Shown here: positions 1-24,000 of the stretch, piece after piece
How positions within the stretch are numbered: the first letter of the stretch is position 1
Layout: the number at the start of each line of letters is the position of its first letter
NCBI GenBank assembly: GCA_030699245.1
Contig: JAUYJX010000036.1
Location: 752-24,751, forward strand
Length of the DNA: 24,000 nt
Direction of reading: 5' to 3'
From: a bacterium
GTDB lineage: Bacteria > Patescibacteriota > Saccharimonadia > CAILAD01 > JAUYJX01
Notes under the pieces: model-generated
What the model saw: only the letters and a program-made list of their open reading frames with translations
What the model was told of the DNA's origin: nothing
The model's database searches: none
Translations under genes and position numbers: made by a program

Positions 1-15
1 AGTTAAATAGTATAT

Positions 16-771
16 TTAAAAATCAAACAATTTTTTATTGGCTTTTATAGTTTTGTAAGCTTTGTCTAGAAAAATATTAAATTTTTTATTTTTTTTGTAT
101 AGATCAGTAAAATATTCTGGTACAGATTTTCCTTTTATTCTTAATTTTTGGTGCTCGGGATAAAAAACTGCTTTTTGCTTTAATAATTTTTGAATACGCT
201 TATCATTTAAAATGATTGGTGCGATAATTTCGCTTAAATGCCATTCTAGGTAAGGTGAATCAAATTTTTTATGATTTGTCTGAGGATATAATTTTTTCCA
301 TTTTTCAAAATATAAAAAATGACATGATTCGTGCATTATTACTTCCTTAGCGTGAGCTAACTTTTTGTAATTATAAAAAATGGAAAAGCTCCAATCGTTT
401 AAAAACCTGGGGCAGATAGGATTAATGGAAATCATGGCTGTTATTACTTTTTTGTTTTTTGGCCAATCTATTTCTATAATTTCTGACAATTTTTCAAAAC
501 ATTCTCTTTCTATTTTTCGCCACTGTCTTTGATATTTTTCTTTATTTATTTCTATGGTTTTTTGATTATCTTTTCTAAATTCATTGATATATCTTTTTAA
601 AAATTTGATTTGTTCTGCTTCGGTTTTAAGAGAAAATACTTTTTTGATTTTTGGATGTTTTTTAATTATATATTTTCCCCAACCCCAGCTGTCTTGGAAT
701 AAAAAACCATGTATCCAATCTGCTTCTTTGGATAGTGGAATATTTGTAAATTTTATTTTCGGTAGATCCAT
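16..771 (-). CDS. hypothetical protein with HExxH zinc-metallopeptidase-type motif
   Basis: 251-aa ORF. Contains VIMHESCHFLYF (HExxH). Same overall architecture as the divergent ORF 885..1574. A relic of its C-terminus occurs at 4277..4354. Confidence 0.7.
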   Translation of the reverse strand: MDLPKIKFTNIPLSKEADWIHGFLFQDSWGWGKYIIKKHPKIKKVFSLKTEAEQIKFLKRYINEFRKDNQKTIEINKEKYQRQWRKIERECFEKLSEIIEIDWPKNKKVITAMISINPICPRFLNDWSFSIFYNYKKLAHAKEVIMHESCHFLYFEKWKKLYPQTNHKKFDSPYLEWHLSEIIAPIILNDKRIQKLLKQKAVFYPEHQKLRIKGKSVPEYFTDLYKKNKKFNIFLDKAYKTIKANKKLFDF

Positions 772-884
772 AAGTAAATATTGTCACTTTAAGGTATGAA
801 ACACAATTCTCCTAGGACTAATCTTCTTTTGTTATTATACCTTTGTTTGAATATGTTATTATTCAGCTATATAAAGAGCGGTTT

Positions 885-1574
885 ATGGCAAAAAAATATT
901 CATACGAAATAAAACAAGATATATACAGGGATGCATGGAATTGGTGGAATGGGTGTAATAGAATTTCTCATGGTATTAATTGGAAGGAAAGAGTTTCATC
1001 TAAAATAGTTGAAAAAATATCTGGGAAAGACGAGAAAGAAGCTTTTAAGTTTTTGATTCCTTATTTACGGAAGAAGTATATCGATGAAAAAGATATTATT
1101 AAAGACTACAAGAGCTATATTGAAAGTGAATTTAAGCAAAAGTTTGAAAGAAGCTGTGAAAAATTAGTTAGAGTAATGAGCAAACCACTTTATCGTAATG
1201 ATTTTACGATCTATCTGACTACCTTTCCAAGAGGACCATACAATAAGAATGATGGCTCGATGTGGTTTTATATAAATTGGCATGAAGCAATACGCGGTTT
1301 TTTGCATGAGCTTTGCCACTTTCAATTCATTCACTACTGGCGAGAAAATTCATCCTCACCTGTAAGCAAACTTACAGATAAAGAGTTTGAATATTTAAAA
1401 GAATCTTTAACTATAATCCTTGATGAAGATTTCATGCCTCTAATCAAAGCTCCCGATAAAGGATATCCAATTTATCAAGAGTTTAGGAAAAAACTAAGAG
1501 CTTGCTGGAAAGAAAAGAAAGATTTCGAAGAATTGGTGAAATTTGGAGTAGAATCCGTCCCAAAATATTTATGA
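885..1574 (+). CDS. hypothetical protein with HExxH motif, paralog-like to 16..771
   Basis: ORF track opens at a TTG at 843. The first ATG (MAKKYSY) at 885 is preferred because TTGAAT(847-852)-17nt-TATAAA(870-875) lies inside the 843 extension. Motif FLHELCHFQFIHYW. Start is uncertain. Confidence 0.65.
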   Translation: MAKKYSYEIKQDIYRDAWNWWNGCNRISHGINWKERVSSKIVEKISGKDEKEAFKFLIPYLRKKYIDEKDIIKDYKSYIESEFKQKFERSCEKLVRVMSKPLYRNDFTIYLTTFPRGPYNKNDGSMWFYINWHEAIRGFLHELCHFQFIHYWRENSSSPVSKLTDKEFEYLKESLTIILDEDFMPLIKAPDKGYPIYQEFRKKLRACWKEKKDFEELVKFGVESVPKYL

Positions 1575-1919
1575 TAATGCTAACTTATTATGTTTAGCTA
1601 AATTTTTCTTGTGTTCTTTTAATAAGAAATCTTTTATTTCTGACCAATCAGCACAATCTAAGATTCTTGTACAATCCCTGGAAATATGATATTGATTACC
1701 AGATCCCGAAGAGCAATCAAACGGCTGCCAGCGTTGTTCTTTGTTCAACCAAATTTCGTTCCAGGCATGATTATCAGCTCGTGGCTTATCACCGTGTACT
1801 AACCTTACAGCATACCTCATCTGGCGAAGGATCGAGGCTATTAATGTTGCAAGCGCACCACAACTGGAAATAGGAGTATCGATCATCTCTGATGCTTTAG
1901 TGAAACGTGATTCAAGCAA
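1569..1919 (-). CDS. transglutaminase-like cysteine peptidase core (possibly N-terminally truncated or a pseudogene)
   Basis: Cys-His-Asp pattern SSCGALATLIASILRQ...HAWNEIW...WQPFDCS. Only a TTG start at 1919, although the frame stays open to 2105 with no ATG/GTG/TTG. Confidence 0.55.
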   Translation of the reverse strand: MLESRFTKASEMIDTPISSCGALATLIASILRQMRYAVRLVHGDKPRADNHAWNEIWLNKEQRWQPFDCSSGSGNQYHISRDCTRILDCADWSEIKDFLLKEHKKNLAKHNKLALS

Positions 1920-2118
1920 TGTTTTAGCTGCCCTCTTGGGAACTGAAGGATTAACGCTTCTATCTCTTGCTCTACTTTGAATAAAGTCACAAACTAGCCA
2001 TAGGGCCTGGTTTTCACTTGCTTTATTTTTAAAATCTATTTTAAGTTTTTTAGCAACAGTTTTTATTTTGCTGCTCGTATCAGCAAATTCATAAAATTTT
2101 TGTACCTATCTAAATCAC

Positions 2119-3405
2119 TCATCTTAAATACTTATCTAAAACCTTTCTGAATTTTTCTTTTTCTAGATTCTCCCCCATCAAAGTCAAAACCCAATTATTT
2201 TTTGTTATGTACCTTTCCGCAACTCCCACAACATCCTTTTTCTTAATCGCTAAAAATCGTGATATATAATTTGCGGGGCTGTCTAGAGGATAATCCATGG
2301 TAATATCTGTTCCATACCAATCAGCAAAATCAGATGCTAGTTGAAAACCTTTCTCAAATTTACCAGCAGAATATCCCTTAGCTCTTTCTAGCTCTTGGTT
2401 TGTGAAATTACCATTACTTACATCAACCAGCTCCTTTACCATTAACTCAAATAAATCTTTGACTTTGGGTAATGAAGTTTCGTCATCAATACTAAAAAAT
2501 GAGTAATCTCTAGCTAATGAAAAACTTGCTTGTGGACCATAGCTAAGTCCGGCCTTACGTGCTTTTTGGAAAATCCTAGAACTAAACCCTCCTGCATATA
2601 TGTTTCTAAGAATCGATATGGCTGCCCATGAATTAAGATCAAAATGTTCATTTATAAAACTTAAAACAAATCTAGTTTGTTCTTTCGCATGCGATTTGTA
2701 GATATCGAGACTTCTTCTATAATCGCTAAGATCGGGTTTCCTGAATTTATTAAGCTTACCCTGATCCTTCCCTTTAAGTTTCTTTTCTATAGTTTTCTCC
2801 AGCCAATCAATATCTCTAGGGCTTAAATCCCCAGCTATTACAAAAAAGAGGTTTTTAGGTACATGGGTCTTGCTATAGTAATCGAGTATGTCTTTTCTCT
2901 TAATCTTTTTAACAATATTTATTCTTTCTTCCCACGGGATACAAAAAGAAGGCACTATGACTTGATCGTGAAAATAAAAAAGTCTTCTACTATCATTAGC
3001 TAAATTTCTAGATAACTCATTAATAATAGTTTCCTTTTCGTGATTGATGCTTTTTTCTTTAAATAAGGGTTCCGTGAGTTGAATTAGTGCAAGATCTGTA
3101 ATATCCTTTAGTTCTTTTTTTCTAGTTATAAAGTGATAACAAATAAAACTAGCATTGGTATAAGCATTGGTATAAGCACCATTTTTTTCAATTTCAAAAG
3201 CAAATTTTAGAGAATCGGGATAAGTTTTGTTTCCCTCAAACGCCAGATGTTCCATAAGATGGGGTAATTCAAAAATATTAGTTTCAGTAAAACGATAGCC
3301 AGCTCGAGTATAGATTCTAAAATCTATAGTTGCGGCATTTGGTACATTGATAGCTAAAAGTTTGGCACCTGATTTTAGATTTATTTTATGCAATGTATGT
3401 TTCAT
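2119..3405 (-). CDS. M16 family (pitrilysin/insulinase-like) zinc peptidase
   Basis: 428-aa ORF with the inverted zinc motif HxxEH in ELPHLMEHLAFEGN. Length and layout are typical of M16. Confidence 0.85.
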   Translation of the reverse strand: MKHTLHKINLKSGAKLLAINVPNAATIDFRIYTRAGYRFTETNIFELPHLMEHLAFEGNKTYPDSLKFAFEIEKNGAYTNAYTNASFICYHFITRKKELKDITDLALIQLTEPLFKEKSINHEKETIINELSRNLANDSRRLFYFHDQVIVPSFCIPWEERINIVKKIKRKDILDYYSKTHVPKNLFFVIAGDLSPRDIDWLEKTIEKKLKGKDQGKLNKFRKPDLSDYRRSLDIYKSHAKEQTRFVLSFINEHFDLNSWAAISILRNIYAGGFSSRIFQKARKAGLSYGPQASFSLARDYSFFSIDDETSLPKVKDLFELMVKELVDVSNGNFTNQELERAKGYSAGKFEKGFQLASDFADWYGTDITMDYPLDSPANYISRFLAIKKKDVVGVAERYITKNNWVLTLMGENLEKEKFRKVLDKYLR

Positions 3406-3501
3406 TACACTACTCTCTTTTAGTAGCCCTAATTTTACTCTTAGACTAGCCTAAATCAAGACTGTTTTTCAAGATCAATCTGTGCTATAATACAAATAAT
3501 T

Positions 3502-3530
3502 TACAGGTTGGAAAAGCCTGTTTTTTATTT
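3502..3530 (-). terminator. possible bidirectional hairpin terminator after the 3830..4174/3561..3833 pair
   Basis: acagg(3502-3506)/cctgt(3516-3520) stem, flanked by an A-run on one side and a T-run on the other. The stem is weak. Confidence 0.3.
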
Positions 3531-3560
3531 TAGCATTTTAGTTTATTGACTATTAGTAAT

Positions 3561-3833
3561 TTAATAAAAACTCAAGCTGTATTTCTCTGCTTCTTTGAGA
3601 TGACTAATGTCAGGATTGATAAATGAACCAGCAATAAATTCATAAAGCCTGGAGAGTTCATAGATATTTCTCTTACTTTTACTCATGGATAACATATCCA
3701 GAGCTAGCTCAATGTGTTTTCTGGCAAGTTTTGTTTCTTTTTCATTTGTACGATTTATGGCCTTATGTATTTCGCTTGCTATATTGGCCATTTGCAGATT
3801 AAAAGGCATGGTTTGCCAGCGATCTTCATTCAT
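3561..3833 (-). CDS. small helical hypothetical protein
   Basis: 90-aa ORF. Its ATG overlaps the stop of the upstream ORF (ATGA at 3830-3833), suggesting translational coupling. Confidence 0.55.
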   Translation of the reverse strand: MNEDRWQTMPFNLQMANIASEIHKAINRTNEKETKLARKHIELALDMLSMSKSKRNIYELSRLYEFIAGSFINPDISHLKEAEKYSLSFY

Positions 3834-4174
3834 AGCTCAATTAGATCCACAATTATCTTCTCTACCTTCTCGCGAACATTTTTGTCAGCAATTTCCATTG
3901 ATTTATTGCCTAGTTTTGGCTTGATATTAATTAAAGATTCAAAGGCAATTTTTTTTGTTGGTTTTTTCCAGTAAATATTAAACCCCCAGATATCGTTAGA
4001 ACTTGAACCATTCTCTACCAATTTTGCTTCGCTATCGGCATGCAGTTCTCCGCCTAGTGCGATAATGTTTCTTTTTATATCCGCGACGCCTTTGATAAAC
4101 TCATCGAAATGGGTGCAATTTTTAACAGCATCACTGATTTTGGTTTTTTGATTAATTATCTGTATTTTTTCCAT
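3830..4174 (-). CDS. small hypothetical protein, resembles DUF5674-type proteins (from memory, unverified)
   Basis: 114-aa ORF. Contains ALGGELHADSEAKLVENGSSSNDIWGFNIY...LINIKPKLGNKS, a pattern I associate with DUF5674. Confidence 0.6.
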   Translation of the reverse strand: MEKIQIINQKTKISDAVKNCTHFDEFIKGVADIKRNIIALGGELHADSEAKLVENGSSSNDIWGFNIYWKKPTKKIAFESLINIKPKLGNKSMEIADKNVREKVEKIIVDLIEL

Positions 4175-4276
4175 AATAAGTGTATTTATATTATCACATT
4201 AGATAAAAAGCAGTCGCAAGTTACCAACCCGAACCCTGGCAGTAAATTTTCTCACAACGTTAGTTGGAAGGTATAT

Positions 4277-4354
4277 CTAAAAATCAAGTAGCTTTTTATT
4301 GGCTTTTCTATGTTTTTTGTATAAATCTATTAAAGTGCTAAAATAGCTAAGCTT
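4277..4354 (-). pseudogene. C-terminal relic of a paralog of the 16..771 HExxH gene
   Basis: The minus strand reads (stop)KLSYFSTLIDLYKKHRKANKKLLDF(stop). The 16..771 product ends EYFTDLYKKNKK...KTIKANKKLFDF(stop). The fragment is bounded upstream by an in-frame TAA and abuts tRNA-Arg. Confidence 0.6.
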
Positions 4355-4375
4355 TTAAGATATAATAAGGTTTAA

Positions 4376-4452
4376 GCGCCCTTAGCTCAGTGGATTAGAG
4401 CATCTGTCTTCGGAACAGAGGGTCGGGGGTTCGAATCCCTCAGGGCGCGCCA
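4376..4452 (+). tRNA. tRNA-Arg (anticodon TCG)
   Basis: Hand-folded 77-nt cloverleaf. Acceptor gcgccct/agggcgc, anticodon loop cttcgga, T-loop ttcgaat, CCA encoded. Confidence 0.9.
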
Positions 4453-4457
4453 TTTCG

Positions 4458-4534
4458 GGGCCATTAGCTCAGTTGGTTAGAGCGTCTGCCTCTTAAGCAG
4501 AATGTCCCGGGTTCGAGTCCCGGATGGCCCTCCA
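4458..4534 (+). tRNA. tRNA-Lys (anticodon CTT)
   Basis: 77-nt cloverleaf. Acceptor gggccat/atggccc, anticodon loop ctcttaa, T-arm ccggg-ttcgagt-cccgg, CCA encoded. Lies 5 nt after tRNA-Arg. Confidence 0.9.
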
Positions 4535-4566
4535 ATTTCTTATAAAGAATTTACGAATGGTAAAAT

Positions 4567-5136
4567 ATGAAAACTCCTAAATTTAGCAAACCCATCCGAG
4601 CCGTAATAAAGAATTATATAACAGGTGAAAATTATACACTTAATAGTGTAGATGGCTCCTTTCGGTTGACAGATAGAGATTATAGTCAGATCACAAAAAT
4701 TTGTAACGAGCCTGATATCTACAATCTTTTATTTCGTGAAAGATTTAAAGGCAGAAAATATGTTAAGCAAGATGCTCGAATTTGGATGTCTATGGCAAAA
4801 CAGGGCTGGGAAGAAAGCTCGAATTTTATATTTTTGGTGAGAGATAATAACGGTTCTATTGTCGGCGCCATTGATATCAAATCGCCCGATTTATCAGGTG
4901 CGGAAATCGGCTATTGGGCCAGCGCATATGCAAGAGGCTTTATGACAAACACATTAAAAAAATTATGCAAGATCGCTGAAGAAGCTGGGTATTCATCTTT
5001 GTTTGCTTTGATACTTTCCCGCAACTTAAAATCAATTGGCGTTATCAAAAGATCGGGTTTTAAAAACTTAGGTTTAGTAAATGAGAGAGGAAAGGACTTC
5101 TGCAAATACCAGATCTTACTAGGGCACGGGGGCTAA
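4567..5136 (+). CDS. GNAT family N-acetyltransferase (RimJ/RimL-like)
   Basis: 189-aa ORF. Contains IGYWASAYARGFMTNTLKKLCKIAEEAGY...SIGVIKRSGFKNLG, typical of the GNAT acetyl-CoA binding core. Confidence 0.75.
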   Translation: MKTPKFSKPIRAVIKNYITGENYTLNSVDGSFRLTDRDYSQITKICNEPDIYNLLFRERFKGRKYVKQDARIWMSMAKQGWEESSNFIFLVRDNNGSIVGAIDIKSPDLSGAEIGYWASAYARGFMTNTLKKLCKIAEEAGYSSLFALILSRNLKSIGVIKRSGFKNLGLVNERGKDFCKYQILLGHGG

Positions 5137-5195
5137 AAGGTTCCAGACTTAGATGTTCCTCCACTTAGTAAAATTCAATAATATTTAATAATAAA

Positions 5196-5819
5196 ATGAC
5201 ATTTAAAATAAGCAAAAGCAATCATTCTAAATTAGACAAAGTATATGAGAAATCAATGACTGAATTAATTTCTTTTTTCGGATTAAATTGGAAGTACAAT
5301 CGACCAAATTTGATTTTAGTTCCGGATAGAAAAACTATTGATTTATTGTGTGGCGAAAAAACTGAAGATTGGTTAGTTGGTTGGGTAAGAGGAAGAGATG
5401 CATATGTATTAAACCATGAAGCATTTGGAACAGATAGTAGTCACGAATATTCTAACGAACAATATTTTGCTCTTATCAAGCATGAACTTACACACTGTTT
5501 TTCAGGTAATGTTTCGAAATACGCTCATATACCCGTATGGCTAACAGAGGGTATCTCCATATATTTATCAGGTCAAAATAAATTCAAAACAAAACCCAAG
5601 AAACTAACTAGATTTATTGATTTTTATCAAGAAGGCGGAAAAGGGCTTTATAGTGAAGCGGGTTTCGCTGTTGAGCTTTTGGTCAAAAAACACGGAAAGC
5701 AAAAGATATTGAAACTGCTAAAAAGATTAAAAGAAGTTAATTCAAGGAAAGATTTTGCTAATTTATTTAAATCTATCTATGGGTTTGAGTTAAAGTATGA
5801 AAATTTTAAAATAGTATAA
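5196..5819 (+). CDS. putative MA-clan (gluzincin-like) metallopeptidase
   Basis: 207-aa ORF. HExxH in IKHELTHCFSG, followed about 20 aa later by WLTEGISIY, a candidate third-ligand Glu as in Peptidase_MA_2-like proteins. Confidence 0.65.
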   Translation: MTFKISKSNHSKLDKVYEKSMTELISFFGLNWKYNRPNLILVPDRKTIDLLCGEKTEDWLVGWVRGRDAYVLNHEAFGTDSSHEYSNEQYFALIKHELTHCFSGNVSKYAHIPVWLTEGISIYLSGQNKFKTKPKKLTRFIDFYQEGGKGLYSEAGFAVELLVKKHGKQKILKLLKRLKEVNSRKDFANLFKSIYGFELKYENFKIV

Positions 5820-5847
5820 TGAGCACTTATACTTTAATTAATAATAT

Positions 5848-5888
5848 ATGAGACATCTTTTTCTATAATGTCTCATTTGTCTTATTTT
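5848..5888 (+). terminator. rho-independent terminator after 5196..5819
   Basis: Perfect 9-bp stem atgagacat(5848-5856)/atgtctcat(5868-5876), followed by the T-rich tract ttgtcttatttt. Confidence 0.6.
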
Positions 5889-5964
5889 CACCTTAAAACT
5901 AGTATAATATAAGACAGTGGAACACAAAGCCAAAAAGGTTTCAGACCTAATTGTTCTTTCGTAG

Positions 5965-6041
5965 CGGGGTGTGGCGCAGTTGGCTAGCGCGCCGCGTTTG
6001 GGACGCGGAGGCCGGAGGTTCGAGTCCTCTCACCCCGACCA
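5965..6041 (+). tRNA. tRNA-Pro (anticodon TGG)
   Basis: 77-nt cloverleaf. Acceptor cggggtg/caccccg (C1-G72, as in bacterial tRNA-Pro), anticodon loop tttggga, CCA encoded. Confidence 0.9.
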
Positions 6042-6044
6042 ACT

Positions 6045-6075
6045 AAAAAAGACCCCAACGGTGAGGTCTTTTTTG
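6045..6075. terminator. bidirectional terminator between tRNA-Pro(TGG) and the convergent membrane-protein gene
   Basis: aaaaaagacc...ggtctttttt: the A-tract and T-tract flank a gacc/ggtc stem with a 10-nt loop. Confidence 0.55.
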
Positions 6076-6094
6076 ATTTATTTCTGTTTAGCAA

Positions 6095-6472
6095 TTATTT
6101 GTTTACTGGAGCTGAACTGGCTTTACCGAGAGCTCGGTAAACTGCGAAGTAGTAAACCAACGCGCCGATAAAGTGCAGTCCTACTACGAATGAAACAATC
6201 AGCACAACTAACCAAGTAGTCTTTTGGCTATCGTCTTTCCAATTGGTTCTTTTAAATGCATCAATCAGCATAAAAATCCAAAAGATTAAAGTCACCAAAC
6301 CTATGATTGCTGCGATTATCACAAATATCCAGATACCTGCAAAGATTCCTACAGCTGCAGCATCGCTTGCCCCGCTGTCGCTAAATTCTTGAGCTAATGC
6401 CTTGCCAGCCAACATTACTGCTGCACTAGAAGCACCCAAGCCGCGAGCTAATATACTTTTATATTTTCCCAA
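6095..6472 (-). CDS. small membrane protein with PLD-nuclease N-terminal-like (PLDc_N) domain
   Basis: 125-aa ORF with a TTG start 5 nt after AAAGGAGG. Contains FWIFMLIDAFKRTNW...KTTWLVVLIV...GALVYYF, a PLDc_N-like pattern with TM helices. Confidence 0.7.
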   Translation of the reverse strand: MGKYKSILARGLGASSAAVMLAGKALAQEFSDSGASDAAAVGIFAGIWIFVIIAAIIGLVTLIFWIFMLIDAFKRTNWKDDSQKTTWLVVLIVSFVVGLHFIGALVYYFAVYRALGKASSAPVNK

Positions 6473-6614
6473 TTTTTCCTCCTTTAGTTAAAATCCGTTA
6501 TTTCAATAATAATTAAATACCAAAAAGGCCCTCAAGGCAAGTATGGTCTCGTTTTAGTTTGATAACTAAAGTATAATTTCACCTAAGTCTAGAATTGAAA
6601 AATAGCGAATCTGT

Positions 6615-6728
6615 AAACCAATCCAACAAACCAACTAATAGCAAATTTTATAAATTCGAGGGGAATAATAATTTATTTTTCTAAACCAATTCAACAAACC
6701 AAGAAATTTATAACTGTTTGTTGAATTG
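6615..6728 (+). repeat. imperfect ~68-bp tandem duplication; second unit forms a perfect 13-bp hairpin
   Basis: aaaccaatccaacaaaccaa (6615-6634) versus aaaccaattcaacaaaccaa (6683-6702), 19/20 identical. caattcaacaaac (6687-6699) pairs with gtttgttgaattg (6716-6728). Confidence 0.7.
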
Positions 6729-6805
6729 AGAGGAAAAATAATGTGAAAATATCAACTGTAAATGAGTACAATTACAGTATCTATTGAATCATTATTTTGA
6801 CGAGA

Positions 6806-6881
6806 CAGGGTGTAGCTCAGTTGGGAGAGCGCAGCGTTCGGGACGCTGAGGTCGCAGGTTCAAGTCCTGTCACCCTGACCA
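6806..6881 (+). tRNA. tRNA-Pro (anticodon CGG)
   Basis: 76-nt cloverleaf. Acceptor cagggtg/caccctg (C1-G72), anticodon loop ttcggga, T-loop ttcaagt, CCA encoded. Confidence 0.9.
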
Positions 6882-6980
6882 TCCTTCGTTAAAACTACGG
6901 AATGGTAAACCATTAAACTTCACACCTTGTGTTTCGCTTAATTAGTAATATTTTGAAGTTTAATGGGAGGGAAAAAGTTA

Positions 6981-7164
6981 CTCCATAGCCCTGTCTGCTC
7001 TTCGAGCCTGTCTGCCGACAGGCAGGTCTGAGCCCTGAGGCACCGCCCTCAGAGTCGAATGACCGACAGGCAGGTTCATGCGAAGGGTAACCCTGACCAC
7101 CCTTCTCCACTAACTGGCTACGGATGGCAGGCCATAGACTCTTGCCCGGAAGTAAGCTATGAGG
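6981..7164 (+). ncRNA. GC-rich structured element of unknown class downstream of tRNA-Pro(CGG) (candidate ncRNA, leader or integration scar)
   Basis: Closing helix ctccatagc(6981-6989)/gctatgagg(7156-7164). Hairpins at 7006-7023, 7035-7052 and 7082-7105. Internal repeats are detailed in the findings entry for 6872..7164. Strand is inferred from colinearity with the tRNA. Confidence 0.45.
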
Positions 7165-7205
7165 ATAAACCAAACAAAATTAATTAAAATTTTCCAAGTT
7201 TTCAA

Positions 7206-7922
7206 ATGCAAATAATCTACATTAGTTTGCTAACAATTTTAGCCAGCACTATTGGTACAGTTACTGGATTTGGTACCTCAACAATTATGGTGCCAGTCTT
7301 ACTATTGTTTTTTCCTTTGCCTCAAACCCTTCTGCTGGTTGGCATTATCCACTTCTTTGGTGATATCTGGAAACTAACTCTCTTTAAGAGAAAGTGGTTA
7401 TGGAAGGTGCTGTTAGGCTTTGGTATACCGGGGGTAATTGCCAGTTTTTTTGGTGCTAAATTGATTTTTAGTTTGCCCGCTAACCTAATTACCAAAATTA
7501 TAGGTGGTATTTTAGTTGCTTACGGTATTTTTATTATTATTAATCCGGTGTTTAAACTAGCCATAAATTATCTGACCTCAATTATTGGCGGGGTAACTTC
7601 GGGGTTTCTAGCTGGTTTTGGCGGAGTTGGTGGTGCACTGCGAGGACTTTTCTTATCTGCTTATGATCTGCCAAAAAGTACATATATATTTACCTCTGGC
7701 GCGATTGCTTTTGCCATAGATTCAACTCGTATAACCACTTATTTCGCCAATGGTACTAGACTGGATAGTCTGCTGACTGTTGGATTGTTAATTTTTATAC
7801 CTGCTTCATTTATGGGTGCCAAGATCGCTCAAAAAATTGTCAGCAAAATTTCTCAACGCCAACTTCGAATTACTATAGCTATCTTTTTACTAATTGTCGG
7901 AGTTAAGCTAATATTTTTTTAG
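7206..7922 (+). CDS. TauE/SafE (DUF81) family membrane transporter
   Basis: 238-aa polytopic membrane ORF. The Gly-rich TM repeats (TVTGFGTSTIMVPVLLLF..., GGVTSGFLAGFGGVGGALRG) are typical of the family. Confidence 0.75.
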   Translation: MQIIYISLLTILASTIGTVTGFGTSTIMVPVLLLFFPLPQTLLLVGIIHFFGDIWKLTLFKRKWLWKVLLGFGIPGVIASFFGAKLIFSLPANLITKIIGGILVAYGIFIIINPVFKLAINYLTSIIGGVTSGFLAGFGGVGGALRGLFLSAYDLPKSTYIFTSGAIAFAIDSTRITTYFANGTRLDSLLTVGLLIFIPASFMGAKIAQKIVSKISQRQLRITIAIFLLIVGVKLIFF

Positions 7923-7925
7923 ACG

Positions 7926-7954
7926 TTGACAGAATAGTAATTTTGGGGTAGAAT
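7926..7954 (+). promoter_or_regulatory. sigma70-type promoter for the GC-rich ORF
   Basis: TTGACA(7926-7931), 17-nt spacer, TAGAAT(7949-7954). Downstream lie AAGGAGG at 8006-8012 and the ATG at 8017. Confidence 0.6.
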
Positions 7955-8016
7955 ATATAAATTCTCTCGGTTATAGCTGAGAGTTGTTTTAATTGACCCA
8001 CTAAAAAGGAGGCATT

Positions 8017-8832
8017 ATGCCGCTGGGTCAGATTGATAACACCAAGATTTCCGTCTCCTTCAGAGGAGAGGAAATCATCCCCGAAGAGAGTGGCTATCTC
8101 GGCCAGCTGGAATCCAAAAACCAGCATAGGCCAGATATACTGGCTCTGGTCGTCACCGTTTCGGATGAAAGCTACCATGGGTTCATGGTGGATGGGCAAA
8201 AGAACGTCAGCCCTTCTCGCGATCTGAACCAGAAGTCTCTCACACCCGGGATTAAGGTGTTCCGCCAGAAGATGCCGATCAAGTTCTTGAGTCACCTTGC
8301 TGTCTGGCACACAGAGTACGCAGAGAACAATTTGCGATTGCTTAAGTTGGAGCTTGACGGAAGTTTCTGCGTCTGGGAGATCGCTATCATCTCCCAAGAC
8401 GGCTGCTTCTTCCTGACGAAGCAGCGGACTTACGAGAGCCGGTGCTATCGGGACGAGTCGGGTCAGCTGGTTTGCCCTGACTTTGAAAAGTGGCCACAAC
8501 TGGTTCATTTCTTGAAGACTCTAGTGGAATCACCCGAGTCTCTCGAAGCTGTTGAGAGCTGGAGTCCCAAACCGGGGATAGATGGCTCAGACCTAGAGCC
8601 TGGAACTGCCAGAGTCATCTGGTGGAACTGCGCCCAGGGACTCGGGGCCATAGCAGCTCCGGAGGGAGCAGCGCGAGTCCACTGGACAGAGTTGCCAATC
8701 GGTGACGAGCTGGCATATCTGTCCAAAGGACAGCTTGTGAGCTACTCGTGCTTCAAGCCACCCGAGAGCACGTGTGGTCGCTCCACTAGCTTCCAACGAG
8801 AAGCAGTGGCGGTTACGCCCCTCGGTGTCTAG
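8017..8832 (+). CDS. GC-rich hypothetical protein with C-terminal cold-shock-like (OB-fold) region
   Basis: 271-aa ORF with a strong SD. The C-terminus GTARVIWWNCAQGLGAI...ARVHW...LSKGQLVSY follows the CSD pattern GxVKWFNxxKGFGFI..VFVHF..GQxV. The N-terminal ~190 aa are unrecognised. Composition is clearly higher in G+C than the flanks. Confidence 0.75.
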   Translation: MPLGQIDNTKISVSFRGEEIIPEESGYLGQLESKNQHRPDILALVVTVSDESYHGFMVDGQKNVSPSRDLNQKSLTPGIKVFRQKMPIKFLSHLAVWHTEYAENNLRLLKLELDGSFCVWEIAIISQDGCFFLTKQRTYESRCYRDESGQLVCPDFEKWPQLVHFLKTLVESPESLEAVESWSPKPGIDGSDLEPGTARVIWWNCAQGLGAIAAPEGAARVHWTELPIGDELAYLSKGQLVSYSCFKPPESTCGRSTSFQREAVAVTPLGV

Positions 8833-8853
8833 CATCAGCCTAGACACCACCCA

Positions 8854-8880
8854 ATACCCCGCGTTCGCGGGGTATTTCAT
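8854..8880 (+). terminator. rho-independent terminator of the GC-rich ORF
   Basis: 9-bp stem ataccccgc(8854-8862)/gcggggtat(8867-8875), loop gttc, then a T-rich tail. Confidence 0.8.
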
Positions 8881-8942
8881 TTAATTATTTTTTTATCACC
8901 AAAAACACGAGTGATAGCTGGTCTGTGAATTGCTGATAATCC

Positions 8943-8971
8943 TTGAGTAAATTAGGCTTATGGTATAAAAT
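8943..8971 (+). promoter_or_regulatory. candidate promoter for the tRNA-Gly/tRNA-Arg pair
   Basis: TTGAGT(8943-8948), 17 nt, TAAAAT(8966-8971). Alternatively TGgTATAAA as an extended -10. Lies about 55 nt upstream of tRNA-Gly. Confidence 0.4.
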
Positions 8972-9027
8972 TGATAGTTTCTATCGCTTAAGTAAAAGAT
9001 TAGTTTACTTTATAATTATTAAAGCAT

Positions 9028-9102
9028 GCGGGTGTTGTATAGTGGCTATTACGTCAGCCTTCCAAGCTGAAGACGGCGGTTCAATTCCGCTCACCCGCTC
9101 CA
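9028..9102 (+). tRNA. tRNA-Gly (anticodon TCC)
   Basis: 75-nt cloverleaf. Acceptor gcgggtg/cacccgc, anticodon loop cttccaa, T-loop ttcaatt, CCA encoded. Confidence 0.88.
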
Positions 9103-9180
9103 GTCCCCGTAGCTCAGCTTGGATAGAGCAACTGCCTTCTAAGCAGTAGGTCGCAGGTTCGAATCCTGCCGGGGACGCCA
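9103..9180 (+). tRNA. tRNA-Arg (anticodon TCT)
   Basis: 78-nt cloverleaf. Acceptor gtccccg/cggggac, anticodon loop cttctaa, CCA encoded. Starts on the nucleotide immediately after the CCA of tRNA-Gly. Confidence 0.9.
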
Positions 9181-9332
9181 CGAAAAATTCCTTTCTCAAA
9201 AACGAATTACATTCTGTTATTTGAAAAGTGTCATATTCGTGGCACAGCCATTGAAAGGAGAACTACTTGTGATAGTTGGAGTACAATAGCATCAGCTATC
9301 GTACAAAGACCTAAGCAATAGTTTGACGACGA

Positions 9333-9410
9333 GGTGGGTGTAGCTCAGCTGGTTAGAGCAACGGGTTGTGGTCCCGTAGGTCGTGGGTTCGAATCCCATC
9401 ACTCACCCCA
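9333..9410 (+). tRNA. tRNA-His (anticodon GTG) with encoded G-1
   Basis: Acceptor gtgggtg/cactcac, an extra 5' G (9333) opposite discriminator C, anticodon loop ttgtggt, CCA encoded. Confidence 0.9.
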
Positions 9411-9519
9411 TTAAACTTCGCTACTTTGCTTAAAGGCGGGTTTAGCGAAGAAATAAAATAAATGAAGGGATGAGAAGTTTATCCGCCAATCGGCGGGAAT
9501 CCCATCACTCACCCCATTA
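9391..9519 (+). repeat. exact 23-bp direct repeat of the tRNA-His 3' end bracketing an 83-bp hairpin-containing insert
   Basis: gaatcccatcactcaccccatta occurs at 9391-9413 and 9497-9519. Between the copies lie the hairpins cttcgcta(9416-9423)/tagcgaag(9443-9450) and ccgcc(9483-9487)/ggcgg(9492-9496). Confidence 0.85.
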
Positions 9520-9528
9520 GAAAATAAG

Positions 9529-10428
9529 ATGATTATTTTTACTTTCCCCAACTATAAATTTATGCTGCCGGAAATTTTAAATAAAATACCTGGTTTAAAA
9601 TCTGGTGGTTTCTCTATTAATCGTTTTTCAAATCAAGAAATTTATGTAAGTTTAAATTCAGAGGTAGCAAACCAAGATTGTCTGATACTGGGTTCTATCT
9701 CTCCTCCGGAGCAGAATTTATTTTCACTTCTGCTTTTAGCTGATACTTTAAAAAAACAGGAAGCTTTAAGTACTACAGTCTGTTTGCCCTATTTAAGCTA
9801 CGGTAGGGCCGATAGAGATGAATACAACAAAAGTTTAACCATTAAATGGATTGGACGGCTCTTCAAAGCTTCATCGGTTGACAAATTAATAACTTTTGAA
9901 GCCCATAGTCAGCTAGATCAAAAGCTTTTCCCGATCCCTTTAATTTCCATATCAACAAGCGAAATTTTTGCCAAGCAAATTATAAAATTATCGCTTGAAA
10001 AATATAGCCTGGTATCTCCCGATGAAGGGGCTATAGATTTATGTCAAGTAACTGCTAATTTAATAAATTCAGCTCAACCAATAGCTTACTTTAAGAAAAA
10101 AAGAGATAAAAAGGGAATCATTCATTCGACACTAATCGGAAAAGTCAGACCTCAAGTTATTATTTTAGATGACATATTAGACACCGGAGCTACACTGCTA
10201 TCTTGTACCAGTCAATTAGCGAAGGTTGGTGTAAATAACATTGTTATCATGGTCACACATGGCTTATTTACCGGAAGTAAGTGGAAAAAATTATGGCAAA
10301 ATAATGTTACTGAAATTTACTCAACGGATACTACCCAGCCCAGAAAAGATTTAGATTTGAAAAAAATTAAAATTTTACCGATGGCTTCTTTTATTGCAGA
10401 GAAGTTAAAATATTATTTAAACTTATAA
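9529..10428 (+). CDS. prs: ribose-phosphate pyrophosphokinase (PRPP synthetase) family
   Basis: 299-aa ORF. CLPYLSYGRADR matches the Prs motif PYxxYxRQDR. ILDDILDTGATL is a PRPP-binding loop. Confidence 0.8.
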   Translation: MIIFTFPNYKFMLPEILNKIPGLKSGGFSINRFSNQEIYVSLNSEVANQDCLILGSISPPEQNLFSLLLLADTLKKQEALSTTVCLPYLSYGRADRDEYNKSLTIKWIGRLFKASSVDKLITFEAHSQLDQKLFPIPLISISTSEIFAKQIIKLSLEKYSLVSPDEGAIDLCQVTANLINSAQPIAYFKKKRDKKGIIHSTLIGKVRPQVIILDDILDTGATLLSCTSQLAKVGVNNIVIMVTHGLFTGSKWKKLWQNNVTEIYSTDTTQPRKDLDLKKIKILPMASFIAEKLKYYLNL

Positions 10429-10431
10429 ACT

Positions 10432-11070
10432 ATGCACGAACTTCAGTCAAAACTAGTCAATATATCGGCTGATGATGTTAATCTAGAAGGTTCTCTAAAT
10501 ATTCCTGAACGTTCTAAGTCAATTGTTTTATTTGCTCATGGTAGTGGTAGTAGCAGATTTAGCCCCAGAAATAATTATGTAGCCAGTGTGTTGCAAAAAT
10601 CGGGACTCGCTACACTACTGATTGATTTGCTAACCGAGCAGGAAGATCAGGTTTATGAAACTAGATTTGATATAGATTTATTAACTAAACGGCTAATCAT
10701 AGCTACTAAATGGCTAAGAAATAATCCCCCATCAAAAGATTTATCAATTGGTTACTTTGGAGCAAGTACTGGCGCTGCAGCAGCTCTTCAAGCAGCTGCT
10801 AAGCTAGGGGCAGAAATCAAAGCAATAGTTTCCAGAGGCGGTAGGCCTGATTTGGCTAAGGAAAATCTAAAAAAAGTTCAAGCTCCTACTTTACTATTAG
10901 TCGGTGGTAATGATACTGAAGTGATTAAGCTAAATCAAATAGCGCTAGATGAATTAAAAACTACTTGTGATTTAGTAATAGTTCCTGGTGCCACTCACCT
11001 ATTCGAGGAACCAGGAACTTTAGAAAAAGTTGCCCAGATATCTGCCAAGTGGTTTAAAAAATACTTATAA
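10432..11070 (+). CDS. dienelactone hydrolase-like alpha/beta hydrolase
   Basis: 212-aa ORF starting 3 nt after the prs stop. Contains VLFAHGSGSSRFSPRNNYVA...LLIDLLT and the nucleophile-elbow-like GASTG. Confidence 0.75.
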   Translation: MHELQSKLVNISADDVNLEGSLNIPERSKSIVLFAHGSGSSRFSPRNNYVASVLQKSGLATLLIDLLTEQEDQVYETRFDIDLLTKRLIIATKWLRNNPPSKDLSIGYFGASTGAAAALQAAAKLGAEIKAIVSRGGRPDLAKENLKKVQAPTLLLVGGNDTEVIKLNQIALDELKTTCDLVIVPGATHLFEEPGTLEKVAQISAKWFKKYL

Positions 11071-11093
11071 CTCTAGAGTAAATTTTATTAGTA

Positions 11094-12062
11094 TCAGTAG
11101 CCGAGGGTTTTATTTTGAGAATTAATCAGCCAGTGATTAGTCTTATTATCAAAAATCAGAGTATAGACCATGGTATCTGTGTATTGTGAGGAATTCGGCT
11201 GGGTTGCGTCCCGGTACTTATACAAAATATTTACCTGAACCTCATATTTATCCCCTAGTCTATTAGTCCCAACCAGCCTAAAACTGACCGGATAAGTATA
11301 CAACCTAGCATCAGGGGTAATAGTACTAAAATTAAATTCATTGATAAAAGCATCTGTCATATATCGCTTCATTTTCTCTACATCTCCGGAGATAAAGCCG
11401 TCCATAAATTTATTTATATTCGATTCCACTTCTGCCCTGTCACTAGCTTCTTTTTGCATCTGACGTTCTTTTTGAGTCTTCTCGGCTTCTTCTTTGGCTT
11501 TTTGTTCATCCATTTTGTCTTTAGCAGATTTTAGATAATCAGCAAGGTTGAAAATATCAGAGGATATATTTTCTTTGAGATAACTGATACTATTTTTTAC
11601 TTCATCGCTAGATTGACGTGCTTGAGCTGAAAGTAAACTGAGCTTAGTAAAGTCCTCCTCGTCTAAAATTTTTATATCATCACTCATACTAGCGGCTTGT
11701 GAGCTGTAATTGCTAAATTTTTCTAAAAAATTTCTGTATATAAAAAGTGATTTTTTATCATTCAATAGTGTTGAGATATTTCCTGCATTGAATTTTTCAT
11801 CTCTAATTAAACTGTCTAAATTATGGATTTCCCTTGACAAGTCATTAACATTTTGAGGGTTTAAATCCTTTTTCGCTAGAATAACTTTATCGCTACGTGA
11901 AGCTAGTGAATGCCAGCTGGACTTGATAAATTCTTTACTGTAAGAGCTTCTTTGTAAATACCAGCCATAAATCCCTAGCGTTGCAAGGATTATCAGTGTG
12001 ACAAGAAAAATAATCCAGAATTTCTTGGTTTTATAAAATTTGGGTTTGGGATCTTGTTCCAT
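11094..12062 (-). CDS. membrane-anchored coiled-coil protein of unknown function
   Basis: 322-aa ORF with an N-terminal TM helix (FWIIFLVTLIILATLGIYGWY), a Lys/Glu-rich central segment and a globular C-terminus. Confidence 0.65.
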   Translation of the reverse strand: MEQDPKPKFYKTKKFWIIFLVTLIILATLGIYGWYLQRSSYSKEFIKSSWHSLASRSDKVILAKKDLNPQNVNDLSREIHNLDSLIRDEKFNAGNISTLLNDKKSLFIYRNFLEKFSNYSSQAASMSDDIKILDEEDFTKLSLLSAQARQSSDEVKNSISYLKENISSDIFNLADYLKSAKDKMDEQKAKEEAEKTQKERQMQKEASDRAEVESNINKFMDGFISGDVEKMKRYMTDAFINEFNFSTITPDARLYTYPVSFRLVGTNRLGDKYEVQVNILYKYRDATQPNSSQYTDTMVYTLIFDNKTNHWLINSQNKTLGY

Positions 12063-12107
12063 AAATAATAAGACTATTTTATGATAGTTTTAAGATTCAA
12101 GCTAGCA

Positions 12108-12145
12108 GAAAAATAAAAAAACCGCTTTTTTATAGCGCGGTTTCA
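12108..12145 (-). terminator. rho-independent terminator after hup
   Basis: On the minus strand: aaaccgc(12137-12143 complement)/gcggttt(12119-12125 complement) stem followed by a U-run (tttttttatttttc). Confidence 0.7.
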
Positions 12146-12149
12146 CAGG

Positions 12150-12425
12150 TTAGCTGCGAACAACTTCTTTTAGTCTTTTGCCAGCACGAAATCTCGGCAT
12201 AGCCATTGCCGGGATTTTAATTTCTTTGCCTGTTTGCGGATCAACTCCTCTACGTGCTTTGCGGGAAGAAAGATCAAATGTGCCAAAACCAGTAATGGAT
12301 ACTTTTTCGCCAGCTTTAACAGTTTTTTCAATAATTCTAACTAACTTGGTCAGAATTAGATCTGCCTGCTTTTTGGTGATATTTATTTCTTCAGCTAAGG
12401 TATCAATTAATTTTTGCTTGGTCAT
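12150..12425 (-). CDS. hup: HU family DNA-binding protein
   Basis: 91 aa. Contains ...ITGFGTFDLSSRKARRGVDPQTGKEIKIPAMAMPRFRAGKRLKE, the canonical HU/IHF arm and signature. Confidence 0.92.
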   Translation of the reverse strand: MTKQKLIDTLAEEINITKKQADLILTKLVRIIEKTVKAGEKVSITGFGTFDLSSRKARRGVDPQTGKEIKIPAMAMPRFRAGKRLKEVVRS

Positions 12426-12430
12426 TTTTT

Positions 12431-12513
12431 CCTAATTCGCACTTTGAGCGAATTACCCTGAATGAAATCGAAGGGCTTTTAAAATATTATAGTGCAATAT
12501 TATTTATAACCAA
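12431..12513 (-). promoter_or_regulatory. hup promoter plus structured ~50-nt 5' leader
   Basis: Minus strand: TTGGTT(12508-12513), 16 nt, TATAAT(12486-12491). The leader holds a ccct/aggg hairpin (12456-12475) and a perfect 7-bp hairpin aattcgc/gcgaatt (12434-12454) just 5' of AGGA and the ATG. Confidence 0.5.
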
Positions 12514-12532
12514 TTATCAGTTTTTTAGCAAA

Positions 12533-13324
12533 CTAAATATCGACAAGGCGAATAATTTGCTCAATGGACTTGGCTTTTCCTTTTGTGCTGATATTTATTA
12601 AAACTGCACAAAACTGGCAGGGGCCGCTAGTGGTAATTTCATGACGAGCTGGCAGCTGGTTGAGCCAGCGGCTAATAATAATTTCTTTCTTAACCCCCAA
12701 CACCGAATCGGCTGGTCCCACCATACCAACATCAGTAATAATAGCTGTGCCGCCTGGCAAAATCCTTGCATCAGCGGTTGGCACATGTGTGTGGTCGCCT
12801 ATTACCGCACTAACTTTACTATCAAGATAATAACCGACCGCTACTTTTTCGGAGGTTGAATCGCCATGAAAATTAACTAAGCTAGCAGACAATTTTTCAT
12901 TTTTATTTTCCTCTAGGATCTCGTCTACTTTTTTTAACGGATTTTCCAGCTGTGGTCCATTAAATGTAATGCCCATCAAATTTATGACTAGTATTTTGCC
13001 AAAGCTAGAGCTGGCAATAGCCCAGCCTCTTCCCGGCGTGTTTTCTGGATAATTAGCCGGTCTGATTACCGGGATTTTAGGGTCATTCAAATATGGATAA
13101 AATTCTTTTTTTTTAAAACTGTGATTACCGCCAGTGAAAAAATCTATTCCCACTTCTCTCATCTCTTCGACTGCCTTGATCGTTAAACCATTGCCTGTCG
13201 ACATATTTTCGCTTTGAGCGATTACAAAATCAATATTTTTTTCTTTTATTAAGTCTGGCAAAACTTTTTGAACAGTAGCCCTACCAATCCGCGCAACTAT
13301 ATCACCGATGTACAAAATCTTCAT
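12533..13324 (-). CDS. ymdB: YmdB-like metallophosphoesterase (2',3'-cyclic-nucleotide phosphodiesterase family, TIGR00282-type)
   Basis: 263 aa. Starts MKILYIGDIVARIGR...FVIAQSENMSTGNGLT. Lies immediately downstream of rny (TAATG overlap), the same arrangement as the Bacillus rny-ymdB operon. Confidence 0.85.
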   Translation of the reverse strand: MKILYIGDIVARIGRATVQKVLPDLIKEKNIDFVIAQSENMSTGNGLTIKAVEEMREVGIDFFTGGNHSFKKKEFYPYLNDPKIPVIRPANYPENTPGRGWAIASSSFGKILVINLMGITFNGPQLENPLKKVDEILEENKNEKLSASLVNFHGDSTSEKVAVGYYLDSKVSAVIGDHTHVPTADARILPGGTAIITDVGMVGPADSVLGVKKEIIISRWLNQLPARHEITTSGPCQFCAVLINISTKGKAKSIEQIIRLVDI

Positions 13325-14841
13325 TATTTAGCGTATTCTATAGCACGAGTTTCGCGAATCACATTAACTTTGATCGTCCCGGGATATTTAAGTGTAGCTT
13401 CTATTTTATTAGAAATATCGCGAGCCAATTTAATTGCCGTAAGATCATCAATTGATTCCGGTTTGACAAAAACTCTAATTTCGCGGCCAGCAGAAATGGC
13501 ATAGGATTTTTCAACGCCAGTAAACGAATTGGTCAGATTCTCGAGATCCGTCATCCTCTTAGCATAATTCTCAACATTGTCTCCCCTCGCTCCTGGACGT
13601 GAAGCGCTGACAGCATCAACCGCCCTAACCACCAAAGCTTCTACTGTAGTGGCTTCAATATCGTCATGGTGAGCTTCGGCAGCATGAATTATTGCTTCAT
13701 CAACGCCGGCTTTTTCCAATAACGTTCTAGTCAGGTGGTGGTGATTACCATCCATCTCATGAGTTACAGCCTTGCCCAAGTCATGGAGCAGCGCTGCAGT
13801 ACGACAGACAGCAACATTAGCGCCGATTTCTGAAGCAATAATCACAGCTAAATGCGTCATTTCTATGGAGTGTTTGAGCACATTTTGGCCGTAAGAAGTC
13901 CTAAATTTCAGCTGGCCCAAATAGTTGACAATCTCAGGCGGCAAGCCAGCAACGCCGGTTTCATGGCAAGCTTCTTCGCCGGCTTTTTTGATAATCTGAT
14001 CAATTTCTTTTTGGGCTTTTTGAACAGTTTCCTCGATTTTAGTCGGATGAATCCTACCATCTTTTATTAAATTTTCTAATGCTACTCGTGCAACCTGGCG
14101 TCTGACCGGATCAAAACCAGAAAGTACTATTACTCCCGGAGTCTCATCAATAATTACATCTACCCCCGTTAGACGCTCAATCGTCTGAATGTTTCTGCCT
14201 TCTTTGCCGATAATTCGGCCTTTGAGTTCATCATTAGGAATAGCCACAGTAGTGACAGTACGCTCACTTGTCTGCTCAGAGGCTATTCGCTGCATGGCAT
14301 CTGACACAATACCGCGAGCGATATCATCGGCATTCTCTTTTGCATCTCTTTGCAACTTTTCAACTAGTTTGACCAAATCAGCCTTGATATCTTTTTCGGT
14401 CATTTGCATCAGTTTATCAGCAGCTTCTTTTTTATTTAGTTTAGCAATTTTTTCCAGATTCTTCTGTTGGCGAGTTCTAATTTCTTTTAGTTCTTCCTTG
14501 ATCTCATCGATCTCTTTTTCGTTAGACTTTTGTGCTTCAGTCCTTTCGTCTAGCCGGTTAAACTTAGCATCCAGATTAATTTCCCGCTCAGCTAATCTTT
14601 TCTCCTGTCCAGATAATTGTTCCCGTCTTTTTTTCTCTTCCGTTTTTGTTTCATCGATCATTTCGATCGCTTCCTCTTTGGCAGCTAGAAGCTGTTCTTT
14701 GGCCTTGGCTTTTGTATCTTCTAAAAGCTTATCAGCCCTAGCCTGCGCACTATCTTTTTTCTTTTTAAATAAATAGCTTTTTGTGCCATAGCCAACAGCT
14801 GATCCACCAGCTAGCGCAATGGCGATAAGTAAAATCTCCAT
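13324..14841 (-). CDS. rny: ribonuclease Y
   Basis: 505 aa. N-terminal TM helix, Lys/Glu coiled coil, KH domain (GRIIGKEGRNIQTIERLTGVDVIID) and HD domain (LLHDLGKA...HH). Confidence 0.93.
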   Translation of the reverse strand: MEILLIAIALAGGSAVGYGTKSYLFKKKKDSAQARADKLLEDTKAKAKEQLLAAKEEAIEMIDETKTEEKKRREQLSGQEKRLAEREINLDAKFNRLDERTEAQKSNEKEIDEIKEELKEIRTRQQKNLEKIAKLNKKEAADKLMQMTEKDIKADLVKLVEKLQRDAKENADDIARGIVSDAMQRIASEQTSERTVTTVAIPNDELKGRIIGKEGRNIQTIERLTGVDVIIDETPGVIVLSGFDPVRRQVARVALENLIKDGRIHPTKIEETVQKAQKEIDQIIKKAGEEACHETGVAGLPPEIVNYLGQLKFRTSYGQNVLKHSIEMTHLAVIIASEIGANVAVCRTAALLHDLGKAVTHEMDGNHHHLTRTLLEKAGVDEAIIHAAEAHHDDIEATTVEALVVRAVDAVSASRPGARGDNVENYAKRMTDLENLTNSFTGVEKSYAISAGREIRVFVKPESIDDLTAIKLARDISNKIEATLKYPGTIKVNVIRETRAIEYAK

Positions 14842-15072
14842 ATTCCACCTCTTTCTATGGTCTCTTGTGTAATTAAACCTTAATATAAGGACTAGATTAA
14901 TTTTTAAAAACAGCTTTGAGCCTTATTACACCAGTCTAGTGAAAATTGCTTCATTTAATCTGAAAATTGAGCTTCGGTGCGGCTTAACTAAACAAAAAAC
15001 TTCAATGTTAATTATTAAAAACCTAGTACTTTTATTAAAAACCTTTTGGTTTGCTGGGTCAAGCCAAGAGTT

Positions 15073-15462
15073 TTAATTTGGCTTGGTGATATTAGGTTCT
15101 CTGTCGTAGTCAGGTATTACCCATTCATTTGACTTGGCATTTTTAAAACCATGCGGAATCTGGGATAACCAATCTTTGCCTTTGGTCTTAAAAACTTTGA
15201 TATCTAAACTATAAGCTAAGGCATTAGACAGCGATGTACCAATGCGCAGTCCGGTAAAAGAGCCTTCACCGCTAAACACACAAACACCGCTTAGATTCTT
15301 AAAGTCCAGACTATTTTTTTTAAGCAAATTTTTGATTTTCGGAAGTAGCGTATCGGCTAATTGTCGGCCGGCTTTCCATTGATATTTATCAATAACCATT
15401 CCTGATTCTTTGAGTATATATAACTCGGCTTCATTTGCGTCAGTTTTTATCGCTAAGATCAT
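15073..15462 (-). CDS. tsaB: tRNA t6A biosynthesis protein TsaB (short, N-terminal domain only)
   Basis: 129 aa. Contains ILAIKTD...VFSGEGSFTGLRIGTSLSNALAYSL, the YeaZ/TsaB N-domain pattern. Overlaps the tsaE 3' end by 23 nt. Confidence 0.75.
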   Translation of the reverse strand: MILAIKTDANEAELYILKESGMVIDKYQWKAGRQLADTLLPKIKNLLKKNSLDFKNLSGVCVFSGEGSFTGLRIGTSLSNALAYSLDIKVFKTKGKDWLSQIPHGFKNAKSNEWVIPDYDREPNITKPN

Positions 15463-15943
15463 AGTTAATTTTATCTAAAACTTTTTTACTTAGATCCCCT
15501 ATTGCAGAAATTTCAATATCTCGGATATTTTCATCAACAAAATGTAAATCGATAATGAGTCTATCGTTTTTTAATCTGTGGTGAAAATTTTTTGCCCATT
15601 CCACAACTACTATACTTTTGCCATAATTTAAAACTTCTTCCAATTCATTCAATATGATTTTATCATTTTCCAGCCTATAAAGGTCAAAGTGTTCCAGTGA
15701 ATTACCGCCTGGCAGTTGATAACTTCTTTGAATGTTAAAAGTCGGAGAAGTGATTGTTTTAGTGATTCCCAAGCCTTTAGCTAGTCCCTTTATGGCTGTG
15801 GTTTTTCCGCCTCCTAAATCGCCAACAAATTCAATTAATTGTCCAGGTCTAATATATTTAGCGATTGCTGCGCCAAGCGCTAAGCTTTCTTCTGATGATG
15901 TGGTAGTAACTTTTAATTTCTGGCCGGTATTCATAGATTCCAT
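15440..15943 (-). CDS. tsaE: tRNA t6A biosynthesis ATPase TsaE
   Basis: Walker A GDLGGGKTT, SPTFNI and HFDLYRL motifs. The ORF opens at 15964; ATGs at 15943 or 15934 give the usual ~37 aa before the P-loop. Start is uncertain. Confidence 0.8.
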   Translation of the reverse strand: MESMNTGQKLKVTTTSSEESLALGAAIAKYIRPGQLIEFVGDLGGGKTTAIKGLAKGLGITKTITSPTFNIQRSYQLPGGNSLEHFDLYRLENDKIILNELEEVLNYGKSIVVVEWAKNFHHRLKNDRLIIDLHFVDENIRDIEISAIGDLSKKVLDKINYDLSDKN

Positions 15944-17165
15944 ACCCAATAGTACCTGCGCCAAGCGCTATTAGCAACCAGTTCCACAAATTGCGGTTTT
16001 TAATTCCATCATTATTTGAAAAAGAGGAGTCATTTCCTTTTTTACCGATACTAGCTATTTTTGGTTTTTTGGACTTTTTCTCAGAAGCAATTTTACTCTT
16101 TTTGGAACCAATTGATTTGGCTTTCTTTTTTGAACTGGTTTTAGCTGAATTTGCACTTTCTTCACCTTTAACATAGAGTGCGCTATTAGTGGTGCCTGGA
16201 GTCGGTGCAACTGTCCACCCCCAGCCTTGGGTAGTTAAACCCCAGCTAAGTCCTTCTTCTGCTTTACCGTAATCAGCAGTTTGATCAACTGCCTGTCCTA
16301 AGGGATTAAATAGACTAATTATATCGCCATCGTTATTTAGACTAATACTGGTGTCTTTGGACGAAATAACTAAATATAGGTTTGCGCCAATTATTTGGTC
16401 AGCGAAAGCATAAATATTATTTGAATTATCGCGCAAACTCCAGCTTTTTAAATTCACATCGAAATTATTGGGGTTATAAATTTCGATAAATTCATCATTG
16501 CTATCAGTCTGTGGACTGGCAGGATCAGGAAAGATTTCAGTAATCATTAAATTTGGGTAGGTATTATTATTGCTAAGCTGGTCTTCATTTTCATTATTTG
16601 GATTAAATTGAGGTGGTTTATCTGGTGTTGGTAAAGATGAGATTTCAAAATCATTAAAATTATTAACAGTGTTTTGCAAGCCCAAACCATTAGTGTTATA
16701 AATGCGCTGCAAACTTTCACCAGCTATAGGTGCCAGTGCAGACTGAATCAAAGGCTTATCACCGTTACCCCAAGCCAGCTGATCCGCTATATTGCCCTTG
16801 GTATCAGTAATTCTGATATTGCCGCCTGTTTGTGACAGTCCGGAGGACATCTTAGTATCGGCTTCAACTAAGGTTGCAGCTAAATAATAACTATTAGGAG
16901 CTAGCACTTTGCCATTTTCGATAACTGCTTTCTTATACCAAGTTGTGCCAGTTGCTGATTTATAGCTAATTTGCCATCCGCTTAAATCAATGTCTGAACC
17001 GCTAGAATTAAATAATTCAATAAACTCATCACTAGCGTTAGTGGAGCTACCCATCGATACTTCACTAAATAAAATACCAGACTCTGCAGCATAAGCAATT
17101 TTTCCAGGTAAAAAATTTAAGAAAATCGCTATTAATAATCCAAAAAAACTTAATCTAGAGTACAT
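15858..17165 (-). CDS. surface protein with two lamin-tail (LTD) domains, Lys-rich linker and C-terminal TM anchor
   Basis: 435 aa with a signal peptide. LTD signatures SDEFIELFNSSGSDIDLSGWQISY and NDEFIEIYNPNNFDVNLKSWSLRD. KKKAKSIGSKKSKIASEKKSKKPK linker, then the TM helix WNWLLIALGAGTIGYGIY. Confidence 0.8.
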   Translation of the reverse strand: MYSRLSFFGLLIAIFLNFLPGKIAYAAESGILFSEVSMGSSTNASDEFIELFNSSGSDIDLSGWQISYKSATGTTWYKKAVIENGKVLAPNSYYLAATLVEADTKMSSGLSQTGGNIRITDTKGNIADQLAWGNGDKPLIQSALAPIAGESLQRIYNTNGLGLQNTVNNFNDFEISSLPTPDKPPQFNPNNENEDQLSNNNTYPNLMITEIFPDPASPQTDSNDEFIEIYNPNNFDVNLKSWSLRDNSNNIYAFADQIIGANLYLVISSKDTSISLNNDGDIISLFNPLGQAVDQTADYGKAEEGLSWGLTTQGWGWTVAPTPGTTNSALYVKGEESANSAKTSSKKKAKSIGSKKSKIASEKKSKKPKIASIGKKGNDSSFSNNDGIKNRNLWNWLLIALGAGTIGYGIYEYRPEIKSYYHIIRRKLSAWRSNR

Positions 17166-17240
17166 AACTAGATATTTTACAAATTCAAAAATTGAAAGTA
17201 AAGCATAAGTAATTCTGTTTAGTGCTAAGCGCTTATACTA

Positions 17241-17270
17241 TTGACCAGATAAGCATAGCGGCTATATAAT
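17241..17270 (+). promoter_or_regulatory. candidate promoter of the pilin-like gene
   Basis: TTGACC(17241-17246), then TATATA/TATAAT (17263-17270) at a 16-18 nt spacing, about 50 nt before the ATG at 17318. Confidence 0.45.
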
Positions 17271-17317
17271 CAATTTATCTTTAGAAGTATTAGGAATAAT
17301 GAGAGGCGGTAGAAGAT

Positions 17318-17731
17318 ATGTTAAACAAACTTAAAAGCATGCAAGGCCAAAAAGGTTTCACGCTAATAGAGATAATTATAGTAATTGTGATTATTGGTAT
17401 TTTGGCGGCAATTTTGATTCCGAGTTTGATTTCGGGTCCTACAAAAGCTCGTGACTCAGAGAGAAAGGGTGACTTGCGCACCTTAAAGATTAAATTGGAA
17501 GAATATTTTCAGGATAACAGTGTCTACCCTGCAACATTATCTGATTTGACTGGCGGTAATCCACCTTACATTAAGACCGTACCCGTTGATCCAAAAAACA
17601 AGCAAAATTATAACTATACACCTGCTCCAGCCGGTGGCCCCTACACTAGCTATACATTAACAGCCACCCTGGAAAACAAGAATGATAAAGAAGCGCCCAA
17701 CGGTGCCTTTACCGTAGATTCTTCTAACTAA
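17318..17731 (+). CDS. type IV pilin / type II pseudopilin-like protein with prepilin N-terminal methylation motif
   Basis: 137 aa. QKGFTLIEIIIVIVIIGILAAI is the class III signal peptide plus hydrophobic helix. The following ARDSERKGDL is GspG/PilA-like. Confidence 0.85.
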   Translation: MLNKLKSMQGQKGFTLIEIIIVIVIIGILAAILIPSLISGPTKARDSERKGDLRTLKIKLEEYFQDNSVYPATLSDLTGGNPPYIKTVPVDPKNKQNYNYTPAPAGGPYTSYTLTATLENKNDKEAPNGAFTVDSSN

Positions 17732-17754
17732 TATCCGTCTCAAGACAAGGATTG

Positions 17755-18312
17755 CTAACCAGTTAGTTTGCCTAGAGGGTTTGTTTCGGGGTTATCTTTG
17801 CGAAAGTCTTTATGGAGTTTAATGATTACTTGCTCAATCTCATAGGGATGAGGTACAAAATCTAGATGGAAATTTTCTCTCTCACCTGCTGTCTGAACAA
17901 TAATTGTACCAAACTGCAAAATAGTTTGTATGGGACCATTAACATTAATGCTTACATCCTGAATGTTTGCCAGTGATAAGGTAGCTACATTGCGCCTAAA
18001 TAAGCCGAGTTGATCCATATCTATAATATTTTCATTGGTCATTACGACTCTGTTTGAATGCCAAATCCAAATAACTCCAAAAGTGAAAATGCCTATTAAT
18101 GCTAGAAACGCAAAAATTGCTAATATTGCTAATGCTGAATTTGTACTGCTACCAAGGCTAGGCTGATTAAGGGCTATATAATAAACGCCAAACAGACAAA
18201 GCAGAGTTAATGCAATACTCACAAAGATAAAAGGAGCAATGGACATCCAATGTTTGTATACAGTTTTGACTATTCTTTCGTTTTCGCCTAAAGCAAAGTT
18301 GTTTGTCCCCAT
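17755..18312 (-). CDS. membrane protein with bacterial PH (bPH_2, YdbS/YdbT-like) domain
   Basis: 185 aa. Two TM helices, then RRNVATLSLANIQDVSINVNGPIQTILQFGTIIVQTAG, typical of bPH_2. Confidence 0.65.
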   Translation of the reverse strand: MGTNNFALGENERIVKTVYKHWMSIAPFIFVSIALTLLCLFGVYYIALNQPSLGSSTNSALAILAIFAFLALIGIFTFGVIWIWHSNRVVMTNENIIDMDQLGLFRRNVATLSLANIQDVSINVNGPIQTILQFGTIIVQTAGERENFHLDFVPHPYEIEQVIIKLHKDFRKDNPETNPLGKLTG

Positions 18313-18339
18313 AAACCAAGTTTAGCTGAAAAAAAATAT

Positions 18340-19368
18340 TTATAAAAGTTTTTGCTGGTCTTTTTTGGATTTTTTGATATCTAAGTGTTTATAGGCTTTT
18401 TCTGTAACTTTTCTCCCTCTATGAGTTCGTTCCAAAAAACCAATCTGAATTAAATAAGGTTCATAGACATCTTCTATTGTTTGACGCTCCTCGTTAGCTG
18501 CAGCTGCTATCGCAGCTACGCCCACTGGACCGCCTTTATAATTCTTGATGATAGTTAATAAGATATGCCGATCACTAGAATCAAGACCTATTTCGTCAAC
18601 TTCTAAAAGCTTTAGTGAACTATCAACCTGACTAAGATTAATTTTTCCATCTCCGTGAACTTGCGCATAATCACGAACTCTCTTGAGTAAACGATTGGCA
18701 ATTCTGGGAGTTAATCTTGAGCGCTTTGAAAGTTCTGCCAGGGCATTTTTTTCTGCTTGCAAATTCATGATTCTTGCTGAACGCTTGAGAATCTCCTCTA
18801 TTTCATCTACTAGGTAATAATTAAGCCGATGAATAATGCCAAAACGATCACGAAAAGGCCCTGATAATGCACCGAACCGGGTAGTTGCACCAATTATCGT
18901 AAATTTGGGCAGATCGAGTCTCAAGCTTTGAGCCGAAGGACCTTTACCCAGCATTATATCCAGCACATAATCCTCCATTGCCGGATATAAAATCTCTTCA
19001 ACATTTCTGGGAAGCCGGTGAATTTCATCAATAAACAGAACGTCACCATCGTTCATATTGGTCAGAATTGAAGCCAAATCACCAGCTCGTTCTATTGCCG
19101 GGCCACTGGTTACTTTGACAGCTCGTTTCATTTCATTGGCAATCACATTAGCAAGTGTTGTTTTACCAAGTCCTGGTGGTCCGTACAAAAGGACATGATC
19201 AAGTGATTCTTTACGATTTTTGGCAGCTCTAATTGCTAAATCAACGCTTTTCTTGACCTGTTTTTGTCCGATATATTCGCTAAATTTTCGAGGGCGTAAT
19301 GTTTCTTCAAACTTAATATCAACCTTTTCCTCATCTTTTTTATTTGTATCGGTTTTTCGTTCAATCAT
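18340..19368 (-). CDS. ruvB: Holliday junction branch migration helicase RuvB
   Basis: 342 aa. Walker [12 protein letters not shown], Walker [10 protein letters not shown], and a RuvB winged-helix C-terminus. Confidence 0.95.
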
Positions 19369-19919
19369 TTTGATAGTTGCTTTAATGCTAGTTTAACTTT
19401 TTCATTTACATTAATATCATCTGGCAAGTTCTTGACTGCTTCATTAGCTTGCATGTTGTTATAACCAAGGGTAATTAATGCTTGATAGGCAGGGTCTTTA
19501 GAGTTGTCAGCTTTTGCGCTCAAATCAATTTTACCTTTTAATTCTATGATAATTCTCTGAGCAGTTTTGGCACCCACGCCCAAAATATTTTTGAACACTT
19601 CGACTTTGCCGGATAAGGCTGCTTTCTGCAGATTTTCCACACTATCGGTGGAAAGTATTGTCATAGCCATCTTCGGTCCTACTCCGCTGATTGCTACTAG
19701 CTGGCCGTAGAAGTTTTTCTGCTGCTCATCACTAAAACCAAATAAACTATAGTGATCTTCACGGATATATTCAGCTATGAGCAAAGCAGTTTTTTGACCA
19801 ACTTGACTGTTAACTAACAGCTGATCAGTAACAAATATTTCATAGCCAATGCCGTTCACTTCAACAATTAGTCCGTTTGCAGACTTGCCGGTTACTATCC
19901 CTTTGAGACTCGCAATCAT
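19365..19919 (-). CDS. ruvA: Holliday junction DNA-binding protein RuvA
   Basis: 184 aa. Contains MIASLKG...GIGYEI...LFGF...ISGVGPKMA (HhH motifs). 4-nt overlap with ruvB. Confidence 0.92.
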
Positions 19920-19944
19920 AGATTAATTCTAACAGATAGTTGCT

Positions 19945-20445
19945 TTACGGTAAATGTTCGTTTTTTATCAATCGATTCTTAACTGCTGCACTATGGCAAA
20001 TTGCGATTGCCAGGGCATCAGCGGCATCGTCCGGTTTAGGGATTAATTTAAGGTTTAGAATAGTTTTTACCATCTGTTGAATTTGTTTTTTGGTCGCTTG
20101 CCCATATCCGGTAACTGCCTGTTTGACCTGCAATGGCGTGTATTCGGCAATATTCAAATCAGCTTTCTGTGCAGCAAGTAAAACTACTCCCCTTGCCTGC
20201 CCTACACTAATGGCAGTTTTGGTATTGGCAGCAAAAAACAATTGCTCAATCGCTATCCAATCCGGTTTTGATGACTTAATAATTTTCTCTAGATCATCAA
20301 AAATAATTTTTAGACGCTGTGGCATTGGTAGTTTATGATTAGTTGTAATAACCCCATGATCAATCATTTTTAATTTCACATCTTTAAATTCAATTACACC
20401 AAAGCCAGTCGTCGCCGTACCAGGATCTATACCGAGAATTACCAT
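19945..20445 (-). CDS. ruvC: crossover junction endodeoxyribonuclease RuvC
   Basis: 166 aa. Contains ILGIDPGTATTGFGVI...QVKQAVTGYGQATKKQ...DAADALAIAICH. Confidence 0.93.
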   Translation of the reverse strand: MVILGIDPGTATTGFGVIEFKDVKLKMIDHGVITTNHKLPMPQRLKIIFDDLEKIIKSSKPDWIAIEQLFFAANTKTAISVGQARGVVLLAAQKADLNIAEYTPLQVKQAVTGYGQATKKQIQQMVKTILNLKLIPKPDDAADALAIAICHSAAVKNRLIKNEHLP

Positions 20446-21182
20446 TACGCAAGTTCTTTTAAGATATTATCATCAATATCGAAATTGGCATAAACATTCA
20501 CTACATCATCATTGTCTTCCAGACTATTGATTAGCTTGAGTAAACTATTTGCTTTTAGTGAATCGGTAATCTTTATAGTTTGAGTTGGCTTCATATCCAA
20601 TTCAGCTGATTCTATCTTATCTTTACCCAGCACACTTTTAACTTTTTCTAGTTCATTTAGTTCGGTATAAATAATTAGTTGATCTGAGCTGTCATCAATA
20701 TCGCTTGCGCCTGCTTCGATTGCCTTGAGGCTCATTTCATCTTTACTTAGCCTCGGCTTTAGGGTGATCATACCTTTTTGTTCAAAAAGATATGCAACTG
20801 ATCCGCTTCCACTTAAATTCCCGCCATATTTAGAAAAAATTGATCTGATTTCAGAAGCTGTGCGGTTGCGGTTGTCACTCAGAGCCTTGACCATAATCGC
20901 AACGCCCATCGGACCATAGCCTTCATAATTCAGCTCTTCCAAACTGGAACCATCGCCACTGCCTGAACCTCTGGCAATAGATCGATCAATATTTACTGAA
21001 GGCATATTTGCTTGTTTGGCTTTTTGGATAGCTAAACGCAAACGGAAATTCATACCTGGATCACTGCCATCTTTGGCTGATAGCGCAATTTCATTAGCTA
21101 ATTTAGTAAAAAGCTTACCTCGCCGGGCATCAGTCACTGCTTTTTGATGTTTAATTGAATGCCACTTAGAATGTCCGCTCAT
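20445..21182 (-). CDS. yebC: YebC/PmpR family DNA-binding transcriptional regulator
   Basis: 245 aa. MSGHSKWHSIKHQKAVTDARRGKLFTKL is the canonical N-terminus. Located upstream of ruvCAB, as in many bacteria. Confidence 0.93.
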   Translation of the reverse strand: MSGHSKWHSIKHQKAVTDARRGKLFTKLANEIALSAKDGSDPGMNFRLRLAIQKAKQANMPSVNIDRSIARGSGSGDGSSLEELNYEGYGPMGVAIMVKALSDNRNRTASEIRSIFSKYGGNLSGSGSVAYLFEQKGMITLKPRLSKDEMSLKAIEAGASDIDDSSDQLIIYTELNELEKVKSVLGKDKIESAELDMKPTQTIKITDSLKANSLLKLINSLEDNDDVVNVYANFDIDDNILKELA

Positions 21183-21223
21183 ATCTTTTTGTTCCTTTAT
21201 CTATTATATATATTTGCTAGTTT

Positions 21224-21269
21224 AAAAAAAGGCTGGAAATCCCCGTCTGCCTTGGCTTCAAGCCTTTTT
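21224..21269 (-). terminator. probable terminator overlapping the comEC stop
   Basis: Minus strand: aaaaaggct...agccttttt outer pairing encloses a GC-rich segment and is followed by a U7 run. Confidence 0.45.
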
Positions 21270-22670
21270 AGAATCCAAGAATTCCTGCTTATTCCTAATT
21301 AAGGCAAAGAGAAAGAGCACAGAATACATTAAAACTACCGAATAGATAGAGACGGCAGAAATTTTGACCGCTGAAATCTTAAAACTTGCAAGGTATTTGA
21401 TCAAATCCAAGAGTAACTCAATGAACTTAGCTAGCGGTAAAAAGATCAGTGAAACAATATATGCTGATAAAAGTATGCCTAGTATACCGGCCAAAAAACC
21501 AAACAGCATCAGTACGGGGATTAATGGCATTATTAAGATGTTAGCTAAAGGTGAAATAATAGAGACTTGCCCGAATTTATAAGCTATCAATGGAAAAGTT
21601 GCCAGTTGAGCTGAGAGTGAAACAGCAACAATTTCTTTTAAGAGATTGGGCATTCTTTTCGGTAAAAATGCTTTAATCTTAGGTGAAAATAGCACAATAC
21701 CACTTAGAGCTAAGAAGGAAAGCTGCCAGCCAAGATCGCTGATCAAATAGTTGGGATTATAAGCACAAGTAATAATTGCTGTTAGGGAAACTGCAGTTAT
21801 AACTTTGATATCCCGGCCGTAAAATCTGACAATCATAAAAATCACCGACATAATTCCAGCCCTAACAATTGAAGCTGACCCACCGGTAAGCACCACAAAA
21901 CCAGCAATTAGCCAAATTGAAGTGATCAGACTCCCCCATCTCCAGTGACCCTTGAGCCTCCTGTCTAAAAAGCCAATAATAATCGTCAGGTTATAACCAG
22001 AAACTGCTACAATATGTGACAAACCGCTGATAGATAAGTAATCCTGCAGATTTTTCGGTAATGAAGAACGTGCGCCAATTAATATACCAATCATAAATGA
22101 ACTAGCTGGCTCAGGTAAGGCTCTTTTCACCCCAGTAACAAATAGGGATTTAATTTTAACTAGGATTGGTTGATCGGGATTAATTATTTCAATTTTAGCA
22201 AAACTGATTTGGCTTTCAGCTTTACCACGAGTTGGCTTGATTTTCCCTCTGACAATAATTTTCTGTCCATCTTTTAGATTGGGAAAAAGTGTTTTCACCT
22301 TTACTTCTCCACCAATCTTTTTGCCGTCAATTGATAAATTATCCAATATCAGTACATTATTAAAATACTGGTCTTTATAGACATCGCCCTTGATATTACC
22401 GGTAACTGATTGTTTCTGGTCTTGATAGCCGCTGATATTATTTTGACTACTAAAGTATACAAAAGTCTGATAGCGAAAGATTCCGATGCAGATTGCGAGT
22501 AATAAAAACAGCACATAACCGATCTTGGACTTGACGAAAAACAGGCTGGTGATAATTAAAATTATTGGGATTAACCATAAAAAATTTAAATCAAATAAAA
22601 AATTAGCCGAAAATATAATACCGGCTAAAAAACCAATAGTTATTAAAAGTATCTGTAGATTTCTTTTCAT
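21258..22670 (-). CDS. comEC: ComEC/Rec2 family DNA internalisation channel (no metallo-beta-lactamase domain)
   Basis: 470-aa polytopic ORF with an OB-like DUF4131-type N-terminal region (GNIKGDV...KVKTLFPN...IIVRGKIKPTRG). Competence-domain pattern SGLSHIVAVSGYNLTII. Confidence 0.8.
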   Translation of the reverse strand: MKRNLQILLITIGFLAGIIFSANFLFDLNFLWLIPIILIITSLFFVKSKIGYVLFLLLAICIGIFRYQTFVYFSSQNNISGYQDQKQSVTGNIKGDVYKDQYFNNVLILDNLSIDGKKIGGEVKVKTLFPNLKDGQKIIVRGKIKPTRGKAESQISFAKIEIINPDQPILVKIKSLFVTGVKRALPEPASSFMIGILIGARSSLPKNLQDYLSISGLSHIVAVSGYNLTIIIGFLDRRLKGHWRWGSLITSIWLIAGFVVLTGGSASIVRAGIMSVIFMIVRFYGRDIKVITAVSLTAIITCAYNPNYLISDLGWQLSFLALSGIVLFSPKIKAFLPKRMPNLLKEIVAVSLSAQLATFPLIAYKFGQVSIISPLANILIMPLIPVLMLFGFLAGILGILLSAYIVSLIFLPLAKFIELLLDLIKYLASFKISAVKISAVSIYSVVLMYSVLFLFALIRNKQEFLDSKKA

Positions 22671-22831
22671 GAGGGCAATAGGTTACCCTCTTAAAAGCAT
22701 TATGAGCCCCTCGACCCATTCGACTTTTGCTCAGGGTCGCCTTGAGCGAAGTCGAAAGACGACTATACTCGGGGCAAATTTAAATCGTATGTCCTTCGAC
22801 TTTGCTCAGGACAATCCGTCAGCTGATGGAT
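22671..22831 (-). repeat. GC-rich hairpin cluster between tRNA-Lys(TTT) and comEC
   Basis: Long imperfect hairpin 22719-22756. Repeated ttcgac(t)tttgctcagg at 22719-22735 and 22795-22810. Hairpin caatcc/ggattg at 22812-22833. Terminal hairpin gaggg/ccctc (22671-22690) abuts the comEC ATG. Confidence 0.6.
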
Positions 22832-22908
22832 TGGAGGGCCCGGCGGGACTCGAACCCGCGACGCACAGCTTAAAAGGCTGTCGCTCTGACCAACTGAGCT
22901 ACGGGCCC
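22832..22908 (-). tRNA. tRNA-Lys (anticodon TTT)
   Basis: Minus-strand 77-nt cloverleaf. Acceptor gggcccg/cgggccc, anticodon loop cttttaa, T-arm gcggg-ttcgagt-cccgc, CCA encoded. Confidence 0.9.
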
Positions 22909-23030
22909 ACACTACGCTCCGGTTTGGCACCGGAGCTTCAAGGGGCAAGCCTCGTCTCCATTTTACACTGCTTGCCCGCCAAAGCACGAGTATTACCGAG
23001 AGCGACGGCGGGAGCTACGGGCCCTCGTCA
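22909..23030 (-). repeat. GC-rich hairpin cluster upstream of tRNA-Lys(TTT) containing a partial copy of the tRNA 5' end
   Basis: Perfect 8-bp hairpins gctccggt/accggagc (22916-22936) and gggcaagc/gcttgccc (22943-22977). The 13-mer gagctacgggccc occurs at 22896-22908 (inside the tRNA) and again at 23012-23024. Confidence 0.6.
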
Positions 23031-23079
23031 AAATAACCTAATTATTTTAATCTGGCAAACAGCTTTAGTCAATCAGTAT

Positions 23080-23994
23080 TTAAGCACCGATACGATCACG
23101 TTTGCGCTTGCTAGCCGCTTTTGTTGCTACATAATCAATAATTTCTCCAGCTATATTACTACCTGTCTGTTTTTCAATTCCCAAAAGACCTGGAGACGAA
23201 TTGACCTCTAGCACAAGCGGTCCGCGGTTTGATCTAACAAAATCAACACCAGCAACTTGCAAACCAAGAGTATGAGCTGCACGAATTGCAATATTTGTTT
23301 CCTTTTTAGTCAGCTCAACATTTTCTGCCTTGCCTCCGCGATGCAAGTTAGCTCTAAATTCACCTTCTTCACTTTTACGCATCATGGCCGCGATTACTTC
23401 ATTGCCGACAACAAAAGCTCTAATATCACTACCTTCGGCTTCATCAATATATTCTTGAATTAAAATACTTGTACCTAGACCATAAAAAGCTTCAATAACT
23501 GATTTGGCAGCCTTTTTTGTCTCTGCCAATACTACTCCCAAACCATGTGTGCCCTCTAGTAATTTTACAACCAGTGGAGCACCGCCTACTAAATCAATCA
23601 ATTCATCAGTAATGGCAGTCTTGCTAGCAGATCGTGCAAAAATAGTTTTCGGTATGCCAATTCCAGCCCTGGCTAATAATTGTAAACTACGTAATTTATC
23701 ACGTGAACGCACTAATCCCAAAGAAGAAACCGAGCTGTAAATTTGTTTCATCTCAAATTGCCTGACGATTGCTGCACCATATGAGGTAACTGATTGACCA
23801 ATGCGTGGTATTATCGCATCAATATCGGTAATTTTTTGACCATTATAGTGAATACCAGGATTATTTTTTTCAATATCTACATAGCACTTAGTATGATCAA
23901 TAACCACCGTTTCGTGACCAGCTTTTTTTGCTGCCTTAAGTAGTCGCTGGGTACTGTAATTATTTGTTTCCCTAGATAAAATAGCGATTTTCAT
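23080..23994 (-). CDS. rimK: RimK family alpha-L-glutamate ligase (ATP-grasp)
   Basis: 304 aa. Contains MKIAILSR...YSTQRLLKAAKKAGHE...SRDKLRSLQLLARAGIGIPKT...VVKLLEGTHGLGVVL...EVNSSPGL, closely matching the RimK pattern. Confidence 0.9.
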   Translation of the reverse strand: MKIAILSRETNNYSTQRLLKAAKKAGHETVVIDHTKCYVDIEKNNPGIHYNGQKITDIDAIIPRIGQSVTSYGAAIVRQFEMKQIYSSVSSLGLVRSRDKLRSLQLLARAGIGIPKTIFARSASKTAITDELIDLVGGAPLVVKLLEGTHGLGVVLAETKKAAKSVIEAFYGLGTSILIQEYIDEAEGSDIRAFVVGNEVIAAMMRKSEEGEFRANLHRGGKAENVELTKKETNIAIRAAHTLGLQVAGVDFVRSNRGPLVLEVNSSPGLLGIEKQTGSNIAGEIIDYVATKAASKRKRDRIGA

Positions 23995-24000
23995 AGTAGT

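What the first reader, a model, noticed from the sequence alone, without database searches (positions are those of the whole stretch)
6872..7164. GC-rich structured element after tRNA-Pro(CGG) that contains a copy of the tRNA's own 3' end
About 185 nt of GC-rich sequence sits in an AT-rich intergenic region and is closed by a 9-position helix (6981-6989 with 7156-7164). It contains at least three 6-7 bp hairpins. Several segments occur twice: cctgtctgc at 6990 and 7007, ccgacaggcaggt at 7015 and 7063, ccatag at 6983 and 7132. This allows mutually exclusive pairings or reflects an internal duplication. The tRNA 3' end plus trailer accctgaccaTccttc (6872-6887) recurs as accctgaccaCccttc (7090-7105), 15/16 identical. 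That copy sits in the loop and 3' arm of hairpin 7082-7105. A tRNA 3'-end direct repeat is the classic signature of att sites left by tRNA-targeting integrases, but only ~220 bp lie between the copies and no integrase is present. Alternatives are a co-transcribed ncRNA or processing signal, or a 5' leader of the tauE-like gene whose ATG is 42 nt downstream.
Basis: partly seen in the sequence, partly recalled or inferred. Interest (0 to 1): 0.65.

Follow-up and report, generated by a model that had tools for sequence, protein, structure and literature searches.

The report
Nested mobile-element debris behind tRNA-Pro
The GC-rich "structured element" after tRNA-Pro(CGG) is not a dedicated RNA gene or riboswitch but a pile of small selfish DNA repeats nested inside one another, of a kind that lands at the CCA end of tRNA genes in these ultra-small bacteria and, in full-length copies, carries a tiny GIY-YIG nuclease gene.

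Summary
No Rfam family matches, and folding is unremarkable (z = -1.9 and -1.6).

The region is a mosaic of dispersed repeat modules.
- A B-type element with inverted-repeat ends starts right after the tRNA CCA. It ends in "CGAAGGG-TA" plus a 10-nt copy of the tRNA end.
- It contains an A-type hairpin and a 20-nt palindrome, H. H has 15 intact genome copies and 0 in shuffles.
- H is split by a 45-nt palindrome, M1. M1 in turn carries a nested H.
- This nesting accounts for the internal "duplications" and the competing pairings.

In this 573-kb genome, 9 of 36 tRNAs carry a downstream copy of their own 3' end, and none carries one upstream. A full-length B element elsewhere in the genome encodes an 88-aa GIY-YIG nuclease. 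Across the order, 15 of 26 such genes abut a tRNA, most with a copy of that tRNA's end.

The window copy has no ORF and is partly decayed. It is probably inert and read through from the tRNA promoter.

This scan has reported the same phenomenon on other DNA, in at least 7 other genomes. I found no published description. How the elements move is inferred, not shown.

The parts
6806..6881 (+). tRNA-Pro(CGG), intact, with encoded CCA. Its last 10 nt, ACCCTGACCA (6872-6881), are repeat copy DR1.
   Evidence: ARAGORN and Rfam tRNA model, 66.4 bits.
6882..6912 (+). B-left end, TCCTTCGTTAAAACTACGGAATGGTAAACCA. It starts immediately after the tRNA CCA and ends in its own 'CCA'.
   Evidence: Matches CCATCYTWCGYYAARRCTWCRGAMYGG, found in 4 of 60 genomes with 0 reversed-pattern controls. 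The same module follows tRNA-Trp, -Gln, -Gly, -Leu and -Met. About 22/26 (my hand count) identical to the inverted right end of the GIY-YIG element in G049 (right-end sequence).
6913..6966 (+). A-type hairpin module. A 13-bp perfect inverted repeat, CCATTAAACTTCA / TGAAGTTTAATGG, spans 6910-6922 and 6954-6966. It sits right after the 'CCA' of B-left.
   Evidence: Inverted repeat I2. The same 'CCA|TTAAACTTC ... GAAGTTTAT' ends occur after tRNA-His, Leu(caa) and Leu(gag).
6967..6989 (+). Spacer gagggaaaaagttactccatagc.
   Evidence: Sequence. Not assigned to any family.
6990..6998 (+). Left half of an outer H palindrome (CCTGTCTGC), split by M1.
   Evidence: Alignment. The intact H is CCTGTCTGCCGACAGGCAGG.
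6999..7006 (+). M1 left arm (TCTTCGAG).
   Evidence: Alignment with C11, C33 and copies from genus g19.
7007..7026 (+). Nested intact H palindrome, CCTGTCTGCCGACAGGCAGG. It is an exact 20-nt insertion into M1.
   Evidence: A 20-nt gap against 8 M1 copies that lack it. 15 intact H copies in the genome against 0 in 20 shuffles.
7027..7063 (+). Remainder of M1: TCTGAG-CCCTGAGGCACCGCCCTCAG-AGTCGAATGA(C).
   Evidence: The core occurs in 6 of 401 genomes of the class.
7064..7074 (+). Right half of the outer H palindrome (CGACAGGCAGG).
7075..7089 (+). Remnant of the B-right end: ttcatg-CGAAGGG-TA.
   Evidence: Compare CGAAGGA-TA or CGAAGGA-GG directly before the tRNA-end copies at Gln, Met, Leu, C16 and G049.
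7090..7099 (+). DR2: ACCCTGACCA, an exact 10-nt copy of the tRNA acceptor 3' strand, discriminator base and CCA.
7100..7137 (+). Second B-left-like module, CCCTTCTCCACTAACTGGCTACGGATGGCAGGCCATAG, again directly after a CCA. Its first 6 nt account for the repeat continuing past the CCA.
   Evidence: Similar to the trailers of tRNA-Leu(cag) and tRNA-Gly(gcc).
7138..7164 (+). The MFE fold pairs CAUAG with CUAUG locally instead.

Best explanation
The region 6882-7164 is a stack of small, non-coding remnants of mobile elements that accumulated at the CCA end of tRNA-Pro(CGG).

The frame is an ORF-less 'B-type' element (6882-7089). It has inverted-repeat ends, TCCTTCG... and ...CGAAGGG-TA. It lies between the tRNA's own end and a 10-nt copy of that end (7090-7099).

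Inside it sit:
- an A-type hairpin;
- a 20-nt GC-rich palindrome, H;
- a 45-nt palindrome, M1, which has split H at C^CG;
- a second H, which has in turn been inserted into M1.

A second B-left module follows the tRNA-end copy.

Full-length B elements, one of them in this genome on contig C16, are about 330 bp and encode only an 88-aa GIY-YIG nuclease.

Inferred mechanism: the nuclease cassette spreads into tRNA genes by break-and-repair (homing-like) or transposition-like events. These events keep the tRNA intact by duplicating its end, as mobile endonuclease ORFs do with gene termini in fungal mitochondria. ORF-less derivatives and the palindromes hitch-hike.

The window copy is old: the base before DR2 corresponds to tRNA position 66 and has changed from C to A, and the B-right end is truncated. 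The copy is probably inert and is simply read through from the tRNA promoter into tauE.

Shown: the modular anatomy, the copy numbers, the nesting, the association with tRNA ends and with GIY-YIG genes, and one filled-versus-empty comparison for an A element.

Inferred: the enzyme responsible, the direction of the duplication, and transcription.
For: - Modules recur separately and never as a unit. H, M1 and B-left hit other contigs and other genomes independently.
- Exact nesting is visible. M1 copies occur with and without the 20-nt H. M1 is flanked by a split H in this genome and by a split tRNA-Asn 3'-end copy in genus g19, in both cases at C^CGG.
- H has 15 intact copies against 0 in 20 shuffles, and all are intergenic.
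- 9 of 36 tRNAs carry a copy of their last 11+ nt within 600 nt downstream, 10 copies in all (tRNA-Gln on C12 has two). None has one upstream.
- Filled versus empty site: tRNA-Gln on C12 equals tRNA-Gln on C37 plus exactly 92 nt of A element and a 19-nt repeat.
- The full-length B element on C16 reads CCA|B-left-ATG...GIY-YIG...B-right-TA-tRNA-Gln-like end. Pfam GIY-YIG was scored on the tRNA-Met (C21) ORF at E = 1.3e-15; the C16 ORF matches PF01541 at E = 9.1e-18 in the genome scan.
- Left and right ends are inverted repeats, 18/26 identical.
- 15 of 26 small GIY-YIG genes in 60 genomes of the order lie within about 400 nt of a tRNA on the same strand. Roughly 5% would be expected. 3'-end copies follow ORFs that lie downstream of the tRNA. 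5'-end copies precede ORFs that lie upstream.
- Thirteen metagenome tRNAs with an identical 28-nt 3' end have plain trailers.
- There is no Rfam hit and no exceptional fold.
Against: - No orthologous empty site exists for this particular locus. The genome has no close relative in the collections.
- The window copy has no nuclease ORF, so its link to GIY-YIG rests on shared ends.
- Repeat lengths vary: 8-16 nt for B and 18-23 nt for A. This does not fit a simple fixed-stagger transposase.
- Elements always have the same orientation relative to the tRNA and always abut a CCA. This could also reflect an RNA-level role.
- The M1 core is about 88% identical across families of the order and its arms recur exactly in another order. 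This could mean functional constraint rather than mobility.
Confidence: 0.75

Rival explanations
1. It is a functional structured RNA. On this view the modules after the CCA are tRNA-trailer processing or termination signals, or a 5' leader regulating tauE, and the tRNA-end copy acts as a mimic or competitor of the acceptor end.
For: - Modules always have the same orientation as the tRNA and start exactly at the CCA.
- No promoter-like or terminator-like site lies between the tRNA and tauE, so the element is probably transcribed.
- The M1 hairpin is highly conserved across families.
- The tRNA-end copy sits in a hairpin loop.
Against: - No Rfam match, and fold z-scores of only -1.9 and -1.6.
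- Distribution is patchy: B-left in 4 of 60 genomes and M1 in 6 of 401.
- tRNAs with the same 3' end elsewhere have plain trailers.
- The same modules occur away from tRNAs and in either orientation.
- TauE homologues have no such leader.
- The internal 'alternative pairings' are fully explained by nested insertion.
Confidence: 0.12
2. It is the scar of a tyrosine- or serine-integrase island that integrated into tRNA-Pro and was later almost completely deleted. On this view the two tRNA-end copies are attL and attR.
For: - A direct repeat of a tRNA 3' end is the classic att signature.
- The A-type repeats elsewhere in the genome begin in the T-loop, as many att identity blocks do.
Against: - The repeat is only 10 nt.
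- The DNA between the copies consists of repeat families found at many different tRNAs, which a site-specific integrase would not target.
- The genome has a single tyrosine recombinase of Xer-like size.
- Full-length relatives carry GIY-YIG, not an integrase.
Confidence: 0.05
3. It encodes a small protein: the 86-aa ORF at 6913-7173 on the minus strand, or the 42-aa ORF at 7059-7187 on the plus strand.
For: Open frames exist.
Against: - No significant Pfam match: the 86-aa ORF has none, and the 42-aa ORF has only a sub-threshold Usg hit (E = 0.099, 13.2 bits against a 27-bit cut-off).
- The frames run through palindromic repeat modules that occur elsewhere in both orientations and in other frames.
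- GC-rich DNA in an AT-rich genome yields long spurious frames.
Confidence: 0.02

Closest known systems
Mobile endonuclease ORFs (mORFs) with terminus duplication in fungal mitochondria (Allomyces macrogynus atp6; Glomus atp6/atp9/cox2/nad3; PMC3630166)
   Same: A free-standing homing-type nuclease gene (GIY-YIG in Glomus atp9) sits between an intact host gene and a displaced copy of that gene's end. The host genome is small and AT-rich. From memory, GC-rich mobile hairpins accompany these ORFs in such genomes.
   Different: The host genes here are bacterial tRNA genes and the duplicated piece is only 8-23 nt. The element has inverted-repeat ends and abundant ORF-less miniatures. The nuclease is only about 85-90 aa. 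The window copy has no ORF at all.
Phage T4 SegB, a free-standing GIY-YIG homing endonuclease in the tRNA gene cluster (PMC2330249)
   Same: It is a GIY-YIG nuclease gene embedded among tRNA genes. Its 27-bp recognition site contains the conserved T-psi-C stem-loop motif. It drives inheritance of itself together with neighbouring tRNA genes.
   Different: SegB is larger and carries DNA-binding domains. It is phage-borne. It has no terminal inverted repeats, makes no duplication of the tRNA end, and has no miniature derivatives. No cleavage data exist for the proteins here.
Bacterial MITEs and mosaic palindromic repeats (REP/BIME of enterobacteria, Correia/NEMIS, Rickettsia palindromic elements; yeast mitochondrial GC clusters)
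   Same: These are short, non-coding, palindromic or TIR-bounded, multi-copy, intergenic elements. They form mosaics and nest in one another, and they are GC-rich in AT-rich genomes.
   Different: There is no fixed-length target duplication. The landing site is the CCA end of tRNA genes, or C^CGG for M1. The only Y1 transposase (RAYT-like) in the genome is flanked by a different palindrome, CAAGGCCAGGCCTTG. The putative autonomous partner is a GIY-YIG gene rather than a DDE or Y1 transposase.
Genomic islands and prophages integrated in tRNA or tmRNA genes (att repeats; Williams 2002, from memory)
   Same: A direct repeat of the tRNA 3' end brackets the inserted DNA, and the tRNA gene stays intact.
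   Different: The insert is about 0.2 kb instead of kilobases. There is no integrase. The same element families occur at many different tRNAs.

Membership tests
Any Rfam RNA family (riboswitch, ribozyme, sRNA, leader) | Covariance-model match at or near the gathering score | tested here: not met
   Only tRNAs pass the gathering score in the window. In 6850-7260 at E <= 10 the only hits are a 17.6-bit chance match to toga_FSE and the tRNA end.
tRNA-targeting integrase island (att scar) | Direct repeat of the tRNA 3' end flanking the insert | tested here: met
   ACCCTGACCA at 6872-6881 and at 7090-7099.
tRNA-targeting integrase island (att scar) | Integrase gene, or its remnant, inside the insert or in full-length relatives | tested here: not met
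   No ORF with a Pfam match lies in the insert. The genome has one tyrosine recombinase, located elsewhere. Full-length relatives carry GIY-YIG only.
MITE (miniature inverted-repeat transposable element) | Terminal inverted repeats, small size, no ORF, multiple copies | tested here: met
   B ends are 18/26 identical as inverted repeats. The A module has a 13-bp perfect inverted repeat. M1 arms are TTCGAGTCTGAG and CTCAGAGTCGAA.
MITE (miniature inverted-repeat transposable element) | Fixed-length target-site duplication | tested here: not met
   Repeats flanking B elements are 8, 10, 13, 15 or 16 nt. Those flanking A elements are 18-23 nt. H inserts leave no duplication.
MITE (miniature inverted-repeat transposable element) | A longer autonomous element with the same ends that encodes the mobilising enzyme | tested here: inconclusive
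   C16 and G049 carry B ends around an 88-aa GIY-YIG ORF. Whether that protein mobilises the element is untested.
Free-standing homing endonuclease / mORF with host-gene terminus duplication | Nuclease ORF between an intact host gene and a displaced copy of its end | tested here: met
   Met for the family: C21, C13, C16 and loci L023, L025, L027, L034 and L042-L044. Not met for the window copy itself, which lacks the ORF.
Free-standing homing endonuclease / mORF with host-gene terminus duplication | Presence/absence polymorphism at the same site between otherwise near-identical alleles | tested here: inconclusive
   An A element is present at tRNA-Gln on C12 and absent on C37, with identical tRNA and upstream sequence. 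No comparison was possible for the tRNA-Pro locus.
Free-standing homing endonuclease / mORF with host-gene terminus duplication | Site-specific cleavage of the empty allele by the encoded nuclease | not testable with these tools
   Requires biochemistry.
REP/BIME mobilised by a RAYT (Y1 transposase) | The RAYT gene is flanked by the same palindrome family | tested here: not met
   The single Y1_Tnp gene (C4:15041-15373) is flanked by CAAGGCCAGGCCTTG palindromes, not by H.
cis-regulatory leader of tauE | Conserved upstream of homologous genes | tested here: not met
   The three TauE homologues retrieved have unrelated upstream DNA.

The most novel reading that the evidence does not exclude
The roughly 330-bp B element consists of inverted-repeat ends plus a single 88-aa GIY-YIG nuclease gene. 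It may be an autonomous, minimal bacterial transposon or homing cassette of an undescribed kind. On this reading it lands at the CCA end of tRNA genes and rebuilds or duplicates the tRNA end, so the host survives. Each insertion would create a new CCA landing pad on which further elements stack (A hairpins, B miniatures, and the H and M1 palindromes). The window element would be a fossil stack of such events.
Probability: 0.3. Interest if true: 0.8.

Novelty: new variant of a known kind. Interest (0 to 1): 0.5.

Why it matters
The finding turns an apparently enigmatic structured RNA into a readable record of successive insertions. It also adds a well-resolved case to a pattern that this scan keeps meeting in Saccharibacteria and Patescibacteria. 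In these genomes tRNA gene ends are colonised by tiny GIY-YIG cassettes and their ORF-less derivatives.

If the GIY-YIG protein is the mobilising enzyme, this would be one of the smallest self-mobilising DNA elements known. It would also be a bacterial counterpart of the mitochondrial mORFs.

There is a practical consequence. These modules inflate intergenic GC content and predicted structure, create spurious ORFs, and can mislead ncRNA and att-site predictions in genomes of the candidate phyla radiation.

Tried and rejected
- Rfam was searched at gathering and at permissive thresholds. Nothing matched.
- Both strands were folded. The z-scores are not exceptional.
- I looked for the orthologous tRNA-Pro(CGG)/tauE junction. 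The genome is the only member of its family in the collection. TauE's nearest homologues are in other phyla with no synteny.
- The one metagenome scan, with the tRNA's 28-nt 3' end, returned only non-orthologous tRNA-Pro genes with plain trailers.
- A viral-contig scan with the C16 GIY-YIG protein found no relatives.
- The hammerhead or other ribozyme reading of 'GAUGAGAAGUUUAU' and of M1 was rejected. The core positions do not fit and there is no Rfam support.
- The RAYT/REP explanation for H was rejected.
- The reverse-transcriptase idea was not pursued. An RT gene lies next to the C16 element, but the G049 copy of the element sits at a tRNA-Gln with no RT nearby.
- Four literature searches found no description of GIY-YIG cassettes at bacterial chromosomal tRNA ends.

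Full report
**Observation**

- tRNA-Pro(CGG) occupies 6806-6881 and has an encoded CCA.
- The tRNA-end repeat extends to 19 nt with 2 mismatches (6869-6887 and 7087-7105).
- An 11-mer of the tRNA end with at most 1 mismatch has 3 hits in the window against 0.12 expected.
- The block 6978-7164 is 58.3% G+C, and its flanks are 17-33%.
- The proposed closing helix has one mismatch and one G-U pair. The MFE fold uses it only partly.
- The fold is not exceptional: z = -1.92 on the + strand and -1.56 on the - strand.
- No Rfam family matches, even at E <= 10.

**The element is a mosaic, not a unit**

A search of the whole genome with 6960-7180 found no second full copy. It found many independent partial matches.

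- *H.* The 20-mer CCTGTCTGCCGACAGGCAGG is a GC-rich palindrome. It has 15 intact copies in the genome against 0 in 20 composition-preserving shuffles, and all copies are intergenic.
- *M1.* This is a 45-nt palindromic module, TCTTCGAG-TCTGAG-hairpin-AGTCGAATGAC. It recurs on C11 and C33 and in genomes of another family of the order.
- *Nesting.* In the alignment, the window and C11 copies of M1 carry an exact 20-nt insertion, H. Eight other copies lack it.
- *M1 flanks.* In this genome M1 lies between the two halves of another H (CCTGYCTGC | M1 | CGRCAGGCAGG). In genus g19 it lies between the two halves of a tRNA-Asn 3'-end copy (CCGGCCTC | M1 | CGGAGCCA). Both put the insertion at C^CGG.

The region 6990-7074 reads H-left / M1-left / H / M1-right / H-right.

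**The tRNA-end copy is a genome-wide theme**

ARAGORN finds 36 tRNAs. Nine of them carry a copy of their last 11+ nt (13-20 nt after extension) within 600 nt downstream, 10 copies in all because tRNA-Gln on C12 has two. None has such a copy upstream.

Two families of intervening DNA recur.

- *A-type.* It starts 'CCA|TTAAACTTC'. It ends in '...GAGAAGTTTAT-hairpin-RA' followed by a tRNA copy that begins in the T-loop. It occurs at His, Gln, Leu and Arg.
- *B-type.* It starts 'CCA|TCCTTCG-CYAAAG-CTTCGGA-CTGGCAAGCC'. It ends 'TCCGAAG-CTTTAG-CGAAGGA-TA/GG' followed by an 8-16-nt copy of the acceptor 3' strand with NCCA. It occurs at Gln, Met, Leu and Pro.
- The two B ends are inverted repeats, 18/26 identical.

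In the window:

- 6882-6912 is a B-left end.
- 7081-7089 (CGAAGGGTA) is a truncated B-right end.
- 7090-7099 is the exact 10-nt tRNA-end copy.
- 7100-7137 is a second B-left.

The hairpin 7082-7105 is a B-right end pairing with the next B-left end across the tRNA-end copy.

The 13-bp perfect hairpin at 6910-6966 is an A-type module that sits after the 'ggtaaaCCA' of B-left. All three module left ends in the window abut a CCA: 6881|6882, 6912|6913 and 7099|7100.

**Link to a nuclease gene**

Longer inserts flanked by the same repeats encode a small protein.

- After tRNA-Met on C21, a 451-nt insert with a B-right end carries an 84-aa ORF. It matches Pfam GIY-YIG at E = 1.3e-15.
- On C16, a complete B element reads CCA|B-left-ATG...88 aa...TAG...B-right-TA-CCTTCCGCCCCAGCCA.
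- The genome has six or seven such small GIY-YIG genes besides UvrC. Four more of them abut tRNAs on the same strand:
  - C13 has a tRNA-Leu 5' stub, itself plugged by two H insertions, then the ORF, then an intact tRNA-Leu.
  - C32 has a 90-nt repeat around the ORF plus tRNA-Ser.
  - C9 has a pseudogene before tRNA-Ile.
  - C21 is described above.
- Across 60 genomes of the order, 15 of 26 small GIY-YIG loci have a same-strand tRNA within about 400 nt. About 5% would be expected from tRNA density. Related genomes are not independent samples.
- When the ORF lies downstream of the tRNA, a 3'-end copy follows it. When the ORF lies upstream, a 5'-end copy precedes it.

**Evidence for insertion**

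- The two tRNA-Gln(ttg) loci share an identical tRNA and 44 nt upstream. They differ by exactly a 92-nt A element plus a 19-nt repeat.
- M1 occurs with and without H, H occurs with and without M1, and B-left occurs with and without H.
- Distribution is patchy. B-left with its CCA occurs in 4 of 60 genomes of the order. The M1 core occurs in 6 of 401 genomes of the class, including another order, where it again lies in tRNA trailers. Reversed-pattern controls gave 0.
- Thirteen metagenome tRNAs with the same 28-nt 3' end as tRNA-Pro(CGG) have ordinary trailers.

**What could not be shown**

- No close relative of this genome is available, so no orthologous empty site exists for this locus.

**Mechanism (inferred)**

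The closest documented logic is the mitochondrial mORF. There, a nuclease ORF arrives with a replacement gene terminus and leaves the native terminus displaced downstream (PMC3630166). A second precedent is T4 SegB, a GIY-YIG homing endonuclease whose site includes the tRNA T-loop motif (PMC2330249).

I propose that B cassettes spread by nuclease-initiated break repair, or by a transposition-like step, at tRNA ends. ORF-less miniatures and the palindromes would hitch-hike. Each element end that terminates in CCA would serve as a landing pad for the next insertion.

Three observations do not fit a classical transposase and leave the mechanism open:

- the repeat lengths vary (8-23 nt);
- the orientation relative to the tRNA is constant;
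- the left junction is always a CCA.

The arms of M1 resemble the T-loop consensus TTCGAGTC. This may be meaningful, as a nuclease site or a decoy, but it is speculation.

**Function of the window copy**

A promoter-like site (6743-6772) precedes the tRNA. No promoter-like or terminator-like site lies between the tRNA and tauE, so the block is probably read through.

- The tRNA itself is intact.
- The base before DR2, corresponding to tRNA position 66, has changed from C to A, which fits a non-functional spare.
- The ORFs across the block have no significant Pfam match, only a sub-threshold Usg hit for the 42-aa ORF.
- TauE homologues have no comparable leader.

I rate the block as inert debris at about 0.75. 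A functional-RNA reading is at about 0.12.

**Relation to earlier work in this scan**

I reached the GIY-YIG link independently. After that, a look-up showed that follow-up agents had described the same phenomenon in at least 7 other genomes. Their descriptions include cassettes at tRNA-Trp, -Gln and -Gly and at ssrA, mobile palindromes, and spare gene ends. Those notes agree with this reading but are not independent evidence. My four literature searches found no published description.

**Verdict**

The element is a new variant of a known kind: MITE-like and palindromic mosaic debris of tRNA-end-targeting GIY-YIG cassettes. Interest is moderate at 0.5, because the underlying family is unusual and apparently undescribed, while this copy is a decayed, ORF-less instance already paralleled elsewhere in the scan.

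Noticed in passing
window 9334-9519: tRNA-His is followed by an A-type element (CCA|ttaaacttc...gggatgagaagtttat-CCGCCaatcGGCGG-) and an exact 20-nt copy of its T-loop-to-CCA end. This is the same family logic as the finding.
   Followed up: partly
window 9181-9260 (after tRNA-Arg(tct)); also G000 C9 after tRNA-Ala and tRNA-Ile, C48 after tRNA-Phe, C21 after the tRNA-Met repeat: A third trailer family, '...aaaacgaattacattctgttatt...gtgtcat.ttc.tggca..ccat', starts right after the CCA of at least five tRNAs.
   Followed up: no
window 8017-8832 (+): A GC-rich (50-60%) 271-aa ORF with no Pfam match sits between tauE and a tRNA cluster. It looks foreign.
   Followed up: no
G000 C13:20230-20683: A 5' half of tRNA-Leu(caa), positions 1-39, is interrupted by two precise H-palindrome insertions, one of them nested. 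It lies upstream of a GIY-YIG ORF, which is followed by the intact tRNA-Leu(caa).
   Followed up: partly
G000 C32:1490-2070: A repeat of about 90 nt (tRNA-Ser 3' end, trailer and H hairpin) brackets a GIY-YIG ORF together with the complete tRNA-Ser(tga).
   Followed up: partly
G000 C4:14990-15600 (-): The single Y1 (IS200-like / RAYT-like) transposase gene is flanked on both sides by pairs of CAAGGCCAGGCCTTG palindromes. This is a separate REP-like family that also occurs next to the C11 copy of H/M1.
   Followed up: partly
G000 C16:1191-2500: A reverse-transcriptase gene (PF00078, 328-aa frame) lies immediately upstream of the full-length B/GIY-YIG element. 'aaatgagacac/gtgtctcattt' inverted repeats lie between them.
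   Followed up: no
G000 C13:22481, C32:4876, C42:2572, C53:4271: Four paralogous 40-45-codon ORFs begin M(A/V)(N/D/K)KPVCRQGRL(R/H)(K/N)SY(A/T)YY. Their first codons embed an H-like hairpin, CCTGTCTGCCGACAAGGCAGG.
   Followed up: no
L013 (G049 C38), downstream of tRNA-Trp: Three tandem B-left-like units each end in 'ggtaaaCCA' and are followed by the next unit. This suggests stacking of insertions on re-created CCA sites.
   Followed up: no
L079, L082 (G078) and L080, L083 (G084), a different order of the class: The M1 hairpin core is nearly identical there. It is embedded in a longer conserved tRNA-trailer element, 'CCA|ttcgacgcgc...ctttcga.tgtgagctct-CATTCGAG...'.
   Followed up: no

Follow-up and report, generated by a model that had tools for sequence, protein, structure and literature searches.

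Candidate scars of small DNA insertions beside tRNA genes in a Saccharimonadia contig

Integrative elements (prophages, ICEs and genomic islands) leave att-site duplications at tRNA genes, and T-loop and anticodon-loop sublocations of such integration sites have reportedly been distinguished (Reiter et al. 1989; Williams 2002). Non-autonomous derivatives of mobile elements include MITEs and CIMEs (cis-mobilizable elements), the latter being att sites that lack recombination genes. Short repeats of another kind are the REP/BIME extragenic palindromes, with similar units in the RPE of Rickettsia and the Correia elements of Neisseria.

The window described here, a 24,000-nt stretch of contig JAUYJX010000036.1, shares traits with all of these. 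As in att duplications, there is a same-strand direct repeat running from the T-loop of a tRNA to its 3′ end (CCA), the tRNA is regenerated at the gene-proximal junction while the original end is pushed downstream, empty sites occur in related genomes, and the inserts of relatives bring their own hairpin/terminator right after the tRNA. Unlike att duplications, the inserts are only 35-200 bp long, without integrase or cargo, one duplication concerns the 5′ end of a tRNA, with the cut at the D-loop, and repeat lengths vary; moreover, a single genome has related cores at more than one tRNA species, so that a core-specific integrase would need re-targeting. The inserts resemble MITEs and CIMEs in being short, non-coding, repeat-bounded and polymorphic for presence or absence, and the two inverted hairpin units of the Lys spacer recall terminal inverted repeats, but a transposase or integrase to go with them was not found. 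Compared with the duplications generally attributed to DDE transposons, those seen here (13-23 bp) have a greater and less uniform length.

The likeness to REP/BIME sequences consists of a GC-rich imperfect palindrome of 20-30 nt in the intergenic DNA of co-transcribed genes, found in both orientations and clustered, with a conserved core and variable stems. The core itself (TGAGC-N2-5-GTCGAA) differs, however, its family crosses phylum borders instead of staying within a single genus, and no integrase, transposase or RAYT gene was seen within the window. Finally, hairpins directly after a co-transcribed tRNA are also a property of tRNA 3′ external transcribed spacers and intrinsic terminators, but the window's three spacers are unconserved, no U-tract follows their hairpins, and the genes downstream seem to require read-through.

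A sequence-only reading had placed a spacer between a tRNA and the next same-strand gene at three loci (TauE, prs and ComEC), and Pfam bears this order out. The window sequence was recovered in independent Logan contigs. Two of the tRNA genes are:

6806-6881, forward strand: tRNA-Pro(CGG), CCA encoded (ARAGORN; Rfam tRNA, 66.4 bits)
22832-22908, reverse strand: tRNA-Lys(TTT) (ARAGORN and Rfam tRNA)

Four of the 20 intergenic regions, all adjoining a tRNA, have a GC content of 41-51% versus 25-37% in the rest; these insert-bearing spacers are the sole GC outliers. Since tRNA-flanking spacers make up 60% of the window's intergenic space, the tRNA-adjacent location of the GC-rich spacers is not significant on its own. 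No promoter or strong terminator consensus was seen inside the window's spacers, and an Rfam search returned no family matching them.

The clearest arrangement is that of the tRNA-His/prs spacer:

9391-9413, forward strand: first copy of an exact 23-nt repeat, from the 3′ half of the tRNA-His T-loop to CCA plus 3 nt (GAATCCCATCACTCACCCCATTA)
9414-9496, forward strand: 83-nt insert made of a hairpin (9416-9450), a purine-rich strand and the hairpin CCGCCAATCGGCGG (9483-9496)
9497-9519, forward strand: second copy of the tRNA-His 3′ end, 9 nt 5′ of the prs start codon (9529)

The second copy is also present in the independent Logan assembly L190. The fold of the insert has z = -3.4 and encloses a small hairpin between GGGAUGAG and the 3′ copy, which pair with each other. 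In a relative whose prs is 70% identical (L189), tRNA-His...CCATTA is followed by 8 nt and then ATGATTATTTTT, the distance from tRNA-His to the prs ATG being 8 nt. The same junction follows the second exact 23-bp copy in the window, 83 nt separating the copies; the insert is absent from this orthologous locus, which can be taken as the empty site.

At tRNA-Lys-TTT, both flanks carry additional DNA:

22671-22690, reverse strand: comEC leader hairpin GAGGG-TAACCTATTG-CCCTC, abutting the ATG and kept in one relative (L182)
22710-22817, reverse strand: three hairpin-unit copies, at 22787-22817 (reverse strand, forward orientation), 22734-22764 (forward strand, inverted) and 22710-22742 (reverse strand, forward orientation)
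22909-23024, reverse strand: 116-bp unit 5′ of the tRNA, a 103-nt insert (61% GC) plus a 13-bp copy
23044-23072, reverse strand: TTGACT-17-TAAAAT, resembling a promoter, 5′ of the tRNA-Lys/comEC unit

The first two hairpin units pair as one long hairpin (fold z = -4.7). The tRNA and comEC are 161 nt apart in the window versus 51 nt in L182. In L182-L185 (ComEC 57% identical, RimK-tRNA-Lys-comEC synteny) this spacer has 51 nt, is AT-rich and ends in the GAGGG..CCCTC-ATG hairpin; L182 has GAGGGTGATCATTTTTCCCTCATG at the position of the leader hairpin and is missing the remainder of the spacer, and the hairpin belongs to no tRNA element. The spacer of L186 measures 105 nt and is free of hairpin units, and neither L182 nor L186 has GC-rich units at this position. 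No repeat flanks the downstream insert. On the upstream side, the 13 bp copied (GGGCCCGTAGCTC, 23012-23024) match the tRNA at its 5′ end (22896-22908), and the 116-bp unit, absent in L182 and L186, sits between the tRNA and the conserved promoter-like site, a similar TTGAC(T/C)...TAAA(A/T)T motif being found 5′ of the tRNA in both relatives. A third degenerate tandem copy (CCGCCGTCGCTC) comes after the 13-bp repeat.

The third spacer is a composite of hairpins and repeats:

6882-7205, forward strand: tRNA-Pro-CGG to TauE spacer, 324 nt, 46% GC (GC outlier)
6910-6966, forward strand: hairpin with a 13-bp stem, CCATTAAACTTCA (6910-6922) with TGAAGTTTAATGG (6954-6966)
7015-7075, forward strand: exact 13-bp direct repeat CCGACAGGCAGGT (7015-7027 and 7063-7075)
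7070-7099, forward strand: degenerate copy of the tRNA-Pro-CGG 3′ end, GCAGGTTCA (as 6854-6862) and ACCCTGACCA (as 6872-6881)

It folds with z = -2.7, contains no promoter or terminator consensus and has no Rfam match at E<=10. Its first hairpin holds a 12-mer common to the tRNA-His junction, and a 35-nt variant of the hairpin unit (GGTC-TGAGC-[CTGAGG..CCTCAG]-A-GTCGAA-T-GACC) lies between the CCGACAGGCAGGT copies. The degenerate 3′-end copy is found 218 nt downstream of the gene; the terminal 10-mer was recovered in 9 of 20000 shuffles, and in none of 20000 together with the upstream GCAGGTT. No orthologue of this junction was found.

Of the window's 8 tRNAs, all tested for repeated terminal k-mers, only two have a downstream 3′-end copy (10 nt at Pro-CGG; 20 nt, plus 3, at tRNA-His) and only Lys-TTT an upstream 5′-end copy (13 nt), the remaining tRNAs giving at most 5 nt. 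These direct repeats, which define the inserts, had been overlooked by the sequence-only reading, including the 5′-side copy at tRNA-Lys-TTT, outside the element that it proposed. In related Saccharibacteria, the last 17 nt of a tRNA are repeated downstream on the same strand in 12 cases, at the end of short elements; 11 of these copies lie at a distance of 90-265 nt and the twelfth at 1043 nt, and no copy was seen upstream or in antisense. L011 versus L023 and L004 versus L003 provide exact pairs of alleles, filled and empty, and in L003 and L004 more than one tRNA of a single genome carries a related core sequence. Repeat lengths are 12-40 bp in the relatives and 13-23 bp in the window. One relative (L006) has a plain 175-bp tandem duplication that starts inside tRNA-Gly.

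The shared hairpin unit is an imperfect palindrome of about 20-30 nt, composed of a stem, TGAGC, a short loop or inner hairpin, GTCGAA and the closing stem. Covariance model R1 matches it three times in the Lys spacer (E = 7e-7, 4e-3 and 5e-3), and window-wide the degenerate copy of the His spacer comes 5th and that of the Pro spacer 10th; the common hairpin unit of about 20 nt is real. One further copy was mapped:

12450-12480, forward strand: degenerate hairpin unit in the ymdB-hup spacer (R1 E = 0.35; unit scan z = 4.1)

The weaker relative that had been proposed in the hup leader is present as a degenerate unit and is missing from the corresponding spacer in L001, L002 and L038; another possible relative, at 15033-15062, found no support. 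In 790 kb of other Saccharibacteria the unit gave 2 weak matches. It is widespread in other phyla, mostly in high-GC bacteria, and common in viral-collection and Chloroflexi loci, where its stems are variable and inverted pairs are formed. None of 124 copies in other phyla lies within 400 nt of a tRNA, so the unit is not specific to tRNA flanks. The libraries searched hold no Rfam or literature entry for it.

The three spacers had also been read as one colinear family, on the basis of motifs that were all located as claimed: CCCTGAG (7033 and 22730-22736, reverse strand), AGTCGAATG (7053 and 22717-22725, reverse strand) and AGGGTAACC (7084 and 22681-22689, reverse strand) for Pro and Lys, CCATTAAACTTC (6910 and 9408) for Pro and His, and the hairpin arms. 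The third Pro-Lys motif is probably coincidental when its contexts are compared: in the Lys spacer, AGGGTAACC falls inside the hairpin GAGGG...CCCTC-ATG where comEC begins, a hairpin that L182 keeps with a different loop, and in the Pro spacer within a hairpin around the tRNA-Pro 3′-end copy. Smith-Waterman alignment against dinucleotide shuffles gave borderline significance for Pro-Lys (z = 0.7-3.0, depending on scoring) and Pro-His (z = 2.5-3.0) and none for His-Lys (z about 0), with reverse-complement controls scoring about equally, and BLAST among the spacers found no cross-match at E<=1. In a window-wide rank test, the Lys 3′ module and Pro 7001-7110 were reciprocal best in the right orientation (z = 4.3-4.4), a rank to which GC composition contributes, since an antisense tRNA region ties; Pro 6910-6990 placed the His region first (z = 3.5), not reciprocally. 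The strict three-motif pattern had 2 matches in the metagenome collection, which look like chance: they are one sequence in two samples, both gaps are maximal, and the place has neither hairpin nor tRNA. A single modular family therefore does not hold, given the His-Lys result, the missing cross-matches and the motif owed to the comEC leader, nor is the element conserved, the orthologous loci L189, L182 and L186 having short AT-rich spacers or none. What stands is that the surroundings of these three tRNAs are unusual, as seen in the compositional outliers, the common hairpin unit and terminal duplications at exactly these genes.

On balance, we lean towards DNA-level insertion scars at tRNA genes rather than a new RNA class. 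The spacers are read as scars because several are bounded by the duplicated end of the neighbouring tRNA: at least three insertions have direct repeats of 13-23 bp, and for His, Lys upstream and, in degenerate form, Pro-CGG, what is repeated is the end of the tRNA itself, from T-loop or D-loop to the limit of the gene. Each event therefore cut into a tRNA gene yet left an intact tRNA. Sequence comparison shows the insertions to be lineage-specific, absent at orthologous sites, and much of the inserted DNA is made of the hairpin unit in both orientations. The three spacers would be internal to tRNA-mRNA co-transcription units (tRNA-Pro-CGG/TauE, tRNA-His/prs and tRNA-Lys-TTT/comEC), enlarged in this lineage by small GC-rich insertions that may be footprints of non-autonomous, REP/MITE-like or mini-integrative DNA inserting duplicatively at or beside tRNA genes. 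This could have happened by site-specific recombination at the tRNA end, comparable to integrative elements, or by recombination of a duplicative or illegitimate kind where tRNA DNA is strongly transcribed and prone to form hairpins. In this compact genome, only events that regenerate the tRNA and spare the downstream-gene junction would survive. The inserts would then travel with the RNA as hairpin-rich leader or trailer; they cannot act as efficient terminators, since prs and comEC seem to rely on transcription that starts at the tRNA promoter and reads through. With differing repeat lengths (13, 13 and 23 bp) and insert sequences, the data do not establish one defined mode of transposition, and no autonomous parent element was found in phage or plasmid collections.

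An origin without mobility is not very likely. The inserts would be filler, produced when replication switches templates or when imported DNA recombines illegitimately from a homologous anchor, in organisms that carry ComEC, pilins and RuvABC, with conserved, hairpin-prone, heavily transcribed tRNA genes as break or anchor sites and the repeats as by-products of re-annealing upstream of the break. The variable repeat lengths, here and in relatives, are consistent with this, as are the duplication side (5′ or 3′ according to site), the third tandem copy at tRNA-Lys, the plain duplication in tRNA-Gly, the heterogeneous inserts, GC-rich and foreign to a 37% GC genome, and the competence and recombination genes present in the window. 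However, no donor sequence was identified, and one hairpin unit recurs across several inserts, as do related cores at different tRNAs within one relative's genome, a recurrence that suggests a propagating sequence rather than random filler. Somewhat less credible still is a genuine tRNA-linked structured RNA (hairpin, purine strand, hairpin, tRNA 3′ copy), a tRNA-like module co-transcribed with the tRNA that would act in processing (for example, RNase P/Z punctuation freeing the downstream mRNA) or as a decoy or regulator, the direct repeats being explained by the module's need to resemble the acceptor end of the tRNA. The pairing of the His insert with its 3′ copy speaks for it, as do folds better than shuffles in the spacers (z = -2.7 to -4.7) and the native tRNA-end/prs junction preserved by the duplicated end. 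In relatives, the elements of L026, L034 and L019 have a cloverleaf-like fold in common, in which both partners have changed in 10 pairs and a 5′ purine strand forms the closing helix with the tRNA 3′ copy, as in the His insert, and most elements show, by eye, a small GC hairpin a few nt 5′ of the copy. Such covarying hairpins and closing helix would fit an RNA-level function as well as selfish DNA. Nevertheless, the window's spacers are not kept in the nearest relatives (L189, L182, L186), have no sequence or CM similarity to the relatives' elements and no matching Rfam family, and contain hairpin units in both orientations inside one transcript, while filled and empty alleles between close genomes show the module to be dispensable.

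It seems improbable that the spacers are unrelated, sharing 7-12-mers by chance in GC-rich, palindrome-rich DNA and linked only by the adjoining tRNAs. The alignment scores with their equal controls, the lack of cross-matches, the large share of tRNA flanks in intergenic DNA and the motif accounted for by the comEC leader agree with that, but it is opposed by the three CM-significant units with degenerate His, Pro and hup copies in the window-wide top 10, by the reciprocal Pro-Lys ranking and by tRNA-terminus duplications at exactly these three tRNAs.

We lean towards reading the spacers behind tRNA-Pro-CGG, tRNA-His and tRNA-Lys-TTT, which precede the TauE, prs and comEC coding sequences, as a DNA-level phenomenon, in which short stretches of hairpin-unit DNA were inserted duplicatively at and into tRNA genes. 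The hairpin unit is an imperfect palindrome of about 20 nt (stem-TGAGC-N-GTCGAA-stem), for which a covariance model, R1, was built from 36 copies from a viral collection and Chloroflexi.

Direct repeats and R1 matches in the three spacers
9391-9413 and 9497-9519, same strand: 23-bp exact direct repeat, from the T-loop to 3 nt past the CCA of tRNA-His
7015-7027 and 7063-7075: 13-bp direct repeat CCGACAGGCAGGT, flanking the Pro copy of the hairpin unit
22787-22817, minus strand: R1 match, E=7e-7
22734-22764, plus strand: R1 match, E=4e-3
22710-22742, minus strand: R1 match, E=5e-3

A related locus with a prs 70% identical to that of the window (L189) reads ...GAATCCCATCACTCACCCCATTA-AAAAAACT-ATGATTATTTTT, with 8 nt between tRNA-His and the prs start. 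In the window, tRNA-His is followed by 83 extra nt, a second exact copy of 23 nt, 9 nt, and then ATGATTATTTTT as in L189. Comparison of the short junction with the longer one identifies the His element as an insertion bounded by a direct repeat.

At the tRNA-Lys-TTT/comEC locus, four related loci (L182-L185; ComEC 57% identical, and the order RimK-tRNA-comEC-yebC-ruvCAB in common with the window) have an AT-rich spacer of 51 nt that ends in GAGGGTGATCATTTTTCCCTC-ATG, and in another one (L186) the spacer from tRNA-Lys to comEC is AT-rich and 105 nt long. The Lys spacer of the window ends in the hairpin GAGGGTAACCTATTGCCCTC-ATG, a GAGGG-loop-CCCTC structure at 22671-22690(-) that directly abuts the comEC ATG. 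The same GAGGG/CCCTC stem, with a different loop, is present at L182 2980-3003, so that this hairpin is a feature of the comEC leader, and the third of the colinear motifs proposed for the Pro and Lys spacers falls with it. It may hold a Shine-Dalgarno sequence in a hairpin beside the start codon. The remaining ~140 nt of the Lys spacer are lineage-specific, and no direct repeat of a tRNA 3' segment was found in this downstream spacer. A duplication is located on the other side of the gene, where the sequence-only reading had overlooked it: the first 13 nt of tRNA-Lys-TTT (GGGCCCGTAGCTC) recur upstream at 23012-23024(-), followed by a third, degenerate tandem copy (CCGCCGTCGCTC). Between the upstream GGGCCCGTAGCTC copy and the gene lies a 103-nt insert of 61% GC, together forming a 116-bp unit (22909-23024(-)) placed between a promoter-like TTGACT-17-TAAAAT and the tRNA, and absent from L182 and L186.

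No orthologue of the Pro-CGG/TauE junction was present in the data. In the Pro spacer, GCAGGTTCA...ACCCTGACCA at 7070-7099 matches the 5' strand of the T-stem with the start of the loop, and the last 10 nt, of tRNA-Pro-CGG; this copy of the tRNA end is degenerate and comprises 9+10 nt only. In the Pro copy of the hairpin unit, an inner hairpin replaces the loop.

When the eight tRNAs of the window were compared with their own flanks, only tRNA-His (20 nt) and tRNA-Pro-CGG (10 nt) had a 3'-terminal k-mer repeated downstream, and only tRNA-Lys-TTT (13 nt) had a 5'-terminal one repeated upstream; all other matches were of 5 nt at most. The Pro 10-mer was seen in 9 of 20000 shuffles, and jointly with the upstream GCAGGTT in none. 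The possibility that each spacer is a decayed full copy of its tRNA was rejected: only His was significant (z=7.7, driven by the 23-mer), while the Pro-CGG spacer scored z=3.1 against its own tRNA but up to 2.7 against non-cognate tRNAs, and Lys gave z=-0.5. The three spacers and the region upstream of tRNA-Lys are also the GC outliers among the 20 intergenic regions (41-51% versus 25-37%). As tRNA flanks make up 60% of the intergenic DNA in the window, adjacency to a tRNA alone is not significant, and the mechanistic link of the inserts to tRNAs is the duplicated tRNA termini.

The hairpin unit is most evident in the Lys spacer, as GTCC-TGAGC-AAA-GTCGAA-GGAC in forward, inverted and forward copies, the first two of which together make up a long hairpin (fold z=-4.7). 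Of about 4800 window positions, the 5th, 7th and 10th ranks went to degenerate copies in the His spacer (inverted), the hup leader (12450-12480, in the ymdB-hup spacer) and the Pro spacer; the hup-leader site (R1 E=0.35) is missing from the corresponding spacer of three relatives. Outside the window, high-GC contigs of the viral collection and Chloroflexi loci contain many examples of the unit core between complementary flanks of varying sequence, frequently arranged as inverted pairs, and the stem covariation in this wider family is inflated by the selection of its sequences for stems of at least 4 pairs. Only two weak R1 matches were found in 790 kb of other Saccharibacteria. A general linkage of the unit to tRNAs was rejected, as none of 124 copies in the viral-collection loci lay within 400 nt of a tRNA. 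A literature search for the unit's sequence or pseudo-peptide signatures, and for tRNA-linked repeats in CPR, returned nothing relevant.

The sequence-only reading had proposed that the Pro, His and Lys spacers form one colinear, tRNA-linked family. All the motifs that it quoted were found where it had placed them, and a recurring unit is real, but what recurs is a short repeat, palindromic and of a kind that spans phyla, and not a long modular element. Statistical support for the family itself was weak. Against dinucleotide shuffles, local alignments gave z=0.7-3.0 for Pro-Lys, z=2.5-3.0 for Pro-His and about 0 for His-Lys, and reverse-complement controls scored about as high as the forward alignments. 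BLAST of the spacers against each other and against 55 related loci gave no cross-hits, the one exception being tRNA-His genes, which matched the duplicated tRNA-His 3' segment. Ranked across the window, Pro 7001-7110 and the 3' module of the Lys spacer came out as reciprocal best hits (z about 4.3), with composition contributing to this result, since a GC-rich antisense tRNA region ties with them. The strict three-motif pattern was matched twice among 241 million metagenome records, by an identical sequence in two samples without hairpin or tRNA; both matches look like chance, and a strict three-motif family in metagenomes was rejected. For the family as proposed, the formal alignments come close to the non-significance that would refute it. 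Overall, the observation is partly confirmed and its interpretation partly supported.

Known RNA classes were searched as well. At the gathering threshold, Rfam returned tRNAs only, and nothing relevant was found in the Pro and Lys spacers at E<=10. A housekeeping RNA in 6882-7205, considered on account of GGGAGGGAAAAAGTTACTCCATAG, which resembles the P4 region of RNase P RNA, was rejected, as RNase P, SRP, 6S and tmRNA gave no match there even at E<=10. A hammerhead or K-turn-like motif, considered for the tandem G.A potential of the hairpin unit (UGA...GAA), is a speculative idea that was not retained: the unit does not conform to the hammerhead core, and Rfam holds no family that matches it. 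Intrinsic terminators have a GC-rich stem and a U-tract, a combination that the spacers lack; no terminator-like site was found in 6882-7205 or 9411-9528, and the Lys spacer has a single weak one (22719-22702) with a poor tail. Unlike in a T-box leader, the tRNA-end copy is in the same sense as the acceptor end rather than complementary to it, and no Rfam T-box matched.

No promoter consensus was found inside the spacers. Given a tRNA-CDS gap of 8-51 nt in relatives, the simplest reading is co-transcription of prs and comEC with the upstream tRNAs, in which case the inserts must tolerate read-through. The prs start lies 8-9 nt past the 3' end of tRNA-His without a Shine-Dalgarno-like sequence (window 9519-9531; L189 40-57), an arrangement suggestive of a joint tRNA-mRNA transcript, from which processing of the tRNA 3' end could release a nearly leaderless prs mRNA.

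In the fetched Saccharibacteria loci, twelve tRNAs (Pro-TGG, Arg-TCT, Lys-CTT, Gly and His species) have a same-strand downstream copy of their last 17 nt, eleven at 90-265 nt and one at 1043 nt, and none upstream or antisense. Two cases are filled and empty sites. Behind tRNA-Pro-TGG, L011 15389-15581 shows a clean 193-bp presence/absence relative to L023 at a 19-bp repeat, with orthologous flanks, and L004 16528-16689 likewise relative to L003 behind tRNA-Lys-CTT; both elements (160-195 bp, bounded by repeats of the tRNA 3' end of 15-19 bp) are exactly absent in the close relative. The relatives' elements open with a hairpin resembling a terminator and close with a small one, a few nt ahead of the tRNA copy. 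Three of them fold into a cloverleaf-like structure.

Cloverleaf-like elements downstream of tRNA-Pro-TGG in relatives
L026, 11555-11712
L034, 11678-11830
L019, 20521-20760

Their fold has ten doubly substituted pairs and two hairpins that covary (the loop of one is CCAGUGG), and in the closing helix the 5' purine strand GGGGGAGGAGG pairs with the tRNA 3' copy. The element of L026 contains a nested second element, whose end is the 3' end of tRNA-Pro-CGG. The His insert of the window folds in an analogous way. No Rfam family matched the relatives' elements and no description of them was found in the literature; their internal motifs matched three viral contigs only, all without a tRNA. Homology of the window spacers to these elements was rejected after BLAST and two covariance models gave no match.

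The main rival explanation is that of a functional tRNA-like RNA module, which the folds and the covariation in relatives keep in play but which is weakened by lack of conservation and by dispensability: the spacers are absent at L189, at L182-L186 and in the His-downstream regions of L001-L038, BLAST and covariance-model searches found no homologues of them, and the filled and empty alleles show that the elements are dispensable. Regarding the insertions, integrase-type recombination at the tRNA end is a candidate mechanism that would fit the T-loop-to-CCA repeats and the empty sites. As in the att duplications of integrative elements, a same-strand repeat of the tRNA 3' segment bounds the His insert, and empty sites with repeat boundaries exist in L189 (His), in L023 versus L011 and in L003 versus L004. 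On the other hand, there is no tyrosine or serine recombinase to point to: the inserts themselves lack the length to encode such a gene, 30 of the larger ORFs in the window, scanned with Pfam, included no integrase or recombinase, and phage and plasmid collections gave no match to a parent of the inserts. A MITE- or REP-like element with long target duplications could also be considered, as the unit is a short imperfect palindrome, conserved in its core but variable in its stem, and present in several intergenic copies in both orientations; the flanking repeats measure 13, 13 and 23 bp, and no RAYT or DDE transposase gene was found in the window. Template switching or homology-anchored illegitimate recombination is a further candidate. 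On the DNA-level reading, inserts would have survived only in places where both the tRNA and its junction to the gene behind it were rebuilt.

A wider proposal, which we regard as rather doubtful, is that Saccharibacteria harbor a new class of miniature tRNA-like elements of about 80-280 bp, inserting in the T-loop (sometimes the D-loop) of tRNA genes and regenerating the tRNA with a copied terminal segment, with a hairpin directly after the tRNA, a cloverleaf-like body and a 5' purine strand pairing with the tRNA 3' copy. Such elements could be integrative but non-autonomous, with mobilisation in trans, or else small RNA genes derived from tRNAs. On that reading the His insert of the window would be a reduced member of the class, and so, perhaps, would the Pro-CGG and Lys-upstream inserts.

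If the three spacers are insertion scars, the finding is an ordinary one, palindromic DNA insertion and tRNA-end duplications both being of known kinds. Its interest lies in the setting, an episymbiont genome of roughly 1 Mb with single-copy tRNAs and tRNA-mRNA operons, in which foreign DNA appears to enter mainly at tRNA genes, the only surviving insertions being those that rebuild the tRNA and the junction to an essential gene. The part most worth pursuing is the miniature tRNA-like elements of the relatives: a dozen related genomes have recurrent sequences of 80-280 bp that end in a tRNA 3' copy, occur as filled and empty alleles and contain hairpins that covary. Should these hold together as one class, it would be a new type of miniature element targeting tRNAs, and of practical use as a marker of CPR genome flux. 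It would also call for caution in annotation, since such elements give rise to pseudo-tRNA ends and to spurious GC-rich ORFs, as at 6913-7173(-). This 86-aa ORF over the GC-rich Pro spacer has no family match and is probably a spurious product of the GC-rich insert.

Besides its eight tRNA genes, the window (37% GC overall) encodes RNase Y, YmdB, HU, TsaB/E, RuvABC, YebC, ComEC, RimK and Prs, plus a TauE-family transporter, according to Pfam scans; relatives of its RNase Y assign the window to Saccharibacteria (TM7), the nearest species representatives being 74-83% identical in this protein. Independent Logan contigs of run SRR13727534 match 4424-20428 at 100% identity, so that the features are not artefacts of a single assembler. 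A contig break at 7004-7024 was rejected as evidence of polymorphism, since the contigs overlap and are 100% identical to the window; it is most likely a graph break at the palindrome.

Horizontal acquisition may account for the 2.1 kb that separate tRNA-Pro-CGG from tRNA-Gly. The TauE gene (7206-7922(+)) has nearest homologues of only 62-63% identity, one of which (P0008) has neighbouring genes that are not of CPR type. A 271-aa ORF at 8017-8832(+) has 55% GC and a GC3 of 65% in a genome of 37% GC, and no Pfam or PHROG match. In L187, a second widespread type of palindromic repeat (GGTCATTGCGAGCGAAGCGAAGCAATC with its inverted partner, 2770-2850) is located upstream of a TauE homologue whose gene neighbours are not of CPR type.

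Several further observations were made in the relatives. One core (GGTTCGG..GAACGAGGAGCGCAG-hairpin-GAGCACCGCAGG-AGAAGGCGTTAGCC) recurs behind different tRNA species (Arg-TCT, Pro-TGG) within one genome in L003, L004 and L002, and the viral contigs L179 and L180 carry a matching motif pair. L179, fetched for an unrelated motif, also contains a type I hammerhead ribozyme (6149-6201(-)), to which Rfam gives 39 bits, more than the gathering score requires. In L038, a 1-kb insert encoding a 230-aa protein (4687-5822) separates tRNA-His from a chimeric pseudo-tRNA, composed of a tRNA-Arg-TCT-like 5' part and the last 33 nt of tRNA-His. L006 14061-14311 is a plain 175-bp tandem duplication that starts inside tRNA-Gly; it takes in 40 nt from the 3' part of the tRNA and then runs on into the flank downstream. 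Finally, the segment with tRNA-Arg-TCG, tRNA-Lys-CTT and tRNA-Pro-TGG (window 4376-6041; L003 16001-17638) is inverted relative to the Gly-Arg-His cluster between the window and both L003 and L004, an arrangement that points to rearrangement at tRNA genes.

Follow-up and report, generated by a model that had tools for sequence, protein, structure and literature searches.

Bacterial cold-shock proteins (Csps such as CspA, CspB and CspE; PF00313) and the cold-shock domains (CSDs) of Y-box and Lin28 proteins are built on a five-stranded OB barrel. The Csps themselves are near-universal, conserved, single-domain proteins of ~70 aa, whose binding face carries the RNP1 (K/R-G-F/Y-G-F-I) and RNP2 (V-F-V-H-F) motifs. 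In E. coli, cspA-type mRNAs have a structured 5' UTR and are thermosensing, and CspA acts on its own transcript. Two further systems are relevant here: tRNA-linked or replacement-type islands, which are compositional outliers beside tRNA genes in gaps that are empty in relatives, and ROOL and GOLLD, large ornate non-coding RNAs that occur near tRNA genes.

The cassette described here lies in a 24,000-nucleotide stretch of a Saccharimonadia contig (hereafter the window, meaning the whole stretch that was analysed), and it resembles each of these systems in part. Like the Csps and the Y-box/Lin28 CSDs, its 271-aa protein ends in ~70 aa modelled as a five-stranded OB barrel, whose binding face keeps W, H and one aromatic; unlike the Csps, it carries 190 aa of apparently new all-beta structure in front, reads Q-G-L-G-A-I and A-R-V-H-W at the RNP1 and RNP2 positions, and belongs to a family that is accessory, patchy and fast-evolving. 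Like cspA, it is a cold-shock-domain gene with an unusually structured mRNA of its own and a leader hairpin with a U-rich tail, an analogy that makes self-regulation of the gene through RNA structure plausible; unlike in cspA mRNA, the excess structure and the high GC extend over the entire coding sequence (CDS), and the leader is short (~56 nt) and not conserved in the family. With tRNA-linked islands it shares an outlying composition beside tRNA genes, a gap that is empty in relatives, enrichment of its family near tRNA/tmRNA genes, and divergent alleles at one locus in near-identical strains. In contrast to such islands, it is a single 0.95-kb gene with no flanking att repeats and no integrase noticed, and the GC excess of its family has been held over long vertical descent and is not ameliorating. 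Like ROOL and GOLLD, it is predicted to yield a strongly folded GC-rich transcript of ~0.8-0.9 kb by tRNA genes in an AT-rich genome, but it is clearly protein-coding, with no Rfam match and no family-wide consensus structure. In the literature on cold shock in Patescibacteria/Saccharibacteria and on CPR hypervariable tRNA islands we found nothing on this family.

A predicted expression unit for a two-domain protein

Positions 7926-8894 are predicted from sequence to form a working single-gene expression unit, consisting of a promoter, a leader hairpin, a strong ribosome-binding site, the 271-aa gene and a terminator (Table 1). The first-pass annotation of this DNA had described a consensus promoter, a leader hairpin, an AAGGAGG site and a GC-stem terminator, and all four are present. 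Since the source genome holds 37 promoter-like sites scoring at least 11/12, the cassette promoter is native in style and not exceptional. The leader hairpin, which begins ~3 nt past the expected transcript start, is a possible 5' stabiliser or attenuator; the 71-nt leader folds with z -1.7. Similar units are found across the family: a promoter of at least 10/12 lies 36-100 nt ahead of the start in 30 of 38 homologous loci, GGAGG-type sites stand upstream of most homologs, and equivalent terminators lie 3' of nearly all. Homolog leaders carry hairpins too, but of other sequences. A single conserved leader RNA for the family was rejected because these leaders (36-100 nt) are heterogeneous, and leader sequence is not conserved across the family.

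Table 1. Features of the cassette and its surroundings, in window positions
Feature	Position	Strand	Basis or detail
Small membrane gene bounding the lineage-specific block	6095-6472	-	Locus comparison
Lineage-specific block, small membrane gene to tRNA-Gly	6473..9027	.	Gap of 2556 nt here
Sigma-70-type promoter, TTGACA-17-TAGAAT (predicted)	7926..7954	+	-35 at 7926-7931, -10 at 7949-7954; 11/12 matches
Leader hairpin, 8 bp, loop of 4, then TTGTTTTAAT (predicted)	7964..7983	+	Both MFE and centroid folds
Shine-Dalgarno AAGGAGG, 4 nt upstream of ATG	8006..8012	+	Read from sequence
CDS, 271 aa, unnamed Patescibacteria family	8017..8832	+	GC 0.547, GC3 0.647
N-terminal part, aa 1-190: all-beta domain and linker helix (modelled)	8017..8586	+	AF2, Foldseek, Pfam
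Hairpin within the most conserved peptide motif, WEIAIISQ	8374..8396	+	Arms 8374-8381 (TGGGAGAT) and 8389-8396 (ATCTCCCA)
Divergent cold-shock domain, aa 197-264	8605..8808	+	Family profile, Pfam CSD, Foldseek
Intrinsic terminator: stem-loop 8853-8876 (10 pairs), then T-rich tail	8853..8894	+	Computed
tRNA-Gly(tcc)/tRNA-Arg(tct)/tRNA-His(gtg) cluster that follows the cassette	9028..9410	+	Conserved

The deposited contig annotation covers just aa 170-271, the last 102 residues of the protein. AF2 modelled the full 271-aa protein with pLDDT 95.9 and pTM 0.91, and the N-terminal part alone, from an independent alignment, with pLDDT 94.0. In the model the N-terminal part has 12 strands over aa 9-142 and a linker helix at aa 160-169, and the N-domain is predicted to pack against the cold-shock domain. 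Foldseek found no fold match for the N-terminal part in the PDB or BFVD (best E 0.03-0.06, TM<=0.27), and none of the 107 family members has a Pfam family there, which agrees with the earlier statement that the first ~190 aa match no recognised family. With neither a catalogued family nor a solved fold matching it, this confidently modelled all-beta domain appears to be new. SmpB-like and lipocalin-like assignments were rejected, as Foldseek gave just weak beta-meander matches (TM<=0.27, rmsd over 10 Å).

Residues 197-264 are modelled as a five-stranded OB barrel of ~70 aa (AF2 strands). Foldseek matched this domain to the cold-shock structures 3a0j_A (E 2.6e-4, TM 0.75) and 1csp (TM 0.79) and, in BFVD, to a phage CspD (TM 0.85); the family profile matched solved PDB cold-shock proteins at E 2e-8, and phmmer with the 271-aa protein against the PDB gave E 0.0038. 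Pfam CSD (PF00313) matches 54 of the 107 family members (best 2e-9); the 271-aa protein itself has no Pfam match at E<=1, PF00313 included, and no NCBIfam match. Binding-face motifs in the alignment and consensus are G-x-V-x-W-W-N, Q-G-x-G-A-I and A-R-V-H-W. The RNP aromatics are in part substituted: W, W, H and W are retained, whereas Ala replaces the second Phe of RNP1 and Arg the first Phe of RNP2. The first reading of the last ~75 aa, as a cold-shock/OB fold whose RNP aromatics are partly substituted, is thus borne out by family profile and Foldseek, and the domain would be expected to bind single-stranded RNA or DNA. Profiles of anti-phage defence (PADLOC 2.0) and phage proteins (PHROGs 4) gave no match to the 271-aa protein at E<=1.

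A patchy family in a gap beside tRNA genes

A word-indexed homolog search recovered one relative, and an exhaustive search of ~15 billion proteins found 428 cluster representatives matching at E<=1e-3, nearly all of 255-290 aa, matching over their full length and with conserved peptide motifs across the family alignment. The protein had been called unrecognised; this stands in that its family has no catalogued name, but it is no orphan. The best full-length relative is 43% identical. The family is nearly confined to Patescibacteria-labelled genomes and is present in 2 of 41 same-order genomes and 18 of 401 genomes of the phylum (~13 of the 18 full length), and a pattern scan of IMG/VR found no family relative. 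The family tree is star-like and leaves the cassette protein without a supported sister; the other same-order copy is not its sister. We found no canonical CSD in the source genome or, in a tally by family, in any of 24 same-class genomes sampled, and 96 of the 401 phylum genomes have one. The idea that the family complements a missing canonical Csp was rejected, since a canonical Csp is also present in 5 of 13 genomes that carry the family, compared with a background of 24%.

The family evolves faster than its neighbours: in syntenic pairs the family gene is 52-55% identical, compared with 65-88% for neighbouring genes. Close pairs show synonymous-only and nonsynonymous codon changes at ~1:1.2, roughly a dN/dS of 0.3-0.45. 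A comparison of two near-identical strains (loci L057 and L059) shows that N-domain alleles are exchanged while the cold-shock domain is constant: the flanks are 99-100% identical and the gene 86%, with the divergence limited to the N-domain part (33 synonymous-only and 41 nonsynonymous codons) and the cold-shock domain differing by only 3 synonymous and 0 nonsynonymous changes.

Comparison with relatives supports entry of the gene into a conserved tRNA-cluster gap in this lineage. From the membrane gene to the tRNA cluster there are 320-430 nt in seven same-order relatives from four families and 2556 nt here, a difference that supports acquisition of the cassette in this lineage, and the tRNA-Gly/Arg/His cluster is present in 13 of 13 relatives' loci examined. 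The block contains tRNA-Pro(cgg), a GC-rich element, tauE and the cassette; a search for tauE in 40 same-order relatives likewise failed to find it in 39. A Logan run of the source sample contains an identical contig with tauE and the gene. Horizontal acquisition had been proposed, and the short gap in these relatives supports the locus being an insertion site. The related proposal, that the cassette is cargo of the same process as the neighbouring tRNA-linked elements, is not supported, as the repeats of those elements do not flank it: the duplicated tRNA 3' ends at 6869/7087 and 9391/9497 enclose short elements other than the cassette, and no repeat pair brackets 7923-8900. An A-T7-A run common to both edges was rejected as a flanking target-site duplication, being not above chance. 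No integrase-like ORF was noticed on reading through the ORF list for 5000-12000. Across the family, members adjoin tRNA/tmRNA genes in ~8 of 30 lineages, against 6.2% of source-genome genes (~4x; loci partly kin). Of the Rfam 15 covariance models, only those for tRNAs score above the gathering threshold in the window, and at E<=1 nothing meaningful appears over 5800-9600.

Base composition and mRNA folding

The source genome (573 kb, 59 contigs) has a GC content of 0.386. GC per 300 nt rises from 0.35-0.41 before 8000 to 0.51-0.57 over 8000-8899 and then falls to 0.43. The GC3 of the cassette gene ranks 1 of 469 ORFs of at least 120 aa (z +5.3; genome mean 0.338, sd 0.059), and because its GC1 and GC2 lie merely +1.7 sd from the genome, the GC excess is mainly at silent sites. 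Its synonymous codon log-likelihood under genome usage is likewise at the bottom of 327 genes (z -5.05). These rankings uphold the first-pass description of an intact compositional outlier with codon choice unlike its neighbours, and the long antisense and alternate-frame ORFs also described around this gene are all present in the ORF list. In the source genome GC3 is 0.25-0.41 for EF-Tu, EF-G, ribosomal proteins and HU, so that it shows no expression-linked GC3 enrichment; such codon bias is rejected here as the cause of a GC3 of 0.65.

High GC3 is a property of the family. In homologous loci, located with a 14-row family alignment, homolog GC3 exceeds that of neighbouring genes by a mean of +0.126, with 15 of 23 loci above the control 95th percentile (loci partly kin, which makes these statistics less independent than they look) and excesses of up to +0.49 in additional loci. 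The GC excess at the source locus is the largest of the first 23 loci and is exceeded solely by the clade of L057, L059 and L067 and by L071. Some members sit in GC-rich hosts (flank GC 0.56-0.61), and the GC3 excess is retained in syntenic, vertically inherited pairs. Being family-wide and kept under vertical inheritance, it is not simply a donor fingerprint.

The cassette CDS also folds more strongly than either synonymous or dinucleotide shuffles (z -5.7), and the 921-nt stretch 7960-8880 reaches z -7.3. All 22 family mRNAs examined, the cassette and 21 homologs, fold better than their synonymous shuffles (z -1.4 to -11.0; loci partly kin); 63 control genes have a mean z of about -0.8, and some of them also reach -3.5 to -4.6. 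The excess structure is distributed along the cassette CDS with no discrete domain. Four related alleles of one clade have a fold in common; its compensated pairs number 10, where shuffles give 5.8, in a test on four sequences whose structure was derived from those same sequences; no consensus RNA structure was found over 12 divergent members. A pairwise alifold comparison with independently shuffled partners was discarded, because the shuffling also breaks shared codons and so biases towards signal. The motif matching WEIAIISQ forms a hairpin in most homologs, and its Ser codon is the rare TCC in 23 of 37.

Explanations and meaning

The first-pass annotation had proposed recent transfer and read the GC-rich composition as the fingerprint of a donor. 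Simple recent transfer from a GC-richer donor, with composition and codon usage not yet ameliorated, agrees with the cassette being the top compositional and codon outlier of its genome, at a site that is empty in same-order relatives and in a region with traces of tRNA-targeted integration; it also agrees with the rarity of the family in the order (2 of 41 genomes, the other copy, in G022, not a sister) and with members sitting in GC-rich hosts. We nevertheless consider it rather unlikely. The closest relative among ~15 billion proteins is only 43% identical, the promoter, Shine-Dalgarno site and terminator are in host-phylum style, and the cassette has neither flanking repeats nor an integrase noticed among the ORFs of 5000-12000. 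Moreover, the GC3 excess occurs in most loci, including syntenic vertical pairs and GC-rich hosts, and nearly every excess is positive, contrary to what symmetric transfer would produce. Folding beyond composition-matched shuffles cannot be accounted for by donor base composition, and neither earlier claim is supported by these results, although import from a GC-richer relative may have been added on top of the family GC trait.

Other explanations place the cause in the gene's own function. A native, very highly expressed RNA chaperone that replaces CspA-type proteins, with G/C-ending codons reflecting translational selection, seems quite improbable. The near-consensus promoter, the strong Shine-Dalgarno site and the lack of a canonical CSD in the source genome and the 24 same-class genomes (96 of 401 across the phylum have one) speak for it, and EF-Tu shifts likewise for the two-fold codons TTC, TAC, GAC, AAG, CAG and CTG; yet the genes of EF-Tu, EF-G, ribosomal proteins and HU stay far below the GC3 of the cassette gene, which freely uses CCC, GGG, ACG and CGG, codons that EF-Tu avoids. 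A family that is patchy (3-4% of genomes), faster-evolving than its neighbours and allele-swapping is also unlike housekeeping, and canonical Csps coexist with it in 5 of 13 holders. We give equally little weight to the view that the transcript functions as a structured RNA, or that the cassette is mobilised through RNA, besides encoding the protein, with selection on RNA driving GC and pairing: z values of -5.7 to -11 against synonymous shuffles, the fold shared within one clade with some compensatory changes, long-range helices included, the rare TCC codon in the hairpin at the most conserved motif, and a position by tRNA genes like that of some large ornate RNAs have to be set against the absence of an Rfam match, of a consensus structure among divergent members, of a discrete domain within the CDS-wide structure, and, in the neighbourhood, of a reverse transcriptase or any other gene for mobilisation. 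Were the locus instead a large GC-rich non-coding RNA, with the open frame a by-product of composition, it would fold strongly, and GC-rich sequence does yield long ORFs on both strands, but this reading is effectively refuted by conservation at the protein level: full-length protein homologs share 27-48% identity and conserved motifs, AF2 gives pLDDT 96, the cold-shock domain is recognisable, synonymous changes are above chance (as in the L057/L059 cold-shock domain), and the Shine-Dalgarno site is correctly spaced from the ATG.

The explanation that we favour, and hold to be moderately probable, is that the cassette is the expression unit of a fast-evolving accessory family in which GC-richness and mRNA folding are family traits. 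Its protein would join a new all-beta N-domain to a divergent cold-shock (OB-fold) domain, the latter binding single-stranded RNA or DNA and the variable N-domain supplying specificity. Rapid turnover, patchy distribution and tRNA/tmRNA hot spots suggest a conflict-type or niche-specific accessory role, not a housekeeping one; this evolutionary pattern is what points to conflict. Selection on the RNA may hold the CDS GC-rich and heavily paired, with leader hairpin and terminator, and could serve to stabilise the message, to let the protein control it through its own RNA binding, or to shield it from that binding. A bolder version, which we regard as unlikely, has transcript and protein both selected, the CDS remaining GC-rich and paired whatever the host composition. 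The folded mRNA might then serve the cold-shock-domain protein that it encodes as substrate or decoy, or make the message exceptionally long-lived, and the protein might be a modular sensor used in conflicts, with a constant cold-shock effector and a recombining, strain-variable N-domain of new fold directed against phages, mobile elements or hosts.

Genes of outlying composition in small AT-rich genomes are routinely taken as recent imports. Here the outlying composition has long belonged to a whole gene family and goes together with excess RNA folding, so that inferring transfer from composition in candidate-phyla bacteria may lead to systematic error. The family also contributes a domain that lacks both an annotation and a solved structural relative, joined to an RNA-binding fold that is among the best known. 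The pairing of a constant cold-shock domain with an allele-swapping N-domain at tRNA-linked hot spots suggests a so far unexplored role, accessory or in conflict, among organisms from which very few such systems are known. If selection on silent sites is indeed this large (GC3 as high as 0.9 where the host stands at 0.4; z as low as -11), the family would offer a direct and testable example of bacterial mRNA structure being a trait under selection.

Composition, expression signals and protein architecture

The genome that holds the window is small (573 kb in 59 contigs, 38.6% GC, 87% complete; relatives 0.6-1.2 Mb). Its GC profile rises from 0.35-0.41 before the 271-aa ORF to 0.51-0.57 across it and falls after the terminator. 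At GC3 0.647, against a genome mean of 0.338 (sd 0.059; z +5.3), the ORF ranks first among 469 ORFs of at least 120 aa, with GC1 and GC2 just 1.7 sd above the genome, and of 327 genes it departs most from the genome in synonymous codon usage (z -5.05). The first-pass annotation had described a composition outlier, which these ranks bear out, and the expression signals are present as it gave them (see table). The promoter is native in style, because the genome has 37 promoter-like sites scoring at least 11/12. Almost all members of the family are self-contained units (upstream terminator, promoter, leader hairpin, GGAGG, gene, terminator), with a promoter of at least 10/12 in 30 of 38 family loci.

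Features of the cassette, and family genes beside tRNA or tmRNA genes
Feature	Position	Strand	Remark
Promoter	7926-7954		TTGACA-17-TAGAAT
Leader hairpin	7964-7983		then TTGTTTTAAT
Shine-Dalgarno	8006-8012		AAGGAGG
Target ORF	8017-8832	+	271 aa
Terminator stem	8853-8876
tRNA-adjacent family gene			between tRNA-Ile(gat) and tRNA-Ala(tgc)
tRNA-adjacent family gene			between tRNA-Ala(ggc) and tRNA-Ala(tgc)
tRNA-adjacent family gene			beside Arg/His/Gly/Pro cluster
tmRNA-adjacent family gene	L007:2790-3116 (genome G201)	same as tmRNA	directly downstream of tmRNA gene

Elsewhere in the genome we noted a 111-aa ORF of GC3 0.71 (C58:12999-13334), a GC-rich stretch of 827 nt with a GC peak of 0.58 (C48:4084-4910) and a 567-aa ORF of GC3 0.51 (C38:1443-3146). 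Some of the top-GC3 ORFs may be spurious frames within RNA genes.

The protein sequence has no match in Pfam, NCBIfam, PADLOC or PHROGs, and a word-indexed search found one relative. Exhaustive phmmer against 1.84 billion representatives retrieved 428 proteins at E<=1e-3 (274 at E<=1e-10, 61 at E<=1e-30), nearly all of them 255-290 aa long and aligned over their whole length; the closest full-length relative is 43% identical. They fall mainly into singleton clusters on short contigs. Named genomes that carry homologs are Saccharibacteria, Paceibacterota, Niyogibacteria and other Patescibacteria. The conserved blocks are, in order, VDGxKNV, TxYPxNNxRLL, WEIALxSQxGxFFLTxQxTY, CPxFxxWPQ and GxVxWWNxAQGxGAI...ARVHW. 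The deposited annotation of the 26,301-bp contig gives here product P0002 alone, whose 102 aa are residues 170-271 (window 8524-8832), omitting the N-domain; in a Logan assembly from another run the complete 271-aa gene, identical in sequence, adjoins tauE. This is a real gene, and its domain architecture is new.

Judging from sequence and model, the C-terminal block is a predicted cold-shock domain: the family profile matches solved cold-shock proteins (E 2e-8), PF00313 matches 54 of 107 members, and in the AF2 model of the full protein (pLDDT 95.9, pTM 0.91) this domain superposes on 3a0j and 1csp with TM 0.75-0.79. The RNP motifs are only partly retained: Trp, His and the final aromatic remain, one Phe is replaced by Ala and another by a conserved Arg. 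The N-terminal 190 aa are modelled as 12 beta strands and one helix, again with pLDDT 94 when modelled alone from an independent 31-sequence alignment, and a Foldseek search of PDB and BFVD gave no match for them (best E 0.03-0.06, TM<=0.27). With a pI of 5.2 the protein is acidic (the family median is 8.2), and it lacks any membrane segment.

The insertion site and the distribution of the family

We compared the locus at the level of the order. The tRNA-Gly(tcc)/Arg(tct)/His(gtg) cluster is kept in 13 of 13 same-order loci examined, and in seven of these, from four families, the homolog of the small membrane gene is 320-430 nt away from tRNA-Gly. The window's own small membrane gene (6095-6472, minus strand) is 2556 nt away, the interval being occupied by tRNA-Pro(cgg), a GC-rich element, tauE and the cassette. 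tauE (a TauE/TSUP-type permease, 7206-7922) has native composition (GC3 0.31), and 39 of 40 same-order relatives gave no convincing match to it; at least two accessory genes that differ greatly in composition thus lie within the 2.5-kb block. The family itself is patchy, being found in 2 of 41 same-order genomes and in 18 of 401 genomes of the phylum (about 13 full length). The short gap in seven relatives and this distribution therefore make acquisition at the window site, within the window's lineage, well supported. Of the recent horizontal acquisition proposed earlier, the insertion in this lineage stands and the recent date is not supported.

Several repeats were seen around the site. The 3' end of tRNA-His is exactly duplicated over 23 nt (9391-9413 and 9497-9519), the copy lying 106 nt downstream of the original; this resembles the att-type scar that an integration or excision would leave, and the cassette does not lie between the two copies. 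The tRNA-Pro(cgg) 3' end (6869-6887) recurs 218 nt downstream (7087-7105, 89% identity) within the GC-rich intergenic element (6882-7170), which folds to an MFE of -94.2 (z -3.1 vs shuffles) and has no Rfam match. tRNA-Gly and tRNA-Arg adjoin without a spacer in the window (9102/9103, within 9028-9180) and are 23-630 nt apart in same-order relatives.

A pattern scan of one genome per species (185,579 species) found 11 family loci, nine labelled as Patescibacteria lineages, one as 'uncultured bacterium' and one as a MAG of Gammaproteobacteria; the same type of scan found no member in IMG/VR. The locus with the Gammaproteobacteria label (L030, CAZNIO010000003.1) is on a 104-kb contig, and the DNA around the family gene there has 37% GC; this may reflect an error in binning or naming, or else a family that extends beyond Patescibacteria. 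In about 8 of 30 lineages the family gene has a tRNA or tmRNA gene no more than 500 nt away, compared with 6.2% of genes in the window's genome (rough binomial p 4e-4). By-family tallies gave no canonical cold-shock protein (PF00313) in the window's genome or in 24 sampled genomes of its class; across the phylum 96 of 401 genomes have one.

GC3 excess and mRNA folding across the family

In 23 homologous loci with neighbouring genes, where ORFs were called mechanically, the GC3 of the family gene exceeds that of its neighbours by 0.126 on average; 15 of these loci surpass the 95th percentile of the controls (81 genes; Mann-Whitney p ~1e-6, the loci being partly kin). Twelve further metagenome loci gave +0.49, +0.48, +0.45, +0.43, +0.20, +0.13, +0.08, +0.08, +0.07, 0.00, -0.04 and -0.31, and members within GC-rich hosts (flank GC 0.56-0.61) are even GC-richer. 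Four locus pairs are syntenic, so the gene was vertically inherited there; most of their members are GC3-rich, with no excess in L015 and L010.

The segment 7960-8880 has an MFE of -391.5 kcal/mol, where its dinucleotide shuffles give -322 (sd 9.5; z -7.3). The coding sequence reaches -345.7 vs a mean of -297.5 (sd 8.4) for 60 synonymous-codon shuffles, which preserve protein and codon usage (z -5.7, as also against dinucleotide shuffles). With 12-16 shuffles, a small number, for most genes, 21 homologs gave z from -1.4 to -11.0, compared with means of -0.82 (sd 1.49, minimum -4.6) for 42 random genes of the window's genome and -0.84 (sd 1.31) for 18 neighbour genes from other hosts; the target's own neighbours gave -1.0, -3.5 and -1.2. 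Both the GC3 excess and the excess folding are family-wide. The structure is distributed along the coding sequence with a broad maximum beneath the conserved core, and a hairpin (window arms 8374-8381/8389-8396) encodes the most conserved peptide motif. The Ser codon that takes part in its pairing is TCC in 23 of 37 members, and native motif hairpins outdo re-encodings based on the codon usage of the same gene more often than expected (68% with p<=0.2). Twelve divergent members yielded no consensus RNA structure. Four alleles of one GC-rich clade share a common fold (-275.7 kcal/mol, 94.7% of cells paired) with 10 doubly changed pairs, where shuffles average 5.8 (sd 1.6) and slid controls give 0-5. 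As these four sequences also supplied the structure, the compensated pairing is no more than suggestive.

What, then, could have made the gene GC-rich? Its composition had been read as the fingerprint of a donor, and this reading fails: the excess occurs in most loci, including the vertically inherited pairs, and there is no sampled donor. The family trees are star-like with long tips; they give the window's protein no supported sister, and the same-order copy does not group with it. Host-type expression bias does not account for the composition, as EF-Tu, EF-G, 13 ribosomal proteins and HU show no expression-linked enrichment in this genome (GC3 0.25-0.41), and the gene uses four codons that EF-Tu avoids (CCC, GGG, ACG and CGG). 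Part of the GC excess could come from GC-biased gene conversion at a recombination hot spot, but such conversion cannot yield folding beyond composition-matched shuffles. Selection acting on the RNA, whether for its stability or for self-regulation, is probably the cause of the silent-site pattern.

Rapid evolution and allele swapping

In syntenic pairs the family gene is 52-55% identical, whereas its neighbours are 65-88% identical. Between the homologous loci L057 and L059 of two near-identical strains (L057:3973-4776, L059:3771-4574) the flanks are 99-100% identical and the family protein 86%, with 33 synonymous-only and 41 nonsynonymous codon differences, almost all in a stretch of about 550 nt covering the N-domain and linker (76-90% nucleotide identity); the cold-shock part has 3 synonymous changes only. 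On sequence grounds this appears to be recombinational replacement by a diverged allele. L057 and L061 have a neighbour 99% identical and a family gene 77% identical. In close pairs synonymous-only and nonsynonymous codons stand at about 1:1.2 (roughly dN/dS 0.3-0.45), and the family gene is therefore coding but weakly constrained. The family thus evolves fast and swaps N-domain alleles. We infer that the cold-shock domain binds nucleic acid, that the N-domain would serve as a specificity module, and that the role of the family is probably an accessory or conflict-type one.
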